Source: Rhodocyclaceae bacterium UBA2250 (lineage in GTDB: Bacteria > Pseudomonadota > Gammaproteobacteria > Burkholderiales > Rhodocyclaceae). Taken from it: DNA of 64,000 nucleotides. The stretch is from positions 13,583 through 77,582 of the forward strand of contig DDXW01000042.1 in the NCBI GenBank assembly GCA_002347285.1, in the 5' to 3' direction. Shown here piece by piece: positions 1 to 64,000 of the stretch. A program made the position numbers and the translations under genes. Numbering within the stretch: position 1 is the stretch's first letter; each line of letters begins with the position of its first letter. The notes under the pieces were generated by a model that searched no databases, was not told the DNA's origin, and worked only from the letters and a program-made list of their open reading frames with translations.

Positions 1-509
1 GCGTTCAATTTGCCACGGACGGAAGCGTCGATAACCTGGTCGCCCAGGGCAATGCGGACTCCGCCGATCAGTTCCGGCTCGACCTTGACGGAGGCCTTCA
101 CCTTGCCGCCGACCTTGCGCTCGAGATCGGCCAGCAGGTTGGCGAGCTGACCGTCGTTCAGCGGAAAAGCAGAGCTGACGACCGCTTCGCGCGTGCCCTC
201 CCGGGCGTTCTTGAGCTCGTCGAAAAGGACGCTGATTTCCGGCAGCACCGCCAGGCGGCGGTTGTCCACCAGCACGCCGGCGAAGTTGCGCTGCTCGGGC
301 GACAGCTCGCCCACCACGCCGAGAAACAGCTCGGCGAGCGCACCCGACGACACACGCGGATCGGCGATGCACTCGATCATCTGCGGGTCGGCCGCGGCCG
401 CGGCCATGCGCGCCAGCGCGGCCTGCCAGCCGGGCAGCGCGTTGCCCGCTTCGGCCAGCGCGAAGGCGGCCTCGGCATACGGACGCGCAACGGTGACGTT
501 CTCGGCCAT
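1..509 (-). CDS. atpH: F0F1 ATP synthase subunit delta (3' end runs off the window)
   Basis: Read by hand from ATG at 509: MAENVTVARPYAEAAF...LGDQVIDASVRGKLN; lies directly after atpF. Confidence 0.93.
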   Translation of the reverse strand, partial: MAENVTVARPYAEAAFALAEAGNALPGWQAALARMAAAAADPQMIECIADPRVSSGALAELFLGVVGELSPEQRNFAGVLVDNRRLAVLPEISVLFDELKNAREGTREAVVSSAFPLNDGQLANLLADLERKVGGKVKASVKVEPELIGGVRIALGDQVIDASVRGKLN

Positions 510-514
510 GATGA

Positions 515-985
515 TCAGAGTTCCGCTTTGAGCTGGTTGAGCAGGTCGGCGTGCTTGGCGGCGTCGATCTCCTTGCGGAGAATCTGCTCGGCGCCGGCGA
601 CAGCGAGCAGAGCCACCTGGTCGCGCAGGACTTCCTTGGCGCGCTGGGCGGCAACTTCCGCCTCGCCTTCTGCGGCAGTGCGCGCCGCGGCTACGATTCG
701 CGCCGCCTCGGCACGCGCCTCCTCGAGGATCTGCGCACCCTGGCGCTCGGCGCCGGCACGCAGCTCGTTGGCGCTCTCGCGCGCCTTGCGCAGCTCGTCG
801 GTGGCACGGCGCTCGGCCAGCACCAGATCGGATTTCGCCTTGTCCGCGGCCGCCAGTCCATCGGCGATCTTGGACGCACGTTCGTCGAGCGCCTTCATGA
901 TGGGCGGCCACACGAATTTCATCGTGAACCACGCCAGGATGAAGAACACAACGAGCTGGGCGAATAGCGTTGCGTTCAGATTCAC
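515..985 (-). CDS. atpF: ATP synthase subunit b
   Basis: [30 protein letters not shown]-terminal TM plus coiled coil; operon order. Confidence 0.97.
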
Positions 986-1030
986 GGTTCTCGCTCCTTC
1001 AAGCGTCGGTTGAACGTAGAGGGGCGCCGC

Positions 1031-1318
<288 letters not shown>

Positions 1319-1345
1319 TTAAGAAATTATTGCCAGATGTCCTGC

Positions 1346-2182
<837 letters not shown>

Positions 2183-2533
2183 CTAGGTCTTAAGCAGTAA
2201 AGCGAAAAGATTCACAAACAGCACGACGGACAAACCGGCGATCAGCGCCGGCCAATTCACTTCGATCATGCGCGGCAGGATCACCAGCAGCGCAATCACG
2301 GCGGACAGCTTGACGGCCTCGCCGACCAGGAACCCCACCGCACTCGGTTGCCGCGTCGCCGACGTTGCCAAGGCGAGGCGCAGACGCAGACGCAACACGA
2401 ACAGCAGGTTGGGCAGAAAGTAGGCCGCACCCCCGGCCAGCGCCGACTGCGCGCCCGCCGACCCCGCCAGCAAACCGGCAATCGCCGCCACCACCAGAAT
2501 CGCCGCCGCCTGGAACAGGAGCGCTTTCAGCAT
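2183..2533 (-). CDS. atpI: ATP synthase protein I
   Basis: Hydrophobic 116 aa ORF from ATG 2533 (MLKALLFQ...GEAVK), first gene of the atp operon. Confidence 0.8.
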   Translation of the reverse strand: MLKALLFQAAAILVVAAIAGLLAGSAGAQSALAGGAAYFLPNLLFVLRLRLRLALATSATRQPSAVGFLVGEAVKLSAVIALLVILPRMIEVNWPALIAGLSVVLFVNLFALLLKT

Positions 2534-2706
2534 CCCGCCAGCCCCGTTTCCGCACCGCTTCCCATCGCATCGCCCCGCGGCCGGACCGCCAGGCGACAAG
2601 CGTTACCGCACAAAACTTTGCGACTATAAATTGAACGGTGGGATAAGTCAATAAATTTATTGCTTCGCAACAATTTTATGGGCTCTCGCCGACCACGGGT
2701 TTGCGC

Positions 2707-2729
2707 GCCGCCCCGCCAGCGCCGAGTCT
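2707..2729 (-). repeat. 23-bp dispersed motif, 1 mismatch; directly after the parB stop
   Basis: Minus strand AGACTCGGCGCTGGCGGGGCGGC. Confidence 0.92.
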
Positions 2730-3581
2730 TCATCCGCGCAGGCGCTTGAGAATGCCGTCGAGCTGGTCGAGACTGGCGAAGCGGATGGTCAGGGCGCCCG
2801 CCCCCTTGCGGTTCGCGCTGACGTTTACGGTGGCGCCGATGGCATCGGACAACTCTTCCTCCAGCCGCTCGAGATCACGGCTCTTCGCTGGCACCGCATG
2901 GTGCGCCGGCGGGTTGAGTTCGCGCGCCACCTTGCGTTCGGTTTCGCGCACCGACCAGCCCTTGTCGGCCACCTCGGCCGCCAGCCTGCCCTGCTCGCTT
3001 TTCGGCGCGGCGAGGATCGCGCGCGCATGGCCCATCTCGATGTCGCCGGCCATCAGCAGATCCTGCGCCGGCTTGGCGAGCTGCAGCAGGCGCAGCAGGT
3101 TGGTCGCGGCCGAGCGCGAGCGGCCGACGGCATCCGCCGCCTGCTGGTGCGTCATGCCGAATTCATCGATGAGGCGTTGCAGGCCGGCCGCCTCCTCGAG
3201 CGGATTGAGATCCTCGCGCTGGATGTTCTCGATCAGCGACATCGCCAGCGCCGCATCGTCGGGAATCTCGCGGATCAGCACCGGCACCTCGCTCAGGCCG
3301 GCAATCTGCGAGGCACGCCAGCGTCGCTCGCCGGCGATGATCTCGTAGCGGCCGCCCGCGACGGGACGCACCGAGATCGGCTGGATCAGCCCTTGCGCCT
3401 TGATCGAGGCAGCCAGATCCTCGAGCGAGCCCGGATCCATGCGCGTGCGCGGCTGGTACTTGCCGGGCTGCAGGTCGCCGATCGGCAGGGTGCCCTGACG
3501 CTGCCGGTCCGCGGTCTCCTCGTTGCCGGCCAGCAATACGTCGAGCCCGCGGCCCAGGCCTTTCATCTTTGGCGGATTCAC
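2730..3581 (-). CDS. parB: ParB/Spo0J chromosome partitioning protein
   Basis: [34 protein letters not shown]; GTG start overlaps the parA stop. The longer ORF-track start is spurious. Confidence 0.96.
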
Positions 3582-4357
3582 TGCTCCATCTCCCATGTCT
3601 TGACGCGTTCGATCATCTCCTCCGCGAAGGCCAGATAGGCCTGCGCCCCCTTGGCGTTCCGGTCGAACAAAACCCCCGGCACGCCGTAGCTCGGCGCCTC
3701 GGCGAGCCGCACGTTGCGCGGCACCAGGGTCTTGAACACCTTGTCGCCGAAGTGCTCCTCCAGCTGGCGGGACACCTGGTTCGACAGGGTCGAGCGCGGA
3801 TCGAACATCACGCGCAGCAGACCGATGATGCGCAGGTCGCGATTGAGGTTCTTGTGCACCTGCTTGATGGTGTTGACCAGGTCGGACAGCCCTTCCAGCG
3901 CATAGTATTCGCATTGCATCGGAATGATCACGCCATGCGCCGCACACAGGCCGTTGAGGGTCAGGATCGACAGCGAGGGCGGGCAATCGATCAGCACGAA
4001 GTCGTATTCGTCGGCATGCCGGGCGAGCGCTTGCTTGAGGCGCTGCTCGCGCCGCTCGAGGTCGACCATCTCCACCTCAGCCGCGGCCAGGTCGCGATTG
4101 GCAGGCAGCACGGCGTACTGGCCGCTCGGGGACATCGCCCGCACCTCGGGCATGGTCGCCAGCCCGACCAGCATCTGATAGATCGAAGCGGACAGCGTGC
4201 GCTTATCGACGCCGCTGCCCATGGTCGCATTGCCCTGGGGATCGAGATCGACCAACAGCGTGCGCTGCCCGGCCTGCGCCAGCGCGGCGGCTAGGTTGAC
4301 CGCCGTCGTGGTCTTGCCCACTCCGCCCTTCTGGTTGGCTATGGCAAATATGTGCAT
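3578..4357 (-). CDS. parA: ParA/Soj partitioning ATPase
   Basis: NQKGGVGKTTT deviant Walker A, DLDPQGN, DCPPSL, RNVRLAEAPSYG. Confidence 0.97.
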   Translation of the reverse strand: MHIFAIANQKGGVGKTTTAVNLAAALAQAGQRTLLVDLDPQGNATMGSGVDKRTLSASIYQMLVGLATMPEVRAMSPSGQYAVLPANRDLAAAEVEMVDLERREQRLKQALARHADEYDFVLIDCPPSLSILTLNGLCAAHGVIIPMQCEYYALEGLSDLVNTIKQVHKNLNRDLRIIGLLRVMFDPRSTLSNQVSRQLEEHFGDKVFKTLVPRNVRLAEAPSYGVPGVLFDRNAKGAQAYLAFAEEMIERVKTWEMEQ

Positions 4358-4362
4358 GCTCA

Positions 4363-4989
4363 CTATCTCTCCAATTCAAGCAAACAACGTGCGGCCTGCA
4401 GCCCGGGAACGTCCAGATCATGGCACGCTACCATCTTCCAGCCCGCCGGCAAGGCCGCGACCTCGTCGGCAGGATACGCCCCCTTCATCGCCCACAGGCG
4501 CCGCGACAGGTGGCCGGCCAGACACACGAAATCGGACAGGCTGGCGAACGCCCGGGCCAGGACGCCATCGAAATCTCCGACCATGTCTTCGACACGCCCA
4601 GAGTAAATGCTCACATTTGTCAAGTTCAGTTCGATCCTGGCCTGCTGCTGGAACGCCGCTTTCTTTTCGACGCTTTCGACCGAGGTGATCGACCAGTCGG
4701 GCCGCGCGATCGCCAGCACCAGCCCGGGCAGGCCGGCGCCGCTGCCGATGTCGGCGAGGCGATAGGGCCGCCCCGCCAGCGCCGAATCTTGCGCGGCTCG
4801 CGCCAGCACCGGCAGCACGGCGAGCGAGTCGAGCAGATGATGAGTCACCATCTCGCCGGGGTCGCGGATCGCCGTCAGATTGTAGACCTTGTTCCATTTG
4901 GCGAGCAGCGCCAGGTAGGCGAGCAGTTTCCCTTCCGCTCCGGCCGGCAGTTCGAGGCCGAGGACGGCGATGCCTTCCGCCAGCGTCAT
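4363..4989 (-). CDS. rsmG: 16S rRNA m7G527 methyltransferase
   Basis: [28 protein letters not shown]; follows mnmG. Confidence 0.96.
4767..4789 (-). repeat. 23-bp dispersed motif, 2 mismatches; inside rsmG
   Basis: Minus strand AGATTCGGCGCTGGCGGGGCGGC, read as D-S-A-L-A-G-R. Confidence 0.88.
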
Positions 4990-6866
4990 CCCCTCCCCCG
5001 CAGCTTTTTCAGATGGACGAGCAGGATCGAGATCGCCGCTGGCGTCACGCCCTGGATGCGGCTGGCCTGCCCGACGGTCTGCGGCCGATGCTGGGCGAGC
5101 CGTTGCCGGACCTCGAACGACAGGCCGTTGAGCTGCGCGTAATCGAGATCGGGCGGAATGAGCAGGTTCTCCTGCGCCGCCATCCTCGCCACGTCCTCCT
5201 TCTGCCGCTCGATATAGCCGTGGTATTTGGCCTGGATGTCGACCTGCTCGATCACGTCAGCTGCCGTGAGGACGGCGCCGGCACCGGGCAGGGTCATGAG
5301 GCTCTGGTAACTCACTTCCGGACGGCGCAGCAGATCGAACAGCGAGTACTCGCGCTCGATCGGCTTGCCGAGCACGCGCTCGATCTCGTGCATCGCCACG
5401 ACATTGGGATTGACCCAGGTCCGCTTGAGCCGCTCGACTTCCGCCGCGACCGCATCCCTTTTCCGGTTGAACGCATCCCAGCGGACATCGTCGACCAGGC
5501 CGAGCCGGCGCCCGATCTCGGTCAGGCGCAAATCGGCGTTGTCCTCGCGCAGTGAGAGCCGGTACTCGGCGCGACTGGTGAACATGCGGTAGGGTTCCGA
5601 AACCCCGCGCGTGATCAGGTCATCGACCAGCACGCCGAGGTAGGCCTCGTCGCGGCGCGGCCACCATTCCTCCCGCCCATGGGCATGCAAGGCGGCGTTC
5701 AGGCCCGCCAGCAGGCCCTGGGCGGCCGCCTCCTCGTAGCCGGTGGTGCCGTTGATCTGGCCGGCGAAGAACAGTCCACCGATCGCCTGCGTTTCGAGCG
5801 TCGCCCTGAGCGCGCGCGGGTCGAAATAGTCGTACTCGATCGCGTAGCCCGGGCGGGTGATGTGGCAGTTCTCCAGCCCCCGGATCGAATGCACCAGTTC
5901 GAGCTGGACGTCGAACGGCAGGCTGGTCGAAATCCCCTGCGGGTAGTACTCGTGGGTGTCGAGGCCTTCGGGTTCGAGAAAGACCTGATGGGAATCCTTG
6001 CCGGCGAAGCGATGGATCTTGTCCTCGATCGAGGGGCAATAGCGCGGGCCGATGCCTTCGATCACGCCGGTGAACATCGGCGAGCGGTCGAGCCCGCCGC
6101 GGATGATGTCGTGCGTACGTGGATTCGTGTGGGTGATCCAGCACGGTACCTGGCGCGGATGCTGCGCCGGCTTGCCGAGAAAGGAAAACACCGGCACCGG
6201 CGCGTCGCCCGGTTGTTCCTGCATCACCGAGAAATCGATGGTCTTGCCGTCGAGCCGCGGCGGCGTCCCGGTCTTGAGCCGGCCGACCGGCAGGTTCAGT
6301 TCGCGCAGGCGCGCCCCTAGGGACAGCGAAGGCGGGTCGCCGAAGCGGCCGGCCCGATAGTTTTCCAGACCGACATGGACGAGGCCGTTGAGGAAGGTGC
6401 CGGCCGTCAGCACGACCGCCGTCGCCGCAAAGCGCACGCCCAGTTGCGTGACCACCCCGGTGACCCGGTCGCCCTCGACGGTGATGTCGTCCGCCGCCTG
6501 CTGAAAGATGGTCAGGTTCGGCTGGTTCTCGAGCCGCCCGCGGATCGCCTGGCGATAGAGCGAACGGTCGGCCTGTGCGCGCGTCGCGCGCACCGCCGGG
6601 CCCTTCGACGCGTTGAGGATGCGGAACTGGATGCCGGCCTCGTCGGTCGCCGCCGCCATCGCCCCGCCGAGCGCATCGACCTCCTTGACCAGATGACCCT
6701 TGCCGATGCCGCCGATCGACGGATTGCAGGACATCGCGCCGAGCGTCTCGATGTTGTGCGTCAGCAGCAGCGTCTTCACCCCCAGCCGTGCGGCGGCAAG
6801 CGCCGCCTCGGTGCCGGCATGGCCGCCGCCGATCACGATGACGTCAAAACGCTCGGGATAGATCAT
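4986..6866 (-). CDS. mnmG: tRNA uridine-5-carboxymethylaminomethyl(34) synthesis enzyme
   Basis: [50 protein letters not shown]. Confidence 0.98.
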
Positions 6867-6870
6867 TTAA

Positions 6871-6893
6871 AAACTCGGTGCTGACAGGGCGGC
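6871..6893 (+). repeat. 23-bp dispersed motif, 3 mismatches; 4 nt upstream of the mnmG start
   Basis: AAACTCGGTGCTGACAGGGCGGC. Confidence 0.82.
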
Positions 6894-6951
6894 CGGGAAA
6901 GGGGCGCAATCATACGCCGCCATTCCCTTTCAGCCAAAAAAACGCTTCGGA

Positions 6952-6967
6952 TGTTTCACGTGGAACC
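6952..6967. promoter_or_regulatory. parS site 1 (TGTTTCACGTGGAACC)
   Basis: Near-match to the bacterial parS consensus TGTTNCACGTGAAACA, about 3 kb from parAB. Confidence 0.88.
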
Positions 6968-6978
6968 GGCCCCGCTCT

Positions 6979-6994
6979 GGTTCCACGTGAAACA
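6979..6994. promoter_or_regulatory. parS site 2 (GGTTCCACGTGAAACA)
   Basis: Exact reverse complement of site 1, 11 bp away; abuts the livF stop. Confidence 0.88.
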
Positions 6995-7744
6995 TCAATG
7001 TTGGCCGCCGCCGAGGCCGAGATAGCTCTCAATCACCTTGGGATCGTCCTCGAGCTGAGCGGAAGCCCCTTCGAGCGCGACCTCGCCGGTCTCCAACACG
7101 TAGCCGTAATCGGAGATCTGCAGGGCGGCGCGCGCGTTCTGCTCGATCAGCAGGATCGCCACGCCGGTCTGGCGGAGGTCGCCGATGACGCGGAAGATCT
7201 CGCGCACGATCAGCGGGGCCAGGCCGAGGCTCGGTTCGTCGAGCATGAGAATCTTCGGCTGTGCCATCAGGGCGCGTCCGACCGCCAGCATCTGGCGCTC
7301 GCCGCCGGACAGGGTACCGGCCATCTGCCGCTCGCGCTCCTTGAGGCGCGGAAAGATCTCATAGACCTGCGCCAGCGTCTGGCGCTCGTCGCGAAAGCCG
7401 AGCCGGCGGCGCATGAAGGCGCCGAGCAGGAGGTTGTCCTCGACGCTCATCTCACCGAACAGCTCGCGCTTCTCGGGCACCAGCGTCATGCCACGCGCCA
7501 CCATCCGCTCGATGTCGATATGACGGCAGGTCTCGCCCTGATAGCGAATCTCGCCGCGGCTGAGCGGCAGCACGCCCATGATCGCCGAGAGCAGGGTCGT
7601 CTTGCCGGCGCCGTTCGGACCGATCACGGTGACGATCTCGCCCGGCCGCACCTTGAGGGAAACGTGGTGCAGCGCCTCGACCTTGCCGTAGGAAACGCAG
7701 AGGTCGCTCACCTCGAGGATGGGTTCGCGGTTCGATGCGCTCAT
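6995..7744 (-). CDS. livF: Branched-chain amino acid-type ABC transporter ATPase
   Basis: GPNGAGKTT, LSGGERQML, LDEPSLGLAP; start taken at ATG 7744. Confidence 0.9.
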   Translation of the reverse strand: MSASNREPILEVSDLCVSYGKVEALHHVSLKVRPGEIVTVIGPNGAGKTTLLSAIMGVLPLSRGEIRYQGETCRHIDIERMVARGMTLVPEKRELFGEMSVEDNLLLGAFMRRRLGFRDERQTLAQVYEIFPRLKERERQMAGTLSGGERQMLAVGRALMAQPKILMLDEPSLGLAPLIVREIFRVIGDLRQTGVAILLIEQNARAALQISDYGYVLETGEVALEGASAQLEDDPKVIESYLGLGGGQH

Positions 7745-7745
7745 C

Positions 7746-9539
7746 TCAATCGACTCCACCCAGATAAGCCTCGATCACCGCCGGGTCGCTCTGCACCTCG
7801 CGCGGCAGGCCGGCGGCGATCTTCTTGCCGAACTCCATCACGACGACGCGGTCGGCCAGATCCATGACGAACTCCATGTCGTGCTCCACCAGCAGGATGC
7901 CCATGCCACCGGCGCGCAGCTGCCTGAGCAGTTCCGCCAGCGACCGTTTTTCGAGGAAGCGCAGCCCGGCCGCCGGCTCGTCGAGCAGCAGCAGGCAGGG
8001 ATCGGCGGCGAGCGCCCGCGCGATCTCGACGATGCGCTGCTTGCCGAGCGGCAGGCTGCCGGCCGCATCGTGGAGATGCTCACCGAGGCCGACCCGCGCG
8101 CATTGGCGCGCCGCCTCCGCCAGCAGACGCCCCTCCTCCGCACGCTCGAGATGGAGCATCGCGGCCGGGACGCCATGCCGGCCGCGCAGGTGCGCGCCAA
8201 GCGCGACATTCTCCAGCACGCTCATGCCTGGCAGCAGGCGCACGTGCTGGAAGGTGCGGCTCATGCCCATGCGGGCAATGGCACGCGAACTGCGGCCATC
8301 GACGCGCTCGCCGAGAAAGCGGACTTCACCCGAAGTGGGCGGATCGACGCCGGTGATCAGGTTGAACAGCGTCGACTTGCCCGCCCCGTTGGGGCCAATC
8401 AGCGCCAGAATCTCGCCGCTCGCCACGCCGAGACTCATCCGGTCGTTCGCCACGAGACCGCCGAACTGCTTGACCGCATCCTTGACCTCCAGGAGAGGCG
8501 TCCCGGCCGGCGGCACCGCACGCGCCGGCAAGGGCTCCGCGGCAAACTCGGCGCTGGCGGGGCGGCGCGCGGACGCCGGGAACCAGCGCGTCAGCCAGGG
8601 CCACAGCCCCTCGCGCGCCCGATGCAGCATGAAGATCATCAGCAGTCCGAAGCCGATCACCTCGAAGTTGCCGGTGGCGCCGAACAGTTGCGGCAGCAGA
8701 TCCTGCAGCCATTGCTTGAGCACGGTGATCACCGCGGCGCCGAGCAGCGCGCCCCAGACGTGGGCGGCGCCGCCGATCACCGCCATGAACAGGTATTCGA
8801 TGCCGATGTGCAGGCCGAAGGGCGTCGGATTGACGAAGCGCTGGAGGTGGGCGTAAAGCCAGCCGGAAAGGCAGGCGAACAGGGCGGCGATCAGGAAGAT
8901 GACCATCTTGGCGCGGCCGGTGTCGATGCCCATCGCCTCGGCCATCAACGCACCGCCCTTGAGTGCGCGGATCGCGCGGCCGGCACGCGAGTCGAGCAGG
9001 TTGCTGGTCAGCCACACCGCGGCGAGCAGCACCACCCAGATCAGGTAGTAGAAATGGCGGCCGTCGCGCAACTCGAAACCGCCGAAGCGCAATGGCGGTA
9101 TGCCGCTGATGCCGGTATGGCCGCCGAGGAACTCGAGGTTGCCGAACAGGAAATACAGCGAGATGCCCCAGGCGATCGTGCCGAGCGGCAGATAGTGCCC
9201 CGACAGGCGCAAGGTGAGCAGGCCGAGCAACAGGGCGACCAGCGCGGTCAGCAGCAGCCCCGCGAGCAGGCCGCCCCAAGGGTTGGCCAGCGGCGCCAGC
9301 CAAGCCGGCAAGGCTGTCGCCGTGGTCAGCGCCGCGGTCGCATAGGCGCCCAGACCGACGAAAGCCGCCTGGCCGAAGGAGGTCAGCCCGCCGACGCCGG
9401 TCAGCAGCACCAGACCGAGCGCCACCAGCGCGTAGAGGCCGATGTAATTGAGCAGCGTGATGTAGAACTCGGGCAGGACGAGCGGACCAAGCGCCAGCAG
9501 CGCTAGGGCGACGCCGAGGATTAGGCGCTGGCGGCTCAC
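7746..9539 (-). CDS. Fused LivM-type permease / LivG-type ATPase
   Basis: N-terminal permease ([18 protein letters not shown]) and C-terminal [16 protein letters not shown]; GTG start 9539. Confidence 0.9.
8544..8566 (+). repeat. 23-bp dispersed motif, exact; in the LivM-LivG linker
   Basis: AAACTCGGCGCTGGCGGGGCGGC, antisense to the gene, read as R-P-A-S-A-E-F. Confidence 0.95.
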
Positions 9540-10570
9540 TCCTCTTCCTCCACGTAGCGGGTCGTCAGCGAGCGCCACACCAGCACCGGGATGATCAGGG
9601 TGAATACGATCACCTCCTTGAAGGCGGAGGCCCAGAAGGAGGAAAAGGACTCGAGCAGGCCGACCAGCAGCGCCCCGGCCGCCGCTACCGGATAGCTGGC
9701 CAGTCCGCCGACGATGGCGCCGACGAAGCCCTTAAGGCCGACCAGGAAGCCGGTGTCGTAGTAGATCGTCGTGATCGGCGCGATCAGGATGCCAGACAGT
9801 GCGCCGATCGCCGCGGCGAGCAGGAAGGTCAGCTTGCCGGCCAGCGTGGTCGAGATGCCCATCAGGCGGGCGCCGGCGCGGTTGATCGCCGTCGCGCGCA
9901 AGGCCTTGCCGTAGAGGCTCTTCTCGAAGAAGACGTACAGCGCGACGATCAGCAGCGCGCTGGCGCCGATCACCCACAGGCTCTGGCCGCTCACCGTCAG
10001 TCCGCCGACCTCGAAGGAGGCCTCGGAGAATGCCGGCGTGCGCGAACCCTCGGCGCCGAAGAACAACAGGCCGAGCCCGACCAGCGCCAGGTGCAGCGCC
10101 ACCGAGACGATCAGCAGGACCAGCACCGAGGCCTCGGCGACCGGCTGGTAGATGAGGCGATAGAGCTGCGGCCCGAGCGGCACGACGATGACCAGCGCCA
10201 GCGCCACCTGCAGCAGCACCGGCCAGTCGCGCGGCGCGGCGCCGAGCACCAGCGCCGCAATGACAAATGGATAGAGAAGCTGGCGGCCGAGCAAGCCGGC
10301 GAGACGGCGGCGGCCCTGACGCCAGGCGGCCGGCCCGTCGATGGCGGCGACCGCCGCGCCGAGCACCAGCATCAGCCACAACGTGCCCGGCGCATGGCCC
10401 GCCTGCAGGCTGACGAGCGTCAACGCGCCATAGGCGACGAACTCGCCCTGCGGGATGAAGATGACCCGGGTCACGGCGAACACCAGCACCAGCGCGAGCG
10501 CCAGCAGCGCATAGATGGCGCCATTGACGACACCGTCCTGGCCGAGCAGCAGGGCGATTTGCAGATCCAT
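9536..10570 (-). CDS. livH: LivH-type ABC permease
   Basis: [35 protein letters not shown]. Confidence 0.88.
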
Positions 10571-10641
10571 CGGATACCTTTACAAACGACAAGGGCGCCC
10601 GCTCATGGAAGGGGGCGCCCTTGCTCCAGAGAGGCCGGATT

Positions 10642-11793
10642 CTACTGGATCAGCTTCCAGTCGCCATTCTCGATCTTCACCATCACGCGGGCGCGCTGGT
10701 CGAAACCGAGATGGTCTTGGGCGGACATGTTGACGATGCCGTGGCTGACGGTGACGTTCTTCAGGCCCTCCAGGGCGTCGCGCAGGGCCGCCTTGAATTC
10801 CTTGCTGCCGGGCTTGGCCTTCTTCAGCGCGACGGGCACGGCATTCTGCAGGAGGATGCCCGCATCCCAGGCATGGGCGCCGAAGGTCGAGGTGTTGCCC
10901 TTGCCGTGGGCCGCCTCGTATTTGGCCGTGTAGTCGAGCGCGACCTTCTTGATCGGGTTGCTGCCGGGCAGCTGCGCGGCGACCAGCACCGGGCCGGCGG
11001 GCAGGAAGGTGCCTTCGCAGTCCTTGCCGCAGACCCGCAGGAAGTCCTTGTTGGCGACGCCGTGGGTCTGGTAGTAGGCGCCCTTGTAGCCCTTCTCCCT
11101 GAGCGTCTTCTGCGGCAGCGCGGCGGGCGTGCCGGCGCCGGCGATCAGGACGGCATCCGGCTTGGTGGCCATGACCTTCAGCACCTGGCCGGTCACCGAG
11201 GTGTCGGCGCGGTTGTAGCGCTCGTTGGCGACGATGGCGAGCTTGCGCGCCTCGGCGATCTTGGCGAACTCGCGGTACCAGCCCTCGCCGTAGGCGTCGG
11301 CGAAACCGATGAAGGCGACCGTCTTCACGCCGGCATTAATCATGTGCTCGACGATCGCAGTCGACATCTGCACGTCGTTCTGCGGCGTCTTGAAGACCCA
11401 GCGGCGCTTGGCATCGACCGGATCGACGATGGCGGCCGATGCGGCCATCGAGATCATCGGCGTCGCCGCCTCGGCGGCGACGTCGACCATGGCCAGCGAG
11501 TTCGGCGTGATGGAGGAGCCGACGATGACGTCCACCTTGTCCTCGGTGAGCAGCTTGCGGGTATTCTTCACCGCCGTCGTCGTGTCGGTCGCGTCGTCGA
11601 GGATGATGTAGTTGATCTTCTCGCCGCCGATGCTGGTCGGCATCAGGGCGAAGGTGTTCTTCTCGGGGATGCCGAGCGAGGCGGCCGGGCCGGTGGCCGA
11701 CACGACGACGCCGACGTTGAGGTCGGCCAGCGCCGGCGTGGCGCAGACGGCGGCAACGGCGGCGGCAAGCAATGACTTGGAAACCTTCTTCAT
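10642..11793 (-). CDS. LivK/LivJ-family periplasmic substrate-binding protein
   Basis: Signal peptide, SATGPAASLG, LDDATD; substrate cannot be assigned. Confidence 0.88.
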   Translation of the reverse strand: MKKVSKSLLAAAVAAVCATPALADLNVGVVVSATGPAASLGIPEKNTFALMPTSIGGEKINYIILDDATDTTTAVKNTRKLLTEDKVDVIVGSSITPNSLAMVDVAAEAATPMISMAASAAIVDPVDAKRRWVFKTPQNDVQMSTAIVEHMINAGVKTVAFIGFADAYGEGWYREFAKIAEARKLAIVANERYNRADTSVTGQVLKVMATKPDAVLIAGAGTPAALPQKTLREKGYKGAYYQTHGVANKDFLRVCGKDCEGTFLPAGPVLVAAQLPGSNPIKKVALDYTAKYEAAHGKGNTSTFGAHAWDAGILLQNAVPVALKKAKPGSKEFKAALRDALEGLKNVTVSHGIVNMSAQDHLGFDQRARVMVKIENGDWKLIQ

Positions 11794-11877
11794 GGGCTCC
11801 TCCCGGGGTTGTTGGTGAGTTGGGTTGCGGGAAGGCCGGAATTTAACATCGGCCGCCCGCGCCGTCCACGCGCCGGC

Positions 11878-12657
11878 TCACACTCGGGATGACAGCGTGT
11901 CCCAGCCGATCTTGACGATCAGCAGCGTCGTCATGACGAGAAACACCGCGCGCACGAAGCCGCTGCCATGGCGGATCGCCAGCCGGCTGCCGAGCTGGGC
12001 GCCGGCGATGTTGCAGACCGCCATGCCGAGGCCGAGCGCCCACAGCAGGTGTCCCTGCGGCGCGAACAGCAGCAGCGCGCCGGCATTGGTGGCGGCATTG
12101 ACGATCTTGGCGGTTGCCGAGGCGTGCAGGAAGTCCATGCCGTAGAGGCGCACGAAGGCGAAGATCATGAAGCTGCCCGCCCCCGGCCCGAAGAAGCCGT
12201 CGTAGAAGCCGAGCAGCGCGCCGACGCCGATCGCGACCGCACGCGTGCGATGCGCCGGCACCCGCGACACGCCCTTGCGCACGCCGAAATCCGGCTTGGT
12301 CCAGGTGTACACGGCCACCGCCGCCAGCAGCACGAGCACCAGCGGCCGCACCACCTCCTTGGGCAGCCAGGCCACCGTCACGGCGCCGACGAAGGAAAAC
12401 AGGAAGGCGGTGCCGGCCGCCGGCAGCGTCACCGCCCAATCCATCTCGACCGCACGCAGGTAGCGGCGCGCGGCGTTCATGGTGCCGAAGATCGAAGCGA
12501 GTTTGTTAGTGCCGAACAGCGTCGCCGGCGCTTCGCGCGGCAGGGCCGCGAACAGGGCCGGCACCTGGATCAGCCCGCCGCCGCCGGCCACCGCATCGAC
12601 GAAACCGGCGAAGGCCGCGGCGAGCAGCAGCGCCAGCCAGGTGGGATCGATCGCCAT
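11878..12657 (-). CDS. TSUP (TauE/SafE) family membrane transporter
   Basis: AGFVDAVAGGGGLIQVP, GTNKLAS, GFYDGFFGPGAG. Confidence 0.9.
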   Translation of the reverse strand: MAIDPTWLALLLAAAFAGFVDAVAGGGGLIQVPALFAALPREAPATLFGTNKLASIFGTMNAARRYLRAVEMDWAVTLPAAGTAFLFSFVGAVTVAWLPKEVVRPLVLVLLAAVAVYTWTKPDFGVRKGVSRVPAHRTRAVAIGVGALLGFYDGFFGPGAGSFMIFAFVRLYGMDFLHASATAKIVNAATNAGALLLFAPQGHLLWALGLGMAVCNIAGAQLGSRLAIRHGSGFVRAVFLVMTTLLIVKIGWDTLSSRV

Positions 12658-12664
12658 GCCGTCC

Positions 12665-12687
12665 GCCGCCCCGTCAGCGCCGAGTTT
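12665..12687 (-). repeat. 23-bp dispersed motif, 1 mismatch; directly after the mnmE stop
   Basis: Minus strand AAACTCGGCGCTGACGGGGCGGC. Confidence 0.92.
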
Positions 12688-14046
12688 CTACTTGCCGATG
12701 CAGAAGCGGCCGAAGATCGTTCCCAGCAGGTCATCGGCGGTGAATTCGCCGGTGATGCGGGACAGAGCCTCCTGCGCCACGCGCAACTCCTCGGCGGCCA
12801 GCTCCAGGCTGGCCAGCCGGCCGGCCGCGGCGGCGAGACGCTGCTCGGCTTCGTCGAGCGCCTCGAGATGGCGCGCCCGCGCCAGCAGCGCATCCTCGCC
12901 ATGGCCGCGCCAGCCGGCGATGCGCAGCAGCTCGTCATGCAGCAGCGGCACCCCCTCCCCGTGCCGCGCGGAAAGAACGAGGTGCACGACGCCCTGCTCG
13001 ACGCGCCGGCACTGCGCCCGCTGCGCGAGGTCGGACTTGTTCTCGACCACCACGCGTTCGATGCCGGCGGGCAGCCGGGCGGCGACCGCCTGGTCGGCGG
13101 GCGTGACGCCGCTGCGCGCGTCGACGATCTGCAGGATGACGTCGGCCCGTTCGATCTCGCGCCAGGTGCGCTCGATGCCGATCTTCTCGACCGTGTCCTC
13201 GGTGTCGCGCAGGCCGGCAGTGTCGATCACGTGCAGCGGGATGCCCTCGACCTGGATGGTTTCGCGCACGGCGTCGCGCGTGGTGCCGGCGATGTCGGTG
13301 ACGATCGCGCGCTCCTCGCCCGCCAGCCGGTTGAGCAGCGAGGACTTGCCGACGTTCGGCAGGCCGGCGAGCACGACGGTCAGGCCGGCGCGCAGCACGC
13401 TGCCTTCTCGGGCGCGGGTGCGCAGGGCCGCCAGGTCGGCGCGCAGCCGCGCCAGCCGCGGCACGATGTCGGTGTCGGCCAGCGGGTCGATTTCCTCGTC
13501 GGGGAAGTCGAGCGTCGCCTCGATCAGGCTGCGCAGCTCGATCAGGCCGTCGGTCAGCGCCCGCACCGCGTGAGAGAACTCGCCGGAGAGCGAGCGCAGC
13601 GCGGCGCGCGCCGCCTGGGCGGAGGCGGCCTCGATCAGGTCGGCGATGCCCTCCGCCTGCGCCAGATCGATCTTGTCGTTCTCGAAGGCGCGGCGCGAGA
13701 ACTCGCCCGGCTCCGCCAGGCGCGCGCCGAGCTCGACGCAGCGCGCCAGCAGCGCGTGCATCACCACCGGTCCGCCGTGGCCGTGCAGTTCGAGCACATC
13801 CTCGCCGGTGAAGGAATGCGGCGCCGAAAAGAACAGCAGCAGGCCCTGGTCGAGCAGCTGGCCGTCGGCGGCGCGAAAGTCGGCGATGACGGCGCGGCGC
13901 GGCTGAAAGGACTCGGCCGGCCGGCCGGTCAGCGTGGCGGCTAGGGAAAGCAGGTCATGGCCCGATACCCTGACGATGCCAACACCACCGCGACCCGGTG
14001 GAGTCGCGATGGCGGCAATGACATCAGTGGGCTTTGAGTCCCGCAC
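12688..14046 (-). CDS. mnmE: tRNA modification GTPase
   Basis: AIATPPGRGGVGIVRVSG, GLPNVGKSSLLN, GTTRD, DTAGLR, C-terminal FCIGK. Confidence 0.98.
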   Translation of the reverse strand: MRDSKPTDVIAAIATPPGRGGVGIVRVSGHDLLSLAATLTGRPAESFQPRRAVIADFRAADGQLLDQGLLLFFSAPHSFTGEDVLELHGHGGPVVMHALLARCVELGARLAEPGEFSRRAFENDKIDLAQAEGIADLIEAASAQAARAALRSLSGEFSHAVRALTDGLIELRSLIEATLDFPDEEIDPLADTDIVPRLARLRADLAALRTRAREGSVLRAGLTVVLAGLPNVGKSSLLNRLAGEERAIVTDIAGTTRDAVRETIQVEGIPLHVIDTAGLRDTEDTVEKIGIERTWREIERADVILQIVDARSGVTPADQAVAARLPAGIERVVVENKSDLAQRAQCRRVEQGVVHLVLSARHGEGVPLLHDELLRIAGWRGHGEDALLARARHLEALDEAEQRLAAAAGRLASLELAAEELRVAQEALSRITGEFTADDLLGTIFGRFCIGK

Positions 14047-15631
14047 TTTCGATCATGCGATTGACCTGCCACTGCTGGGCGATCGACAGGACGTTGTTCA
14101 CCGTCCAGTAGAGCACGAGGCCCGCCGGGAAGAACAGGAACATGCCCGTGAACACGATCGGCATCCAGAGCATGATCTTCGCCTGCATCGGATCGGGCGG
14201 CGTCGGGTTAAGCTTGGTCTGCACGAACATCGTCACGCCCATGATGATCGGCAGGACGTAATAGGGATCCTTGACCGAGAGATCGGTGATCCAGCCGAGC
14301 CAGGGCGCGCCGCGCATCTCGACGGTACCGAGCAGCACCCAGTAGAGCGCGATGAAGACGGGGATCTGCACGAGGATCGGCAGGCAGCCGCCGAGCGGGT
14401 TCACCTTCTCGCGCTTGTAGAGCTCCATCATCTCCTGGTTCATGCGCTGGCGGTCGTCGGCGTAGGTCTCCTTGAGCTTCATCAGCTTGGGCGTCAGCAC
14501 GCGCATCTTCGCCATCGACTTGTAGCTCGCCGCCGACAGCGGAAAGAAGGCCGCCTTGATCAGCACGGTGAGCAGGATGATCGCCCAGCCCCAGTTGCCG
14601 ACCAGCTTGTAGAGCCATTCGAGCACCCAGAACAGCGGCGCCGCGATCATCGTCAGCCAGCCGTAGTCGACCACCAGGTCAAGGCCCGGCGCGATCTTCT
14701 CGAGTTTGTCCTGCTCCTGGGGACCGGCGTAGAGCGGCACGCTCTGCTTGCCGGTGAACGGCACCACCATGCCGGCGGCGAACAGCTTGCCATCGAGCTT
14801 GCGCGTGAAGTATTCCCGCTCGCCGGCCGGCGGGAGCCAGGCCGAGAAGAAGTAATGCTGCACCATCGCCACCCAGCCGTTGTCCGCCTTGGTCGGGTGT
14901 TTGCTCTTGCCGCCGAAGTCGCCGAAATCGACCTTCTTGAACTTGTCCTGCTCGGTGTAAAACGCCGCCCCGGTGAAGGTCGAGGTGCCCATACGGCTTG
15001 CGCCTTCAGGTGCCTTGTCGTCGCGCGTCAGTTGAAAATAGGCGTGCGCGCCAGCCGGCACGGCAGCGTCGACAACGGTATGTTCCACAGCCATCAAGTA
15101 ACTACCGCGCTTGAAGACGTAGGTCTTGACGACCTTGCCGCCTCCTTCGATGGGTGCTTCGAGCGCGACGCGCAGTTCGTTTTCGCCATCCTTCAATTCC
15201 AGCGTTTCGGCGGGCAGCCGCCAGGCGCTTTTGTGGTTCGGCAAGCCGGCGCCGATCAGTCCGGACTGGGCGGCATAGGCATGGGCAGGATCGAAAAGGA
15301 CGAAATGCTCCCCGGGGTTTTCCGTCGCCTGGTGGCGCAACAGCTCGAGGCGCACCAGATCGCCGCCCTGCGCGGAAATCTCCGCGGCGACCAGATCGGT
15401 CCTGATCTTCAAGACGGCGGCCGACTGCGCCGGCTGGGCGCCTGCCGGCACCGCACCCGGTGCGGCGACGGCAGCCGGCGCCGGCGGGACGGCGGCCTCG
15501 CCTGCAGCCTGCGGCGCTGCCGCTTGTGTCGTCGCTGCCGGCATGGGCTGATCCTTGCGCTGCCATGCATCCCACAGCATCATGCACGAGAAGAAGAAGA
15601 CCAGCAGCAGTATCAGGCGTTGATTGTCCAT
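14024..15631 (-). CDS. yidC: Membrane protein insertase
   Basis: LVVDYGWL, GNWGWAII, NPLGGCLPILVQIPVF, GLVLYW. Confidence 0.97.
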   Translation of the reverse strand: MDNQRLILLLVFFFSCMMLWDAWQRKDQPMPAATTQAAAPQAAGEAAVPPAPAAVAAPGAVPAGAQPAQSAAVLKIRTDLVAAEISAQGGDLVRLELLRHQATENPGEHFVLFDPAHAYAAQSGLIGAGLPNHKSAWRLPAETLELKDGENELRVALEAPIEGGGKVVKTYVFKRGSYLMAVEHTVVDAAVPAGAHAYFQLTRDDKAPEGASRMGTSTFTGAAFYTEQDKFKKVDFGDFGGKSKHPTKADNGWVAMVQHYFFSAWLPPAGEREYFTRKLDGKLFAAGMVVPFTGKQSVPLYAGPQEQDKLEKIAPGLDLVVDYGWLTMIAAPLFWVLEWLYKLVGNWGWAIILLTVLIKAAFFPLSAASYKSMAKMRVLTPKLMKLKETYADDRQRMNQEMMELYKREKVNPLGGCLPILVQIPVFIALYWVLLGTVEMRGAPWLGWITDLSVKDPYYVLPIIMGVTMFVQTKLNPTPPDPMQAKIMLWMPIVFTGMFLFFPAGLVLYWTVNNVLSIAQQWQVNRMIESAGLKAH

Positions 15632-15671
15632 GGTTGATCACATCGACGGCAAGTCGTAAAGGGAGGCCATT

Positions 15672-15893
15672 CTACGGCACCGGATCATGGCCGCCAGGAT
15701 GCCACGGATGGCAACGGATCACCCGCCGCAACGCCAGCCAGAGTCCCTTGAGCGCACCATGACGCTCGAGCGCTTCGATGGCATAACAGGAGCAAGTCGG
15801 GTGAAAACGGCAACTGGGCGGCAGGAAGGGACTGATCGCCAACTGGTAGCCGCGGACCAGCCAGATGAAGGGTCTGGCCAGGAGGGACCTCAC
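15672..15893 (-). CDS. yidD: Membrane protein insertion efficiency factor
   Basis: [25 protein letters not shown]. Confidence 0.95.
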
Positions 15894-16288
15894 GGCTTCA
15901 CCTCTCGCAGACCGTCAAGCAGAGCCTCGATATCAGCGCGCCAGGCCGCCCTGACCGCAGGATCGGCTGCACTGCCGCGACCGGTGACCGGCTGGGCGAG
16001 CCGCAGCACAAGATCCAGCGAAGGCAGTTGAACGCGTCGCCGACGGAAACATTCACGGGCCTGGCGCTTGATGGCATTGCGCAGCACGGCAGTGCGCGCC
16101 TGTTTCTTGGGGATCACCAAGCCGAGCCGCGCACCGCGACAGCCGTCGTTGGAGCGGAAATGGAGGGCGAACAGCCTGCCTCGCAGAACCCTTCTGGCAG
16201 AGAAAACCCCGGCATATTCCGCCGGCGTCCGCAACCGGTAATCCTTGCGGAATGCGGACCCGGCAACGGAATCGCCGCGATCGTTCAA
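15890..16288 (-). CDS. rnpA: RNase P protein component
   Basis: [22 protein letters not shown] (RNR motif); start uncertain (TTG). Confidence 0.9.
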
Positions 16289-16296
16289 GCAGGAGT

Positions 16297-16431
16297 TCAG
16301 ACGGCCAGGCGATGGCGGCCCTTGGCACGACGGGCACGCAGCACCGCGCGACCGCCGCGAGTGCGGGAGCGAACGAGGAAGCCATGGGTGCGCTTGCGGC
16401 GCACGACGGACGGTTGATAAGTACGTTTCAT
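16297..16431 (-). CDS. rpmH: 50S ribosomal protein L34
   Basis: Hand translation [44 protein letters not shown]; below the ORF-track size cut-off. Confidence 0.97.
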
Positions 16432-16530
16432 GTCGGCAGTCCTTACAGAAAAGCTAGCGATTACAACCCGTTAGCGGCATTCATGTCAAGCTTTTTTTCT
16501 TTCCTTGGTCAGAAAAATACCGACACTGCT

Positions 16531-16539
16531 TGTGGATAA
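16531..16539 (-). promoter_or_regulatory. DnaA box in the rpmH-dnaA intergenic region
   Basis: TGTGGATAA, the reverse complement of TTATCCACA (perfect). Confidence 0.8.
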
Positions 16540-16673
16540 CTTCGGCTTGTTTGGCTAGAATAGTTTCTTTGGGAGTTTCCGAAACCATCATTGGCCGTTT
16601 GCGGAATTGATGGATCGGCTAGGTCATCCGGACCTGCCAAACTAAAAATATATTTATAAAATCATTAGGTTAA

Positions 16674-18065
16674 ATGAGTCAATTCTGGACCGACTGTCTG
16701 ACGCGCTTTGAAAGCGAACTGCCGGCTCAGCAGTTCAACGCGTGGATCAAGACCCTGCGGATGGAAACGCTGGAAGAGGGTCGCCGCCTGCGTCTGATCG
16801 CCCCGAACGGCTTCATTCTGCGCTGGGTGCGGGAACGCTACCTCGAGCGCGTCGAGGCCCTGTCGCGCCAGTTCTTCCATGAACCCGTGACGATCGATCT
16901 CGTCCTGGACGAAAAGCCGGTCGGTCTGCTGCAGAACACCGGAACGGACGAACAGTCAGCGGCGCAACAGACATCGGAAGAACTTGCCGCCGATCCGCCG
17001 CCGGCGCTCAAGTGTTCCCTGCCGGAAGACTCGCCGGACTACGGCAAGACCCGCCTCAACCCCGAATTCACTTTCGATACGCTGGTCACCGGCCGGTCCA
17101 ACGATCTGGCGCGCGCGGCAGCGCAGCAGGTCGCCCTCAACCCGGGCGCTTCATACAACCCGCTCTTCATTTACGGCGGCGTCGGACTGGGCAAAACCCA
17201 TCTGGTGCATGCGCTCGGCAATGAGGTGCTACGACACTCGCCGGACAAGGTCATCCGTTACATCCACGCCGAGGATTACTACTCCGACGTGGTGCGCGCC
17301 TTTCAGCAGAAATCCTTCGACACCTTCAAACGCGCTTACCGGACGCTCGACGTCCTGCTCATCGACGACATCCAGTTCTTCAACGGCAAGGCGCGCACCC
17401 AGGAAGAATTCTTCTACGTTTTCAACGCGCTGGTCGAAGCCAAGAAGCAGATCGTCATCACCTGCGACACCTATCCGAAAGACATCCAGGGGCTGGAGGA
17501 ACGCCTGATTTCCCGCTTCGATTGGGGGTTGACCGTACAGATCGAGCCTCCCGAACTCGAGATGCGTGTCGCCATCCTCAAGAAGAAGGCCGAGAGCGAA
17601 CATATCGACCTGGACGACGACGTGGCCTTCCTGATTGCCAAGAATCTCCGTTCGAACGTGCGCGAACTCGAAGGAGCGCTGAAAAAGGTACTGGCCTTCG
17701 CCCGTTTCCACAATCGCGAGATCACGCTCGAACTGGCCAAGGAAGCGCTGAAGGACATCATCGGCGCACACAATCGGCAGATCACGCTGGAAGTCATTCA
17801 GAAGACGGTCGCCGATTATTACAAGATCAAGGTCGCCGACATGTATTCGCAGAAACGCACCCGGGCGATTGCCCGTCCGCGCCAAGTGGCCATGTGGCTT
17901 GCGCGCGACCTGACGCCGCACAGCCTGCCGGAAATCGGAGAAGCCTTCGGCGGGCGCGACCACACGACGGTACTGCACGCCTGTCGCACGATCGTCGATC
18001 TACGCAGCAAGGACAGCCACCTGAACAACGATCTGCTCGTTCTCTCCCAGACGCTCAAGGGGTAG
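16674..18065 (+). CDS. dnaA: Chromosomal replication initiator
   Basis: [46 protein letters not shown]. Confidence 0.99.
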
Positions 18066-18278
18066 GAACGCTTTGAACAAACCATGGAACAAGCTCTGGG
18101 GTAAATGTGGACAAATTTTCAGCTTCTATTGACGACATCAATCATCCACATTTATCCACACAATGCACCACTATGAAATTCACAGACTGTTAAGTGAACA
18201 ACTTATTGAAAACTATAAAATTCATTTAACTTTCCACCAATATCCCCGCCCTTCATCATCAATTAAGGAGTTTTAGAG
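18066..18278. other. DnaA-box cluster with AT-rich stretch, candidate oriC
   Basis: TGTGGACAA 18106-18114, TCATCCACA 18142-18150, TTATCCACA 18152-18160, AGTGAACAA 18193-18201, then an AT-rich run at about 18200-18235. Confidence 0.65.
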
Positions 18279-21882
<3,604 letters not shown>

Positions 21883-21885
21883 ATG

Positions 21886-21916
21886 AAAAGGGGGAACCGT
21901 GCCGGTTCCCCCTTTT
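21886..21916. terminator. Bidirectional intrinsic terminator
   Basis: AAAAGGGGGAACC-GTGCC-GGTTCCCCCTTTT between convergent gyrB and cytochrome c genes. Confidence 0.9.
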
Positions 21917-21934
21917 CTTGTCGGTTCGTTCAGC

Positions 21935-22357
21935 CTACTTGAAGTTCGCGCCCGACTGGTTCGTCATGAAGATGATGGCGTTCCTGAGTTCTTCCTCGGT
22001 CGCATCGGAGCCTCCCTTGGGCGGCATCGCGCCCTTGCCGGCCGTGGCCGATTTCACCAGCCCGTCGAGGCCCATGGCGATGCGTTGCGCCCAGGCCGCG
22101 TTGTCGCCCATCTTCGGTGCGTTGGCGGCGCCGGTGTCGTGGCAGGCGCCGCAGACGCCCTTGTAGATCGCCTCGCCGGAACGACCGCCCGCCGGGGCCG
22201 CCGCCTCGGCAGCGCCGAGTTTCACTTTCGCCACCGGCTGGATGCGGACATTGACGGCTTCCTCATCCATTTTCGGCTTGCCGCCCATTGCGACGGCGAG
22301 TGCCGGCGACAGGAGGAACAGACCGACGGCCAGCGTGTGCGGAAAACGCTTGCTCAT
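21935..22357 (-). CDS. Mono-heme cytochrome c5-family protein
   Basis: Signal peptide, RIQPVAKV, CGACH, GAMPPKGG. Confidence 0.88.
   Translation of the reverse strand: MSKRFPHTLAVGLFLLSPALAVAMGGKPKMDEEAVNVRIQPVAKVKLGAAEAAAPAGGRSGEAIYKGVCGACHDTGAANAPKMGDNAAWAQRIAMGLDGLVKSATAGKGAMPPKGGSDATEEELRNAIIFMTNQSGANFK
22200..22222 (-). repeat. 23-bp dispersed motif, 1 mismatch; inside the cytochrome c5 gene
   Basis: Minus strand AAACTCGGCGCTGCCGAGGCGGC, read as K-L-G-A-A-E-A. Confidence 0.9.
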
Positions 22358-22379
22358 TCTTGTGACCTAGATGTATGAC

Positions 22380-22456
22380 TGGCGCGCCCGGCGCGATTCG
22401 AACGCACGACCCCTGCCTTCGGAGGGCAGTACTCTATCCAGCTGAGCTACGGGCGC
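22380..22456 (-). tRNA. tRNA-Arg(CCG)
   Basis: GCGCCCGTAGCTCAGCTGGATAGAG...CTCCGAA...GTTCGAATC...GGGCGCGCCA, 77 nt with encoded CCA. Confidence 0.97.
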
Positions 22457-22480
22457 TTGGGGATGCGTATTCTACCGCGC

Positions 22481-23371
22481 TTACAAGCCGCGCGCCCAGG
22501 CCGGCCGCAGCGAAACCGTTTCCGGGCGGGTGACCGCCGCCCGCACCTGCGCGAGCAGACGCTCCTGGTCGGCGCCCAGCGTACCTTTGAGCACCAGCCA
22601 GTTCGAGGCGTGGTCGCTGCGGAACACGGTGCGGGTCAGCGCCAGCCCGGCGAGGAAGCGTTCCATCTCGACGAACAGCTCGTGCGGCGACAGCGGCTCC
22701 CAGCCGGGGAAGCCGGCGCGCAGCCGCTCCTCGCCGTGCGGGAAGCTCACCACCAGCGTCGCCAGGTATTCGGGCTGGGTCGCGTTGAGCAGCCGCGCCG
22801 AGTTGTCCGCATGCTGCTGCCACAAGCCGAGGCCGCCAAGACCATTCAAGATCATCACCGAGCGCGTGATGCCCGCCTCGCCGAGTTTGAGCAGCGCCTC
22901 GCGCGTCGTCTCGAAAGTCTCCCCCTTGCTGACACGCGCCAGCACCTCGTCGTCGCCGGATTCCGCGCCGACATACACGAGCTTCAGTCCGGCGTCGGCC
23001 AGTTCCTGCAGTTCGGCGACCGACTTCTTGCGCAGGTTGCGCGGCAGGCAATAGCTGGAGATGCGATGCACTGCCGGCAGATGCGAGCGGATCGCCGCCA
23101 GGATGGCGAGCAGGCGGCGCGTCGGCAGCACCAGCGCGTCGCCGTCGGCGAGAAAGACGCGGCGCACTTCGCCGCCGGAATGCTCGCCGCAGGCGCGGAT
23201 CGCCTCCAGCGTCTCGGCTTCGTCGCGTGCGCGGAACTTCTTCTGCGGCGCGGTGTACATCTCGCAGAAGGTGCACCGGTTCCACGAGCAGCCGTCGGTG
23301 ACGGGCAGGATCAGCGAGTCGGCCTCGGAGGGCGGACGGTAGACGGGATCGATATAACGGATCGGAAACAT
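22481..23371 (-). CDS. Radical SAM protein of unknown function
   Basis: PVYRPPSEA, CSWNRCTFC (CxxxCxxC), FRSDHASN; start taken at ATG 23371. Confidence 0.88.
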   Translation of the reverse strand: MFPIRYIDPVYRPPSEADSLILPVTDGCSWNRCTFCEMYTAPQKKFRARDEAETLEAIRACGEHSGGEVRRVFLADGDALVLPTRRLLAILAAIRSHLPAVHRISSYCLPRNLRKKSVAELQELADAGLKLVYVGAESGDDEVLARVSKGETFETTREALLKLGEAGITRSVMILNGLGGLGLWQQHADNSARLLNATQPEYLATLVVSFPHGEERLRAGFPGWEPLSPHELFVEMERFLAGLALTRTVFRSDHASNWLVLKGTLGADQERLLAQVRAAVTRPETVSLRPAWARGL

Positions 23372-23440
23372 GTGAAATGGCGGGGCTTCGATGTCTGCCA
23401 TTATGGATCAGGCGGCTGCCGCGGCTGCTAGCATCGCCCG

Positions 23441-24733
23441 ATGATGCCCGCCTGCTCCGCCTGGCTTAGCGCCCTCCTCACCCGCCGCATGCTGATCTGC
23501 GTGTTCACCGGCTTCGCGTCGGGCATGCCGCTCTACCTGCTGCTCAACCTGCTGCCGGCCTGGCTGTATTCCGAAGGCGTGAGCCTCAAGGCGATCGGCC
23601 TAATGACCCTGATCCAGTTTCCCTACACCTGGAAGTTCCTCTGGTCGCCGCTGCTCGACCGCTACGCGCTGCCGATCTTCTCGCTCGGCCGCCGGCGCAG
23701 CTGGATCCTCGTCACGCAGGGGCTGCTGCTGGTCGTCATCGCCCTGCTCGGCCGCTTCTCGCCGGCCACCGAACTGAGCGTGGTCGTCTGGCTCGCCGCG
23801 CTGCTCGCCTTCGTCTCGGCCACCGGCGACATCGCTCTCGACGCCTATCGCCGCGAACTGCTCGCCGAGCACGAACTGGGGTTGGGCAACTCGGTGCATG
23901 TGAACGCTTACCGCATCGCCGGTCTGGTGCCGGGCTCGTTGTCGCTGATCCTCGCCGACCATCTGCCGTGGGACACCGTGTTCCTCATCACCGCGCTGTT
24001 CATGCTGCCCGGCATGGCCATGGCGCTGCTGGTGCGGGAGCCGGTCATCGCCGGCGGTGCGCCGAAGACGCTGCGCGAGGCGGTCGTCGAGCCATTCCAC
24101 GAATTCATCACCCGCGCCGGGTTGAAGGAAGCGCTGCTGATCCTCGCCTTCATCTTCCTCTACAAGCTCGGCGATTCGATGGCCACCGCGCTGGCCACGC
24201 CCTTCTATCTCGACATGGGCTACGCCAAGTCGGACATCGGCCTCGTCGCCAAGCACGCCGGGCTGTGGCCGGCGGTGATCGGCGGCCTGCTCGGCGGGCT
24301 GTGGATGGTCAGCCTCGGCATCAACCGTGCGCTGTGGCTGTTCGGCGTGGTGCAGGTGGTGTCGATCTTCGGCTTCGCCTGGCTCGCCTCGCTCGGCCCG
24401 CAGGCCGCCGTCGACGGCGCGGCGCTGGCGCGGCTGGCCGTGGTGATCGGCTTCGAGGCGCTCGGCGTCGGTCTCGGCACGGCCGCCTTCGTCGCCTTCA
24501 TCGCGCGCGCCACGCATCCTGCCTACACGGCGACGCAGTTCGCGCTGTTCACCAGCCTGGCCGCCGTGCCGCGCACCTTCGTCAATGCCGCCACCGGTTG
24601 GCTGGTCGAGTCGCTGGGCTGGATGCCCTTCTTCCTGTTGTGTGTATTGCTGGCCCTGCCCGGGATGGCGTTGCTGCTCAAGGTCGCGCCGTGGCGCGCG
24701 GGCCACAAAGCGGTGCCGGCCTTGGAAAAATGA
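23441..24733 (+). CDS. ampG: AmpG-family muropeptide MFS transporter
   Basis: GFASGMPL, KFLWSPLLD, SATGDIALDAY, LYKLGD, ATQFALFTSL. Confidence 0.92.
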   Translation: MMPACSAWLSALLTRRMLICVFTGFASGMPLYLLLNLLPAWLYSEGVSLKAIGLMTLIQFPYTWKFLWSPLLDRYALPIFSLGRRRSWILVTQGLLLVVIALLGRFSPATELSVVVWLAALLAFVSATGDIALDAYRRELLAEHELGLGNSVHVNAYRIAGLVPGSLSLILADHLPWDTVFLITALFMLPGMAMALLVREPVIAGGAPKTLREAVVEPFHEFITRAGLKEALLILAFIFLYKLGDSMATALATPFYLDMGYAKSDIGLVAKHAGLWPAVIGGLLGGLWMVSLGINRALWLFGVVQVVSIFGFAWLASLGPQAAVDGAALARLAVVIGFEALGVGLGTAAFVAFIARATHPAYTATQFALFTSLAAVPRTFVNAATGWLVESLGWMPFFLLCVLLALPGMALLLKVAPWRAGHKAVPALEK

Positions 24734-24809
24734 GGGTCCGTCTCAACTTTTTTTGGCGGGCATCGTTAAGGTGAACACGACGCTTCGATAGTGAGCGGGG
24801 GGACAGGAA

Positions 24810-25019
24810 ATGGTGATCGTCATGGACATGGAAACGGGAAAAAAGATGACCGAGGCGGAAGCGGCCGCCGCGGAGTTCGGCGAGTTCGTCGATGAGGTGC
24901 TCAACGCGGGCTGGCTGCCCCAGTCCGAGGCGAGGCTGGAAGTGCACTCCCATGTCGATGGCGTGCCGGCCGCTGCTGCCGACGATTTCCTGCGCACCCT
25001 CTATCGCAACCAGGAGTAG
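24810..25019 (+). CDS. Small acidic hypothetical protein (69 aa)
   Basis: Fills the gap between ampG and the convergent methyltransferase; purine-rich GGGGGGACAGGAA before the ATG. Confidence 0.6.
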   Translation: MVIVMDMETGKKMTEAEAAAAEFGEFVDEVLNAGWLPQSEARLEVHSHVDGVPAAAADDFLRTLYRNQE

Positions 25020-25026
25020 CCGCGAA

Positions 25027-26223
25027 TCAGAGCGCGTGGCGCCGGTCGCCGTGCGCGAAGCCGAGCAGCGGCGTGTCGATGCCACGCCCGAGCGCGATCA
25101 CCTTGAACAACTCGCCCATCTCGCCTGGCGCCAGCAGCGTCTGCAGCGCGCCGCTCGCGCGCAGCGCCTGTTCCCCCCCGGCCTGCTGGCGCGCGGCCAG
25201 CAGCTCGCCGATACCGCAGTTGATCAGGAAGGTCGCCTGGCTGGTGTAGCCGAGCACTTCGAGGCCGGCGGCGTAGCCCGTCTCGGCGACGGCGGTGAAG
25301 TCGACATGGCTGGTGATGTCCGACAGTCCCGGCCACCAGAACGGATCGTCGTGCGCACGCTGGCGGTAGTGGCAGCGCAGGGTGCCGCGGTTGCGCTGCG
25401 GATGGTACAGCTCGTGGCGCGGCAGGCCGTAGTCGATCAGCAGCAGCGCGCCGCACGCCAGTCGCCGGCCCCACTCGCCGACCCAGGCGCGGGCCGCGAG
25501 GCCGATCTCGCTCTCGTAGGGCGCCGCCAGGTCGAGCTCCGCCATCGCCGCCGCCAGCGCGCCGTGCGCCGGCCGCTCGGCCCAGGCGAAGCCGCCGTCG
25601 GCGCTGAGGACCACGCCGCGCTCCATGAGCCCTGTCTCGCGCCAGGCGACCGCATGTGTCGGCAGCGCGTCGAGCAGTTCGTTGGCGACGACGACGCCGG
25701 CAAACGTCTCGGGCAGTTCGTCGAGCCAGGTCACGCGGTCGGCGAGATGCGGCGCCGCCGCCAGAAGCGTCTGCTGCTGGCGTGCGCGCAACTCACCCGA
25801 CAGCTCGAGGATCAGATAGCGCTCCGGCAGCGCGCCCAGCGCATCGAGCGCCTGCAGCAGGTCGGCGGCGAGCCGGCCGCTACCGGCGCCGACCTCGAGC
25901 AAAGTCGGTTCCGGCGAAGCGGCACAGTGAGTGAACACTTGCGCAATCTGCCGGGCGAGCGCCTGGCCGAACAGCGGCGTCAACTCGGGCGCGGTGACGA
26001 AGTCCCCCCCTGCGTGCAAATCGCCGAACTTCAGCGAGCCTCCTGAGTAGTAGCCGAGTCCCGGCAGGTGCAGCGCCATGTCCATGTAGTCGGCAAAGGG
26101 CAGCCAGCCGCCCGCGGCGCGTATCGCATCGGCGATGCAGGCGGACAGCGTGCGGCTCGATGCCTGCGCGTCGGCGGAAGGGATCGGCAGGAAATGCGGC
26201 GCGTGCTCGGCGGAGGTCACCAT
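25027..26223 (-). CDS. SAM-dependent methyltransferase, MidA/NDUFAF7 family
   Basis: GDFVTAPE, EVGAGSG, ANELLDALP, LLIDYG, DITSHVDF. Confidence 0.9.
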   Translation of the reverse strand: MVTSAEHAPHFLPIPSADAQASSRTLSACIADAIRAAGGWLPFADYMDMALHLPGLGYYSGGSLKFGDLHAGGDFVTAPELTPLFGQALARQIAQVFTHCAASPEPTLLEVGAGSGRLAADLLQALDALGALPERYLILELSGELRARQQQTLLAAAPHLADRVTWLDELPETFAGVVVANELLDALPTHAVAWRETGLMERGVVLSADGGFAWAERPAHGALAAAMAELDLAAPYESEIGLAARAWVGEWGRRLACGALLLIDYGLPRHELYHPQRNRGTLRCHYRQRAHDDPFWWPGLSDITSHVDFTAVAETGYAAGLEVLGYTSQATFLINCGIGELLAARQQAGGEQALRASGALQTLLAPGEMGELFKVIALGRGIDTPLLGFAHGDRRHAL

Positions 26224-26290
26224 CGGCCGGCATTCTACGGGTTGTCATCAACCCGTCGGCGCAGCGCGGGCGCTCGCTTGCGGCAGCCGC

Positions 26291-26836
26291 TCAGGGCGTC
26301 TGGTGCTTGCCCTTGCTGACGCGGTTGGCTTGCGGTCCCTCGGCGCCCATTTCCTCGAGGAACACCACCGGATCGCCGACCTTCAGCTGATCGAATTCCG
26401 GATGGGCGCAGTTGTAAAGGTGGAAATAAAGTTCGGTGCCGTCGGCCCTGGCGATGAAGCCGTAGCCTTCTTCCGGGAACAGCCGCGCGATCTGGCCGTG
26501 GGATTCGACCTCATGCACCTTCACGTCGCCGCGGATGCGCCGCGCATGCTCCTCGAGCTTGCGCTTCGTGGCGTCGAACGCGTCGCGGATCGCGACGTAA
26601 ATGTCTTCGGCCTTGTCGCGGTTCACCACGATCTCGCTGCCCGGGATCGTCAGGTCGATGCGGATGTTGTAGAGCTTGCCCTGATGCTTGTGCTTCTGGA
26701 TCATGCCGACCGTTATCCGGCAGGACATGATGTGCTCGAAGAAATGATCCAGCCGCTCGGCGCGCTCCATGATGGCGGCCTCGACGGCGTCGGAGCGGGG
26801 CAGGTCGCGAAAGGTGATTTGCACTGGCAATTGCAT
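26291..26836 (-). CDS. HPF/RaiA ribosome-associated domain fused to a cold-shock domain
   Basis: QITFRDLPRSDA...DIYVAIRDAFD (HPF) then EGYGFIARADGTELYFH (CSD RNP1/RNP2). Confidence 0.85.
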   Translation of the reverse strand: MQLPVQITFRDLPRSDAVEAAIMERAERLDHFFEHIMSCRITVGMIQKHKHQGKLYNIRIDLTIPGSEIVVNRDKAEDIYVAIRDAFDATKRKLEEHARRIRGDVKVHEVESHGQIARLFPEEGYGFIARADGTELYFHLYNCAHPEFDQLKVGDPVVFLEEMGAEGPQANRVSKGKHQTP

Positions 26837-27015
26837 GGCATTCTCCTGGGTGATTTCGATTGGCCGAAGGCCATGATCCGCCCCTTCCAGATCGTCATTG
26901 CTGCCGTCCCGATGGCAGGCGTCAATCGAATTCTAGACCAGCACGAGGAAGCGTCCAGTCCGATACAACGCCGGGATTCAACGCTACCATTGGCCTCCCG
27001 ATCAGTCAGACAACG

Positions 27016-27777
27016 ATGGAAGACAGCATCGCCAGCCGCCGCTTCGGCGGCATCGACCGGCTCTACGGCCACGGCAGCCTCGCGCGGCTGGCGGCGGCGC
27101 ACGTCTGCGTGATCGGCATCGGCGGCGTCGGCTCGTGGGCGGCCGAAGCGCTGGCGCGCTCCGGCGTCGGGCGGCTGACCTTGATCGACCTCGACCACGT
27201 CGCCGAGAGCAACGTGAACCGCCAGGTACATGCGCTCGAAGGCACGCTCGGCCAGGCCAAGGTGCTGGCGATGGGCGAGCGCATCGCCGCGATCAACCCG
27301 TCCTGCACACTGGTCTGCGTCGAGGAGTTCGTCACGGCGGATAACGTCGCGACGTTGCTGCCCGCCTGCGATGCCGTCCTCGACTGCATCGACGACGTGA
27401 AAGCCAAGGCGGCGCTGATCGCGCACTGCCGGCGCGGCAGGCGCGCGGTGGTGACGACCGGCGGCGCGGGCGGGCGGACCGACCCGACGCGCATCCGGGT
27501 CGAGGATCTGTCGCGTACCACGCAGGACGCGCTCGCCAGCAAGCTGCGCGCGCGGCTGCGCAAGGACTACGGTTTCACCCGCGATCCGAAGAAGAAGTTC
27601 GGCGTGCCCTGCGTGTTTTCCGACGAGCAGATCCGGCGGCCGGCGACGATGGCCTGCGACGTGGATGAAAAAGGCTTGCACGGCCTCAACTGCGCTGGCT
27701 ACGGCTCGTCGGTGGCGGTCACCGCCGGCTTCGGCCTCGCGGCCGCCGCGCACTGCCTCGGTATACTGCTCGGATGA
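27016..27777 (+). CDS. tcdA: tRNA threonylcarbamoyladenosine dehydratase (ThiF family)
   Basis: RRFGGIDRLYG, GIGGVGSW, SNVNRQ, CVFSDEQ, GYGSSVAVT. Confidence 0.9.
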   Translation: MEDSIASRRFGGIDRLYGHGSLARLAAAHVCVIGIGGVGSWAAEALARSGVGRLTLIDLDHVAESNVNRQVHALEGTLGQAKVLAMGERIAAINPSCTLVCVEEFVTADNVATLLPACDAVLDCIDDVKAKAALIAHCRRGRRAVVTTGGAGGRTDPTRIRVEDLSRTTQDALASKLRARLRKDYGFTRDPKKKFGVPCVFSDEQIRRPATMACDVDEKGLHGLNCAGYGSSVAVTAGFGLAAAAHCLGILLG

Positions 27778-28535
27778 AACCTCCTGAAACACCGGTCGTG
27801 CTCGTCACCGGCGCCGCACGGCGCGTCGGCGCGGAGATCGCGCGTGCGCTGCACGCGGCCGGCGCGAACCTCGTGCTGCACTATCGCGCGTCGGCCGAGG
27901 AAGCGGAACGGCTGGCCGCCGACCTCAACGTCCGCCGCGCAAACTCGGCGCTGGCGAGGCGGCGCGACCTGCGCGACATGGCGGGCTTGGCGAGCCTGGT
28001 CGAGGAGGCGGTCGCGCACTTCGGCCGGCTCGACGCGCTGGTGAACAACGCTTCGAGCTTCTTCCATACGCCGGTCGGCACGATCGACGAAGCGGCCTGG
28101 GACGATCTGGTCGGCAGCAACCTCAAGGGACCGTTGTTCCTGTCGCAGGCGTCTGCGCCGCATCTGGCCGGCTCATTGCTGCCTGGTGGCGGCTGCATCG
28201 TAAACATCACCGATATCCACGCCGAGCGTCCTTTGAAGGGCTATCCGGTCTACAGCGTCGCCAAGGCCGGGCTGCTCGGCCTGACGCGCGCGCTGGCGCT
28301 CGAGCTCGCGCCGCAGGTGCGCGTCAATGCCGTCGCGCCCGGCGCGATCGAATGGCCGGAGAACGAGGAGCATTTTCCGTCCGTCGAGCAGCAGGCCATC
28401 ATCGAGCACACGCTGCTCAAGCGTACCGGAACGCCTGCCGACATCGCGCGCACGGTGAAATTCCTGATCTTCGACGCACCCTACATCACCGGCCAGGTCA
28501 TCAACGTCGACGGCGGCCGAACCGCACATTTATGA
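27774..28535 (+). CDS. Pteridine reductase (SDR, FolM/PTR1-like)
   Basis: [39 protein letters not shown]. Confidence 0.88.
27941..27963 (+). repeat. 23-bp dispersed motif, exact; inside the pteridine reductase gene
   Basis: AAACTCGGCGCTGGCGAGGCGGC, read as N-S-A-L-A-R-R. Confidence 0.95.
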
Positions 28536-29425
28536 GCACCTACAAGCAGGCCCACAAGCAGGAGTTCGAGGCCAACAAGCTCGCCAAGCGGCTGCGCCGC
28601 GAGGTGGGCCGGGCGATCGCCGACTTCAACATGATCGAGGACGGCGACCGCGTGATGGTCTGCCTCTCGGGCGGCAAGGACTCGCACGCGCTGCTCGACA
28701 TCCTGCTGTATCTCAAGGAGAAGGCGCCGATCCGCTTCGAGGTGATCGCCGTCAATCTCGACCAGAAGCAGCCGGGCTTTCCGGCCGAGGTGCTGCCGGC
28801 CTATCTCGACGGCCTCGACATTCCCTACCGCATCGTCGAGGAGGACACCTACTCGATCGTCAAGCGCGTGATCCCGGAAGGCAAGACCACCTGCTCGCTT
28901 TGTTCGCGGCTGCGGCGCGGCATCCTCTATCGCGTCGCCGACGAACTGGGCGCGACCAAGATCGCGCTCGGCCACCACCGCGACGACATCCTCGCCACGC
29001 TGTTCCTCAACCTGTTCTTCGCCGCCAAGCTCAAGGCGATGCCGCCCAAGCTGGTGTCGGACGATGGCCGCCACATCGTCATCCGTCCGCTCGCCTACTG
29101 CCGCGAGAAGGACCTGGTCGAATGGGCGCAGTTGCGAGCGTTTCCGATCATCCCCTGCAACCTCTGCGGCAGCCAGCCCAACCTCCAGCGCCAGCAGGTC
29201 GCCGAGATGCTGCGTGACTGGGATCGGCGCTTCCCCGGCCGCATCGAGACGATGTTCAACAGCTTGTCCAACGTCGTGCCTTCGCACCTGCTGGATGCGA
29301 AGCTCTTCGACTTCGCGAATCTCAAGGCGACCGGCGTGCCCGATCCCGACGGCGACATCGCTTTCGACGAGGATTCCGCCGCCTCGCCAGCGCCGAGTTT
29401 TCCAATTCACTTCACAACGTCATGA
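28532..29425 (+). CDS. ttcA: tRNA 2-thiocytidine(32) synthetase
   Basis: SGGKDS PP-loop, [22 protein letters not shown]. Confidence 0.95.
29378..29400 (-). repeat. 23-bp dispersed motif, exact; in the ttcA 3' end
   Basis: Plus strand GCCGCCTCGCCAGCGCCGAGTTT, read as A-A-S-P-A-P-S-F. Confidence 0.95.
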
Positions 29426-30555
29426 AATCCTTCAATCCGCCCGAACGCACCCTGATGGGCCCCGGCCCGTCGAACCTCGACCCGCGCGTGCTCGCCGCGC
29501 TGTCGCGGCCGATCGTCGGCCACCTCGACCCGGCCTTCGCCGCGATGATGGAAGAACTGAAGGAACTGCTGCGCTACGCCTTCCGTACCGATAACGCGCT
29601 GACCTACCCGGTTTCCGCGCCCGGTTCGGCCGGCATGGAAACCTGCTTCGTCAACCTGGTGGAGCCCGGCGACAAGGTGATCGTCTGCCGGAACGGCGTG
29701 TTCGGCGGCCGCATGATCGAGAACGCCAACCGCTACGGCGCGCAGACGGTGATCGTCGAGGACGACTGGGGCATGCCGGTCGACCCGCAGAAGCTGGAAG
29801 ACGCTTTGAAGGCCAATCCCGACACGAAGATCGTCGCCTTCGTCCAGGCCGAGACCTCGACCGGTGCCGAGTCGGACACGAAGGCCCTGGCCGAAATCGC
29901 GCATCGTCACGGCGCGCTCGTCATCGTCGACGCGGTCACCGCGCTCGGCGGCACGCCGGTGCTGGTCGACGAGTGGGGCGTGGATGCGATCTACTCCGGC
30001 AGCCAGAAGTGCCTCTCGTGCGTGCCGGGCCTCTCGCCGGTCTCCTTCGGCGAGCGCGCCATCGCGAAACTGCAAGCCCGGGAAACGCCGGTGCCGAGCT
30101 GGTTCCTCGACCTCAACCTCGTGCTCGCCTACTGGAACGCCGAGGGCGGCAAGCGCACCTACCACCACACCGCACCGGTCAACAGTCTCTACGCACTGCA
30201 CGAATCGCTGCTGCTGCTGCAAGCGGAAGGACTGGAAAACGCGTGGGCGCGCCACAAGGCGCTGCATGAAAAGCTGGCGGCCGGGCTGAGGAAGCTGGGG
30301 CTGGAATTCGTCGTCCCGGCGGGCGCACGGCTGCCGCAGTTGAATGCGGTGAAGGTGCCGGCGGGCGTCGACGAGACCGCCGTGCGGACGAAACTCCTGA
30401 AGGACTACAACCTCGAGATCGGCGCCGGCCTCGGGCCGCTGGCCGGCAAGGTGTGGCGCATCGGCCTGATGGGCTACACCTGCCGCCAGGAGAACGTGCT
30501 GTTCTGTCTGGCGGCGCTGGCGGACGTGCTCAGTTCGAGAGACACTCGCTCATGA
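29422..30555 (+). CDS. Class V aminotransferase (alanine-glyoxylate / serine-pyruvate type)
   Basis: [30 protein letters not shown] (PLP Lys), WRIGLMG. Confidence 0.9.
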
Positions 30556-30847
30556 ATTTCTTGCGCGCGTCGCCCTTGAGTTTTTTCTCCCCGGCCTCGG
30601 CGTTGCAGGCCTTCATCTTTTCCCGCTGAGCGCTGCGGGCCTCCTTGGCGGCGGCCTGCTTGCCGGAAAGGCACTGCTTCATGAAGTCCTTGCGTTCCTG
30701 GCCTTTCAAACCTTCGGCTTCCTTGTTGCAGTCGCGCATGCGCTGCTGCTGCGGGGTGGCGGCTTTCTCCGCGGCGGCGAAGGCGGGCAGCGCGAAACCG
30801 AACTGGGCGGCGACGGCGATGCTGGCGATGGCGAGCAGTTTCTTCAT
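30530..30847 (-). CDS. PsiF-repeat periplasmic protein
   Basis: Signal peptide, then two repeats QQQRMRDCNKEA...RKDFMKQCLS and QREKMKACNAEA...[10 protein letters not shown]. Confidence 0.88.
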   Translation of the reverse strand: MKKLLAIASIAVAAQFGFALPAFAAAEKAATPQQQRMRDCNKEAEGLKGQERKDFMKQCLSGKQAAAKEARSAQREKMKACNAEAGEKKLKGDARKKFMSECLSN

Positions 30848-31004
30848 GGCGACTCCCTCGTGGTGATAAAGGAATGAAACCTGGCCGATTCTAGGCCACA
30901 GTGCCGGCATTCGTGTGGTTCGGCTGGCAGGTCAGCCCAACCCAGGGCTTTTTCATTGTATTGTTACCCCCAAAGTAATAATTAGACGGCACAGGTATGT
31001 TGGT

Positions 31005-32579
31005 ATGTTCAGCTGGCTAAGCAAACGCGGCGGCGGGAAGTCGAGCGATGCCGCCCATGATTATTTGTCCACGCTGACGGGCAGCCCCGCTGCGGTGTTG
31101 CAGCAGGTTGCGGACTGGCTCGAGGATCAGTTCGAAACGGGGGTAGCCCGCCTGGCGTTGCTCCAGGCGGCGGATGACCGCCTGGGGTCGGTGCGCGCCG
31201 AAATCGAGACAGACCTCGATGTGCATCGCCGCCTCGGGACGAAGCACAAGCTGTTGCTCATGTACTGCGAGCGCTTCGCGCGCGCCTATGCGCACGTCGC
31301 CCGCAAGCTGCCGGCGGGACATGCAGACAGGCCGCTCGCGGTTCTGCGGGCGGTGCATCTGTTCTCCCGCGCCTGCCGGCTCGTGCGCATGACCGGCGGC
31401 GAACCGGCGGAATTGCGCAAGGCAGCCCTGACCCTGTTCCAGGATGCCCAGCAGCAGGGCAACGCCAGCCTGAACCTGTCGCCTTACCCGGGCTGGCCGA
31501 AAACCTCGGTGAAGCAGGAGTTGGCCGTGGCCCTGCTCTGGGATACCGCGCCCTTCGATACCCTGACGCTCGAGCAGACGGAGTATTTCGAACGCTTCGT
31601 GGTGTCATGCGGCAGCCAGATCATCCTGAAGACGACGCCGGGCAGCATCACCACCCATGCCCTGCTGGCAGACGGGCGGATCGTCACCGCGGAACAGGCG
31701 GGCGATGCCGGCGTGCTCTTCTTCGGCCATGGGCCGCTGGCAGGCATGCTGGCAGGCATCCTGAAGCTGCCGGACACCGCATTCATGCCCGACTGGGCGG
31801 GCAACCCCTTGCCCCATACCGACCTGCAGACCGTCAAAACCCTGGCACGACGCGTGACGGCGACTTGGGAAGGGAAGCGCATGGCGCGCAGAAGCGAGCG
31901 CGTGGAACGCCGGGACCAGGTGCGCGTGACGGGCGGGTTCGACAATATCCGCCGTGCCGTCGCCTATGCTGCCTACGTTCGCGGCGGCGGGCAGCTGAAG
32001 GCCTACGATACGCGCGAGAAAGTCCTCACCGAACGCATGCGTGAGGTCATGGTGGGACTGGAGAACAATGAAAGCCAGCAACTCACCCCCCTCGAGGTTC
32101 TGACGGCGATGGAGGGCGCCAGCGGCAGCAACGCGGTCGAAGCCTGGACCGTCCATGACAGCAGCGCGCAAGGCTACAGCCTGGCGGTGCCCGGGTTCCG
32201 CGCCTGGCTGGCGGTCGGCAGTCTGCTGGCGGTCCGGGAGACGGACCGGATCGACTGGAGTGTCGCGATTGTCAGGCGGCTGTTCGGTCCGCCCCATGCA
32301 CGCCACGCCGGCATCGAGATCATCCCCGGCACACCCGTGCCTGTCGGCATCGGCGACGAAGCACTGGGCGCGTCCGCGAGCGTGGCCGACCTGCGCGATG
32401 CCATCCTGATCGGCCGCGAGGCGGAATGCTGGCTGGTCACCACCTTTTCCTGCACCCCCGGCAGCTGCTGCATGGTGTCGGGCCAGCACGGCCGCGCGCT
32501 CTACCGCATCACCGCCCGCAGCCACGGTAACGCCGACTACCAGCTCTTCAGCTGCGTCCCGGTCGAGAAGTCGGCCTAG
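31005..32579 (+). CDS. Hypothetical protein, possible atypical PilZ-like C-terminus
   Basis: 524 aa from ATG 31005; helical N-terminus, RRSER and DSSAQG motifs; the family call is inference. Confidence 0.65.
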   Translation: MFSWLSKRGGGKSSDAAHDYLSTLTGSPAAVLQQVADWLEDQFETGVARLALLQAADDRLGSVRAEIETDLDVHRRLGTKHKLLLMYCERFARAYAHVARKLPAGHADRPLAVLRAVHLFSRACRLVRMTGGEPAELRKAALTLFQDAQQQGNASLNLSPYPGWPKTSVKQELAVALLWDTAPFDTLTLEQTEYFERFVVSCGSQIILKTTPGSITTHALLADGRIVTAEQAGDAGVLFFGHGPLAGMLAGILKLPDTAFMPDWAGNPLPHTDLQTVKTLARRVTATWEGKRMARRSERVERRDQVRVTGGFDNIRRAVAYAAYVRGGGQLKAYDTREKVLTERMREVMVGLENNESQQLTPLEVLTAMEGASGSNAVEAWTVHDSSAQGYSLAVPGFRAWLAVGSLLAVRETDRIDWSVAIVRRLFGPPHARHAGIEIIPGTPVPVGIGDEALGASASVADLRDAILIGREAECWLVTTFSCTPGSCCMVSGQHGRALYRITARSHGNADYQLFSCVPVEKSA

Positions 32580-32580
32580 T

Positions 32581-34116
32581 TCAATGACGGTGCGGATGCT
32601 CGCCGACGTGATGGGTTTCGAGCGCGGCGTGGTGGGTCAGCTCGTGCAGCGGCCGGCCGGGCATCTTGTGGCCGACCCATTGCGGCAGCAGCGAGCCGGC
32701 GATCATGCCGAGCGCCGAAACGGCCAGGCCGATCAATTGTGGCGGGATGCCTTCCTCACCGACCAGTGCGTAGGCGTAGATATCCGTGTCGCCGCCGCTG
32801 GCGATCAGCACCTCGACCATGATCCACGACAGCAGGCCGCCGAAGATCGCCGCCAGCGCGCCCTGGGTGGTGGCGCGCTTCCACAGGATGCCGCCGACCA
32901 GCGGCACGAAGGCGCCGGCCAGCGTGATCTTGTAGGCGTTCTCGACCATCTCGAAGATCGACGATTCCGAGTTGAGCGCGAAGGCCAGCACCAGCGTGGC
33001 GAAGCCGACCAGGGTGGCGCGCATCACCCAGAGGAAATGATGGTCGCCCATCCTCGGCCAGAAGCCGCGGATCACGTTCTCGGCGAAGGTGACCGACGGG
33101 GCCAGCAGCGTCGCCGAGGAGCAGCTCATGATCGCCGACAGCACGGCGCCGAAGAACAGCACCTGCGCGACCAGCGGCGTGTGCTGCAGCACCAGGGTCG
33201 GCAGGATCAGCTGCGTATCGCTTTCGAGCAGCGCGGCGAAGCGTTCCGGATCGATCAGCGTCGCCGAGTAGGCGATGAACATCGGCACGAAGGTGAAGCA
33301 GAAGTAGATCGAGGCGCCGAGGAGCGAGCCGTAGAGCGCGATCTTCGCGCTCTTCGCCGAGGTGACGCGCTGGAACACGTCCTGCTGCGGGATCGAGCCG
33401 AGCATCATCGTCACCCAGGCGCCGAGGAAGGCCACCCACTTGAGCGGGTCCATCTCGGGGAAGAACTGCAGCTTGCCGGCCTCGCTGGCGTGTGTGACGA
33501 TCGCCGTCGTGCCGCCGTCGACCTTGCCGCTGACGATCCAGGCGATGAACAGCAGGCCGCCCATCGACACGGCCATCTGCACGAAGTCGAGGATCGCCAC
33601 CGAGAACATGCCGCCGAAGGTGGTGTAGGTCAGCACGATCACCGCGCCGAGGATCATGCCGGTGTTCTGGCTCACCGCGCCGTCGGTGACGACGAAGAAG
33701 ATCAGGCCGAGCGCCTTGATCTGCGCCGCCACCCAGCCCAGGTACGAGGCGACGATGCAGATCGTCGTCAGCACCTCGACCGCGCGGTTGTAGCGCATGC
33801 GGTAGAAGTCGCCGAGCGTCAGGATGTTGAGCTTGTAGAGGTAGCGCGAGAACAGGATGCCGGCGATGATCAGGCACAGCGAGGAGCCGAACGGGTCGGC
33901 GACCACGCCGGTCAATCCGTCTTTCACGAAGGTGGCCGAGACGCCGAACACCGCCTCGGCGCCGAACCAGGTGGCGAACACCGTGGCGGTGACCACCGGC
34001 AGCGGCAGCGAGCGGCCGGCGACGGCGAAGTCCTTGGCGCTGTGCACGCGCGTCGCGGCGAACAGGCCGATGCCCACGGAGATCATCAGATAGAGGATGA
34101 CGAACCACAAGAGCAT
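32581..34116 (-). CDS. Sodium:solute symporter family protein
   Basis: DFAVAGRSLP, ATWFGAE, YTTFGGMFSV, QQDVFQRV, SAIMSCSSATLL. Confidence 0.9.
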   Translation of the reverse strand: MLLWFVILYLMISVGIGLFAATRVHSAKDFAVAGRSLPLPVVTATVFATWFGAEAVFGVSATFVKDGLTGVVADPFGSSLCLIIAGILFSRYLYKLNILTLGDFYRMRYNRAVEVLTTICIVASYLGWVAAQIKALGLIFFVVTDGAVSQNTGMILGAVIVLTYTTFGGMFSVAILDFVQMAVSMGGLLFIAWIVSGKVDGGTTAIVTHASEAGKLQFFPEMDPLKWVAFLGAWVTMMLGSIPQQDVFQRVTSAKSAKIALYGSLLGASIYFCFTFVPMFIAYSATLIDPERFAALLESDTQLILPTLVLQHTPLVAQVLFFGAVLSAIMSCSSATLLAPSVTFAENVIRGFWPRMGDHHFLWVMRATLVGFATLVLAFALNSESSIFEMVENAYKITLAGAFVPLVGGILWKRATTQGALAAIFGGLLSWIMVEVLIASGGDTDIYAYALVGEEGIPPQLIGLAVSALGMIAGSLLPQWVGHKMPGRPLHELTHHAALETHHVGEHPHRH

Positions 34117-34224
34117 GCGGACCCCTCGCGCCAAAAAACAAAGGAAAACCAAAAACCGGCTGTCGGCGCGCGATTATACTGATGCCGGTTTTCCGTCGAA
34201 TACTGCGCGAACAGGGCCCTTGCC

Positions 34225-34569
34225 ATGCTGGAAACGACATTTGCCGCAACGGAATTGAGCAGGATTCTCGAGCAGGCGGCGATTTACGATTGCGCCTGCC
34301 CGGCGCAGATCTGCAAGCAGATCGGCAGCCTGCGATCCTTGTACGATTATCAGATGCACTGCCAGAACATGACTGATTCGGACCGGCAGGTGCATGAACG
34401 CATCGCCGCGGCAGTGCATGTCTCCCACGCCGAAATGGAGCGCTGCCTCGAGGACGTGCTGACGCTGGAAGGCTGGGATCGTGCCACCCTGACCATGCCG
34501 GAGAATCTGCAAAAGCGCCTGTTCGACGCGGCGTGCCAGGCCGGGGAGCCGGATTCCAGCCCGGATTGA
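34225..34569 (+). CDS. Cys/His-rich small helical hypothetical protein
   Basis: 114 aa with YDCACPAQIC, YQMHC, VHERI, LEGWDRATLTMP; divergent from the symporter. Confidence 0.75.
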   Translation: MLETTFAATELSRILEQAAIYDCACPAQICKQIGSLRSLYDYQMHCQNMTDSDRQVHERIAAAVHVSHAEMERCLEDVLTLEGWDRATLTMPENLQKRLFDAACQAGEPDSSPD

Positions 34570-34618
34570 AAAGGCGCGGCGCGAACTGGCGGAACGCACC
34601 GACGAGGCTGACTGAGGC

Positions 34619-34641
34619 GCCGCCTCGCCAGCGCCGAGTTT
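34619..34641 (-). repeat. 23-bp dispersed motif, exact; shares the last base of the ubiB stop
   Basis: Minus strand TG|AAACTCGGCGCTGGCGAGGCGGC. Confidence 0.95.
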
Positions 34642-36185
34642 CAGAAGAACTGGAAGGCCGCCAGCAGCAGCGCGGCGGCGGCCACGAGCAGCGCCGCCTG
34701 CGCCTGGCGGCGGCTGGCGGCGGCTTCCTCGCGCAGCCGGGCGAGCTCGGCCTCCGCCGCCGTGCGCTCGGCCGCCTGCGCCAGGGCCTGGTGCGCCAGG
34801 CGCGGCAGCTGCGGCAGCAGCGTCGCCCACTGCGGGGCTTCGCGCTTGAGATGGTTGATCAGGCCGCGCACGCCGAGCTGCTCCTTCATCCAGCGCTCGA
34901 GGAAGGGCTTGGCCGTGTCCCACAGGTCGAGATCCGGATCGAGCATGCGGCCGAGGCCCTCGATGTTGAGCAGGGTCTTCTGCAAGAGGACCAGCTGCGG
35001 CTGGATCTCGACGTTGAAGCGGCGCGAGGTCTGGAACAGGCGCAGCAGCACCTTGCCGAAGGAGATCTCCTTGAGCGGCCGGTCGAAGATCGGCTCGCAG
35101 ACGGCGCGCACGGCGGCCTCCAGCTCGTCGACGCGCGTCTCCTTCGGCGCCCAGCCCGACTCGATGTGCGCCTCGGCGACGCGCTTGTAGTCGCGCCGGA
35201 AGAAGGCGAGGAAGTTGATCGCCAGGTAGTTCTTGTCGGTCTCGGTGAGCGTGCCGACGATGCCGAAGTCGAGCGCGATGTAACGGTTGAACGTGGCCGG
35301 GTCGGTCGAGACGAGGATGTTGCCCGGGTGCATGTCGGCGTGGAAGAAGCCGTCGCGGAACACCTGGGTGAAGAACAGTTCGACGCCGGCGCGCGACAGC
35401 GCCTTGAGGTCGATGCCGGCCGTGCGCAGGCGGTCGACCTGGCCGATCGGCAGGCCGTGCATGCGCTCCATCGTCATCACTTCGTGCGTGCAGTAATCCC
35501 AGTGCACTTCGGGCACCAGCAGCAGCGGCGAGGCGGTGAAGTTGCGCCGCAGCTGCGAGCAGTTGGCCGCCTCGCGCATCAGGTCGAGTTCGTCGGCGAG
35601 GTGCTTGGAGAACTCGCCGACCACCTCGCGCGGCTTGAGGCGCTTGCCATCCGACCAGAAGCGCTCAAGCAGGCCGGCGAAGGTGTCGAGCAGTGCGAGG
35701 TCGTGGGCGATCACCGGCTCGATGCCGGGGCGCAGCACCTTGACCGCCACCTCCTTGCCGTCGGCCAGCGTGGCGAAATGCACCTGGGCGACCGAGGCCG
35801 AGGCGATCGGCTCACGCTCGAAGCTGGCATAAATATCGTCGATCTTCTTGCCGAAGCTCGCCTCGATTTCGGCGACTGCCTGCTCCGAGGGGAAGGGCGG
35901 CACGCGGTCCTGCAGCAGCGCCAGTTCGTCGGCGAGGTCGGCCGGCAACAGGTCGCGGCGCGTGGACAGCACCTGGCCGAACTTGACGAAGATCGGCCCG
36001 AGCGCTTCGAGTGCCTGCCGCAGCCTTACCGCGCGCGGCGCCGACAGGTCGCGCCAGAAGAAGAGGAGGTTGACGAGACCGAGCGGTAGCGCCAGCTTGC
36101 CGCTGGGGTCGTGTTCGAGGATCAGCCGGTCGAGGCCGTACTTGAGGCCGACGCGGGCGATTTTGGCGAGACGGAGCAGGCGCAC
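34641..36185 (-). CDS. ubiB: Ubiquinone biosynthesis protein kinase
   Basis: [47 protein letters not shown]. Confidence 0.95.
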
Positions 36186-36266
36186 GGTGCGATGCGGAAT
36201 GCGGGAGGGCGCACTTTAGCACCGAACGCGCGCGCCGCCGTTTTGCCTGGCCGCGCGCGGCTGGAG

Positions 36267-36869
36267 TTAGTGCACTTCGTCCCAGCCGGTGATCATCGCC
36301 TTGATGTGCGCGAAGACGGTGTGGCCCGTCGTGGTGAGATACACGTGGATGAAAAAGAAGGCGCTGATCATGAAGGCGCCGAGCACGTGGAGCGTGGCGA
36401 CGATGTCGAGCGTCAGCCACTTGTCGATGCCCAGTGCCGGCCACTGCGCGTAGAACAGATAGAACAGGCCGGAGCCCCAGATCATCGGCGAGATGAAGGA
36501 CAGCACGGCCAGGTAGGCCAGCCGTTGCAGCGGGTTGTGCTTCTTCTCGACGGTCTTGCGGAACGGGTGCGGCACTTCCTTGAAGATGCCGAGCACGTAG
36601 TAGCGGATCATGGCATCCACGTTCTTGAGCGTCGGGATGTACTGGCGCCATTCGTCGGTGGTGAATTGCCAGAAGATGGTGAAGGCCCAGATGACCAGCA
36701 GCGTCCAGGCCGCAAAGGTGTGGATGCCCACCGCCTGTTTGAAGCCGAACAGGCTGTAGCTGCCGTGGATTTCGAAGCCGGTGATCGCCAGGACGATGAT
36801 CAGGGTTGCCTGCGACCAGTGCCAGAAGCGTTCGTAGGCCTTATAGACGTAGATGCGTTCGCCGCTCAT
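36267..36869 (-). CDS. Cytochrome b subunit (Ni/Fe-hydrogenase / PhsC-like), partner of the octaheme cytochrome
   Basis: ERFWHWSQA, IHTFA, HNPLQRLAY, LHVLGA, FIHVY; ATG overlaps the octaheme stop. Confidence 0.85.
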   Translation of the reverse strand: MSGERIYVYKAYERFWHWSQATLIIVLAITGFEIHGSYSLFGFKQAVGIHTFAAWTLLVIWAFTIFWQFTTDEWRQYIPTLKNVDAMIRYYVLGIFKEVPHPFRKTVEKKHNPLQRLAYLAVLSFISPMIWGSGLFYLFYAQWPALGIDKWLTLDIVATLHVLGAFMISAFFFIHVYLTTTGHTVFAHIKAMITGWDEVH

Positions 36870-38515
36870 TCCTTGTTCCTCCTGCGCGCCACCAGGCGAA
36901 TGAAACCGTGGACCAGGCCGCCGGCCAGCGAGCCGGCCATGACCAGCCAGCCGATCTGGTCGATCCACTTGTTGAAATCGCGACCCGGGACGTAGATGTC
37001 GCGGATCTCGTTCAGCCGGCCTGCATCGGAACGGGTGTGGCATTCCTGACAGGGCACGGCCTTTTCCTTGGGCGCGACCATGTGGGTGATGAACCAGTTC
37101 ATGCGGGTTTCGATGAAGCCGAACTGGCCGGAATAGGGCAGGCCGGCGTAGTCCATGCCTGCCTTGATCGACTTGGCGAAGTCGTAGTTCTTCCAGAGCG
37201 AAGTGTCGTCGTTGCCGAAGACGTGGTTGACCACCAGCGTGTTGTTCACCGGGTCGTAAGGCTGCTTGCCGCGCATGACCTTGAAGGGCCAGATGCGGGC
37301 CTTCGGATCGTTCGCCGAACCCTCGACGCGATTGAGTTCGAGGACGCCGTCCTTGGCGATGTAGTCGTCCAGCTTGTCGGTGATGGTGACCTGACTGACG
37401 GTGCCGTTGTACCACTTGTAGGCGGGCCGCACGTTCTCGCCGTACTCGAAATCGCCCTTGGTGGCCGAGTACTTCAGGTGGCCGTGCTCGCCCTTGATGA
37501 AGAGCGGCTTGCCGTCGGCATCCATCTTGCCGGCGGTAGACCAGTCCCAGAGCGTCTTGGTGGCGACGCCGCCGCGCGCGAACTCGGGAATGTGGCAGGT
37601 CTGGCAGGCGACCTTGTTCGCGTGGTTGTTGATCTTCGCTTCCTTGTGCGGCGCATTGCCGTGACAGGATTCGCAGGTGGCGCGATTGTGGTCGTCTTTC
37701 GGCAGATCCTTGCCGTGCGTGTCCTTCGGATTGGCTGCATAGCGGCTGCCGGAGGGAATGTGGTCGTTGAACGTGTGGCAGGCGGCGCAGCTCATGTTGG
37801 CGCCATCCTTGGCCATATGCACGTCGAGCTCCTTCGGCGGGTTCTTCAGCGAGGAATCGAGATCGCCGTGCTTGACCGCATCGCCGCCGCCGCCGTTGAA
37901 GTGGCAGGCGCCGCAGTTTGCGCGGCCGGACTGGCCGACCTGCTGGGCGACCTTGGTCAGGTCGGGCGCCTTGACCTGCTTCTTTCCCGGCGGGCCTTCC
38001 ATCGGCTCGTGTTCGCGGTCTTGATAGAGCGGGTGGCCGGCGTCGGTGCTGAACTTCTTGTAACCGCCGGTGGTGTCATGGCAGGCCAGGCAATCGACGT
38101 TCTCCTGGTTGGCGAAGTCGAAGTTCTTGTCCTTCCAGCCGTAGCCGGCATGGCAGCTGGTGCAGCGCGGCTCGTTGGACAGCGGCGAGCCACAGAAATT
38201 GTTGGCCGCCCATTTCTTGCCGAGGGTCTTGCCCGTCGTCGGACTCTTGGCCTCCCAGGTCCAGTGGATGCTCTTCATGACCTGGTGACCGGCCAGGTTG
38301 TGGCAGGCGAGGCAGGCCTTGGTCACCTCCGGAGCGGACTTGAAGGGGCCTTGCAATTCCTTGAACTTGCTGTGGTCGGCGGTCTTGGCGGCAGCCTGGC
38401 CGGCTATTAGCAGACCGAAGAACAGCGCCACCGGGACGGAGGCGAGCCGTTTCAAACCGGCGCGCGCGGTGGCCGCCCAGTGAGGGCGGGTTGCAGCGAC
38501 TTTCATCTTTCTCAT
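36866..38515 (-). CDS. Octaheme c-type cytochrome, tetrathionate reductase (OTR) family
   Basis: Eight CxxCH motifs (CLACH, CTSCH, CLACH, CGACH, CAACH, CESCH, CQTCH, CQECH), NNFC, signal peptide; start uncertain (38506-38542). Confidence 0.88.
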   Translation of the reverse strand: MRKMKVAATRPHWAATARAGLKRLASVPVALFFGLLIAGQAAAKTADHSKFKELQGPFKSAPEVTKACLACHNLAGHQVMKSIHWTWEAKSPTTGKTLGKKWAANNFCGSPLSNEPRCTSCHAGYGWKDKNFDFANQENVDCLACHDTTGGYKKFSTDAGHPLYQDREHEPMEGPPGKKQVKAPDLTKVAQQVGQSGRANCGACHFNGGGGDAVKHGDLDSSLKNPPKELDVHMAKDGANMSCAACHTFNDHIPSGSRYAANPKDTHGKDLPKDDHNRATCESCHGNAPHKEAKINNHANKVACQTCHIPEFARGGVATKTLWDWSTAGKMDADGKPLFIKGEHGHLKYSATKGDFEYGENVRPAYKWYNGTVSQVTITDKLDDYIAKDGVLELNRVEGSANDPKARIWPFKVMRGKQPYDPVNNTLVVNHVFGNDDTSLWKNYDFAKSIKAGMDYAGLPYSGQFGFIETRMNWFITHMVAPKEKAVPCQECHTRSDAGRLNEIRDIYVPGRDFNKWIDQIGWLVMAGSLAGGLVHGFIRLVARRRNKE

Positions 38516-38576
38516 CCAGCGTCTGTTTGGATGCGGCCCCATTCAGAATGGGACTACGCAAAAAAGAACGCCGTTA

Positions 38577-38592
38577 AGCACGTAGCATGCCA
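38577..38592 (-). promoter_or_regulatory. Putative sigma-54 -24/-12 promoter for the octaheme operon
   Basis: Minus strand TGGCATG-CTAC-GTGC, correct GG-N10-GC spacing, about 60-80 bp upstream of the start. Confidence 0.4.
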
Positions 38593-38768
38593 TATTGCAG
38601 AAAGATGAATATATATATGGGATATCAATTAGCTAGCACGCCACAATAGCGATATGGCATGCTGGCTGCCGGGCGTATTGTTCGGCCAGAAATGGCCGTC
38701 GCTGTCTGATATGGCGTGACAGTTTTGGCGGAAGTGCCCGCGCCGTGGCGAAACGGCGCTGGGCCTGC

Positions 38769-40046
38769 CTACTTCCCGGCCGGATCGGGAACGAACTTCA
38801 GGACGTTGCCGTTGATGCAGTAGCGCTTGCCGGTCGGCGGCGGGCCGTCGTCGAAGACATGGCCGAGATGGATGCCGGAACTGGCGCTGCGTACTTCGAC
38901 GCGGCGCATGCCGTGGGATGCGTCGACGTGCTCGGTGAGGGCGCCGGGCAGCGGGCTGAAGAAGCTCGGCCAGCCGGTGCCGCTCTCGAACTTGGCATCG
39001 CTGCGGAACAGAGGCGCGCCGGTGATCGGATCGACGAAGATGCCGGATCGCTTCTCGTCGAGGTGCGAGCCGGTACCGGGGCGCTCCGTGCCCTGTTCGA
39101 AGGCGATCTTCTGCTGTGCAGGCGTGAGCAGATGGAAGCCGAGCCATTTCCAGAACCTGGGCTTGTCTCCGTTCCAGCCGGTGAAGCGCGAGACTTCCTT
39201 GCCGTTCTCGAACAGCACGATGGTCGGCGTGGCGAACAGCGCTTTTTCCAGCGTCCAGCCGGCGGGAGGCTGGGCGCTGAAAGAGCGTGCGACAGGCACC
39301 TCCGATTTCCAGTGGTCGAGCACTTCGGCCTTGAACTGCTTGCAATAGGGGCAGTCCTCCGCTTCGAAGACGATCAGCTGTCGCTTGAGGTTCAGTGCCT
39401 TCGGATCGAGCGGTTGAGCCGGCGGCGCGGCCTTGGCCGAAATCGCCGCGCCGGGATACTTCACGCCGGTGCCGCCCAGCCCGCAGTAGCCATTGGGGTT
39501 CTTTTTCAGATAGTCCTGATGGTAGGTTTCGGCAGGAAAATACTTTTTCAGCGGCGCAATCTCGGTGGTGATACTCTTGCGGCCGGCCTGCGTCAGCGCG
39601 GCCTGATAGACGTCGCGGGTTTTCAGGGCAGTCGCCTGCTGCGCTGCGTCGTTCGTGTAGATCGCGCTGCGGTAGTTCGTGCCGATATCGTTGCCCTGGC
39701 GATCACCCTGGGTCGGATCGTGGCTTTCCCAGAAGCGCGCCAACACGGTTTCGAGGCTGACCCTGGCGGGATCGAAGCTGACTTTGACCACCTCGGCATG
39801 GTTGCGCTGACTGGTTTGGCCGCGCTGCACGAGACGCTCGTGCGCCAGCACCGCCTCGTAGTTGCCGGCGATGTCGCCGTTGGCGTAGCCGCTCTCCACG
39901 TCAAGCACGCCGGGCAGTTCGCCCATGCGCTTTTCGGCGCCCCAGAAACAGCCCATGCCCAGCACGATCGTTTCGGTCCTGGCGGCATGAACGGCGGTCT
40001 GTGACATGATGGCGGCGAAGAGAAGGAGAGATAGCAGTCTGCGCAT
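38769..40046 (-). CDS. Exported MsrA-thioredoxin-like-MsrB fusion (methionine sulfoxide reductase)
   Basis: Signal peptide; GMGCFWG and YHQDY (MsrA); EDCPYC (Trx fold); KFESGTGWPSF, HLGHVFDDGP, RYCING (MsrB). Confidence 0.9.
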   Translation of the reverse strand: MRRLLSLLLFAAIMSQTAVHAARTETIVLGMGCFWGAEKRMGELPGVLDVESGYANGDIAGNYEAVLAHERLVQRGQTSQRNHAEVVKVSFDPARVSLETVLARFWESHDPTQGDRQGNDIGTNYRSAIYTNDAAQQATALKTRDVYQAALTQAGRKSITTEIAPLKKYFPAETYHQDYLKKNPNGYCGLGGTGVKYPGAAISAKAAPPAQPLDPKALNLKRQLIVFEAEDCPYCKQFKAEVLDHWKSEVPVARSFSAQPPAGWTLEKALFATPTIVLFENGKEVSRFTGWNGDKPRFWKWLGFHLLTPAQQKIAFEQGTERPGTGSHLDEKRSGIFVDPITGAPLFRSDAKFESGTGWPSFFSPLPGALTEHVDASHGMRRVEVRSASSGIHLGHVFDDGPPPTGKRYCINGNVLKFVPDPAGK

Positions 40047-40176
40047 TTTCGCTTTGAACAGCCAGACCGGAAAAAGTTTTCTACGAATTCGACAACGATC
40101 GGGCGGCCAAGAAGCCTGCGTCGAAGTCGTTACAATAGATCGCGATGAAATTCGACGCACTCACAAGGAGTCAGCC

Positions 40177-40617
40177 ATGAATATTGGAAACGCATCCCGC
40201 AGCCTCGTTCTCGCCTCGTCGTTCGCGCTGATGCTCGGCGCCGTCCCGGCCGGCGCCGGCGACAAGCCGCTGGATATCGGCAAAGGCGAGTACGAAGCGG
40301 CTTGCGCCGTGTGCCACGGCTATCAGGGCAAGGGCGACGGTCCGCTGGCCGCCCAGTTGAAGACCGCCACGCCCGATCTGACCTCGCTGGCGCGCAACAA
40401 CGGCGGAGTTTTCCCCTTCGATCGCGTCTACAAGATCATCGACGGCCGCCAGGAAGTGAAGGCGCACGGTACGCTCGAGATGCCGGTCTGGGGCCGGGCC
40501 TTCAGCCGCCAGAGCTCGGTCTACTTCGAAAACTATCCGCCGCACGACCCCGAGTCGGCCGTCCGCAGCCGCATTCTCGCGCTGACCGAATATCTCTACC
40601 GTCTGCAGGGCAAATAG
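40177..40617 (+). CDS. Mono-heme c-type cytochrome
   Basis: AAGGAG SD, signal peptide, CAVCHG, PDLTSLARNNGGVFP, MPVWG. Confidence 0.85.
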   Translation: MNIGNASRSLVLASSFALMLGAVPAGAGDKPLDIGKGEYEAACAVCHGYQGKGDGPLAAQLKTATPDLTSLARNNGGVFPFDRVYKIIDGRQEVKAHGTLEMPVWGRAFSRQSSVYFENYPPHDPESAVRSRILALTEYLYRLQGK

Positions 40618-40631
40618 CCGCTTGCGCCACC

Positions 40632-41540
40632 TCAGGCACCAATGTGCCGGTAGCTGGGGTTGTCGATCAGGGCCACGGCCTGGATGATGGCCTGGATCAC
40701 CTGCGGCCGCGGAAAGCCCTTGCGCCAGGCTAGGGCGACGCGCCGTGACGGCGCTGGTTCCTCGAAGGGAATCGACACGACCAGCTCGCTGCGATAGACG
40801 CCGTTGAGCGTGCCGGCCGGCAGCACCGAGATGCCGTAGCCCGAAGCGACCATGCAGCGCACCGTTTCGATCGAGTGCCCTTCGTGCGTCGAGCTTTCCG
40901 CGTGACTGATCTCCGGACAGGCGTCGAGCACCTGCTCGCGAAAACAGTTGCCGGCCTTGAGGACGAGGACATCCTCGCCGCGCACTTCCGTCGCGGCGAT
41001 TCTTTTGCGCCGGGCCAGCGCATGGCCCCTCGGCACGACCACTTCGAACGGCTCGTCGTAGAGGGCATGCGTGTTGATGCCGGGAACGTCGAAGGGCAAG
41101 GCGATGATCGCTGCGTCCACGGTGCCGTACTTGAGGTAATCGGCGAGCAGCGCGGTCATGCTCTCCTCGATGAACAGCTGGGTGTCCGGCGCGGTCTTGC
41201 GCATCGCCGCGATCAGTTCGGGCAACAGGTAGGGCCCGATGGTGTGGATCACGCCGAGGCGGAAGGTGCCGTGCAGCGGATCCTTGCCGAGCTGGGCCAC
41301 CTGCTCGATGCGCCGCGTTTCGTCGAGCGCCTTGCGCGCCTGGGCCGCGACCTGCCAGCCGATGTCGGTGAGAGCGACGTGGCCCTTGTTGCGTTCGATG
41401 AGAGTGACGCCCAGTTCGCTCTCGAGATTCTGCAGCGCCACGCTGAGGGTCGGCTGGCTGACATGGCATTTTTCGGCGGCGCGGCTGAACGAACCCTCGT
41501 CGGCGAAGGCGACCAGATAGCGCAGGGAAGTCAGTTTCAT
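40632..41540 (-). CDS. oxyR: LysR-family hydrogen peroxide sensor OxyR (possibly a paralogue)
   Basis: LysR HTH (CHVSQPTLS), HTIGPYLLP, redox pair GNCFREQVLDAC (C-x8-C), ETVRCMVASG; OxyR box directly upstream. Confidence 0.85.
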   Translation of the reverse strand: MKLTSLRYLVAFADEGSFSRAAEKCHVSQPTLSVALQNLESELGVTLIERNKGHVALTDIGWQVAAQARKALDETRRIEQVAQLGKDPLHGTFRLGVIHTIGPYLLPELIAAMRKTAPDTQLFIEESMTALLADYLKYGTVDAAIIALPFDVPGINTHALYDEPFEVVVPRGHALARRKRIAATEVRGEDVLVLKAGNCFREQVLDACPEISHAESSTHEGHSIETVRCMVASGYGISVLPAGTLNGVYRSELVVSIPFEEPAPSRRVALAWRKGFPRPQVIQAIIQAVALIDNPSYRHIGA

Positions 41541-41551
41541 GTTGCGAGAGT

Positions 41552-41588
41552 ATAGAAAACGACTATAAGAAATATAGACAAAAACTAC
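41552..41588. promoter_or_regulatory. OxyR binding site
   Basis: ATAG-aaaacga-CTAT-aagaaat-ATAG-acaaaaa-CTAC, 15/16 match to ATAG-N7-CTAT-N7-ATAG-N7-CTAT. Confidence 0.85.
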
Positions 41589-41598
41589 AATATAATCA

Positions 41599-41612
41599 TT
41601 GACTTACGTCAA
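41599..41612. promoter_or_regulatory. FNR/DNR-type box upstream of ccp
   Basis: TTGAC-TTAC-GTCAA, perfect dyad, variant of TTGAT-N4-ATCAA. Confidence 0.65.
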
Positions 41613-41693
41613 CACCCGTAAAAATTGTAAGGGTATCCTTTGTTGCGTTGCAAGATTTTTTACGCATCGTTCTCATCCGAAAAGGAGCCTCAC

Positions 41694-42692
41694 ATGAAAG
41701 TACGTGCTTTAGTTGCTTCCCTGGCGATCATCGGCAGCGCCGCCGGTGCCGGCTTCGCCAACGCCGAGGATCTGGCCAAGCCCATCCAGCCGCCCAAGCA
41801 GATCGACCTCGGCATGGCCGAACTGGGCAAGAAGCTCTATTTCGATCCCCGTCTCTCCAAGTCCGGCTTCATTTCCTGCAACAGCTGCCACAACCTGTCG
41901 ATGGGCGGCACCGACAACATCCCGACCTCGATCGGCGACAAGTGGCAGCAGGGCCCGATCAACGCGCCGACCGTGCTGAACTCCAGCCTCAACGTCGCCC
42001 AGTTCTGGGACGGCCGCGCGGCCGACCTCAAGGAACAGGCAGGCGGTCCGATCGCCAACCCGGGCGAGATGGGCTTCACCCACCAGCTGGCGGTGGGCGT
42101 GCTCGAGACCATTCCCGAGTACGTGCGCGAGTTCAAGGTCGTTTTCGGCAAGGACAAGATCGACATCGACCAGGTCACGGCCGCGATCGCTGAATTCGAG
42201 AAGACCCTGGTCACGCCAAACTCGCGCTTCGACCAGTGGCTGCTCGGCAAGAAGGACGCGCTGGCCTCGGATGAGTTGGCCGGCTGGAACCTCTTCAAGG
42301 AGAGCGGCTGCGTCGCCTGCCACAACGGCGAGGCGCTGGGCGGCACCTCCTTCCAGAAGATGGGCCTCGTCGAGCCCTACAAGACCACGGCCGCTGCCAA
42401 GGGCCGCGCCGACGTGACCGGCAAGGACGCCGACCGCATGATGTTCAAGGTGCCGACCCTGCGCAACGTCGAGATGACCTATCCCTACTTCCACGACGGC
42501 GCCTACTGGACGTTGAAGGAAGCGGTGGATGTCATGGGCCGCCTGCAGCTCGGCAAGAAGTTCACCGACAAGGAGAATGCCCAGATCGTCGCCTTCCTGA
42601 AGACGCTGACCGGCGAGCAGCCGAAGTTCGACCTGCCGATCCTGCCGCCTTCCGGCGACAAGACGCCACGTCCGAAGCCGTTCGCCAAGTAA
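41694..42692 (+). CDS. ccp: Di-heme cytochrome c peroxidase
   Basis: Signal peptide, SCNSCH, NAPTVLNS, QFWDGRA, CVACH, FKVPTLRNV, PYFHDG. Confidence 0.95.
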   Translation: MKVRALVASLAIIGSAAGAGFANAEDLAKPIQPPKQIDLGMAELGKKLYFDPRLSKSGFISCNSCHNLSMGGTDNIPTSIGDKWQQGPINAPTVLNSSLNVAQFWDGRAADLKEQAGGPIANPGEMGFTHQLAVGVLETIPEYVREFKVVFGKDKIDIDQVTAAIAEFEKTLVTPNSRFDQWLLGKKDALASDELAGWNLFKESGCVACHNGEALGGTSFQKMGLVEPYKTTAAAKGRADVTGKDADRMMFKVPTLRNVEMTYPYFHDGAYWTLKEAVDVMGRLQLGKKFTDKENAQIVAFLKTLTGEQPKFDLPILPPSGDKTPRPKPFAK

Positions 42693-42741
42693 GCCGGACG
42701 AAGCATTGCGCCGATCGCCTATTTGCGGCTGGGCGATCGGC

Positions 42742-42764
42742 AAATTCGGTTCTGGCGGGGCGGT
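42742..42764 (+). repeat. 23-bp dispersed motif, degenerate (4 mismatches); between ccp and fbaB
   Basis: AAATTCGGTTCTGGCGGGGCGGT, directly after a 10-bp stem hairpin (42710-42741). Confidence 0.6.
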
Positions 42765-42801
42765 TGCGGCGACCGGTTGCGGCCGCCCGGGCTGCTCGCC
42801 A

Positions 42802-43851
<1,050 letters not shown>

Positions 43852-44137
43852 GATGTCTCTCCTCTATGAAAGGGTACAGATGGAATGAACGGCGGCGCCC
43901 CGATTCGTTCATGATAAGCCTGACAGGCATGGCGAAAGCAAGCGCTCGGTCCCGGAGCAACGGTCGACATCTATCACCTTGCTTTACGCAGCGACAATTA
44001 GCTCTTGCTATCAAATCTTATACGTTTTGGCAATGGGCGAAAAGGGAACCGGCAGGGCCGACGATAGGTCGGTTTCCATTCGAGTATCGTTGCAACCGAA
44101 GCAAACCCGCCTGTTGCCGCATCCGATGGGAGAGACC

Positions 44138-45289
44138 ATGCGCCTGACCGCGATTGCCGCATTCCTGTTGCTTGGCCTGTCGGCCGCTGCGTGTTCCGGC
44201 TCGCAAGTGGCACCGATCTCCTGCGGACAGGCCGGCCAGTGGGTGGCCCCCACCGATGCCCAGGCCCAGCCGGCCGACCCGCGCATGCTGCTGGAGCGCA
44301 TGGCGCGCCAGCAGGTCGTGCTGCTCGGCGAGCAGCACGACAGCGCCGAGGATCACCGCTGGCAGCTGCAAACGCTGACGCAGCTCCATGCCCTGCAGCC
44401 TCGCATGGCGATCGGCTTCGAGATGTTTCCGCGCCGCGTGCAGCCGGTGCTCGACCAGTGGGTCGCCGGCGGTCTTGCCGAGGCGGAGTTCCTCCAGCGC
44501 GTCGAGTGGGAAAAGGTCTGGGGCTTCGATGCCCGGCTTTACCTGCCGCTGTTCCACTTCGCACGCATGAATCGCATCCCGATGCTCGCGCTCAACGTCG
44601 AGCGCAGCCTGATCGATGCCGTCGGCAGGGAGGGCTGGGACGGCGTACCCGAGTCGCAGCGGGAAGGCGTGAGCAAACCCGCCGCCGCGACGGACGCCTA
44701 CCGCAAGGCGCTGCACGCGGTATTCGATCACCATCCTGCGAAGGCGCGCGGCGAAGCGTCCTTCCCTCGTTTCGTCGAGAGCCAGGCGACCTGGGATCGC
44801 GCGATGGCGCAGGTCATGGCCGAACACCTGCGCAAGCATCCGGACACGCTGGTGGTCGGCATCATGGGGGCGGGTCATGTGCGCAACGGCCACGGCGTCG
44901 CGTACCAGCTCAAGGATCTGGGCATCGCCGACACCGGCCTGCTGCTGACCTGGGAGCGCAACGAGAAGTGCGACGCTCTGGGCAAGGGCTACGCCGACGC
45001 GCTCTATCTCGTCGAATCGCCGAAGAGCAATCCGCCCCGGCTGGGCGTGGCGACCGAGCCGGACAAGGAGGGTCTGCGCATCACCGCCGTGACCGCCGGC
45101 AGCGTCGCGGAAGCTGCCGGTCTCAGGACGGGCGACGTGATCGTCGAGGTTGCCGGCCAGCCGGCGAAGAGCCTCACCGTCCTGCGCTCCGTCGTGCAGC
45201 GGCAGGTGCCGGGCACCTGGCTGCCGCTGAAAGTGCGGCGCGCAGGCACCGAGCTGGAAATTGTCGCGCGCTTTCCGGCCGGCTCATGA
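44138..45289 (+). CDS. ChaN-family heme-binding lipoprotein with C-terminal PDZ domain
   Basis: Lipobox-like LSAAAC, VLLGEQHD, IGFEMF, QATWDRAMA, GAGHV; PDZ-like RLGV...AEAAGLRTGDVI. Confidence 0.82.
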   Translation: MRLTAIAAFLLLGLSAAACSGSQVAPISCGQAGQWVAPTDAQAQPADPRMLLERMARQQVVLLGEQHDSAEDHRWQLQTLTQLHALQPRMAIGFEMFPRRVQPVLDQWVAGGLAEAEFLQRVEWEKVWGFDARLYLPLFHFARMNRIPMLALNVERSLIDAVGREGWDGVPESQREGVSKPAAATDAYRKALHAVFDHHPAKARGEASFPRFVESQATWDRAMAQVMAEHLRKHPDTLVVGIMGAGHVRNGHGVAYQLKDLGIADTGLLLTWERNEKCDALGKGYADALYLVESPKSNPPRLGVATEPDKEGLRITAVTAGSVAEAAGLRTGDVIVEVAGQPAKSLTVLRSVVQRQVPGTWLPLKVRRAGTELEIVARFPAGS

Positions 45290-47250
45290 AGCACTTCCTC
45301 CTTTGGCTGCTGTGGCTGCCGCTGGCGGCGCGGGCGCTGCCGCATCTCGAACTCGATGTGTCGCTCGATCCTGCGACGCGGCAGCTCGACGTGCGCGCGA
45401 CGTTGTCGGACGAGCATGAGCTGCGCTCCTTCCGGCTCGGCCGGGAGTACGAGGTCACCGCGCTGCAGGTGAATGGACGGCCCCATGCCCGGTCGAGCCG
45501 CCCCGCCAGCGCCGAGTTTCCACTGCCGGCCGGCGCACGCCGGGTGGAACTTGCCTACCGCGCAACGCTGCCGCCGACGCCGACGCTCGATCACCGCCAG
45601 GTCCTCGGCCAGCGCGGCGGCACGGCCGGGCAGCAGGGCAGCTTCCTGCCCGCTTCGGCCGGCTGGTATCCCGATCCGGGCGTGCCGTTCAGCTATCGAG
45701 CCGCGCTGCGCCTGCCGGCTGGCCAGAAGGGGCTGGTGCCGGGCGAGCTGCGCGAGGAATCGGAGTCGTCCGCCGGCTATCGTGCCGTGTTCGATTTCCC
45801 CCATCCGGCCGAGGGCATCGACCTGATGGCCGGGCCCTACGTGGTCCGCGAGCGAGCGCTTGAGGTCGGCGCGCGCACGATCCGCATCCGCACCTGGTTC
45901 CATCCCGAGCTGCAGGAGTTCGCGCAGCCTTACCTCGACGATTCGGCGCGCTACATCGCGCGCTATTCGCAGCTGATCGGCGCCTATCCGTTCTGCATGT
46001 TCAGCATCGTCTCCAGCCCCACCCCCACCGGCTACGGCATGCCGAGCCTCACCTACCTCGGCCGCGAGGTGATCCGCCTGCCCTTCATCCGCGCCACCTC
46101 GCTCGGCCACGAGGTGCTGCACAACTGGTGGGGCAACGGCGTCTATCCCGACTGGCGGAGCGGCAACTGGTCCGAGGGCCTGACGACCTTCCTCGCCGAC
46201 TACGCCTACAAGGAAGATGCGGGTGCGGACGCCGCGCGCGAGATGCGCCTCGGCTGGCTGCGCAACCTCGCCGCCGTGCCGCCCGGCGAGGACAGCGCGC
46301 TCAAGGACTTCACCGCGCGCCGCCACGGCATCTCCTCGATCATCGGCTACGACAAGGCGGCGATGGTCTTCCTGATGCTGCGCGACGAGATTGGCAAGGA
46401 CGCCTTCGAGCGCGGCCTGCGCCTCTTCTGGGAACGCAAGCGCTTCCGCGAGGCCGGCTGGGCCGATCTCGAAGCCGCCTTCGCGCAGGCGGCGGGCCGC
46501 CCGCTGCGCGGCTTTTTCCGGCAGTGGGTCGACCGGCCCGGCGCACCTGCCCTGCGGCTCAAGTCGGCCGCGATGCAGGGCGGCCAGCTCGAACTCGGCA
46601 TCGAACAGAACGGCGGCTATGCGCTGGAAATTCCCTTGCGGCTCGGCTTCGCCGACCACACGGAAACACGGAAAGTGCGCACGACCGGACGGGAAACCAA
46701 GCTCGCCATCGACAACGCGGCGGGCGCGCAGACGGTCGAACTCGATCCCGACTACCGCCTCTGGCGGCGCGTCGATCCTGCGACGCTGCCCGCGATCCTG
46801 CGCGAAGTCTTCGTCGCGCCGCGTGCCGCGCTGGTCTTACTCGAAGTCGATGCAAACGCCCGCACGGCCGCACTCGCCCTGGCCGCGCGGGTGCTTGATG
46901 CAAAGCCGGTGCAGGCGGAAGACGGCGCCGCCGGCCTGCCCGGCAGCGCGCCCGCACTCGTCATTGGCCCGGATGCCGCCGCCGACGTCTGGCTCGCCCG
47001 CCACGGCCTGCCGCCGCGGCCCGCGGCCGCACACGGCAGCGCCCAGGTCTGGACCGGTCGCGATGCAGGCGGTCGGCCCTATGCCGTGGTTGCGGCGCGC
47101 GATCCGGCCGCCCTCGCGGCGCTCGCGCGGCCCCTGCCCCACTACGGCAGCCAGAGCTGGCTCGCCTTCGACGGCGCGCGCGCCATCGACAAGGGCGTCT
47201 GGCCGCCGCGCAGCGCGCTGCTTCAGGTTAGAACGGGCGCATCACACTGA
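45286..47250 (+). CDS. Exported M1-family zinc aminopeptidase
   Basis: HEVLHNWWGN (HExxH), WSEGLTT, IGYDKAAMVF; ATG overlaps the upstream stop. Confidence 0.88.
   Translation: MKHFLLWLLWLPLAARALPHLELDVSLDPATRQLDVRATLSDEHELRSFRLGREYEVTALQVNGRPHARSSRPASAEFPLPAGARRVELAYRATLPPTPTLDHRQVLGQRGGTAGQQGSFLPASAGWYPDPGVPFSYRAALRLPAGQKGLVPGELREESESSAGYRAVFDFPHPAEGIDLMAGPYVVRERALEVGARTIRIRTWFHPELQEFAQPYLDDSARYIARYSQLIGAYPFCMFSIVSSPTPTGYGMPSLTYLGREVIRLPFIRATSLGHEVLHNWWGNGVYPDWRSGNWSEGLTTFLADYAYKEDAGADAAREMRLGWLRNLAAVPPGEDSALKDFTARRHGISSIIGYDKAAMVFLMLRDEIGKDAFERGLRLFWERKRFREAGWADLEAAFAQAAGRPLRGFFRQWVDRPGAPALRLKSAAMQGGQLELGIEQNGGYALEIPLRLGFADHTETRKVRTTGRETKLAIDNAAGAQTVELDPDYRLWRRVDPATLPAILREVFVAPRAALVLLEVDANARTAALALAARVLDAKPVQAEDGAAGLPGSAPALVIGPDAAADVWLARHGLPPRPAAAHGSAQVWTGRDAGGRPYAVVAARDPAALAALARPLPHYGSQSWLAFDGARAIDKGVWPPRSALLQVRTGASH
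45497..45519 (-). repeat. 23-bp dispersed motif, exact; inside the M1 peptidase gene
   Basis: Plus strand GCCGCCCCGCCAGCGCCGAGTTT, read as R-P-A-S-A-E-F. Confidence 0.95.
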
Positions 47251-47266
47251 ATCAGGATCGCTGTCT

Positions 47267-47782
47267 TCAATCCTGTAACACGCCGCCTAATTCGCGCTGC
47301 ACTGCCTGGTGGAACCGTGCGTAGAAGCTGCGGTCCGTGATCGTTTCGCCGTAGGTCTTGACCTGATGATCAGCTTCGCGCTGGCTGCTGACGGAGATAG
47401 GCGCGACGAGAGGAACGCCGAGCGAGGTGCTCTCGCGGCTCGTCTTCACGTCGAAATGCTCCTCGGTCGCAGTCACGAACAGGGTGGAACCTTTTTCCCG
47501 CGGACTGCAGGAGACATAGACGTGCACAACGGCACGCTGCGCTTCCTCGATCTGGAATTCCTTCACGCCGACGAGCTTCGTGCCATCCCGGCCCTCAACG
47601 TGATAGCCATCCCCTAACAGCACGCGCTGGGCGGCTGCACATACGGGCATCGCGGCAGAGGCCAACTCCCGGCGGTGACGCGGATCGCTTTGAAAATCCT
47701 CTCTGTCCGCCCACGTCGGCGTGCCACCGCACGCGGAAAGCAGGAGGGGTAGCAGCGCCACGGTCCAGCCTGAATATTTCAT
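47267..47782 (-). CDS. DUF2242-like lipoprotein
   Basis: Lipobox LLSAC, CAAAQRVLLGDGY, ETITDRSFYARF; family recalled from motif resemblance only. Confidence 0.65.
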   Translation of the reverse strand: MKYSGWTVALLPLLLSACGGTPTWADREDFQSDPRHRRELASAAMPVCAAAQRVLLGDGYHVEGRDGTKLVGVKEFQIEEAQRAVVHVYVSCSPREKGSTLFVTATEEHFDVKTSRESTSLGVPLVAPISVSSQREADHQVKTYGETITDRSFYARFHQAVQRELGGVLQD

Positions 47783-47864
47783 CTTTTTCTCCCTGCCCAT
47801 CGATCGATGCTTCACATTTAGCCCATTTGCCAACCGAATCCAATGTCGACCGTATCGAGGGAGG

Positions 47865-48239
47865 TCACCTTTTCAGCACGCCGAGCGCCAGTGCCAGCCA
47901 GGCGAGGATGAAGGCGCCGCCGCCGAAGGGCGTGACGGCGTGCAGCGCATGGAAGTCGGCCAGGCTGCGCAAGTAGAGGTTGCCGCTGAACAGCAGCGTA
48001 CCGGCAATCATCAGCCAGCCGGCGGCAGTGATCCAGCGCGAGGCGAGGCGGTCGGCGAGCAGGCCGGCGACGAGCAGGCCCGGCGCGTGGAACTGCTGGT
48101 ATTGCAAGGCGGTGCGGAACCAGGATTGGGACAGCTCGGGCAGATTGGCGAGCGCGTGGGCGCCGGCCGCGCCGAGCGCGACCGAGATTGCGGCGCTCAA
48201 TGTGCCGCAGGTAAGGCACAGTTTGGCATTGAAGTTCAT
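47865..48239 (-). CDS. DUF423 family membrane protein
   Basis: ALGAAGAH, YQQFHA, GTLLFSGNLY, TPFGG. Confidence 0.88.
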   Translation of the reverse strand: MNFNAKLCLTCGTLSAAISVALGAAGAHALANLPELSQSWFRTALQYQQFHAPGLLVAGLLADRLASRWITAAGWLMIAGTLLFSGNLYLRSLADFHALHAVTPFGGGAFILAWLALALGVLKR

Positions 48240-48244
48240 GGCTG

Positions 48245-48267
48245 AAAGTCGGCGCTGGCGGGGCGGC
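48245..48267 (+). repeat. 23-bp dispersed motif, 1 mismatch; katG-DUF423 gap, with inverted half-copy at 48281-48292
   Basis: AAAGTCGGCGCTGGCGGGGCGGC ... CCGCCCCGCCAG. Confidence 0.92.
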
Positions 48268-48303
48268 GCAGGATAGCGCACCGCCCCGCCAGTCAGACAT
48301 GTT

Positions 48304-50565
<2,262 letters not shown>

Positions 50566-50619
50566 TTATCCCAAAAGCGGGCGTGAAGACAGCATAGGCA
50601 AACCCCGCCAATCAATCCA

Positions 50620-50656
50620 ATTGAATGACGGGATCGAATCGATCGCTAATAACTAT
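50620..50656. promoter_or_regulatory. OxyR-like box upstream of katG
   Basis: ATTG-N7-GGAT-N7-ATCG-N7-CTAT, correct tetranucleotide spacing, degenerate. Confidence 0.55.
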
Positions 50657-50681
50657 CGCACCGGCATTGCACCGGCGCGTT

Positions 50682-51074
50682 TCAGGCGGCGTCCAGGAGC
50701 GCTTTGGCCCAGCCTTCCATCGCTTCGTTGGCCGGCTTCATCGGCGCCTCGAGGAAGTTGACGATGAACTTGTCGCCGCAGTCGGCGATGCCGATCGAGC
50801 GCGGCCGCACGGCGAGCACGTTGGGGTTCGGCAGCTGCAGGCCGAAGCAGAACACCAAGTTCTTGGCGGCCTTGATTTCGGGCGCGATGGCACCGCCGAG
50901 CTTGGTGGTATGCGCGTAATGGTCGAACTCGGCAATCCACGCCACCCGGCTGTCGGCGGCGATGGCGGTCTTGAGGCGTGCGACAACATCATCGATCGAC
51001 TTGCAGGTGGTTTCCTGCTTGCCGATTTCGAGCACGAAAACCGGATATTTTTCCTGCAGCATGATCTGTTTCAT
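50682..51074 (-). CDS. Conserved hypothetical protein (DUF6858-like)
   Basis: QEKYPVF, FDHYAHT, LVFCFG, VRPRSIG; family name from memory, unverified. Confidence 0.7.
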   Translation of the reverse strand: MKQIMLQEKYPVFVLEIGKQETTCKSIDDVVARLKTAIAADSRVAWIAEFDHYAHTTKLGGAIAPEIKAAKNLVFCFGLQLPNPNVLAVRPRSIGIADCGDKFIVNFLEAPMKPANEAMEGWAKALLDAA

Positions 51075-51076
51075 GG

Positions 51077-51601
51077 TTATTCCTCAGAGTTGGGGGTGGG
51101 AGTGGCAAGGCGCTGCGCCAGCAGCTGTTCGAGCGCGCTTTCATTCTTGGCATAGTCGATGGCGGCGAGCTTGCCCGCATCGAATGTCAGCAGGGTCACC
51201 GCCGCCTCCTGGCGCGGCAGGAAGGCGACCGGTCCCGCATCGCGGGCGAGCAGGATCGGGAAGGGCCGCGCGCGGAAACCCGGCAGCGCGAACATCGTCG
51301 TCACCAAGGACGGCATGCGGCTGATGTCGAACACCAGCGCGAGGCGGCCGGCGAGCACGGCATCCTTGTACGCCTTCTCGACGACATCCTGCGCCCAGTC
51401 ACCGGGCTTGCGCTCGGCGGTGAAGAGTACGACCTGCAGTTTGTCGCCGGCGAGGCTGACGACCTTGTCGTGCTGGTCGGACAGGGTCAGGCCCGGCCAG
51501 GGCGCGCCGGTCTCCGGTGGAGCGGCTCCGGCGACAAGGCACTGGAAGGCCAATGCCAGTGCCAGCAGCCCCCGGCTCAATGGGCGCAGCCGCAGCCGCA
51601 T
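51077..51601 (-). CDS. Exported hypothetical protein, thioredoxin-like fold without CxxC
   Basis: Signal peptide, LSDQHD, DISRMPSLVTTMFALP; closely coupled to its neighbours. Confidence 0.7.
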   Translation of the reverse strand: MRLRLRPLSRGLLALALAFQCLVAGAAPPETGAPWPGLTLSDQHDKVVSLAGDKLQVVLFTAERKPGDWAQDVVEKAYKDAVLAGRLALVFDISRMPSLVTTMFALPGFRARPFPILLARDAGPVAFLPRQEAAVTLLTFDAGKLAAIDYAKNESALEQLLAQRLATPTPNSEE

Positions 51602-51981
51602 GCGTGCCCGCCGTGGTGTTCGCCGTGACCGTGATCGTGTGGCGCGGGTGATTTGAGGCAGCCGGCGAGAAAGGCATGCACTGCGGCTTCCGGGTCCGTT
51701 TCCGCCGTCGCGACGACGCGCACACCGCGCCGCGCCATGCGGCGCACGAAGCCCTCTCCCGAGCTGGCGGTGATCAGGATATCCGTTGCGTCGAGCGGAT
51801 GCGGCAGGCGATCGTCGAATTCGTGCATGGCCATTTCCCTGGGGAGGTCGAGCCGATCCGCTTCCCTGACCGACATGTCCGCGGCGACTTCAAAGACGAG
51901 GAAACGCCGCGCCTTGCCGGCATGACCGGTGACGGTGCGGAAATTCTGGCTGGAAACGGCGATGAGGGTAGTTGCATTCAT
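51577..51981 (-). CDS. NifB/NifX/NafY-like metallocluster-binding protein with His/Cys tail
   Basis: IAVSSQNFRTVTGHAGKARRFLVF, GEGFVRRMARRGV, tail HDHGHGEHHGGHACGCGCAH. Confidence 0.78.
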   Translation of the reverse strand: MNATTLIAVSSQNFRTVTGHAGKARRFLVFEVAADMSVREADRLDLPREMAMHEFDDRLPHPLDATDILITASSGEGFVRRMARRGVRVVATAETDPEAAVHAFLAGCLKSPAPHDHGHGEHHGGHACGCGCAH

Positions 51982-51997
51982 GTCAGTGTTTCTCCTT

Positions 51998-52615
51998 TTA
52001 GGCGATGGAGCTGTCCTCCCCGATCAGCAGGCGCGTTTCGGCCAGGTACTGGTGGGAAGGAATCTCCAGATTGGTGGGTGCCGGCATGTTCTTCAATACC
52101 CGGCCGGCCAAGTCGAACTGGGAGCCATGACAGGGGCAGAAGAAGCCGCCGTCCCAGTCGGGCGACATGCCCTGCGTTGCGCCCGCCTGGAATTTCTCCG
52201 TCGGCGAGCAGCCCAGATGCGTGCAGATGCCGATGGCGATGAAGATCTCCGGCTTGATCGAGCGATGCTCGTTGGTCGCGTACGCCGGCTGCTGAGGCTT
52301 GGCGGATGCCGGGTCGGCGAGCTTGGGCGCCACTTTCTTCAGTGTCGCCAGCATTTCCGGGGTGCGATGGACGATCCACACCGGTTTGCCGCGCCACTCG
52401 ACCGTCATCATCTCGCAGGGCGCGAGCTTGGCGATATCGACCTCGACCGGAGCACCGGCGGCGCGTGCGCGTTCCGAAGGGGAAAAGCTCGCCACGAACG
52501 GCACGGCGACGGCCAAGCCTGCTGCTGCTGCGGCGGCGCTGGTGGCAAACAGAAGCTGTCGACGCTTGGGATCGATCGCTCCCATGCATTGGCAGGAGGC
52601 GGTGCAGGCGTTCAT
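51998..52615 (-). CDS. Rieske 2Fe-2S protein, PetA-like, with no adjacent petB/petC
   Basis: Tat-like KRRQLL plus TM, VEWRGKPVW, CTHLGC and CPCHGS boxes, PAPTNL. Confidence 0.92.
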   Translation of the reverse strand: MNACTASCQCMGAIDPKRRQLLFATSAAAAAAGLAVAVPFVASFSPSERARAAGAPVEVDIAKLAPCEMMTVEWRGKPVWIVHRTPEMLATLKKVAPKLADPASAKPQQPAYATNEHRSIKPEIFIAIGICTHLGCSPTEKFQAGATQGMSPDWDGGFFCPCHGSQFDLAGRVLKNMPAPTNLEIPSHQYLAETRLLIGEDSSIA

Positions 52616-52825
52616 GGATGGAATCCCTGTTGATGGTGCGTCATGACACTCAAGGAACGTACCACCTGCTGAACCACAAGACGATAATTCTATGTCGATG
52701 AAAAATAACAAAAACTTTTTTTTCTGGCACTCCCCTAAATAATGCATGTCAGATATGACAGTATTTCATGGCGGAATACTGTCAATATGACACTAATTGC
52801 AGCATGCGTAAAAATAGCTTGCGCT

Positions 52826-52862
52826 TGAGAACGATTCTTATATACACTAAGAACTATTCTCA
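52826..52862. promoter_or_regulatory. Two Fur-like boxes upstream of hemP-bfd-bfr
   Basis: TGAGAAC-G-ATTCTTA (52826-52840) and TAAGAAC-T-ATTCTCA (52848-52862), both resembling the 7-1-7 box at 55401. Confidence 0.65.
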
Positions 52863-52869
52863 CTATTGA

Positions 52870-53082
52870 ATGGTGGCGTTCATGAGTGCTCAAGTGATCC
52901 GCCGGTCTGCTCCGCTGGAGGGCAGCCGCGCCCAGGCCAAGCTGGCGGACAAGGTGGCTGCCGCGCATTCGCTCGACACCGGCGTGCTGTTCGCTGGCAG
53001 CAGCGAGGTCGTCATCATGCATGGCCCCGAGATCTACCGCCTGCGCCTGACCCGCCAGAACAAGCTGATCCTGACAAAATAG
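52870..53082 (+). CDS. hemP: Hemin uptake protein HemP
   Basis: [31 protein letters not shown]; may start at 52882. Confidence 0.9.
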
Positions 53083-53094
53083 GAGAGCCGCATC

Positions 53095-53304
53095 ATGTAC
53101 GTCTGCGTCTGCCATGCCGTGACCGAACGCGATATCGAAGGTGCCGTTGCCGGCGGCTGCTGTTCGCTGCGACAATTGCGCGAGCAGCTCGGCGTCGGCA
53201 GCACCTGCGGCCGCTGCACGCGCTGCGCCCGCGAGGCGATGCAGGACTCGCTGCAGCCGCGGGTTTCCCCAACCGGCATGGCGCTGCGAGCCGCAGCGGC
53301 TTGA
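53095..53304 (+). CDS. bfd: Bacterioferritin-associated ferredoxin
   Basis: [10 protein letters not shown]...GSTCGRC. Confidence 0.92.
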
Positions 53305-53318
53305 ACAGGAGAGCGCAC

Positions 53319-54050
53319 ATGAAAGGCGACAAGAAAGTCATCCAGCTGCTCAACAAGTGTCTGGTCAATGAACTGACCGCGATCAACCAGTACTTCCTGC
53401 ATGCGCGCATGTACAAGAACTGGGGCTTCAACGCGCTCGGCAAGCACGAGTACGAGGAGTCGATCGAGGAGATGCACCACGCCGACAAGCTGATCAAGCG
53501 CGTGCTGTTCCTCGAAGGACTGCCCAACCTGCAGGCACTCAACAAGCTGCTGATCGGCGAGAGCGTGCCGGAATGCCTGGCCGGCGACCTCAAGCTCGAG
53601 CACGGCGCGCACGCCGACACCAAGGCCGCGCTGGCGCATTGCGAGGAAGTGAAGGACTATGTCTCGCGCGACATCCTGCAGGACATTCTCGACGACACCG
53701 AGGAGCACATCGACTATCTCGAAACGCAGCTCGAACTGATCGAGAAGGTCGGCTTGCAGAACTACCTGCAAACGCAGATGACCGATCTTTACCTGCCGCA
53801 CGTCGCCTCCTATCTGTTTCCGGCCTGGATCAACGCGCTCGGCAATTCGTGGCGCGTGGTGGTGATGGCCGAGTTGCTCTCCTCGGCCGACGGCATCGGC
53901 GCGGCGCTGGCGGTGTCGCGCAGCCAGCTCGAAATGGAAGCCACGCTGACCTGGATCGCCGCCGTGGTGCTGTCGCTGCTGGCCGTCGAATACCTGCTGC
54001 TGGAGCCGGTCAAGCGTGAAGTGGAACGTTGGCGGGAGACGGAAAGATGA
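53319..54050 (+). CDS. bfr: Bacterioferritin fused in frame to an ABC-permease C-terminus
   Basis: [46 protein letters not shown] (154 codons), then 89 foreign hydrophobic residues. Confidence 0.88.
53781..54050 (+). pseudogene. 3' remnant of a NitT/TauT-type ABC permease
   Basis: [14 protein letters not shown]...[11 protein letters not shown]...GIGAAL resembles the C-terminal segment of SsuC/TauC-type permeases; its stop overlaps the nnrS ATG. Confidence 0.7.
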
Positions 54051-55357
54051 GTCTTCGACTGTGCGGTGCAAGCGGGGGACAACGTGATCGGCCTCGCGCG
54101 GCCGGCGGTCCGCAAAGGCCTGGCATGCTGACCGCCTCGTTGCGCGGCATCGCGTCGCTGCGCCATCCGCTCTGGATGTGCGGCCTGCGCCCCTTCTTCC
54201 TGTTCGCCGCCCTGTCCGCTCCGCTGTTCATGGCGGCCTGGAGTCTGTTTTTGTCAGTCGGCCTGCCGTTGCCCGCAGTCGCCGGCGGCCCCTTCGTCTG
54301 GCATGCGCACGAACTGCTGTTTGGCTTCGCGCTGGCAGCGATGGCCGGCTTCCTGCTCACCGTCGTGCCCGAGTTCGCCGGCGGCGACGATTTCACCGCG
54401 ATACCCGTGCGCCGGCTCGCCGCGCTCTGGCTGTTCGGCCGAGCCGCGTTCTGGACTTCCGGCCTGTACGGCAACGCCGCGCTGGCGCTGGCGGGCGTCG
54501 CGCATCTGGCCCTGCTCGGCGGACTGGCGCTGCTGGCCGCGCCGCGCCTGTGGCGCGATCCGGAGCGCAAGCATCTGGCCTTCCTCTGGGCGCTGACGGG
54601 CTTCGCCGTCTGCATCGCCGGCTTCTACTTCGACGCGCTGCGCGGCGAGCATCCCGCCCGCTGGCTGCACGCCGCCCTCGGCATGTTCATGATGCTGATC
54701 ATCGTCGCCATGAGCCGCATCTCGATGCGCATCGTCAATCACGCGATCGAGGAAGCCGGCATAGTGGGAATCGAATACCGCGCCCGGCCGCCCCGGCGCA
54801 ATCTGGCGATCTTCTGCATCGGACTCTATACGGCGGCCGAATTCCTCGCGCCCGGCGCGCGCCTCGGCGGCTGGCTGGCGCTGGCCGCCGCCGGCGCGCT
54901 GTTCAACCTGATGAACGACTGGCACGTCGGCCGGGCGCTGCTGCGCCAGCGGCCGCTGATGCTCTACTGCGTCTATGTCGCCATGGCGGCGGGCTATGCG
55001 GTCATGGGGCTGTCGCTCGTGTTCGAGACAGGAGCATTCAGCGCTGGCCGCCATCTGCTCACCGTCGGCGCCCTGGGGCTGGCCATCTACGCGGTGATGG
55101 GCATCGCCGGCCGCGCCCATTGCGGCATGCCGTTCGAGACGCGGCGCTGGCTGCCGGCCGGTGCGCTGCTGCTGGTCGCCGCCGCCGTCGTGCGTGCCGC
55201 CTCTGCGTGGCCCGGCGCGGACGCACAGGCATTGCTGGTGGCCGCCGGCCTGCTGTGGACCGCGGCCTACGGCCTGTTCGCCTGGCACATGGCGCCGCTG
55301 TTCCTCGCGCCGCGCGCCGACGGACGCTTCGGCTGCAAGGGCACCGCCATTCCCTGA
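54047..55357 (+). CDS. nnrS: NnrS family protein
   Basis: [40 protein letters not shown]; start may be further downstream. Confidence 0.88.
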
Positions 55358-55398
55358 CCCCCACGAAAAAAATAGTCGCATCAGAAAAATTGTTTTAT

Positions 55399-55417
55399 TA
55401 TGAGAATGATTCTCATA
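55399..55417. promoter_or_regulatory. Fur box
   Basis: TATGAGAAT-G-ATTCTCATA, perfect 9-1-9 inverted repeat 41 bp upstream of the ATG at 55459. Confidence 0.85.
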
Positions 55418-55458
55418 TAATATAGCACTGCATTATCGTTTGCCACGTGGAGAAGTTC

Positions 55459-56160
55459 ATGAAGAAACAGATACAGCATTTCGCCCTGGTCGCCGCGCTG
55501 TCATGCCTGACCGCCCTCCCGGCGCATGCCGAGCCGCCGATGAACGTCGACGACGCCGGCACGCTCGGCAAGGGCGGCCTGAAGGTCGAGGGCGTCCTGG
55601 GCCGCGACGACAAGGAGCGCGGCGGCGAGCTGGTGTTCGGCTTCGCGCCGGTCGATGACGTCGAGATCGGCATTTCCGTCGCGCGCGCCACCGACCATGA
55701 TCCCGATCCTTCCTCCAAGCTGCGCGGCACCGGCATCGGCGTCAAGTGGGTGCCGATCCAGAACGAGTCCGGCTGGTCGCTCGGCGCCAGCTTCGGTTAC
55801 GGCCATACGCGGGTGAATGAGCGTTCGGCGCCGGACAAGTTCACCGAGAAGGAGTACGCCTTCTCCGGCCTTGCCACCTACCGTTTCGAGCCAGGCCAGG
55901 TCGTGCACCTGAACCTCGGCGCGACGCGGGTCAAGGCGCAGGGGGACAGCGATAGCGTCGGCACCTGGGGAGCGGGCTACGAGCATCCCCTCGCGGAAAA
56001 CCTCAAGCTGACGGCGGAAATCTTCGGCGAGGAACATGCCGGACCGGACAAGGCGATCGGCCTGCGCTACGAGATTTTCGAAGGCTTCAAGGTCTCCGGC
56101 GCGGTCGGACGCGGCAACGACCGCAGCTTCGGCCAGGTCGGCTTTTCCTGGGAATTCTGA
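55459..56160 (+). CDS. Putative outer-membrane beta-barrel protein
   Basis: Signal peptide (LPAHA|E), alternating amphipathic strands, C-terminal VGFSWEF beta-signal. Confidence 0.78.
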   Translation: MKKQIQHFALVAALSCLTALPAHAEPPMNVDDAGTLGKGGLKVEGVLGRDDKERGGELVFGFAPVDDVEIGISVARATDHDPDPSSKLRGTGIGVKWVPIQNESGWSLGASFGYGHTRVNERSAPDKFTEKEYAFSGLATYRFEPGQVVHLNLGATRVKAQGDSDSVGTWGAGYEHPLAENLKLTAEIFGEEHAGPDKAIGLRYEIFEGFKVSGAVGRGNDRSFGQVGFSWEF

Positions 56161-56183
56161 AAACTCGGCGCTGGCGGGGCGGC
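56161..56183 (+). repeat. 23-bp dispersed motif, exact; directly after the outer-membrane protein stop
   Basis: TGA|AAACTCGGCGCTGGCGGGGCGGC. Confidence 0.95.
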
Positions 56184-56205
56184 CCCGCATGAAAGGACGG
56201 ACATC

Positions 56206-56436
56206 ATGACGACACTCGGCGAACTCAAGGCGGGCGAAAGCGCCCGCGTTGCCGGATTCACGGTCGATGACGCAGGATATCGACAGCAACTGCTGGCGCT
56301 CGGGCTGACGCCGGGAGCGCGGGTCGACGTCGTGCGCTTCGCTCCGCTCGGCGACCCGATGCAAATCAGCGTGCGCGGCTCGGCCCTGTTTCTGCGCAAG
56401 GCCGACGCCAGCGTCATCCGCGTGGAGAAACTGTGA
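56206..56436 (+). CDS. feoA: Ferrous iron transport protein A
   Basis: LLALGLTPGA, APLGDPM, LFLRKADA. Confidence 0.95.
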   Translation: MTTLGELKAGESARVAGFTVDDAGYRQQLLALGLTPGARVDVVRFAPLGDPMQISVRGSALFLRKADASVIRVEKL

Positions 56437-58658
56437 TGGCGATCGACTACCGCATCGCCCTGGTCGGCAACCCGAACTGCGGCAAGACCACCCTGTTCAA
56501 CGCGCTCACCGGCGCCCGCCACCGCGTCGGCAACTGGCCGGGCGTCACCGTCGAAAAGAAAAGCGGCGAATACGGCCATGACGGCGCGACCATCGAGGTC
56601 GTCGACCTGCCGGGGACCTATTCGCTCGACGCGCATCAGGTCTCGCTCGACGAGCGCGTCGCCCACGACTACATCGCCGGCGGCGAGGCCGACCTGATCG
56701 TCAACATCATCGACGCCTCGAACCTGGAGCGCAATTTGTATCTGACCACGCAGCTGGCGGCGATGGACGTGCCGATGCTGGTGGCGCTCAACATGGTCGA
56801 TGTCGCCGCAGCGAAAGGTCAGCCGGTCGATGCCGCCGCGCTGGAACGGCAGATCGGCTGCCCGGTGGTGCCGATCGTCGCGGCGAAGGGCGTCGGCGTC
56901 GATGCGCTCAAGGCCGCCGCGCACGAGGCCGCCGCGCGCAAGCCCAAATGCGACCCCACCGCCGTCGTCCCGGCCACTGCCGCGCAGGACGACATCGCCG
57001 TGGCCACGGCCCGTTACGCCAACGCCAGCCGCATCGCCGGCGTCGCGCTGAAAAACGCCGCCCCCGCGGCGCATCCGCTCACCGAGCGCATCGACGGCCT
57101 GGTGCTGCACCGCTGGCTCGGCGTGCCGATCTTCCTGCTGCTGATGTATCTGATGTTCATGTTCACCATCAACTTCGGCGGCGCCTTCATCGACTTCTTC
57201 GACCAGGCGGCCGGCGCGCTGTTCGTCGATGGCTTCGGCGCACTGCTCGGCGGCCTCGGCGCGCCCGAATGGCTGTCCGTGCTGCTCGCCAAGGGTATCG
57301 GCGGCGGCATCCAGACGGTGGCCACCTTCATCCCGGTGATCGGCTTCCTCTACCTGTTCCTCTCGGTGCTCGAGGATTCCGGCTACATGGCGCGCGCCGC
57401 CTTCGTCATGGACCGCCTGATGCGCGCCATCGGCCTGCCCGGCAAGTCCTTCGTGCCGCTGGTGGTCGGCTTCGGCTGCAACGTGCCGGCCATCATGGCG
57501 ACGCGCACGCTGGAACGCCGCCGCGACCGCCTGATGACCATGGCCATGGCGCCGTTCATGTCCTGCGGCGCGCGCCTGCCCGTGTATGTGCTGTTCGCCG
57601 CCGCGTTCTTCCCGACCAACGCGCAGAATGTCGTCTTCGGTCTCTATCTGATCGGCATTCTGGCCGCCGTCGGCACCGGCCTGGTCCTCAAGCATTCGCT
57701 GCTCACCGGCAAGCCGACGCCCTATGTCATGGAACTGCCGCCCTACCATGTGCCGACCCTGCGCGGGGTCTTCATCCACAGCTGGGACCGCCTCAAAGGC
57801 TTCATCGTCGGGGCCGGCCGCATCATCGTGCCGATGGTGCTGGTGCTCAACTTCCTCAATGCGGTCGGCAGCGACGGCACCAGGTTCACGTTCGGCAACG
57901 AAGACAGCGACAAGTCGGTGCTGGCCGAAGTCGGCCGGGCAATCTCGCCGGCCTTCGCGCCGCTGGGCCTCAATGCAGAGAATTGGCCGGCCGCCGTCGG
58001 CATCTTTACCGGCATCCTGGCCAAGGAGGCAGTGGTCGGCACCCTCGACGCCACCTACTCGGCACTGGCGGAAAGCGATGCCGCGGCCGCTGGCGAGGAG
58101 CCCGGGGAAGAAAAGGCCTTCAGCCTCGGTGTCGCTCTTTCCGCCGCCTTTGCCACTATTCCGGAAAACCTCGTCGAAGCGCTCGGCAAGTGGGCCGACC
58201 CGGTCGGGCTCGGCGTCGGCGACCTCTCCGATCAGGAAGCCGTGGCTGCGGAGCAGGAGGTGTCGGCCGACACCTTCGGCGCGATGGCCGCCCGCTTCGA
58301 CGGTGCGGCCGGCGCCTTCGCCTACCTGCTGTTCATCCTGCTCTACACGCCCTGTACGGCGGCGCTGGCGGCGGTGTATCAGGAAAGCGGCATGCGCTGG
58401 ATGCTGTTCGTCGGCGGCTGGACGTTCGGTCTCGCCTACGGCATGGCCACCCTGTGGTATCAGATCGCCAACTTCGGACGCGATCCGCTGGCGGCCTCGA
58501 TCTGGGTCGGCCTCGTCGGCGCGAGCTTCGCCGCCGCCTTGATTGCCATGCGCCGCTATGGAGAACGTCATCGCGAGACCTTCATCCTCTTGAATCCGGC
58601 GACGGCGACGGCAGGCGGCTGCGGTAGCTGCAGCAAGTCGGCCGGCTGCGGGCGTTGA
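56436..58658 (+). CDS. feoB: Ferrous iron transport protein B
   Basis: GNPNCGKTT, GNWPGVTVE, DLPGTYSL, SGYMARAAF, GFGCNVPA, MSCGARLP; Cys-rich tail. Confidence 0.97.
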   Translation: MAIDYRIALVGNPNCGKTTLFNALTGARHRVGNWPGVTVEKKSGEYGHDGATIEVVDLPGTYSLDAHQVSLDERVAHDYIAGGEADLIVNIIDASNLERNLYLTTQLAAMDVPMLVALNMVDVAAAKGQPVDAAALERQIGCPVVPIVAAKGVGVDALKAAAHEAAARKPKCDPTAVVPATAAQDDIAVATARYANASRIAGVALKNAAPAAHPLTERIDGLVLHRWLGVPIFLLLMYLMFMFTINFGGAFIDFFDQAAGALFVDGFGALLGGLGAPEWLSVLLAKGIGGGIQTVATFIPVIGFLYLFLSVLEDSGYMARAAFVMDRLMRAIGLPGKSFVPLVVGFGCNVPAIMATRTLERRRDRLMTMAMAPFMSCGARLPVYVLFAAAFFPTNAQNVVFGLYLIGILAAVGTGLVLKHSLLTGKPTPYVMELPPYHVPTLRGVFIHSWDRLKGFIVGAGRIIVPMVLVLNFLNAVGSDGTRFTFGNEDSDKSVLAEVGRAISPAFAPLGLNAENWPAAVGIFTGILAKEAVVGTLDATYSALAESDAAAAGEEPGEEKAFSLGVALSAAFATIPENLVEALGKWADPVGLGVGDLSDQEAVAAEQEVSADTFGAMAARFDGAAGAFAYLLFILLYTPCTAALAAVYQESGMRWMLFVGGWTFGLAYGMATLWYQIANFGRDPLAASIWVGLVGASFAAALIAMRRYGERHRETFILLNPATATAGGCGSCSKSAGCGR

Positions 58659-58701
58659 AGCCGTGCCGCAGCAGATCGATACCCTGAAACAAGGAGCCAC
58701 G

Positions 58702-59004
58702 ATGAACGAACTGCAAGCGAACCTGGAACAGCCCCCGGCCCGCATGGTGGCCGGCGCTCTCGCCCACCTCTCCCGCCACATGGAAACCGGCTGCCAGCGT
58801 TCCGCCTATCTGGCGGCGATGCTGCTGGAGAAGGTGGCCAACGATGCGGAGGCCGATGACCATCTGCGTCGCCACGCGCGCGAACTGGTCGAGATTCTCG
58901 ACCGCGACGGCGAGCATGACAGCAGCACGTCGCACGAGGCCCTGCCGGAGCGTCGCGCCGGCGCGCAGGAAAGCGCGACCGAGATGCCGATGGGCGCCTT
59001 CTGA
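58702..59004 (+). CDS. Small hypothetical protein downstream of feoB
   Basis: AAGGAG SD then MNELQANL...HMETGCQRSAY...HARELVE; 100 aa. Confidence 0.7.
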   Translation: MNELQANLEQPPARMVAGALAHLSRHMETGCQRSAYLAAMLLEKVANDAEADDHLRRHARELVEILDRDGEHDSSTSHEALPERRAGAQESATEMPMGAF

Positions 59005-59027
59005 GCCGCCTCGCCGGCGCCGAGTTT
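59005..59027 (-). repeat. 23-bp dispersed motif, 1 mismatch; fills the gap between two convergent stops
   Basis: Minus strand AAACTCGGCGCCGGCGAGGCGGC. Confidence 0.92.
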
Positions 59028-59602
59028 TATGCGAGATCGGCGGCCAGCGAATCGCGCGTCGCCGATGCCAGGGTGGTCTCGGCCTGGTAGTTGGGGTGGT
59101 CGATGCCGACGCGGATCGCTGCGCCGTTCTTCACTGCCTGGCACATCCCGGGCGTCAGCTCGAAGCGCAGGAAGTGGACAGAAGCAGTCTTTTCCTCGGT
59201 CTCGCGGTCGAGATCCTCGTTGGCGATCGGCGTCACGCGCGCGAAATCGGCGACCTGCACCCAGACCGCCTTCTCGATGCCGAGCAGCCTCGCGAGCTGG
59301 ATCTTGCGCTCCGCCTCGTCGGGAAACTCGATCATGAAGGTCGCCTTCCAGTTGCTGCCGTCCGGGATCAGCGGGTTGTAGACGTCGAGCTCCTCCTGGA
59401 TCGCCTCGGGCTCGAACATGCGTTCGAGGCGCAGCATCTCCTGCACCTGGTACTGCATCGTCAGCTTGTCCTCGAAGTGCAGCGTGGCGTGCGGGCCGAC
59501 CGGCACGATGCGAATCTTCTTGTGGGCGATGACCTTGGCGCGAAACTCGGGGCGCACGCGGGCGTACTGTTCGAGGCTGAACAACTGGTCGTGGGTGAGC
59601 AT
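59027..59602 (-). CDS. DUF3501 family protein
   Basis: YARVRPEFR, FEDKLTMQYQVQEMLR, YNPLIPDG, KTASVHFLRF, GIDHPNY. Confidence 0.88.
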   Translation of the reverse strand: MLTHDQLFSLEQYARVRPEFRAKVIAHKKIRIVPVGPHATLHFEDKLTMQYQVQEMLRLERMFEPEAIQEELDVYNPLIPDGSNWKATFMIEFPDEAERKIQLARLLGIEKAVWVQVADFARVTPIANEDLDRETEEKTASVHFLRFELTPGMCQAVKNGAAIRVGIDHPNYQAETTLASATRDSLAADLA

Positions 59603-59605
59603 GGG

Positions 59606-60937
59606 TCAGACTCCGTAGGCTTTTCTCAGCAGGGTGATCGGGTGCGACGGCGCGCTGCCGTCGGCGCGCGCATGGCCGATGTGGTGGCCGGCCATCGCGC
59701 AGTCGGAACCGTAGTGGTCCGGGGCGTTCTGGTTGATGCGATTGACGACCGGCTTGACGATCTTCATCGCGTACTGGTGGTACTCGGTCTTGACGGCGTA
59801 GGTGCCGTCGTGTCCGGAGCAGCGCTCGATGATGTCGACCGTGGTGTCCGGCACGAGGGACAGGCATTCCTTCGTCTTCGGGCCGATGTTCTGCACGCGC
59901 TGATGGCAGGCGGCGTGGTACGACACCTTGCCGAGGCCGAGCTTGAAGTCGGTCTTCAGCTTGCCTTCCTTGTGGCGCAGCATCAGATATTCGAACGGGT
60001 CGTAGAAGGCGTTCTTCACCTTCTGCACGTCCGGGTCGTCGGGGAACATCAGCGGCAGCTCCTGCTTGAACATCAGCACGCAGGAAGGCACCAGCGCGGT
60101 GAGATCCCAGCCGTCATCGACCAGCTTGGCCAGCACCGGGATGTTGGCTTCCTTGGCGAGGCGCACCGACTGCAGGTCGCCCAACTCCAGCTTGGGCATG
60201 CCGCAGCATTGCTCCTTTTGCGCCAGGGTCACAGGAATATTGTTGTGTTCGAAGACGGCGACCAGGTCCTCGCCCGGGCCGGGTTCGTTGCGGTTCATGT
60301 AGCAGGTGGCGAACAGCGCGACCTTGCCGGTGGTCGGGCCGACCGCCTCGCCCGGCGTGGCCGGGTCGAGCACCTTGAGGCGGCTGCGCAGCGGCCTGCT
60401 GTCGAATTCGGGCAGCCAGGCCTCGCTGTGGATGCCGACCACGCCTTCGAGCACCTTGCGCACCGCACCGATGCGGTTCACCGCGTTCACCGTCGGCGCG
60501 ACGATCGGGATGCCGCAGAACTTGCCGACCAGGTCGGTGCTGGTCAGCACCTTGTCGCGCAGCCTGGTGTCGCCAGTGCGGAAATGTACGGCCTTGGCGC
60601 GCAGCATCAGGTGCGGGAAGTCGAGGTTCCACTCGTGCGGCGGCACGTAGGGACACTTCGTCATGTAGCAGAGGTCGCAGAGATAGCAGTGCTCGACGAC
60701 CTTCCAGTAGTCCTCCTTTTTGACGCCGTCAACTTCCATCGTTTCCGATTCATCGACGAGGTCGAACAGGGTCGGGAACGACTGGCACAGGCTGACGCAG
60801 CGACGGCAGCCGTGGCAGATGTCGAAGACGCGCTCCATCTCGTGGTACAGCGCCGCCTCGCTGTAGAACTCTGGGCTCTGCCAGTCGAGCGGGTGGCGGG
60901 TGGGGGCCTCGAGGTTGCCTTCTCTTGCTCCGGCCAT
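59606..60937 (-). CDS. Fe-S oxidoreductase (GlpC/HdrD-like) with CCG domains
   Basis: CHGCRRCVSLC, CYLCDLCYMTKCP, QCCGMP, RCSGHDG; ATG 60937. The longer ORF-track start is spurious. Confidence 0.88.
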   Translation of the reverse strand: MAGAREGNLEAPTRHPLDWQSPEFYSEAALYHEMERVFDICHGCRRCVSLCQSFPTLFDLVDESETMEVDGVKKEDYWKVVEHCYLCDLCYMTKCPYVPPHEWNLDFPHLMLRAKAVHFRTGDTRLRDKVLTSTDLVGKFCGIPIVAPTVNAVNRIGAVRKVLEGVVGIHSEAWLPEFDSRPLRSRLKVLDPATPGEAVGPTTGKVALFATCYMNRNEPGPGEDLVAVFEHNNIPVTLAQKEQCCGMPKLELGDLQSVRLAKEANIPVLAKLVDDGWDLTALVPSCVLMFKQELPLMFPDDPDVQKVKNAFYDPFEYLMLRHKEGKLKTDFKLGLGKVSYHAACHQRVQNIGPKTKECLSLVPDTTVDIIERCSGHDGTYAVKTEYHQYAMKIVKPVVNRINQNAPDHYGSDCAMAGHHIGHARADGSAPSHPITLLRKAYGV

Positions 60938-61032
60938 GACGGTTCCTCCTCTGCGCGGATCGTTGTGGGGATGTCGGGGTTGGAGGTGCGCCGCCCGGCG
61001 GCTGCATGGCCGCCGGTGTCGTGCGGTGAGGC

Positions 61033-61449
61033 TCAGCCCAGTTCGTTGAGGGCCTTCTGGTAGCGGTTGGCGTGCGAGCGCTCGGCCTTGGCCAGGGTCT
61101 CGAACCAGTCGGCGATCTCGTCGAAGCCCTCCGAGCGCGCATCCTTGGCCATGCCGGGATACATGTCGGTGTATTCGTGCGTCTCGCCGGCGACGGCGGT
61201 CGCCAGGTTGGCCTTGGTCGTGCCGAACGGCAGGCCGGTGGCGGGGTCGCCGCAGGCTTCGAGGTACTCGAGGTGACCGTGGGCGTGGCCGGTTTCGCCT
61301 TCCGCGGTGGAGCGGAACAGCGCGGCGACGTCCGCATAACCCTCGACGTCGGCCTTGTTCGCGAAATACAGGTAGCGGCGGTTGGCCTGGGACTCGCCCG
61401 CGAAGGCGTCTTTCAGGTGCTGCTCGGTCTTGCTGCCTTTGAGTTGCAT
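61033..61449 (-). CDS. rbr: Short rubrerythrin (no rubredoxin domain)
   Basis: [36 protein letters not shown]. Confidence 0.93.
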
Positions 61450-61544
61450 CGTCTTCTCCTCTTGGTGGGTGATGGAGCACAGAACGCACGCGCACGCGGA
61501 CGCTCTGACCGACCAATCCTAGAAGCCCGACACGGAGAAGGGAA

Positions 61545-61637
61545 ATTGTTTTTGCCAAACAAGGCAATAGACGACAGCTATCGAAGCCGCCCGCCCGACA
61601 ATTGCCAATTACTATCGATTGAATCGCAACAATCAAT
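61545..61637. promoter_or_regulatory. Two OxyR-like boxes between divergent rbr and ahpC
   Basis: ATTG-N7-CAAA-N7-ATAG-N7-CTAT (61545-61581) and ATTG-N7-CTAT-N7-ATCG-N7-CAAT (61601-61637). Confidence 0.65.
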
Positions 61638-61731
61638 TGGAGAAATGCTGCGACCGCACATAAGATGTGTCCCGTGCCGTCGCTTATGACCGCAAAAACT
61701 TCAAGTCATCACTTACCTAAGGAGAGTCACC

Positions 61732-62295
61732 ATGTCGCTGATCAACACCACCATCAAGCCCTTCAAGGCGCAGGCCTACCACAACGGCAAGTTCGTCGAA
61801 CTCACCGACGCCAGCGTCAAGGGCAAGTGGGCCGTCTTCTTCTTCTACCCGGCCGACTTCACCTTCGTCTGCCCGACCGAGCTGGGCGACCTCGCCGACC
61901 TCTATCCCGAGTTCCAGAAGATCGGCGTCGAGTGCTACGGCGTGTCCACCGACACCCACTTCGTGCACAAGGCCTGGGCCGATGCGTCCGAGACCATCCG
62001 CAAGATCAAGTACCCGATGATCGGCGACCCGACCGGGGCGATCAGCCGCAACTTCGACGTCATGATCGAGGAAGAGGGCCTGGCGCTGCGCGGCACCTTC
62101 GTCATCAACCCGAAGGGCGAGATCAAGGTTTGCGAAATCCACGATCTCGGCATCGGCCGCGACGCCGCCGAACTGCTGCGCAAGGTCAAGGCCGCGCAGT
62201 ACATCGAGGCGCACCCGGGCGAAGTCTGCCCCGCCAAGTGGAAGGAAGGCGACGCCACGCTGAAGCCCTCGCTGGACCTGGTCGGCAAGATCTAA
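61732..62295 (+). CDS. ahpC: Alkyl hydroperoxide reductase C
   Basis: [27 protein letters not shown]. Confidence 0.98.
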
Positions 62296-62346
62296 GCAAC
62301 ACCAACACATAAAACAAAAAAGGGCTATCCCTCAACCCCAACCGAG

Positions 62347-62377
62347 AGGGCGCCCGCCACAAGCGGAGCGCCCTTTT
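62347..62377 (+). terminator. Hairpin with U-tract between ahpC and ahpF
   Basis: AGGGCGC-CCGC/CACAA/GCGG-A-GCGCCCT-TTT. Confidence 0.6.
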
Positions 62378-62420
62378 CGGACCCACTCGATAGCTAATCT
62401 TAATTGAAAAGGAATCAGCG

Positions 62421-63980
62421 ATGCTTGACGCCAATATGAAAGAACAAGTCCGTGCCTATCTCGAACGCCTCGAACGTCCGATCGAGCTGGTCGCCGCGCT
62501 GGACGACGGCGCAAGCTCGCGGGAGATGCGCGGCCTGCTCGAAGACATCGCCAGCCTGTCGGACAAGGTCGGCGTGCGTTTCGATGGCGCCGACGAACGC
62601 GTGCCTTCCTTCACCGTCGGCCCAGTGGGCGAGGTCGCGCGCATCCGCTTCGCCGGCCTGCCGATGGGCCACGAATTCACGTCCCTGATCCTCGCGCTGC
62701 TGCAGAGCGGCGGCTATCCGCCCAAGACGGACGCCGACACCATCGCGCGCATCCAGCGGCTGACCGGGGAGTTCCGCTTCGAGGTATACGTCTCCCTCGA
62801 CTGCCACAACTGCCCGGACGTGGTGCAGGCGCTCAACCTGATGGCGGTGCTCAACCCCGGCGTCAGCTGCACGATGATCGAGGGTGGCCTGTTCCGCGCC
62901 GAGGTCGAGGCGAAGAACGTGCTGGCGGTGCCGATGGTCTTCCTCAACGGTGAGCACTTCGGCCAGGGCCGCATGACCCTCGAAGAAATCCTCGCCAAGG
63001 TCGGCGACGGCGACAGCGCCGCCCAAGCCCACGCGCTGTCGGCGCGCGCGCCCTACGACGTGCTCGTGGTCGGCGGCGGCCCGGCCGGCGCGGCGGCGGC
63101 GATCTACGCCGCACGCAAGGGCATCCGCACCGGCATCGTCGCCGAGCGCTTCGGCGGCCAGGTGATGGACACGCTGGGCATCGAGAACTTCATTTCCGTC
63201 GAATACACCGAGGGCCCGAGGCTCGCGGCGGCGATGGAGGAGCACGTCAAGCAGTACGGCGTGGACATCATGCGCGGCGAGCGCGCCGCGGCCCTGGTGC
63301 CGGCGGCCCAGCCCGGCGCCATGGCCGAGCTGACCCTCGCCAACGGCGCGATCCTTCGGTCGAAGTCCATCATCCTCGCCACCGGCGCGCGCTGGCGCGA
63401 GATGAACGTGCCCGGCGAGGCCGAGTTCCGCAGCAAGGGCGTGTGCTTCTGCCCGCACTGCGACGGCCCGCTGTTCAAGAACAAGCGCGTCGCGGTGATC
63501 GGCGGCGGCAATTCGGGCGTCGAGGCGGCCATCGACCTCGCCGGCATCGTCGGCCACGTGACGCTGATCGAGTTCGACACCAAGCTGCGCGCCGACGCGG
63601 TGCTGCAGGAAAAGCTGCGCAGCCTGCCGAACGTGAGCATCGTCATGAACGCGCAGACCACCGAGGTCACCGGCAGCGACAAGATGAACGGCCTGAACTA
63701 CAAGGACCGGGCCACGGGCGAGATCCACCGCGTCGAGCTCGAAGGCATCTTCGTGCAGATCGGCCTGCTGCCGAACACGGACTTCGTCAAGGACACGCTG
63801 ACCCTGTCGAAATTCCGCGAGATCGAGATCAACGCCAAGGGCGAGACCTCGGCCACCGGCGTGTTCGCCGCCGGCGACTGCACCACGCAGCCCTACAAGC
63901 AGATCATCATCAGCATGGGCGCGGGCGCGACCGCCTCGTTGTCGGCCTTCGACTACCTGATCCGCAACTCCGCGCAGTAA
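62421..63980 (+). CDS. ahpF: Alkyl hydroperoxide reductase F
   Basis: CHNCPDV, GGGPAG, CPHCDG, GGGNSG, FAAGD. Confidence 0.98.
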
Positions 63981-63993
63981 GCGGCAGGCATGA

Positions 63994-64000
63994 AAACTCG
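63994..64000 (+). repeat. Probable motif copy truncated by the window edge, after ahpF
   Basis: Window ends in AAACTCG, 13 nt after the ahpF stop; only 7 bases visible. Confidence 0.45.

Follow-up and report, generated by a model that had tools for sequence, protein, structure and literature searches.

What is the short word that recurs along this stretch of DNA from the Rhodocyclaceae bacterium UBA2250, and does it mark DNA for uptake? The original prediction, made within the 64,000-nt stretch analyzed here (the window), was a dispersed 23-bp motif acting either as an uptake or self-recognition signal or as the site of an abundant DNA-binding protein. Sequence-specific DNA uptake has for decades been known in only two families, both host-associated.

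By pattern search and mismatch spectrum, we recovered all 14 predicted copies, as well as a fifteenth cut by the window end, at their predicted starts (Table 1). This equals 14-15 copies per 64 kb, or ~1 per 4.6 kb. The predicted mismatch classes (six exact copies, five with one mismatch, and one each with two, three, and four), strands (6 plus, 8 minus), and division between ORFs (six copies, starting at 4767, 8544, 22200, 27941, 29378, and 45497) and intergenic DNA (eight copies) all held as well. Thirteen matches with ≤3 mismatches occurred at the listed starts, compared to none in 100 shuffles. Six exact copies were observed where ~3e-6 were expected under an order-5 Markov model trained on the window, motif copies included. 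Mismatches were distributed bimodally, with copies at 0-5 and the background beginning at 6-7. Spacing within the window was more even than random (CV 0.60, P=0.025), and the smallest gap between copies was 1437 bp (P=0.005).

The predicted 23-bp core is real, but the full unit is 25 bp, as the logo places purines at −1 and +24 and shows zero information in the flanks beyond ±1. This unit is sharp-edged and non-palindromic and reads R-AAA[C/G]TCGGCGCTGGCG[R]G[R]CGGC-R, or R-AAA-N-TCGGCGCTGGCG-R-N-R-CGGC-R when free positions are marked. It holds ~38 bits of information over 25 bp with no shorter enriched core seen, and its ten-mers were almost confined to full copies in the window, indicating that the unit is all-or-none. 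The near-invariant blocks are A3, TCGG (T5-G8), G13, and RCGG (R19-G22).

Table 1. Motif copies and weaker candidates in the window, with the corresponding sites in other loci (L numbers).
Position	Strand	Copy	Context	Orthologous site
2707..2729	-	1 mismatch	parB-atpI spacer; adjoins parB stop TGA 2730-2732	Copy missing in L138, L139, L140
4767..4789	-	2 mismatches	Within rsmG (4363-4989, -), sense; encodes loop QDSALAGR	L138 11768, L139 12060, L140 12069, L244 12123; loop 6 residues shorter in motif-free L245; decayed remnant in L246
6871..6893	+	3 mismatches	4 nt upstream of mnmG start codon (6866), antisense to mnmG; occupies most of presumed mnmG 5' leader	L138 9683, L139 9973, L140 9974, L244 9974; absent in L245, L246
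8544..8566	+	Exact	Antisense, linker of fused permease/ATPase ABC gene (7746-9539, -)	L009 7977 (23/23 identical), L138 8028, L244 8298; forward copy next to decayed reverse remnant in L140; unrelated sequence, 2 residues shorter, in L245
12665..12687	-	1 mismatch	Fills 30-nt spacer from mnmE stop (12688-12690) to tauE start (12657)	L009 3853, L138 3921, L244 4175; spacer 16 nt in motif-free L245
13876..13898	+	Doubtful, degenerate, 4 mismatches	Antisense within mnmE; additional to the original list	Loosely similar sequence in L009
22200..22222	-	1 mismatch	Sense, within cytochrome c gene (21935-22357, -)	
25901	+	Weaker candidate, 5 mismatches	Additional to the original list	
27941..27963	+	Exact	Sense, within short-chain dehydrogenase gene (27774-28535); encodes NSALARR	
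29378..29400	-	Exact	Antisense, last ~16 codons of PP-loop ATPase gene ending 29425	
34619..34641	-	Exact	First A is last stop-codon base of ABC1-kinase gene (34641-36185, -)	
42742..42764	+	Diverged, 4 mismatches	Between convergent cytochrome c peroxidase (41640-42692) and DeoC aldolase (42802-43851) genes	
45497..45519	-	Exact	Antisense, within peptidase-M1-like gene (about 45280-47250, +)	L042: same site, opposite orientation
48245..48267	+	1 mismatch	Between katG stop (48304) and DUF423 start (48236); followed by 12-nt inverted partner, giving a hairpin	
56161..56183	+	Exact	Adjoins stop codon of outer-membrane beta-barrel gene (55447-56160)	
59005..59027	-	1 mismatch	Exactly fills gap between convergent genes 58663-59004 (+) and DUF3501 59027-59602 (-); shares 1 nt with one stop codon	
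63994..64000	+	Probable, cut by window end; first 7 bases AAACTCG	13 nt past ahpF-like gene stop (63980)	

Outside the window, the motif is spread on either strand at ~1 per 3-7 kb in the Sulfuritalea/Sulfuricystis-like source and in many other Rhodocyclaceae, a genome-wide distribution that is inferred from at least 120 unrelated metagenome loci and six origin-proximal loci rather than from a whole-genome count. In those metagenome loci, further copies occurred at ~1 per 6.6 kb, and the complete genome of the isolate Sulfuricystis multivorans had 6 copies in 21.6 kb. The form AAAGTCGGCGCTGGCGRGACGGC was abundant in metagenomic DNA of 54-70% G+C and in Sulfuricystis, Sulfuritalea, Methyloversatilis, and other Rhodocyclaceae. 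Dialects, which the original prediction had proposed looking for in relatives, were found in this survey: the C4/G19 form of the window recurred in L087, L045, and L112, most other DNA carried G4/A19, and position 4 was free in Sulfuricystis. The window motif is a minority dialect. Integron cassettes contained multiple copies, located just before attC; one motif-bearing cassette of 316 bp was amplified 5-6 times, and in one cassette array all copies pointed in the same direction. Searches of 7.3 Gb of plasmids and 2.3 Gb of phage records returned no convincing copy (best matches 20-23/23, most by chance). A gene for a type IV major pilin is also present on one of the contigs with the motif.

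We compared the parB-mnmE stretch among relatives. Four of its five window sites were common to L138, L139, L140, L244, or L009, with cross-genus orthologous sites within rsmG, 5' of mnmG, after mnmE, and in the ABC-gene linker. Identity between orthologues was 87% in the motif and 69% in its flanks. The parB-atpI copy at 2707, missing from three of these relatives, is a lineage-specific gain. One syntenic relative (L245) had zero copies, and another (L246) retained one good copy along with decayed remnants, a decay that argues for active maintenance in other lineages. Genomes bearing the motif also had extra sequence at its sites: rsmG is longer by 6 residues (18 nt), the ABC linker by 2 residues (6 nt), and the mnmE-tauE spacer by 15 nt. 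A 9-nt indel accompanied the motif in L075 vs. L032. These length differences (6, 9, 15, and 18 nt) were never 23-25 nt. One conserved copy lies ~60 nt from the parS pair next to mnmG. These comparisons show a 25-bp word, apparently one of recognition at the DNA level, whose sites are passed on from genus to genus and which is much better conserved than its surroundings.

The extra sequence, together with the sharp boundaries and all-or-none unit, could instead be the mark of a selfish mini-repeat without cell function, copy-pasted by a recombinase, by an integron-type or gene-conversion process, or by templated insertion. The 9-nt indel, the opposite orientation of copies at the same site, and the presence of copies just before attC in integron cassettes are in line with this idea. 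However, insertion of 23 or 25 nt would break reading frames, whereas the coding copies are all in frame with net changes in multiples of three. The sites are also kept across genera despite ~30% flank divergence, mismatches fall in blocks rather than evenly, and the same word is found in genomes of 54-70% G+C. Moreover, the unit has no terminal inverted repeats, target-site duplication, or palindrome, and no transposase is encoded in the 64-kb window, in agreement with the original prediction that it is neither REP-like nor a MITE. We consider such an origin unlikely. A MITE in particular was rejected on the lack of flank information beyond ±1 and on the length differences. REP/BIME elements with their RAYT resemble the motif in being short, present in hundreds of copies, enriched in intergenic and 3'-end positions, and variable between species, but they are imperfect palindromes, strictly extragenic, and often clustered, whereas the motif is single and occurs in frame within genes. 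With no internal inverted repeat, ~1/3 of copies in ORFs, and no RAYT in the window, this candidate was rejected as well.

The motif is about as frequent as Chi is in E. coli, and positions 10-17 read GCTGGCGG, one base off E. coli Chi (GCTGGTGG), which raises the option of a Chi-like recombination hotspot or RecBCD regulator; the shared direction of all copies in one cassette array would suit such a role. Yet around the dnaA/origin region we saw no replication polarity, with ~8/16 copies co-oriented vs. roughly 75% expected for Chi, and the motif is thus not polar like Chi or KOPS, as had been claimed. Whereas Chi and KOPS are polar 8-mers, and known Chi sites span 5-8 nt, the motif is 25 bp and unpolarized, and its Chi-like part is the least conserved, since the octamer region covers the most mismatch-tolerant positions (9-12 and 14-18) while the invariant blocks lie outside it. 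A Chi-like function is accordingly very improbable.

Many intergenic copies, in sense orientation, touch the stop codon of the gene upstream or run into it; such overlap is explained by the RAAA start of the motif, which fits TAA or TGA. These stop-adjoining copies, along with a few hairpins followed by T runs (L048, L084, and the window copy at 48245), could suggest an element acting in RNA, such as a terminator arm, 3'UTR stabilizer, small-RNA target, or translational signal near stops. Orientation, however, was unbiased in a larger sample, both after gene ends (40 co-oriented vs. 44 counter-oriented copies) and within ORFs (41 sense vs. 31 antisense, in all three frames). Hairpin partners accompanied ~6-10% of copies (with a partner of ≥8 nt, 10 of 155 intergenic and 2 of 72 coding copies), and the copy that follows atpC is located beyond the T run of the intrinsic terminator, outside the transcript. 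No predicted terminator overlapped a copy in the 44-64 kb part of the window, and Rfam gave zero match to the motif. Of all the explanations weighed here, an RNA-level role seems the most remote.

With uptake sequences as a class, the motif shares a large over-representation on both strands, a lack of replication polarity, presence in coding and non-coding DNA, use of several frames, and dialects. About 1/3 of copies lie deep in ORFs, and coding copies sit in poorly conserved loops or linkers; in N. meningitidis, 34.5% of DUS are deep in ORFs, and DUS and USS coding copies are likewise at poorly conserved protein positions (PMC2817400). The Neisseriaceae DUS (AT-GCCGTCTGAA and its dialects, with ComP as the receptor) is also a single, non-palindromic, over-represented word on both strands, with ~1/3 of copies in genes, dialects, conservation at orthologous sites, and a home in the Betaproteobacteria (PMC3630211, PMC2817400). 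It differs in being shorter, at 10-12 bp against 23-25 bp here, and in its conserved CTG core (GCCGTCTGAA and dialects); the two have no core in common. Sequence kinship with DUS was rejected, as the longest word shared with any of eight DUS dialects is the 7-nt GCCGTCT, a length also attained by 493/3000 shuffled motif sets (16%). The Pasteurellaceae USS (AAGTGCGGT core with AT-rich flanks) is similarly a multi-block signal of >20 bp with graded mismatch tolerance that uses all coding frames and accumulates in place at low-constraint sites. Still, its sequence is unrelated, it combines a core with weak flanks where the motif is all-or-none and G+C-rich throughout, and ~65% of H. influenzae USS are in ORFs vs. 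~1/3 of motif copies. A USS identity was ruled out by the absence from the logo of the 9-bp core, AAGTGCGGT or ACAAGCGGT, and of helically phased AT tracts. Overall, these comparisons uphold the claim that the motif resembles neither known core. Uptake sequences in Neisseria and Haemophilus are also 4-5 times denser than the 1 per 4.6 kb here. Approximately half of DUS and USS are in terminators, many as inverted pairs (bioRxiv 10.1101/2025.10.24.684340), whereas the motif, with its few hairpin partners, seldom belongs to a terminator or an inverted pair. In a neighboring betaproteobacterial group without canonical DUS, an unexplained 10-mer, GTTGGCCGAA, is over-represented at ~1100 copies in Lutiella nitroferrum and Pseudogulbenkiania (Frye et al. 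2013, Table S1D); compared by this 10-mer alone, its sequence differs from our motif.

Taken together, the best reading is that the motif serves as a protein-read signal at the DNA level, held by selection or by uptake-driven bias. A lineage-specific, sequence-specific reader protein would contact A3, T5-G8, G13, and R19-G22 while tolerating change elsewhere, and copies would persist because they are continually favored and decay where the reader has been lost. We tentatively suggest, as the likeliest mechanism, that this signal enhances DNA uptake and would form a third family, with no sequence kinship to DUS or USS and roughly double their length. Word-bearing fragments would be preferred by a DNA receptor, at the surface or in the periplasm, that belongs to the type IV pilus or competence machinery. 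Cells would then favor DNA of their own species for uptake and recombination, and the resulting bias would by itself preserve and multiply the word where constraint is low, as in protein loops, at gene ends, and in short spacers.

The original alternative of an uptake or self-recognition signal or an abundant DNA-binding-protein site gained comparative support, comprising the dialects, cross-genus positions, poorly conserved loops, block conservation, and lineage loss or decay, but no ComP-like receptor was found. A search for the minor pilin ComP (Pfam PF16732), with a query validated against PDB 2M3K, returned only Neisseria proteins, and in a profile search of 1.84 billion representatives, which cover motif-bearing genomes at most in part, the named full-length ComP-like proteins were all from Neisseriaceae. 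Literature searches likewise found no report of natural competence in Rhodocyclales and no description of the 25-bp motif, in line with the claim that nothing similar had been described outside the two families, to which a 2025 survey still confines uptake sequences (bioRxiv 10.1101/2025.10.24.684340). Several points also count against uptake: a length far beyond any known uptake sequence, the extra sequence at sites, the few hairpins, and the low density. Additionally, a 25-bp, all-or-none unit without a shorter core would be hard to build by point mutation alone.

All of the comparative evidence suits any protein-read chromosomal site equally. The motif could be bound by an abundant chromosomal protein unrelated to uptake, with each site kept by selection, for example, a chromosome-organizing or condensin-loading factor, a replication or transcription roadblock, or the "self" mark of a defense or repair system. 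The cross-genus positions, block conservation typical of a protein footprint, even spacing, lack of a strand rule, and lineage loss would all be expected, and a 25-bp site is easier to reconcile with a multi-domain or tandem-bound protein than with a pilin receptor. The conserved copy near the parS pair fits too, and copies in integron cassettes could be decoys or cargo. However, copies that sit in coding loops regardless of orientation and frame give no hint of local regulation, and turnover to the opposite orientation at the same site fits a need for a copy somewhere nearby rather than a precise site function. To our knowledge, no bacterial nucleoid protein has ~1000 non-palindromic 25-bp sites. 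We view this explanation as somewhat less likely than uptake.

Returning to uptake, we raise even more cautiously the fuller possibility that this is the first uptake-sequence family outside Neisseriaceae and Pasteurellaceae, a multi-block 25-bp "self" tag whose receptor would have no relation to ComP and whose dialects extend over environmental Rhodocyclaceae (such as Sulfuritalea, Sulfuricystis, and Methyloversatilis). If true, free-living betaproteobacteria would have a third word, much longer than the other two and unrelated to them, self-recognition would have evolved repeatedly, and Rhodocyclaceae of groundwater and wastewater would be naturally competent and recombine DNA of their own kind preferentially. 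There would be a new receptor to find, competence would become testable in an ecologically important and genetically poorly tractable group, and adding the 25-mer to DNA might make Rhodocyclaceae transformable. Should uptake prove not to be the role of the motif, the protein binding ~1000 conserved, non-palindromic 25-bp sites per genome would represent a new kind of chromosome-wide system. Sulfuricystis multivorans and Sulfuritalea hydrogenivorans are cultured carriers, and cultured carriers with complete genomes exist. The motif-free L245 and motif-decaying L246 allow phylogenetic profiling for the reader protein, and the question is directly testable either way.

Searching the window with the 23-bp consensus at ≤3 mismatches returned 13 matches, each coinciding with one of the 14 copies originally predicted; the copy at 42742 is present with 4 mismatches, and at 63994 the first 7 bases of a further copy begin, cut by the window end. 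The predicted mismatch classes (six exact copies, five with one mismatch, and one each with two, three, and four), strands (6 plus, 8 minus), and locations (six in ORFs, eight intergenic) likewise held. None of 100 dinucleotide-preserving shuffles of the window gave any match, and in the window alone, an order-5 Markov model expects 3e-6 exact copies where 6 were observed. Window copies carry 0–5 mismatches, followed by a clear gap and a background starting at 6–7. Their spacing is evener than random (CV 0.60, P = 0.025), with no gap smaller than 1.4 kb (P = 0.005). The host DNA is betaproteobacterial, with 65% G+C and the gene order atp-parAB-rsmG-mnmG ... mnmE-yidC-rnpA-rpmH / dnaA-dnaN-gyrB. 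Its MnmG is 89–91% identical to those of Sulfuritalea sp., Sulfuricystis multivorans, and Rhodocyclaceae MAGs, and the same DNA was recovered from metagenomes of hydrocarbon, aquatic, and bioreactor origin. The 64-kb window contains no transposase and no gene for phage functions or competence, in agreement with the predicted absence of a transposase and of cognate machinery.

Aligned copies define a 25-bp unit, R-AAA[C/G]TCGGCGCTGGCG[R]G[R]CGGC-R, because the aligned flanks are uninformative apart from one purine per side. The unit has no internal palindrome, as expected from the original prediction, and an inverted partner lies nearby in only ~6–10% of copies. Ten-mers of the motif are almost confined to full copies, so the motif is all-or-none, without a shorter enriched core; only the central CGGCGCTGGCGG departs from this, being a word of ordinary G+C-rich coding DNA. 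Across 131 imperfect copies, positions A3, T5-C6-G7-G8, G13, and R19-C20-G21-G22 are near-invariant, and mismatches are tolerated at positions 1–2, 4, 9–12, 14–18, and 23. Such an uneven block pattern fits a protein footprint and not the neutral decay of a dead repeat.

Approximately one third of 256 unique copies lie deep inside ORFs (41 sense, 31 antisense) and use all three frames in either orientation. This proportion resembles the 34.5% of Neisseria meningitidis DNA uptake sequences (DUS) found in ORFs (PMC2817400). The remaining two thirds or so are intergenic or ≤150 nt from a gene boundary, and overall, copies are shifted about two-fold out of deep coding sequence. Intergenic arrangements number 25 and 20 in the two tandem types, 13 convergent, and 4 divergent, with a preference for gene 3′ ends and an avoidance of divergent promoter regions. 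Overlaps of 1 nt with TAA/TGA are frequent because the RAAA start of the motif fits very short spacers. After stop codons, 40 copies are co-oriented with the gene and 44 counter-oriented; together with the sense and antisense counts in ORFs, this rejects the impression, given by the window alone, of a sense-strand post-stop element.

Other local roles fared no better. An RNA element is very unlikely given the lack of transcription-strand bias, and Rfam returned no match to the motif. A terminator role is unlikely, as few copies have a hairpin partner and none overlaps a predicted terminator within 44–64 kb; at the atpC site, the motif lies beyond the T run of the terminator. The predicted lack of polarity near dnaA was also observed, with about half of the copies pointing each way around the origin region, unlike KOPS and Chi. 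A Chi-like role via the embedded GCTGGCGG is unlikely because of this lack of polarity and because GCTGGCGG is the least conserved part of the motif.

To place the copies in an evolutionary context, we compared six syntenic loci: L009 (Methyloversatilis MAG), L138 (Sulfuricystis multivorans complete genome, AP018718.1), L139 (Sulfuritalea MAG), L140, L244, and the motif-free L245. L246 was added as a partly syntenic locus. In 22 orthologous pairs, identity is 87% for the motif and 69% for its ±120-nt flanks, the motif figure being inflated by ascertainment; stronger evidence is that copies stand at the same positions across relatives (see table). Further sites shared among the relatives lie within yidC and immediately 3′ of the atpC terminator, and independent metagenome pairs at 70–78% identity keep 21–23 of 23 motif bases. 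For the copy after parB, the parB-atpI spacer alignment is too diverged to separate insertion from in-place origin. In the mnmG leader, the reverse-complemented motif stops just short of the ATG and takes up most of the stretch between a conserved TATGAT-like box and the start codon; the leader of L245 differs.

Positions of motif copies and associated features in the window and in other loci
Locus	Position	Feature	Orthologous copies or detail
Window	2707	Copy after parB	None in relatives; lineage-specific
Window	4767	Copy inside rsmG	L138, L139, L140, L244
Window	6864–6960 (minus)	mnmG without recognisable Shine-Dalgarno sequence	Also L138, L139, L140, L244
Window	6871	Copy 3–4 nt upstream of mnmG start codon	L138, L139, L140, L244
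Window	6952–6967, 6979–6994	Two parS sites (GGTTCCACGTGAAACA, 1–2 mismatches to TGTTNCACGTGAAACA) between ABC ATPase gene and mnmG	60–100 nt from copy 6871; kept in L138, L139, L140, L244, L246, and motif-free L245
Window	8544	Copy in linker of fused permease/ATPase gene	L009 (23/23 identical), L138, L244
Window	12665	Copy after mnmE stop, filling the 30-nt mnmE-tauE spacer	L009, L138, L244
Window	22383–22456 (minus)	Single tRNA gene (Rfam RF00005, 61 bits)	Just downstream of cytochrome c gene holding copy 22200
Window	59005	Copy exactly filling the gap between two convergent genes	
L140	1–4023	Island with Prim-Pol/PriCT_1/DUF927 and four unannotated genes	In place of yidC-mnmE side
L246	1–6383	Chromosomal integron adjoining tauE-mnmG	In place of mnmE-yidC side
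L246	5394–6383	Integron integrase, bona fide	TIGR02249, 496 bits
L155 (IMGVR_UViG_3300009945_000063)	629–2290	316-bp non-coding tandem unit	5–6 times, ~91% identity
L155	3489–4269	Frameshifted (decayed) intI	
L181	10319–10400	Motif, then identical 32 nt	
L154	690–770	Motif, then identical 32 nt	
L166	6969–7050	Motif, then identical 32 nt	
L033	27	Motif, then identical 32 nt	
L022	8–30	Motif near contig end	
L004	23–45	Motif near contig end	
L103	5–27	Motif near contig end	
L137	22–44	Motif near contig end	
L183	3–25	Motif near contig end	
L202	4–26	Motif near contig end	

Not all relatives have kept the motif. L245, a Sterolibacteriaceae MAG (GCA_030247725.1) with the same gene order and an MnmG 83% identical, lacks the motif throughout 21.9 kb, where no other word is enriched either. 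L246 retains a single good copy, and decayed remnants are left at its rsmG and atpC sites. The motif is therefore under active maintenance in some lineages and absent or decaying in others. At coding sites, the loop of the motif-free genome is the shorter one: in rsmG it reads AGVDT, as in E. coli, and in carriers QKSALAGRQY, with 6 residues gained. The ABC linker is 2 residues longer in carriers, whose mnmE-tauE spacer measures 30–31 nt against 16 nt in the genome without the motif. Between loci L075 and L032, the motif stands opposite a stretch that resembles it loosely and is shorter by 9 nt. Because length changes inside genes are always multiples of three and never 23–25 nt, copies are not simple insertions of the unit, and the alignments suggest that new copies are not pure substitutions either. 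The predicted lack of target duplications was upheld, and a check for fixed boundaries found no clean presence or absence of 23–25 bp. Unlike MITEs, the motif has neither terminal repeats nor target duplications, and unlike REP/BIME elements, it has no palindrome, sits in frame inside genes, and has no RAYT nearby. A copy-paste origin could still account for the birth of copies, but it would leave their maintenance unexplained, and we consider it improbable.

In two cases, the same site holds the motif in opposite orientation between lineages: the peptidase-M1 gene of the window vs. L042, and the ABC linker of L140, in which a forward copy adjoins what is left of a decayed reverse copy. These flips argue that the pressure is to have a copy wherever one is tolerated, and not to serve an exact local function. 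The L140 island contains no motif copy, and the adjoining conserved 18 kb has three.

The window dialect (C4/G19) had only 11 exact matches in the reference-genome collection, each in another MAG (Rhodocyclaceae, Sulfuritalea, Methyloversatilis, or HGW-Betaproteobacteria-11), and the 8-kb loci around them hold further G4/A19 copies. A metagenome scan with a degenerate pattern recovered at least 120 loci (689 kb) from numerous samples of freshwater, sediment, and wastewater, the predominant form among the matches listed being AAAGTCGGCGCTGGCG[G/A]GACGGC. The motif had at first looked rare because the reference-genome scan used the window dialect, whereas the main dialect, revealed by the metagenome scan, is G4/A19. 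Besides the seeding match, the metagenome loci listed hold ~1 further copy per 6.6 kb. Motif-bearing loci among the matches listed span 54–70% G+C, so the motif is not a by-product of base composition. Plasmids (7.3 Gb) and GenBank phage records (2.3 Gb) gave partial matches only, none with an E-value <0.1; the closest covered 22/23 bases in a Streptomyces plasmid (H4). It is common for metagenome and IMG/VR contigs to start or stop only a few bases from a motif copy, probably an assembly effect of a 23–25-bp word present hundreds of times per genome.

We set aside the lower apparent density in IMG/VR “viral” contigs as evidence because several of these loci are not phage but host DNA or arrays of integron cassettes. 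In the L155 array, each 316-bp unit carries one motif copy in constant orientation and an attC-like site, GCCTAAC...GTTAGGC, and the neighbours include the decayed intI and lambda-like tail genes J, L, and I. The repeat was rejected as a structured RNA (no Rfam match; fold z-score 0.3, not stabler than shuffles) and as a protein repeat (period not a multiple of 3, low-complexity translation), and its best reading is a non-coding integron cassette that has been amplified. In 19 IMG/VR loci, the motif is followed by an identical 32 nt, GGTGCAGGGCGACATGCTTTTGCCTGCYAACG, and usually then by a stop codon and an attC-like hairpin repeat (..CGG-stem-TTTATCG-stem-TCCGTGTTGA..GTTAG..). This module sits behind at least 8 different upstream sequences, with the in-frame reading ...KVGAGGTAVQGDMLLPAN and then stop. 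The L246 cassettes encode a HigB toxin/HTH antitoxin pair and a CSD-DUF1294 protein, with attC-like hairpins between them, and this array has 0 motif copies.

The motif is a DNA-level word: strand-neutral, inherited by position, block-conserved, dialect-varying, and lost in some lineages. Most simply, a lineage-specific, sequence-specific protein would read it. Of the systems known, the Neisseriaceae and Pasteurellaceae uptake sequences alone combine all of these properties, and for that reason, a DNA-uptake or self-recognition signal ranks first, as a tentative reading held at somewhat less than even confidence. The shared properties include a preference for poorly conserved residues (PMC2817400, PMC3630211). 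A 2025 survey still defines them as DUS plus the Pasteurellaceae USS only (bioRxiv 10.1101/2025.10.24.684340). Literature searches for the motif sequence found nothing, and none of the literature found linked uptake sequences, interspersed repeats, or competence to this group, consistent with the original prediction that no such motif had been described outside those two families. That prediction had also held that the motif resembles neither known core; its common word with DUS, GCCGTCT, is not significant as a sign of kinship because 16% of shuffled motifs reach it. Abundant unexplained words do have a precedent in neighbouring betaproteobacteria: Lutiella nitroferrum 2002 and Pseudogulbenkiania sp. 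NH8B each carry ~1100 copies of the 10-mer GTTGGCCGAA, not classed as DUS (Frye et al. 2013, PMC3630211, Table S1D). This 10-mer differs in sequence from our motif and may represent a further dispersed signal, as yet uncharacterised, in a family nearby.

The original prediction of an uptake or self-recognition signal, or of a site for an abundant DNA-binding protein, thus stands in part. In its favour are the comparative fit and the exclusion of REP, MITE, and Chi; against uptake are the ways in which the motif is unlike known uptake sequences, namely its length (25 bp, ~38 bits), all-or-none character, rarity in terminators, and lower density. In a search for the DUS receptor ComP, named matches fell in Neisseriaceae only and no orthologue was found, and our literature search found no report of natural competence in Rhodocyclales. 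One motif-bearing contig encodes a type IV major pilin, which gives weak support for uptake. An abundant chromosomal DNA-binding protein with a role other than uptake would explain the same data almost as well, and we regard it as possible, if rather unlikely. Should the uptake role fail, the motif may prove to be something categorically new.

Follow-up and report, generated by a model that had tools for sequence, protein, structure and literature searches.

An asymmetric 23-mer, GCCGCCYCGCCAGCGCCGAGTTT, is strongly over-represented genome-wide in the organism from which this DNA derives. On balance we favor the reading that it resembles DUS/USS and owes its spread to a biased process acting genome-wide, which would most likely be sequence-biased DNA uptake. 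Counting as a match any site with at most three mismatches, and taking 100 dinucleotide shuffles as background, we found 13 copies in the window (the whole 64-kb stretch analyzed), with 0.00 expected. A 16-mer core of the motif gave 12 matches against 0.21 expected, and a relaxed pattern gave 16 against 0.27 expected per 64-kb window. The density in the window is about one copy per 5 kb along the chromosome; relatives carry 5-7 copies per 20 kb, and exact 23-mers occur in more than 120 metagenome contigs. The word is maintained as DNA, and this holds for hundreds of scattered sites (about one per 3.5-6.6 kb). Copies have either orientation and occupy tolerated spots: immediately behind stop codons, beyond terminators, within 5′ leaders and in protein loops, linkers and tails. 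No Rfam family matches the motif, and no match to it was found in the literature.

Six of the 13 copies lie within intact genes. The first-pass annotation had reported the motif in six ORFs that stay open across it; all six sites carry the motif, and translation and Pfam searches confirmed that the host ORFs are genuine genes, uninterrupted at these positions. In rsmG (4363-4989, minus strand), the copy at 4767-4789 (plus) corresponds to residues 67-75 (QDSALAGRP) and sits in the variable loop ahead of the D-[IV]-G-S-G SAM motif; [KNDE]SALAGR is retained in most of the best 120 RsmG homologues. The LivM-LivG fusion gene (7746-9539, minus) has a perfect copy in its linker (8544-8566, minus; RRPASAEF), which is conserved in four genomes, the remaining linker being variable. 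The cytochrome c5 copy (22200-22222, plus; one mismatch) falls in an Ala-rich segment ahead of the haem domain (gene 21935-22357, minus; residues 46-53, KLGAAEAA). Perfect copies were also mapped to an SDR/pteridine-reductase-like gene (27774-28535, plus; copy at 27941-27963, minus; residues 57-64, NSALARRR) and to the C-terminal tail of TtcA (28532-29425, plus; copy at 29378-29400, plus; residues 283-290 of 297, AASPAPSF). Finally, the M1 peptidase gene (45286-47250, plus) carries a perfect copy at 45497-45519 (plus; residues 71-78, SRPASAEF); the segment, part of the N-terminal domain, resembles a surface loop. Depending on the lineage, the motif in this loop is found in one orientation or the other, relatives having the reverse complement at the same place. 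The 1019-codon ORF from 44191 that had been taken for the M1 gene was rejected. The true start is 45286, where an ATGA overlap with the stop of the ChaN-PDZ gene is followed by a signal peptide; the motif was correctly placed inside the gene.

In addition, a decayed copy with three mismatches was found in the Methyltransf_28 gene (25027-26223, minus; copy at 25901-25923, minus), whose orthologues in L002 and L329 are full copies, without any indel. The relaxed scan also returned a putative degenerate intergenic copy (42742-42764, minus; three mismatches) and a candidate degenerate copy in mnmE, GCCGCGCCGTCATCGCCGACTTT (13876-13898, minus), which may be a chance match (0.27 expected per window).

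The six coding copies use four of the six possible reading frames, as had been claimed, and the total of frames occupied comes to five. The same 23-mer is read as four unrelated peptides in the window and as a fifth, ESRRWRDG, in relatives. The codons that it imposes are rare ones: AGG in the SDR gene, and CCA, AGT and TTT in ttcA. When 7-codon windows are ranked by codon preference, all six motif windows are in the lowest 4-17%. The rarity ascribed to AGG was borne out (3.4% of Arg codons in 32 genes), as was the usual x-A-D-L of SDR enzymes: syntenic orthologues read Q-A-D-L where the window has R-R-D-L. At orthologous non-coding sites, the word is conserved and the flanks have diverged. The proposal of the first-pass annotation that the constraint is on the DNA and not on the peptide is therefore supported by the unrelated peptides drawn from one 23-mer, by the rare codons and by the non-coding conservation.

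The seven clear non-coding copies in the window all adjoin gene ends. At five of them, the AAA/TTT end is touched or overlapped by a stop codon. The copy at 2707-2729 (plus; one mismatch) adjoins the parB stop with its TCT end (parB on the minus strand). The one at 12665-12687 (plus; one mismatch) takes up the space that separates the mnmE stop (12688) from the start of a tauE-like gene (12657), both genes being on the minus strand, and is present in all four genomes compared. The TTT end of the perfect copy at 34619-34641 (plus) overlaps the stop of an ABC1/UbiB-like kinase gene (34641-36185, minus), and the perfect copy at 56161-56183 (minus) begins at the first base past the stop of an outer-membrane beta-barrel gene (55447-56160, plus), upstream of feoB. 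The copy at 59005-59027 (plus; one mismatch) makes up the whole spacer between two convergent stops, TGA at 59002-59004 and the DUF3501 TAA at 59027-59029 (minus). The other two have a start codon 5 nt past the TTT end. One is a degenerate copy (6871-6893, minus; three mismatches) in the mnmG 5′ leader, with the ATG at 6866, which is orthologous to good copies in L083-L086. The other is a GACTTT variant (48245-48267, minus), which is followed after about 5 nt by the likely ATG of a DUF423 gene (minus) and has a decayed orthologue in Sulfurisoma (L087).

In the mRNA sense, the sequence after stops is always AAA(C/G)UCGG... (at 2707, 12665, 56161 and the post-atpC site in relatives), and the sequence before the two starts is ...CCGA(C/G)UUU, separated from the AUG by 5 nt; a Shine-Dalgarno sequence is not obvious there. 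The preference of the AAA/TTT end for stops and starts could hint at an expression-related role, and the constant sense is what an RNA element in the 3′-UTR or 5′-UTR, acting on mRNA stability, termination or translation, would give. We find such an element improbable, since within genes both orientations occur and the M1 site flips, copies between convergent genes serve both strands, Rfam offers no family, and the structure is neither stable nor conserved. The motif forms no hairpin on either strand in either dialect (MFE -2.4 to -7.7 kcal/mol; z = 0.0 to +1.3 against shuffles). Moreover, a stop codon can overlap the A-rich end, which provides a mutational-economy explanation of the placement. 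At the atpC site in relatives, one copy lies just past the terminator, outside it.

Alignments with orthologues indicate that the coding copies are point substitutions on pre-existing codons at tolerant spots, not insertions of a cassette. This origin, already proposed in the first-pass annotation, held for four genes, whose alignments have no gap of the motif's size. No gap was seen across the motif codons of 13 syntenic SDR orthologues, and the 10 without the motif read xSAxxxQADL. The M1 loop has the same length in motif-free homologues, the cytochrome c5 motif overlays a widely conserved K-V-K-L-[AG]-x-x-Q-A, and the TtcA tail has an ordinary length for a variable tail. The rsmG and LivM-LivG copies remain ambiguous because they sit in a variable-length loop and linker, where an ancient indel is possible. 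Decayed copies carry substitutions and not deletions in alignments without gaps, and where a copy is missing, the orthologous locus has diverged sequence of the same length. A clean 21-24 nt insertion, named beforehand as the outcome that would speak against substitution, was absent at every site aligned with orthologues.

These alignments bear directly on the insertion of a miniature mobile element (REP/REPIN, MITE or Ssn-associated NTS/SRM) spread by a transposase or nuclease. Such an element would explain the high copy number, the identity of dispersed copies, the motif sometimes being a whole intergenic spacer, and an rsmG loop that exceeds the shortest ones among RsmG proteins by 6-7 residues. 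It is nevertheless very improbable, being largely refuted by the absence of presence/absence indels and of any hairpin or inverted repeat. Neither target-site duplications nor conserved flanks accompany the copies, which are inherited vertically at fixed sites and lie in frame in five frames. REP/REPIN sequences (RAYT transposases) are, like the motif, short, abundant, genome-specific repeats able to persist vertically at fixed intergenic sites. They are, however, imperfect-palindrome hairpins limited to intergenic DNA, whereas the motif has no hairpin, lies in frame within genes and leaves no insertion footprint. REP and NTS/SRM are both hairpins, and NTS/SRM is an abundant betaproteobacterial repeat that is cut by Ssn single-strand nucleases and has been described as modulating natural transformation (PMC11893778). 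The motif resembles NTS/SRM as an abundant repeat in a betaproteobacterium with species-specific variants, but NTS/SRM are hairpin-forming inverted repeats of 20-50 nt that are grouped near particular genes and flank an ssn gene, while the motif is not self-complementary and is evenly spread.

The motif is evidently old: Sulfuricystis multivorans, Sulfuritalea and related MAGs have copies at the same positions. Orthologous copies in L081 and L083-L086 occupy both coding and non-coding sites in four to five genomes, with diverged flanks; copies keep their positions from genus to genus, and those that decay do so through substitutions. Sulfuricystis, Sulfuritalea and MAG090 are among the genomes that carry the motif; it is decayed in Sulfurisoma, and absent from the 15-22 kb of Azospira, Rhodocyclus and Aromatoleum examined. 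Its distribution follows a clade, the Sterolibacteriaceae-like Betaproteobacteria, including Sulfuricystis, Sulfuritalea, the source organism and many MAGs. Every genome has a dialect of its own: the window has (C)GCCGCCYCGCCAGCGCCGAGTTT, with C5/G20, and the majority form is (GT)GCCGTCYCGCCAGCGCCGACTTT, with T5/C20 in most others. In the window genome, C occupies position 5 in 17/17 copies and G occupies position 20 in 12/17; across five other genomes about 85% of copies have T at position 5, and elsewhere position 20 is mostly C. In 120 metagenome contigs C5 goes with G20 (Fisher p=2e-10), and copies within a contig agree. All copies in one genome drift jointly toward the dialect of that genome.

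The conservation of non-coding positions across genera and the genome-specific dialects would also suit the binding site of a chromosomal DNA-binding protein (nucleoid-organising, transcription-related or self-recognition/defence), without DNA uptake. Direct selection would then retain the sites, and co-evolution of protein and site would generate the dialects. The copies found in phage-like contigs, including one at a conserved place in a phage methyltransferase tail, and the recurrent placement at gene ends or, in two cases, 5 nt before a start point the same way. We hold this to be possible, if rather unlikely. The abundant sites known to be bound specifically by chromosomal proteins are palindromic, few or degenerate (parS, matS, SBS, NBS, IHF), unlike an asymmetric 23-bp word found about once per 5 kb. 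The placement relative to genes is inconsistent (loops, tails, leaders, post-terminator), as is the orientation, even at a single site, and many copies decay freely in single lineages, which argues against an individual need for each site. A polar signal of the Chi or KOPS type, for RecBCD/AddAB or FtsK, would suit the over-representation and asymmetry of the word and its occurrence in phage-like contigs, but we give it almost no credence. Chi is 5-8 nt and KOPS 8 nt long, and 23 nt far exceeds any known example. The window spans dnaA-dnaN-gyrB, with dnaA/oriC at ~16.5-16.7 kb. Eight copies are on the plus strand and five on the minus strand, in the order +,+,-,-,+ to the left of dnaA and +,-,+,+,+,-,-,+ to the right; neither a switch nor a skew in orientation was seen across dnaA/oriC in this small sample of 13 copies in 64 kb.

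No uptake signal has been described for the Sterolibacteriaceae, and no report of sequence-biased uptake or transformation in this family was found in the literature; the motif appears to behave like the signals of Neisseria and Haemophilus. The AT-DUS of Neisseriaceae is the 12-nt ATGCCGTCTGAA, accompanied by dialects, with an invariant CTG core, a density of about one per kb and the minor pilin ComP as receptor. Like DUS, the motif is asymmetric, highly over-represented and oriented either way, in a betaproteobacterial host, with a third to half of its copies in genes at permissive positions, positions common to related species, and lineage-specific dialects one to three positions apart. It may also be sparser in mobile DNA: the figure for viral contigs is about one extra copy per 21 kb and that for general metagenome contigs one per 6.6 kb, a roughly threefold difference between sets that were ascertained differently, and window segments absent from L002 (~9 kb) have no copy where about two were expected. 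The likeness to DUS/USS suggested in the first-pass annotation fits on positional conservation, dialects and this apparently lower viral density. The start of the majority dialect, (G)TGCCGTCY, equals the first 7-8 bases of AT-DUS, which may be coincidence. Neisseriaceae DUS proper was rejected as the identity of the motif: only (T)GCCGTCY is common with ATGCCGTCTGAA, the rest being unrelated and the CTG core out of register. The motif further differs from DUS in length (23-25 nt vs 10-12), in density (about one per 3.5-6.6 kb vs one per kb) and in that the window contains no terminator-forming inverted pairs.

The Pasteurellaceae USS has a 9-nt core, AAGTGCGGT or ACAAGCGGT, in an extended motif of ~30 bp. 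The motif is near this extended form in overall length, and resembles USS in its ORF copies made by substitution at poorly conserved residues, its stable positions across genera and its two or more family-level dialects. It is unrelated in sequence, and GC-rich where USS is AT-flanked; all 23 positions are strongly conserved, as against a core with weak flanks. Its density is lower, and its hosts are environmental sulfur-oxidising and denitrifying Betaproteobacteria. Uptake sequences have 34-65% of their copies in ORFs, at poorly conserved residues (PMC2817400), and USS in ORFs are made by substitution at such residues and shift peptide frequencies (Findlay and Redfield 2009, PMC2817400).

Under sequence-biased uptake, a molecular drive of the DUS/USS type would create and homogenise the copies. 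Competent cells would preferentially take up fragments with the word, read by a surface receptor, and better-matching alleles would be over-transmitted through homologous recombination. Protein-level selection would restrict such alleles to permissive sites, and a changed receptor preference would lead to a new dialect. Neither a ComP-type receptor nor competence machinery is encoded in the 64-kb window. Several observations run against uptake. The word is about twice the length of DUS (12 nt) and three- to five-fold sparser than DUS/USS, and the window lacks the inverted pairs of terminators, where about half of DUS/USS lie. The flip at the M1 loop, unforeseen in the first-pass annotation, is not predicted by simple stepwise substitution and has no obvious explanation by it. 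The copies in phage-like contigs also fit a host factor whose binding benefits phages.

The chances seem to us evenly balanced that the motif is a DNA uptake sequence of a third family, evolved independently of the others, 23-25 bp long and with several dialects, in free-living Sterolibacteriaceae-like Betaproteobacteria such as Sulfuricystis, Sulfuritalea and many MAGs from wastewater, aquifers and hydrocarbon sites. If so, the flipped M1 alleles and the dialect shifts would be direct footprints of transformation-mediated allele replacement that is frequent in environmental bacteria, and the reader of the word would be a putative receptor.

One 23-base word, GCCGCCYCGCCAGCGCCGAGTTT (in reverse complement AAACTCGGCGCTGGCGRGGCGGC), is common to the six coding sites. 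Thirteen copies with at most 3 mismatches were found in the 64-kb window, 8 on the + strand and 5 on the - strand, and none in 100 dinucleotide-preserving shuffles; a 16-base core gave 12 matches (0.21 expected) and a relaxed pattern 16 copies (0.27 expected). Our comparisons show that this motif is an ancient, clade-specific and orientation-free word of 23-25 bp under constraint at the DNA level. It sits wherever a site tolerates it, its copies come and go by point substitution, and those within a genome are homogenised into a dialect. The first-pass annotation had described such a word and proposed that it arose by substitution; its observation was confirmed and its interpretation is supported.

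Pfam supports all six host genes as real: rsmG (GidB domain), a LivM-LivG fusion (BPD_transp_2 and ABC_tran), a cytochrome c5-type protein, an SDR, a TtcA-type PP-loop ATPase, and an M1 peptidase. Every frame is open through the motif, as had been claimed, four of the six possible reading frames are used, and the motif peptides were reproduced, including SRPASAEF in the M1 peptidase. For this last gene, the 1019-codon ORF at 44191-47250 was rejected in favor of a start at 45286, where ATGA overlaps the stop of the upstream ChaN-PDZ gene and is followed by a signal peptide kept in relatives; the motif encodes residues 71-78. By length, M1 homologues split into a group of about 577-591 residues and one of about 647-707. 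The window protein is among the longer ones, with about 60-70 extra residues in its C-terminal half compared with its closest relatives (window 46550-46740 versus L002, a syntenic 21-kb locus). The fusion of LivM (permease) with LivG (ATPase), 597 residues at 7746-9539, is kept in Sulfuricystis and relatives.

The claim that the constraint acts on DNA and not on the peptide held up, as the single word yields unrelated peptides in different frames and is conserved in non-coding DNA with diverged flanks. Indeed, the strongest evidence comes from orthologous intergenic positions in four genomes, where the same word is kept and the flanking bases have diverged. Within the 32 window genes the motif codons are rare: AGG makes up 3.4% of Arg codons, TTT 9.9% of Phe, CCA 3.5% of Pro, AGT 2.9% of Ser, AAA 11% of Lys, and GCT 2.7% of Ala. 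By codon preference, all six motif windows lie within the lowest 4-17% of 12,925 seven-codon windows. Codons at invariant residues were identical across genomes in 8/12 cases in the motif versus 283/750 elsewhere; this goes the expected way but is a trend only in a small sample (p=0.07). For annotation, the motif accounts for odd rare-codon peptides in otherwise conserved proteins.

A clean in-frame insertion of 21-24 nt was looked for in the orthologue comparisons and found at no site. The SDR-TtcA pair is syntenic in many Betaproteobacteria, and 13 close SDR orthologues align gap-free across the motif codons. Three of these carry the motif (L001, L002, and L329), and the 10 motif-free ones read x-S-A-x-x-x-Q-A-D-L; for example, Aromatoleum has GGC TCG GCC CTG GCT TTC CAG GCC where the window has AAC TCG GCG CTG GCG AGG CGG CGC. 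The reported departure of this SDR from the usual residues is thereby specified as replacement of the conserved Q-A before D-L by R-R, and the alignment shows substitution on pre-existing codons. Across about 115 full-length M1 homologues, the loop from ..V(N/D)G to LPAG is equally long in motif-bearing and motif-free proteins (RPAKPSRRFARTVYALPSG versus RPHARSSRPASAEFPLPAG). One M1 homologue from a Rhodocyclaceae MAG (P0019) has an insertion of ~35 residues that splits the motif peptide (RRPTSAD...RPGADF), as though the motif had received an insertion or been duplicated. The cytochrome c5 copy overlies a K-V-K-L-[AG]-x-x-Q-A segment conserved in 120 homologues and, judging from this alignment, needed few substitutions only. 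The cytochrome c5 gene is missing from L002. At its place, L002 has a HIT-family gene and an HNH-endonuclease-like ORF (1530-2435, - strand) that contains an in-frame motif copy of its own, SKVGAGETA. The TtcA copy lies in a variable tail of ordinary length after the conserved GD-x-AFD; the L002 tail is motif-free and almost equally long. The LivM-LivG linker copy is kept in four genomes while the linker around it varies, and it may go back either to substitution or to an ancient indel.

In rsmG, the motif occupies the loop preceding DVGSG. Most of the 120 closest homologues (70-90% identity) read [KNDE]-S-A-L-A-G-R, all with equal loop length, and those in which the word has decayed depart from it by substitution. 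In a wider set of 150 more distant representatives the loop ranges from 11 to 35 residues; some motif-free loops are of equal length (e.g., VLQTLTAGQPF) and others are 6-7 residues shorter, so that this copy may stem from an ancient indel.

Between the window and L002, motif gains and losses occurred without motif-sized indels. The window sequence at 25901-25923 is the decayed counterpart of a full copy in L002 and L329, the locus of another relative. Similarly, the shared site after the atpC terminator bears the motif in three genomes and is decayed in the window's genome, where a diverged sequence of equal length is found. Four window segments (36230-40640, which includes a multihaem cytochrome gene at 36866-38542, 29400-30470, 30870-32800, and 42700-44150) are missing from the otherwise syntenic L002, and none contains a motif copy. 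A mobile element as the source of the copies is very improbable, given that no motif-sized insertion appears against orthologues and that there is no hairpin. Both strands of both dialects fold no better than shuffled sequence, which excludes hairpin repeats of the REP/REPIN type and of the Ssn-NTS/SRM type (PMC11893778). We give equally little credence to a role at the RNA level, as Rfam holds no family for the motif and its sole match in the window is one tRNA. A single tRNA gene lies at 22383-22456 (- strand), directly upstream of the cytochrome c5 gene. Public runs with the organism were available as assembled contigs only, which leaves transcript ends unreadable; there was one RNA run, at 25% of words.

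The M1 loop carries the motif in either orientation. The forward form, R-[PL]-A-S-A-[ED]-F, is found in the window (45497-45519) and in >23 M1 homologues, and its exact reverse complement, E-S-R-R-W-R-D-G (GAA AGT CGG CGC TGG CGG GAC GGC), in L002 (18211-18233), L329 (10206-10228), and >15 other homologues, the two positions agreeing to about one codon. Orientation is therefore irrelevant to whatever maintains the motif. Motif-bearing M1 proteins form one clade in a neighbor-joining tree, with forward forms basal and reverse forms nested. The relevant part of this tree is star-like at 80-85% identity; it supports a claim of at least one switch, its resolution being too low for a count of independent switches. 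More distant homologues have ..R-D-G-R-R-W.. at the motif place, already containing CGG CGC TGG. The reverse form may have arisen from such a proto-site and then displaced the forward allele by recombination.

The window spans the replication origin region, since mnmE-yidC lie on the - strand and dnaA (16674-18065), dnaN (18279-19385), and gyrB (19396-21882) on the + strand (15600-21900). GC content falls to 0.59 at 16-20 kb. Copies are oriented +,+,-,-,+ to the left of this region and +,-,+,+,+,-,-,+ to the right. A Chi-like function is hard to credit, as the window copies have no polarity of the Chi/KOPS type across the origin region.

The seven other clear window copies are non-coding and pressed against gene ends. 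At 2707, 12665, 34619, 56161, and 59005, a stop codon touches or overlaps the A/T-rich motif end; the 59005 copy is the entire spacer separating two convergent stops. The copies at 6871 and 48245 have their TTT end 5 nt upstream of a start codon. In these leaders, of mnmG (6866-6893) and DUF423 (48238-48267), the motif thus ends 5 nt before ATG, at the expected Shine-Dalgarno place, and no purine-rich Shine-Dalgarno sequence is visible in either. GTG at 48281, which would make this an extra in-frame copy, is an unlikely start for DUF423, as the sequence shared with L002 sets in only at the ATG that closely follows the motif. An inverted repeat with an 18-bp stem at 6951-6997 (GATGTTTCACGTGGAACC...GGTTCCACGTGAAACATC), followed by a T run on the - strand and kept in four genomes, resembles an intrinsic terminator for the liv operon. 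Between it and mnmG are a TATGAT -10-like box and the degenerate motif copy of that leader. No terminators were found at the motif copies in the part of the window from 55 to 60 kb. That the A/T end is so regularly set against stop and start codons helps to keep in play the main rival explanation, a site for a chromosomal protein that co-evolves with the motif with no uptake involved, which we consider unlikely but well ahead of the mobile-element, RNA, and Chi-like readings. The same placement may also be explained by mutational economy, the A-rich end being supplied by stop codons in a 65% GC genome.

The presence of the word in phages also helps to keep this rival in play. The 16-mer core matches >120 IMG/VR contigs, with the full word in 88/135 matches. 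About twenty of these contigs have one locus in common, a phage DNA methyltransferase with the copy in its C-terminal tail (..RIEQAYAQPRLFEDAKVGAGDTAVQGD..; L095 3299-4057, - strand, and ~20 others, among them L104, L108, L111, L116, and L117), here again a tail following a conserved domain. The 3′ end of this DPPY-motif gene has a conserved stretch of ~110 nt in which the motif encodes KVGAGDTA. Extra copies occur at ~1 per 21 kb in these phage-like contigs versus 1 per 6.6 kb in general metagenome contigs, a set ascertained in a similar but not identical way; (pro)phages of the clade therefore carry the word, apparently ~3x more sparsely. In L145 (IMGVR_UViG_3300009945_000063), five tandem repeats of ~316 nt at 883-2231 each hold a perfect motif copy; the array has stops in all frames and looks non-coding.

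The window DNA lies on a 191-kb metagenome contig (ENA ERZ27315059 k141_74397; also JGI 3300002821), and the organism occurs in metagenomes from hydrocarbon sites and bioreactors. Among named organisms, Sulfuricystis multivorans and Sulfuritalea (Sterolibacteriaceae) are closest to it. Syntenic 20-kb slices hold 4-6 copies each in S. multivorans AP018718.1, in AP019373.1, in a Rhodocyclaceae-labelled MAG, and in a Sulfuritalea MAG, at places matching the window (after the mnmE stop, LivMG linker, mnmG leader, and rsmG loop). Sulfurisoma has decayed copies only, and none were found in the 15-22 kb examined of Azospira, Rhodocyclus, and Aromatoleum.

The window's genome has C at position 5 in 17/17 copies and G at position 20 in 12/17 (the C5/G20 dialect); in five other genomes, ~85% of copies have T at position 5 and most have C at position 20. 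On 120 metagenome contigs with 225 copies in all, most copies (~91%) are of the T5/C20 form, and C5 shows tight linkage to G20 (Fisher p=2e-10). Dialect changes occurred in parallel at orthologous sites, and copies on one metagenome contig agree with each other, position -1 (C or T) included, so that common descent alone is insufficient. Some genome-wide process keeps drawing all copies toward the word that the genome currently prefers.

It appears that the motif belongs to the DUS/USS kind, as a member not described before. It has the same set of properties, including ORF copies at poorly conserved residues; 34-65% of DUS/USS copies lie in ORFs, at such residues (PMC2817400). Unlike DUS/USS, it is longer, its density is three- to five-fold lower, and it forms no terminator-forming inverted pairs in the window. 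We lean, with some reserve, toward the mechanism proposed for DUS and USS as the driver: word-bearing DNA would be taken up preferentially and then recombine homologously. Our literature search found the motif sequence itself in no paper, and no report of uptake sequences or natural transformation in its clade. To our knowledge, sequence-specific DNA uptake is documented solely in Neisseriaceae and Pasteurellaceae, both of them host-associated. These two families are still taken as the full set in the latest survey that we found (bioRxiv 10.1101/2025.10.24.684340). If sulfur-oxidising and denitrifying bacteria from the environment were a third case, self-preferential uptake would not be peculiar to mucosal commensals. 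Such a case would also supply a new receptor-signal pair to dissect and, for uncultured lineages, a genomic marker of natural transformation. Uptake is directly testable, as S. multivorans is cultured and its complete genome (AP018718.1) carries the motif. If uptake is not involved, an abundant, asymmetric 23-bp site with co-evolving dialects would point to a new chromosomal DNA-binding system, at least equally interesting. Finally, the majority dialect (L002, L083-L086, L329, and metagenome loci) has (G)TGCCGTCY at its start, just as the Neisseria AT-DUS, ATGCCGTCTGAA, does over its first 7-8 bases. The remainder is unrelated; this match may be coincidence or a remnant of shared receptor ancestry.

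Follow-up and report, generated by a model that had tools for sequence, protein, structure and literature searches.

We know of no ferritin-like proteins with membrane domains other than MbfA and erythrin-VIT1. MbfA, an erythrin-VIT1 fusion, is a widespread and conserved membrane-bound ferritin, and its membrane part is a complete VIT1 iron transporter. In the cage built by bacterioferritin (Bfr) subunits, whose cavity is 8 nm across, the N-terminus is found at the outer surface and the C-terminus at the inner one (PMC10301331). In the stretch of DNA analysed here (64 kb, the window), a bfr gene runs without a stop codon into the last third of a gene for a NitT/TauT-type ABC permease, so that a ferritin-like protein is again joined to hydrophobic sequence; no VIT1 domain was detected in this chimera by profile search.

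A bacterioferritin gene fused in frame to the end of a permease gene

The locus comprises the following features, given in coordinates of the window.

52827..52841, + strand: putative Fur-box-like motif GAGAACGATTCTTAT upstream of hemP, at which Fur may bind
52870..53082, + strand: hemP, 70 aa (PF10636, E = 3.6e-15)
53095..53304, + strand: bfd, bacterioferritin-associated [2Fe-2S] ferredoxin, 69 aa (PF04324, E = 2.3e-8)
53319..53780, + strand: bfr codons 1-154, truncated by a deletion of its final 5-6 codons and stop (TIGR00754, 240.8 bits)
Between 53780 and 53781 (53779..53782), + strand: joint of deletion 1 (~9.7 kb), with 2-nt (TG) microhomology
53781..54050, + strand: codons 175-263 and stop of a NitT/TauT-type ABC permease gene, its 3′ third (identical at 97.9% of nt and 98% of aa positions to the permease of L079/L139)
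54047..54062, + strand: start codon and first five codons of the deleted ATPase gene (MSLRL...), now in the nnrS frame and identical to L079 1761-1776
54062..54063, + strand: joint of deletion 2 (773 bp, ATPase gene), where L079 position 1776 is joined to 2550
54063..54124, + strand: 62 nt left from the 3′ end of the ATPase gene and the nnrS leader, ~97% identical to L079 2550-2611
54125..55357, + strand: nnrS, 410 aa from the start used in relatives (436 aa from 54047; PF05940, 262.7 bits)
55400..55416, no strand assigned: palindromic Fur-box-like motif GAGAATGATTCTCAT upstream of ucp, also found before ucp in L140 (12388) and L012
55447..56160, + strand: ucp, encoding a UCP029691-family protein that resembles outer-membrane beta-barrels, with 92-97% aa identity to L073/L116
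56161..56183, + strand: REP-like 23-mer AAACTCGGCGCTGGCGGGGCGGC, belonging to one family with the repeat that contains the right end of deletion 2

The chimeric open reading frame (ORF) has 243 codons and extends on the + strand from the ATG at 53319 to the TGA at 54048-54050; its 243-aa product is made up of Bfr residues 1-154 and an 89-aa permease tail. In profile searches, residues 1-156 matched positions 1-156 of the 157 in TIGR00754 with a score well above the cutoff of 125.55 bits, PF00210 was matched as well, and the Bfr part shares 97% aa identity with the 159-aa Bfr proteins of the relatives L001 and L140. It terminates with ...NYLQTQM at 53780, where TDLYLPHV... follows instead of a stop. 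In the relatives, the C-terminus reads ...LQTQMGTPES (L001) or ...LQSQMGEPSGS (L140), that is, five or six further residues and then the stop. The preliminary description of this DNA had reported a complete Bfr core that reaches NYLQTQM at 53780 without a stop and continues into an 89-aa tail, and both the ORF at 53319-54050 and the TIGR00754 match confirm this. Its statement that the ferroxidase Glu/His residues and the haem-ligand Met are all in place needs a correction: the axial haem ligand Met52 is present, as are five of the six ferroxidase ligands (E18, E51, H54, E94 and H130, E. coli numbering), but the sixth position, 127, is Thr, with a Glu at 128. Since 114 of 115 close homologues share this Thr, as does the solved Bfr structure PDB 5ZUR, for which a literature search found no paper, we regard it as a trait of the lineage that is unrelated to the fusion.

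The tail (53781-54047) corresponds to residues 175-263 of the permease (263 aa) encoded by L079/L139, with 98% identity and two amino-acid differences, and bears out the earlier remark that it resembles the C-terminus of NitT/TauT-type permeases. Identity to permease C-termini from many metagenomes ranges from 64 to 88%. The match of the tail to BPD_transp_1 covers positions 98-168 of 184 and stays below threshold (18.8-20.2 bits vs 26.4), as do matches to nitrate-type permease models; a full-length relative of the permease aligns to NrtB (PDB 8W9M_B), which together with CmpB (9U9Z_A) represents the closest solved structures. The breakpoint lies inside the EAA loop (...DMAKVFRLPWSMRL/TDLYLPHV, the slash marking the joint). 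The tail retains the end of this loop and the two final transmembrane helices, and lacks the coupling helix as well as all preceding parts of the permease; in the chimera, the hydropathy profile has one clear membrane segment at ~205-231 and a weaker one at ~162-186. Within the 64-kb window there is no second copy of the permease gene or of nnrS, and the SBP and ATPase genes are absent, apart from 16 nt of the latter. Because the coupling helix is missing and partner SBP and ATPase genes are lacking, the tail cannot work as a permease. The open frame across the joint is unremarkable in itself, since an in-frame join is a 1-in-3 chance event and one of the two other frames past the joint is also open, for 78 codons.

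To the left of the chimera, the order hemP-bfd-bfr is identical in the relatives L001-L003. To its right, NnrS matches PF05940 over positions 1-371 of 371 and shares 97-98% aa identity with the proteins of L073 and L079. The stop of the chimera overlaps the ATG at 54047 (ATGA), and the frame opened by this ATG runs into NnrS, which would gain a 26-aa N-terminal extension if translation began there. The overlap, first described as one between the chimera and the nnrS start, does exist, but the ATG at 54047 is the start of the deleted ATPase gene, and the native nnrS start, as used in the relatives, is the ATG at 54125. The ATPase start now stands in the nnrS frame because 773, the length of deletion 2, is not a multiple of three. 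The next gene, ucp, is the right-hand neighbour in intact and deleted arrangements alike; PF27733 was assigned on its orthologues, and matches to porin and OMP beta-barrel models were weak.

Contigs from independent DNA runs cross both joints

Public sequencing runs were searched with positions 53400-54400, and their Logan contigs, the product of an assembly separate from the window's own, were aligned to the region. Run X1 contains a single contig of 9,647 bp that has 0 differences from the window over 52800-56300 and an even depth of ~27. In X2, an 808-bp contig spans 53401-54208; X5 contributes contigs of 281 bp (53569-53849) and 471 bp (53820-54290), and X6 contigs of 193 bp (53657-53849) and 196 bp. 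Both joints are crossed by contigs of these four DNA runs, which come from three studies (hydrocarbon metagenomes of 2013-14 and two projects of 2025). In X1, coverage of the SBP gene, the 5′ part of the permease gene and the ATPase gene was essentially zero, so that a second copy at 95% identity or more is absent from the fused genome. X6 also contains a 181-bp contig of the intact permease (L079 1383-1563, 0 differences), so that intact and fused forms coexist in this run.

The fused allele is present in samples from at least four studies, and it also turns up in RNA libraries. The contig of library X12 covers 53334-53786 and passes the first joint by 6 nt, and that of X22 covers 53843-54077 and passes the second by ~15 nt, each with 0 differences. 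Both libraries derive from one soil sample, and such libraries can contain DNA; the contigs are suggestive of transcription of the fused locus, with DNA carry-over as a possible source. A related organism in RNA run X19 is unfused: its homology to the tail begins at 53779 and breaks at 54062/54063. Given its presence in samples of at least four studies and its probable transcription, the fused allele does not appear to be strongly deleterious.

The fusion is known only from near-identical alleles

The preliminary description had taken conservation of the fusion across species as the observation that would speak against a scar and for a real protein family. No conserved fusion was found in the protein and DNA collections searched. 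Among the 8,000 best-scored Bfr relatives, none contained both halves and coverage did not exceed 66% of the query; likewise, an exhaustive HMMER search of 1.84 billion representative proteins returned no protein with both halves, and the top 150 matched residues 1-157 only. A degenerate pattern of the junction had 0 matches in JGI metagenome contigs, and none of the 65 GTDB and 66 metagenome nnrS loci described below carries a Bfr fusion.

All known carriers have near-identical alleles. Compared with L079, the tail shows 5 nt differences, three of them synonymous and two non-synonymous; the fused alleles of X2, X5 and X6 show 4 differences, with A184V in X2 as the one further derived change among them. 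With only 5 and 4 differences, selection on the tail is not measurable. We conclude that the fusion represents a scar at the level of strains and does not define a new protein family.

Intact relatives point to two deletions in an iron-uptake cluster

A scan for NnrS in one genome per GTDB species gave 65 loci, and metagenome contigs supplied 66 more. The gene order SBP(PF12974)-permease-ATPase-nnrS was found in ~55 of the 65 GTDB loci and in ~50 of the 66 metagenome loci. In many Betaproteobacteria, nnrS sits in a conserved TBDR-ABC operon with an upstream Fur-box-like motif. This setting suggests that NnrS is linked to metal uptake, a connection that may hold wider interest than the chimera.

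Two relatives define what is missing from the window. L079, which is the same record as L139 (AMWB02064461.1), carries the order TBDR-SBP-permease-ATPase-nnrS with a permease of 263 aa, the receptor gene lying immediately upstream of the SBP gene. Positions 53779-54065 of the window correspond to L079 1493-1779 (97.9% nt identity) and positions 54063-54880 to L079 2550-3367 (98.5%). Because the L139 contig stops short of bfr, the linkage of its operon to bfr is read from L140 (CZVZ01002105.1), a contig found as the one carrying the SBP (P0174) most similar to that of L079. L140 opens with the final 95 codons of bfr (aa identity 97%), after which it has, on the same strand, a tonB-like gene, exbB, exbD, a TBDR gene, DUF1513, DUF454, a second TBDR gene and the SBP gene, followed by the genes for the permease (263 aa), the ATPase (286 aa), NnrS (410 aa; 97% aa identity) and Ucp (92%), two copies of feoA, and feoB. 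The window is colinear with this contig: 53497-53780 corresponds to L140 2-285 (94.4%), 53783-54035 to 9996-10248 (84%) and 54063-56161 to 11052-13147 (94.5%). A comparison with relatives for bfr and an intact ABC-nnrS locus had been suggested, and L140 has both on one strand. The equal divergence on either side of deletion 1 (94.4% vs 94.5%) fits vertical descent.

These alignments place the joints precisely. The L079 alignment begins at 53779 and the L140 bfr alignment ends exactly at 53780. Deletion 1 extends from bfr codon 155 to permease codon 174 (L140 286-9993); no repeat is present at its joint. It removed the bfr stop and terminator, tonB-exbB-exbD, two TonB-dependent receptor genes, DUF1513, DUF454 and the SBP gene, along with two thirds of the permease gene. 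For deletion 2, the segment absent from the window is L079 1777-2549, which represents nearly the whole ATPase gene, and its right end falls in a REP-like repeat (L079 2532-2554). The REP-like 23-mer of this family occurs in 13 copies in the window, where 0 would be expected, and is carried by many X1 contigs. The remnant of the ATPase gene was recognised by alignment to the 98% relative L079, alignments to the distant L004, L005 and L007 having been uninformative; over 54063-54124 the window differs from L079 2550-2611 at two positions, 54067 and 54080. The proposal that a deletion had removed the bfr stop and most of an ABC operon is thereby upheld as to the scar and revised as to its extent: there are two deletions, not one, and the larger comprises ~9.7 kb.

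We propose that the ancestor possessed a one-strand iron-acquisition cluster that would have consisted of hemP-bfd-bfr, tonB-exbB-exbD, a TonB-dependent receptor gene, DUF1513, DUF454 and a second receptor gene, continuing with SBP-permease-ATPase-nnrS and then ucp-feoA(A)B. Deletion 1, at the 2-nt microhomology, would have joined bfr codon 154 in frame to permease codon 175, and deletion 2, with its right end in the REP-like repeat, would have taken the ATPase gene and set the old ATPase start in the nnrS frame. That the 243-codon ORF is a recent scar of deletions in an iron-uptake cluster is our main reading, to which we assign a probability of roughly 0.8; the event is considered recent because the tail is 98% identical to the intact operon.

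The cluster is not uniform among relatives. In L001-L003 and the P0005 contig, whose Bfr is 97% identical, the order is hemP-bfd-bfr-terminator-ucp-feoA-feoA-feoB with nothing between bfr and ucp; judged from these contigs, the block between bfr and ucp is variable among relatives. An insertion between bfr and ucp, as L001-L003 suggested, was considered and downgraded, since L140 links bfr with the entire block. The identity to L140 varies along the region, with 84% in the tail, 74-82% in feoAB and 94.5% in bfr and nnrS-ucp, which indicates that recombination between strains also shaped the region and that L140 is not a direct ancestor. Ucp shares 92-97% aa identity with L073/L116 vs 64-67% with L012/L001, and FeoA and FeoB are nearest to L012 (86% and 83% aa identity vs 57% and 69% for L140). 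The high identity to L140 and L116 ceases exactly at the ucp stop (56161), where the REP-like repeat starts.

This mosaic is what lends some credit to an import from another strain, by which a 'permease-(ATPase)-nnrS-ucp fragment would have recombined into a hemP-bfd-bfr-ucp-feo locus, its right end anchored by ucp/feo homology and its left end joined illegitimately at the 2-nt microhomology (homology-facilitated illegitimate recombination). The tail, 98% identical to L079 vs 84% to L140, and the differing nearest relatives of ucp and feoAB would fit such a history, as would the break in L140/L116 identity exactly at the ucp stop beside the REP-like repeat and the several relatives with bfr directly before ucp. 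L140, however, links bfr and the operon on one strand in an order that fits two simple deletions, bfr and nnrS-ucp are equally diverged from it, and an import requires an additional donor and recipient that have not been observed; we therefore consider it unlikely, though worth keeping in mind. A far smaller share of probability falls to an assembly artefact, that is, a chimeric contig that unites loci of different strains. The window appears to be metagenome-derived, and the region varies between strains and contains many REP-like repeats, which is where this idea, raised in the preliminary description as a misassembly, has its basis. Against it stand the k-mer contigs of X1, X2, X5 and X6, which were assembled independently and pass through 53780/53781 and the second joint, in X1 within one 9.6-kb contig of even depth, and the joint of deletion 1 offers no repeat that could mislead an assembler. 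We regard such an error as very nearly discounted and retain two deletions as the preferred reading.

Fur-box-like motifs and the promoter of the fused locus

When the E. coli Fur-box consensus was used for a scan, the site before ucp alone reached at least 13 of 19 positions, and a local motif derived from the ucp site then specifically recovered the one before hemP. With two mismatches or fewer, the motif GAGAANGATTCTNAT occurs in the 64-kb window only at 52827 and at 55400/55402. In L140 it is found before the second receptor gene, at the head of the ABC-nnrS operon, and before ucp, and in L001 before hemP. A promoter-like site (52787-52815) lies just upstream of the Fur-box-like motif of hemP, and no terminator-like site was detected between hemP and the end of nnrS. 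With no such site intervening, nnrS would depend on the hemP promoter, and the fused bfr'-'permease gene and nnrS are probably now transcribed from this Fur-box-like promoter, in line with what was first suggested for nnrS and the hemP-bfd-bfr promoter. As the native nnrS operon bore the same motif, the regulatory logic is likely unchanged, one Fur-type promoter having been swapped for another.

Likely consequences for the protein

Translation of the chimera would yield Bfr(1-154) followed by an 89-aa hydrophobic tail. By our calculation, 24 tails amount to 239 kDa and ~290 nm3, vs 268 nm3 for the cavity. Since the C-termini face the cavity and the tails exceed its volume, a canonical homo-24-mer is sterically implausible, and the tail probably hinders normal 24-mer assembly. 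By analogy with the permease fold, the topology would permit tethering, with a cytoplasmic Bfr, two helices and a cytoplasmic C-terminus, and such an arrangement is feasible; no sign of selection for it was seen.

These considerations bear on whether the chimera could be a functional new protein, namely a selectively maintained Bfr anchored in the inner membrane through a hairpin of two helices, which might put iron storage or release beside NnrS or Feo. A cytoplasmic Bfr followed by the remainder of the loop and two transmembrane helices would be consistent with the permease fold; both deletions keep reading frames, and the stop/start overlap keeps translational coupling into nnrS; and the allele recurs in samples of at least four studies, RNA libraries included. 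On the other hand, no homologue in any collection searched contains both halves, and the event is very recent by its 98% identity to the intact gene, with the intact allele still coexisting in X6. A single segment has a hydrophobicity that clearly suffices for a membrane helix, the C-terminus of Bfr faces the interior of a cage whose cavity the 24 tails outsize, and two in-frame outcomes have a chance of ~1/9, which is not compelling. On balance we think it improbable that selection has retained the chimera for a function, and we infer that the tail has no adaptive role. An even bolder scenario, in which the chimera forms a stable membrane-tethered Bfr (a dimer, or a cage with outward-flipped E helices) that places haem and iron handling beside NnrS and Feo at the inner membrane and is the reason why the lineage persists after losing an entire TonB-dependent uptake system, is, if anything, slightly less probable still. 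The protein is more likely a tolerated Bfr, partly impaired or membrane-associated, than a new functional design, and the most economical reading takes the chimera as a tolerated by-product of the deletions: possibly cage-impaired, possibly membrane-associated and possibly degraded.

Significance and comparison with known systems

The locus provides an example of how strain-level deletions remodel an iron-acquisition cluster: in one lineage a TonB system, two receptors and an ABC importer were lost, nnrS was kept, and a chimeric bfr arose as a by-product. For annotation, the ORF should be recorded as bfr fused to a permease remnant and not as a new domain architecture, and the start of nnrS should be set at 54125 or the 26-aa extension be recorded. 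For the biology of Bfr, the locus is a natural experiment on the ability of a subunit to assemble or store iron when it bears a large hydrophobic extension at its C-terminus.

Compared with bacterioferritins, for which 5ZUR_A is the closest solved structure and which include those of A. vinelandii (2FKZ), P. aeruginosa (BfrB, 3IS7) and E. coli (1BCF), the chimera likewise has the full subunit including helix E, and it shares the usual hemP-bfd-bfr context. It differs in its length (243 vs ~158 aa) and in that the last 5-6 residues are replaced by an 89-aa hydrophobic extension. Like the permeases of NitT/TauT type I ABC importers, its tail ends at the natural stop of the permease gene, which overlaps the ATPase start; unlike them, it amounts to no more than roughly a third of a permease, without helices 1-4 or the EAA coupling helix, and the SBP and ATPase genes are deleted. 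With the TBDR-SBP-permease-ATPase-NnrS operon of Betaproteobacteria, which is uncharacterised and represented by ~105 loci, the window has in common nnrS and the order and orientation of ucp-feo, whereas the genes for the receptor, the SBP and the ATPase and most of that for the permease have been deleted, and nnrS no longer has its own operon promoter. MbfA likewise combines an N-terminal ferritin-like four-helix bundle with a membrane-embedded C-terminal part, but the chimera carries an unrelated ABC permease fragment and is known from one lineage only. The closest parallels lie with fusions made by deletion and with REP-associated deletions in bacteria, with which the locus shares a join that keeps the reading frame at minimal microhomology, the loss of a stop and a terminator, and an end in a REP-like repeat; the chimera is a new instance of this known event, gene fusion by deletion.

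NnrS operon context and loss of the ABC partners

In the window, nnrS lies directly downstream of the deletions. In L140, a relative in which bfr is linked to the intact operon (6438-12346), and in about 105 further loci (L004-L138), the conserved gene order is TonB-dependent receptor, substrate-binding protein (SBP; PF12974), NitT/TauT permease, ATPase and nnrS, with nnrS last. Hosts of this operon include Rhodocyclales, Thauera, Comamonadaceae and Ottowia, among others. In L140 the operon has a Fur-box-like motif ahead of it, and ucp (a UCP029691-family gene) and feoAB behind it. This overall context suggests that NnrS is tied to metal uptake, a link of which a literature search of limited extent returned no description.

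In an uncultured Methyloversatilis MAG (L017, 4758-7164), the ABC genes are followed by two tandem nnrS genes; its permease tail shares 96% amino acid identity with the 89-aa permease remnant fused to Bfr in the window, whereas its NnrS proteins share only 65-69% with that of the window. The closest GTDB representative at the window's locus, an uncultured Sterolibacteriaceae MAG (L012, 1601-7209; Rieske protein 89% and FeoB 83% amino acid identity), has the order Rieske(-)-ucp-feoA-feoB-nnrS, and this locus carries neither hemP-bfd-bfr nor ABC genes. Since nnrS is present there without ABC genes, the gene has evidently parted from its ABC partners on more than one occasion.

A single feoA follows ucp in the window (56161-56436) and in L012, as opposed to two in tandem in L140 (13173-13653), L116 and L001-L003. 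L012 is the nearest match of the window feoA (86% amino acid identity) and, at the 83% already noted, of feoB, unlike nnrS-ucp, which is nearest to L140/L116. Judged by these matches, the window locus is a mosaic.

Intact alleles and a REP-like repeat

The DNA sample X6, whose contigs cross both deletion joints, contains an intact-operon allele alongside the deleted one (aligned to L079, a near-identical intact operon, at 559-903 and 1383-1563). The RNA-seq run X19 (aligned to window 53779-54386), which bears a single-organism label, contains an approximately 95% identical relative whose permease and ATPase genes are intact.

The REP-like 23-mer AAACTCGGCGCTGGCGGGGCGGC occurs 13 times on both strands of the 64-kb window, against 0 expected. 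The 773-bp ATPase deletion upstream of nnrS has one copy at its right end. Copies, often immediately 3' of stop codons, are also found in L140, L001 and L012.

REP-like 23-mer copies in the window
56161-56183, one copy
2707, 4767, 6871, 8544, 12665, 22200, 27941, 29378, 34619, 45497, 48245 and 59005, the 12 other copies

Permease start sites and Bfr position 127

Database homologues of the permease tail (P0121-P0173; L006 7674-8462) are all short, at most 156 aa, the majority being ended by contig boundaries. Several of them (P0139, P0145, P0150) begin at the same internal M/V-LLGTPPIAW position, with a longer frame seemingly open; public annotations may often place the NitT/TauT permease start too late.

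Within Bfr, Glu128 is nearly invariant. Codon 127 (window 53697-53699, motif DDTEEH) encodes Thr where E. coli has the ferroxidase ligand Glu127, and Thr is likewise found there in 114 of 115 close homologues, in some distant representatives and in the solved Bfr 5ZUR.

Follow-up and report, generated by a model that had tools for sequence, protein, structure and literature searches.

A small outer-membrane β-barrel family beside feoAB and other metal-transport genes: a candidate entry pore for iron

Gene order and the Fur-type operator

The window analysed here, a 64-kb stretch of DNA from a Sulfuricystis-like bacterium (genome 2.75 Mb), contains the following features, in which four genes run in the same direction behind a palindromic operator.

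55399..55417, no strand assigned: Fur-type operator, a perfect 9-1-9 palindrome whose core, TGAGAATGATTCTCA, spans 55401-55415
55459..56160, + strand: barrel gene, encoding a 233-aa, 12-stranded outer-membrane beta-barrel
56206..56436, + strand: feoA, 76 aa (PF04023, E 1.1e-21)
56433..58658, + strand: feoB, 741 aa, with FeoB_N, Gate and FeoB_C domains (NF007105, 765.7 bits)
58702..59004, + strand: small ORF, encoding a conserved three-helix protein of 100 aa
59005..59030, no strand assigned: weak terminator-like stem, then TTTTA, between the convergent 100-aa ORF and DUF3501 gene

The barrel gene and feoA are separated by 45 nt, the end of feoA and the start of feoB share 4 nt, and 43 nt lie between feoB and the 100-aa ORF. 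A previous reading of the sequence alone had described an exported 233-aa protein with a C-terminal Phe, then feoA, feoB and a 100-aa ORF at gaps of no more than 45 nt, and all of this was confirmed. Potential ribosome-binding sequences precede the barrel ATG at 55459 (GGAG, 6 nt ahead) and the ATG of the 100-aa ORF (AAGGAG, 7 nt ahead). A terminator scan, together with folding compared to shuffled sequence, gave no significant internal terminator or hairpin within the four-gene unit: a hairpin in the barrel-feoA spacer (56174-56188) is no more stable than shuffled sequence (z 0.18), and a terminator-like match at 56129-56141 lies within the barrel coding region and below chance expectation. 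The stem at 59005-59030 is kept in another locus of the same genus; it scores under the threshold of the scan tool, so we only infer that it acts as a terminator.

The palindrome halves, TATGAGAAT-G-ATTCTCATA, lie in an AT-rich spacer 41 nt 5' of the barrel ATG and overlap the likely -10 region (TATAAT, 55416-55421). Of the 14 paired positions in the 7-1-7 core, 12 agree with the Fur dimer site TGATAATNATTATCA, and no other such site occurs within the window, where 0.2 would be expected by chance. The classical E. coli Fur consensus is mostly missing upstream of barrel homologues, where the local variant TGAGAATNATTCTCA performs better, and this form was used for our searches with a genome-wide cut-off of at most two mismatches. 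Just five such sites occur in the whole genome, four of them in iron-gene promoters (one at barrel-feoAB, two ahead of hemP-bfd-bfr and one between fbpB- and fbpC-like ABC genes). Loci from relatives, 876 kb in total, contain 31 sites of this type, nearly all 5' of iron genes adjoining the barrel. In many feo-linked loci no box could be recognised within 300 nt of the barrel itself. The palindrome picked out by the sequence-only reading is therefore present, unique in the window and repeated at other iron promoters. With a 7-1-7 repeat close to TGATAAT-N-ATTATCA at the promoter, recurrence at iron genes and Fur encoded in the same genome, its sequence and setting make it a credible Fur box.

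Fold and predicted lumen of the barrel protein

The barrel protein has a signal peptide (residues 1-24, cleavage between AHA and EPP) and ends in SWEF, giving a mature protein of ~209 aa with only ~16 residues ahead of strand 1. The AF2 model (pLDDT 86) contains 12 strands by DSSP, bearing out the outer-membrane barrel predicted earlier, and the protein is probably monomeric. The argument that it is too small for a TonB-dependent receptor and has no plug also held: there are 12 strands in 233 aa, with no plug or TonB_dep_Rec matches. Two further assignments were rejected. The autotransporter beta-domain PF03797 scored 25.8 bits against a cut-off of 26, and the ~16 mature residues before strand 1 leave no room for a passenger; the OprB porin family PF04966 gave no hit even at E<=1, and 233 aa is far below OprB-type size (487 aa in one example).

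Foldseek returned only generic 12- to 16-strand barrels and the VIA-wide fold comparison was more informative. The best match was KdgM (Z 21.1, rmsd 1.8 over 168 residues), and the COG4313 channel 4rl8 gave Z 20.1 with 207 residues aligned, the alignment beginning at residue 23. A PDB sequence search with the barrel-family profile had no match even at E 10. Homology to COG4313/PF13557 was likewise rejected, with no hmmscan hit and a probability of 14.5% when our barrel alignment (A1) was compared by hhalign with 11 PF13557 members; no member of that family was found in a search across the host's own genome. The likeness of the barrel to KdgM, autotransporter barrels and the COG4313 channel is in fold only.

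Assigned by strand parity rather than from coordinates, and with three strands ambiguous, the residues expected to line the lumen include 17 acidic and 9 basic ones, with 11 conserved acidic positions in addition to H150 and N152. Ahead of strand 1, the homologue alignment contains an invariant segment, PMxxDDAGTLxxGG, and the coil at residues 31-40 is modelled at pLDDT 93. LpxR (Z 16.7) and OMPLA (Z 12.4) also appear among the fold matches and the family has invariant His, Asn and Ser residues, which could point to an enzyme of the outer membrane with lipid A or phospholipid as its substrate, as for these 12-strand proteins, or to a purely structural role. However, H150 and N152 are predicted to point into the lumen and not towards the lipid, the barrel has no sequence match to the LpxR or OMPLA families, and its synteny is with metal transporters. 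We consider an enzymatic or structural function very unlikely.

Distribution and neighbours of the barrel family

The barrel belongs to a small, uncharacterised family found mostly in Rhodocyclaceae-type betaproteobacteria, with ~375 homologues and 244 distant representatives. In precomputed annotation, PF27733.1 is assigned to an identical protein and to all 120 listed homologues; a literature search on PF27733 found nothing. Besides the window, 21 of 68 species-level loci have the barrel gene immediately 5' of feoA/feoB. All of these feo-linked barrels fall in one clade (support 100/100), clade B, in which 22 of 44 loci show this order. Their partner FeoBs range from 83% down to 37% identity, and the feo layouts include feoA-feoB and feoA-feoA-feoB-feoC, among others. 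The linkage proposed for this operon thus recurs, and across divergent feo operons. It is also patchy, requiring at least seven gains or losses on the tree. In Syntrophorhabdus, a 28%-identical homologue is placed after feoA-feoB, and none of the distant homologues (24-34% identity, other families of the order) adjoins feo or the other iron genes queried.

Locus comparison shows that the fourth gene was joined to feoB by rearrangement, and on this basis the barrel-feoAB adjacency might itself be a recent accident in this strain with no functional meaning. The barrel-feoA-feoB order is seen again in 21 further species-level loci that span several genera and have divergent FeoBs, which largely refutes this, and we give an accident almost no credence.

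The fourth gene was previously read as a non-canonical substitute for FeoC. FeoC (PF09012) is indeed a small protein encoded directly 3' of feoB; however, it is a winged helix, whereas AF2 models the 100-aa protein as a three-helix bundle with a His/His/Cys/His/His signature (invariant H22, H26, C31, H54 and H58) and a disordered tail. Pfam and NCBIfam searches of the ORF gave no hit, including to PF09012, a fold search gave no significant match, and a protein atlas search gave only unnamed clusters. The gene is next to feoB only in the UBA2250 genome, while relatives' feo operons have a genuine FeoC after feoB (E 1.8e-20). Homologues of the 100-aa protein are found elsewhere, in Ftr, TonB and DUF2325 iron clusters, and it is therefore not a FeoC stand-in. 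It belongs instead to a family of small His/Cys proteins from iron-uptake islands; in this lineage its gene probably lost its own Fur-box promoter when it was attached to the 3' end of feoB. Alongside the barrel, it gives the Fur-regulated iron islands another component that is still unstudied.

Clade-B barrels also head CbiM-CbiQ-CbiO loci (24-nt gap) or follow FbpA-type binding-protein genes, and other family neighbours include a CDF exporter, katG, gltX and sensor kinases. No riboswitches were found ahead of the barrel-cbiM, barrel-CDF and fbpA-barrel loci, and there was no clear shared operator upstream of two cbiM-linked loci. In a sample of one genome per species, feoB is adjacent in 5 of 45 barrel-bearing genomes and 5 kb away in one more; 18 of the 45 have no FeoB match at E 1e-20. 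The earlier description of the barrel as a channel dedicated to Feo is therefore too narrow, given its other metal-gene partners and the many barrel genomes without FeoB.

This distribution could also indicate that the barrel is made under iron starvation yet carries something other than free Fe2+, perhaps a hydrophobic or amphipathic small molecule or iron in a small chelate. Its place before feoAB would then reflect shared Fur regulation within an iron island rather than a common transport path, and the islands here are mosaic, with deletions and rearrangements. Family members in genomes without FeoB, and next to genes such as katG, gltX and those for sensor kinases, would fit such a role, as would the resemblance of the fold and N-terminal segment to COG4313, a poor ion conductor. 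The closest structure with both 12 strands and a plug, that of the COG4313 protein Pput2725 (PDB 4RL8), has its N-terminal ~14 residues within the lumen; at low voltage this channel lets hardly any ions through, and hydrophobic molecules are its proposed cargo (PMC4493636). Contrary to this, the barrel lacks sequence homology to COG4313/PF13557, as described above, its predicted lumen is acidic and polar rather than hydrophobic, and all the genes found repeatedly in tight linkage with it encode metal-ion transporters (feoAB, CbiMQO, FbpA-type binding protein and CDF). A substrate other than free Fe2+ seems to us doubtful, although it deserves serious consideration.

In six loci of Dechloromonas/Azonexus type (L005, L009, L011, L015, L018 and L019), tonB-exbB-exbD lies immediately 5' of the barrel on the same strand. 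The invariance and confident modelling of PMxxDDAGTLxxGG would suit a gated mini-channel, whose N-terminal plug is moved by an energised partner such as TonB-ExbB-ExbD. Against this, the barrel has no recognisable TonB box, no tonB or exbBD lies beside the operon in the window, and TonB clusters are common in iron islands regardless. We know of no 12-strand TonB-dependent channel, and regard a plug worked by such a partner as a long shot. The broader proposal of a plugged, gated 12-strand metal channel, with PMxxDDAGTL as a selectivity filter or gate for Fe2+ and other divalent metals and TonB-ExbBD perhaps operating it in some lineages, is also improbable. If true, the outer membrane would here have a minimal metal gate, energised or regulated, that differs from general porins as well as from 22-strand TonB receptors.

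A putative metal-entry pore and its relation to known systems

Passage of Fe2+ through the outer membrane is usually credited to general porins, which in E. coli are OmpC and OmpF (PMC7315122). For this locus we propose, with roughly even confidence, a single transcription unit of four genes repressed by Fur, in which the barrel is a metal-entry pore ahead of FeoAB, drawn from a family that has been recruited repeatedly. Under iron starvation, the small 12-stranded barrel would be made along with FeoA and FeoB. It would most likely form a narrow, cation-favouring pore, with its acidic predicted lumen and the invariant acidic N-terminal segment, which may sit inside the barrel, and so may make the outer membrane more permeable to iron that is not chelated, mainly Fe2+, and perhaps to further divalent metals. 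FeoAB would next carry Fe2+ through the inner membrane. For the family as a whole, acting as a metal-entry pore within the Fur regulon is a plausible role; it may be a general component of Fur and metal regulons that has repeatedly joined feo operons, rather than an obligate Feo subunit.

To our knowledge, predictions of dedicated channels such as FeoP go back twenty years, and iron transport has never been shown for any of these candidates. The locus described here adds an unrelated and much smaller barrel family, repeatedly recruited to divergent feo operons and other metal importers, and this recruitment strengthens the case for metalloregulated outer-membrane entry pores in bacteria. At ~209 residues the mature barrel makes a compact target for electrophysiology and structural work, and cultivable hosts such as Azonexus caeni and Sulfuricystis multivorans are available; A. 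caeni KACC 11481 (locus L015) is one relative with barrel-feoAB.

The closest matches in fold differ from the barrel in other respects. KdgM and NanC (PDB 4PR7 and 2WJR) are small monomeric uptake channels, a trait the barrel appears to share; however, their lumen is open and has no N-terminal insert, they take acidic sugars as substrates and they show no sequence match. COG4313/Phenol_MetA_deg channels likewise have 12 strands after a short N-terminal segment, which in COG4313 sits in the lumen, but COG4313 has been linked to hydrophobic substrates, whereas the barrel family has an acidic predicted lumen, metal-transport neighbours and no detectable sequence relationship to it. A functional parallel may be MnoP of Bradyrhizobium japonicum, a Mn2+ outer-membrane channel (Hohle et al. 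2011, as cited in PMC6011978). As described in that citing account, MnoP is likewise a metalloregulated channel serving a specific divalent-metal importer of the inner membrane; it belongs to another protein family, handles another metal (Mn2+, with MntH) and has experimental support, whereas the role proposed for the barrel is inferred.

The concept of a Fur-boxed porin with feoAB has already been published, and it is the barrel family that is new. In Acidithiobacillus ferrooxidans, the Fur-boxed OprB-family porin FeoP heads the feoPABC operon (PMC1874648; 2007), and Geobacter sulfurreducens has a Fur-boxed OprB porin-feoA-feoA-feoB2 unit (PMC545781; 2004). Both have a promoter-overlapping Fur box with the barrel gene first and feoA/feoB next in the unit, and the present locus shows the same arrangement, with the operator at the promoter, the barrel gene leading and feoA and feoB directly downstream on the same strand. 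FeoP has been assigned the role we propose for the barrel, the outer-membrane entry step for Fe2+. However, FeoP is a large OprB-type porin (PF04966), whereas the mature, 12-stranded barrel of ~209 aa has no PF04966 match; as the two come from different families, the arrangement is convergent.

The barrel-feo unit and its predicted operator

ORF calls and profile searches bore out the unit described in the sequence-only reading, in which an exported barrel ending in Phe precedes feoA, feoB and a 100-aa ORF, co-oriented and with gaps of 45 nt or less.

Genes of the unit (window positions)
55459-56160 (+), barrel, 233 aa; GGAG 6 nt 5' of ATG; signal peptide ends AHA, before EPP; C-terminus ...SWEF
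56206-56436 (+), feoA; PF04023, E 1e-21
56433-58658 (+), feoB; FeoB_N, Gate, FeoB_C; NF007105 at 766 bits
58702-59004 (+), 100-aa ORF; AAGGAG 7 nt 5' of ATG

Barrel and feoA are separated by 45 nt, feoA and feoB overlap by 4 nt, and 43 nt lie between feoB and the 100-aa ORF. A terminator scan inside the unit gave nothing significant (a single match within the barrel coding region, below chance), and a GC hairpin in the barrel-feoA spacer was no more stable than shuffled sequences. An AT-rich spacer separates the barrel from an upstream nnrS-like gene; a weak stem with TTTTA follows the 100-aa ORF, which is convergent with a DUF3501 gene. Together with a rubrerythrin gene and a large Fe-S/heterodisulfide-reductase-like gene, this DUF3501 gene (E 3e-74) converges on the feo unit from the minus strand (59027-61636). 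In relatives' loci L027/L104 it is likewise found close to the barrel-feo unit. The genome also encodes a second, divergent FeoB (34-43% identity; G000:C70:6310-8076) on a different contig, with no barrel match nearby.

The perfect 9-1-9 Fur-type palindrome claimed ahead of the barrel is present at 55399-55417 (TATGAGAAT-G-ATTCTCATA). Its 7-1-7 core, TGAGAATGATTCTCA, differs from the Fur dimer site TGATAATNATTATCA by two symmetrical changes (12 of 14 positions agree) and is the sole site with three or fewer mismatches in the 64-kb window (0.2 expected by chance). Because a TATAAT hexamer (55416-55421) abuts the palindrome, the operator probably overlaps the promoter. When the whole assembly (2.75 Mb, 92.6% complete) was searched with the local form TGAGAATNATTCTCA, only five sites had two or fewer mismatches, and the barrel-feo site alone was perfect. 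Of the other four, a pair spaced 22 nt apart (52826 and 52848) belongs to the divergent promoter of hemP-bfd-bfr, one sits where fbpB- and fbpC-like iron ABC genes diverge, and one is inside a coding region. The paired boxes (TGAGAACGATTCTTA and TAAGAACTATTCTCA, 52826-52862) stand between a Rieske-cluster gene (-) and hemP-bfd-bfr, a double-box layout before hemP that recurs in L012, L020, L021 and L066. Fur is encoded in the genome (PF01475, E 1e-46), as is a second Fur-family paralogue. Related loci totalling 876 kb contain the local motif 31 times, nearly always before hemP, an FbpA-type binding protein gene, katG, the barrel or exbB. The palindrome therefore has good in silico support as a predicted Fur operator.

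The small His/Cys protein

The 100-aa ORF is a real gene, with 281 homologues of about 100 aa each whose cores are 60-90% identical. H22, H26, C31, H54 and H58 are invariant in this family. AlphaFold2 predicts a three-helix bundle (pLDDT >90 at residues 11-70) with a disordered tail; in this model helices 1 and 3 bear His pairs spaced by one turn, which suggest a candidate metal site. Pfam, NCBIfam, a PDB fold search and a protein atlas returned no annotation.

Thirty of 301 family genomes carry the gene, and only the window's genome and G520 among them also carry the barrel. None of 19 loci examined places it directly 3' of feoB. Its sites are after an FtrA(P19)-OprB porin-cupredoxin-polyferredoxin ferrous-iron operon, before a DUF2325 gene, and before or after tonB-exbB-exbD-TonB receptor clusters, often with its own Fur-like box. 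A DUF2325 search of the window's genome found none. The ferrous-iron operon (L071:2340-7731, also L072, L079 and L080) is Fur-boxed and comprises FtrA/P19 (PF10634), an embedded OprB-family porin, cupredoxin and polyferredoxin, then the small His/Cys family gene; with its porin, this is a further example of an Fe2+ uptake operon that contains an outer-membrane barrel.

Aligned with the same-genus locus L070, the window is homologous from exactly the ribosome-binding site of the 100-aa gene through the terminator-like sequence. On the 5' side of this stretch the window has the feoB end, where L070 carries an AT-rich promoter with a Fur-like box. Since homology begins at the ribosome-binding site and the promoter is replaced, the gene was joined to feoB by rearrangement in the window's lineage. 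Its proposed role as a FeoC substitute does not survive this history and the siting of its relatives in iron clusters rather than after feoB: the product is a protein of iron islands and does not replace FeoC.

Genomic neighbours of the barrel

A scan with one genome per species yielded 68 barrel loci, mostly from Rhodocyclaceae, Sterolibacteriaceae, Azonexaceae and Zoogloeaceae, with some from Thiobacillus and Comamonadaceae. This neighbourhood survey, suggested by the sequence-only reading, did find linkage to iron genes: by tblastn, feoA and feoB lie directly 3' of the barrel in 21 of these loci, besides the window. The partner operons are of a one-FeoA type like the window's (FeoB 76-83% identical), a feoA-feoA-feoB-feoC type with a genuine FeoC (PF09012, E 2e-20; FeoB about 65-78%), and more divergent types (FeoB 55% in L041, 37% in L014). 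In Syntrophorhabdus (L067), feoA-feoB comes first, followed by a 28%-identical barrel.

In a maximum-likelihood tree of 62 full-length sequences, the barrels divide with 100/100 support into clade A (18 rows) and clade B (44 rows). Clade A (Aromatoleum, Thauera, Azoarcus, Variovorax) has no feo-linked member among its 18, its neighbours being sensor kinases, response regulators and GGDEF-EAL proteins. All feo-linked copies fall in clade B (22 of 44 rows, the window included, counting two that tblastn showed to be linked and a crude ORF caller had mislabelled). Linkage there is patchy, with at least seven changes forced by well-supported branches.

Other clade-B neighbours are CbiM/PDGLE-CbiQ-CbiO after a 24-nt gap (L006, L010); a CDF exporter, in place of relatives' feoAB-CDF (L022, L034); divergent katG with Fur boxes between it and the barrel (L025, L032, L101); an FbpA-type binding protein directly upstream (L017, L033, L063, L100, L102); hemP or tonB-exbB-exbD directly upstream; and gltX. 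In L010 (7977-11345) and L006 (from 553) the barrel leads the Ni/Co ECF-type operon, upstream of which we found no riboswitch and no clear operator. In L101 (G432:C55, about 7169-7977) a 40-residue FeoC-like remnant comes immediately after the barrel and feoAB is absent, which suggests loss of feoAB from an earlier barrel-feoAB-feoC unit. Of the FbpA-type loci, L100 (G025) is without feo and L102 (G174) has hemP and feoA-feoA-feoB; the ABC permease and ATPase genes for this protein lie apart from it and, in the window's genome, occupy a separate Fur-boxed site (C68:11235).

In a 301-genome sample of the window's GTDB family, 44 carry the barrel. Of these and G238, from an order-level sample, five had feoB next to the barrel, a sixth had it 5 kb away, and 18 of the 45 gave no FeoB match at E 1e-20 (11 of them at least 90% complete). 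From the neighbours, the patchy tree and the genomes without a FeoB match, it follows that the barrel-feo association is real and repeated, confined to part of the family and not obligatory. A barrel dedicated to Feo is too narrow a reading, given the other clade-B neighbours and the genomes without a FeoB match.

Barrel fold, proposed function and precedents

The barrel family is small: of 1.84 billion cluster representatives, searched exhaustively, only 244 match at E 0.001 and only 27 reach E 1e-30. A large protein collection contains 375 homologues, with PF27733 on every one among the matches listed. Local Pfam matches (Porin_4, Autotransporter, OMP_b-brl) were sub-threshold or borderline, and NCBIfam and a profile search of all PDB sequences gave no match. 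In a 36-member alignment (mean identity 64%), both the segment that follows the signal peptide, A-E-x-P-M-x-x-D-D-A-G-T-L-x-x-G-G-x-K-x-E, and the terminal W-E-F are invariant. In keeping with the barrel claimed earlier, AlphaFold2 on this alignment predicts twelve strands (pLDDT 86.1, pTM 0.77), with a coil at residues 31-40 at pLDDT 93.

Foldseek returned generic barrels only. VIA-align against 48,161 chains matched KdgM (4pr7; Z 21.1, rmsd 1.8 over 168 residues), the BrkA beta domain (20.4), the COG4313 channel Pput2725 (4rl8; 20.1, 207 residues aligned, from residue 23), NalP and AIDA-I (both 19.8), FapF (19.5), NanC (18.2), LpxR (16.7) and PcoB (12.9). Pput2725 is a 12-strand barrel whose lumen takes in its own N-terminal ~14 residues (PMC4493636), and the invariant N-terminal segment of our model would fit such an architecture. 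Sequence kinship with COG4313 was rejected: hmmscan gave no PF13557 match to the barrel, and profile-profile comparison with 11 PF13557 members of the same bacterial family gave a probability of 14.5%. The PF13557 model found nothing in the window's genome.

Assigned by hydrophobic alternation along the modelled strands, a rough estimate with three strands ambiguous, the predicted lumen-facing residues comprise 17 acidic and 9 basic, including eleven conserved acidic residues with H150 and N152. We give roughly an even chance to the barrel being a Fur-repressed, cation-favouring outer-membrane pore that supplies unchelated iron to FeoAB, its family perhaps serving metal entry more generally. 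The main rival, an iron-regulated barrel with a different substrate, seems to us rather unlikely; it draws on the poor ion conduction of the structurally similar COG4313 channel. The observation in the sequence-only reading is confirmed, and its proposal of a dedicated Fe2+ barrel with a FeoC substitute is supported in part only.

A porin gene leading a Fur-controlled feo operon is already a published arrangement. One precedent comes from G. sulfurreducens, with a Fur-boxed OprB-family porin before feoA-feoA-feoB2 (PMC545781), and A. ferrooxidans has feoPABC, in which FeoP is OprB-family (PMC1874648). In E. coli the Feo route runs through OmpC/OmpF (PMC7315122), and MnoP, as cited in PMC6011978, is a Mn2+ outer-membrane channel with experimental support. 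The present barrel differs in having no sequence relationship to OprB porins, KdgM or COG4313. The novelty lies in the barrel: its 12-strand family is small, has an N-terminal insert, and has been recruited by several feo lineages as well as by other metal importers.
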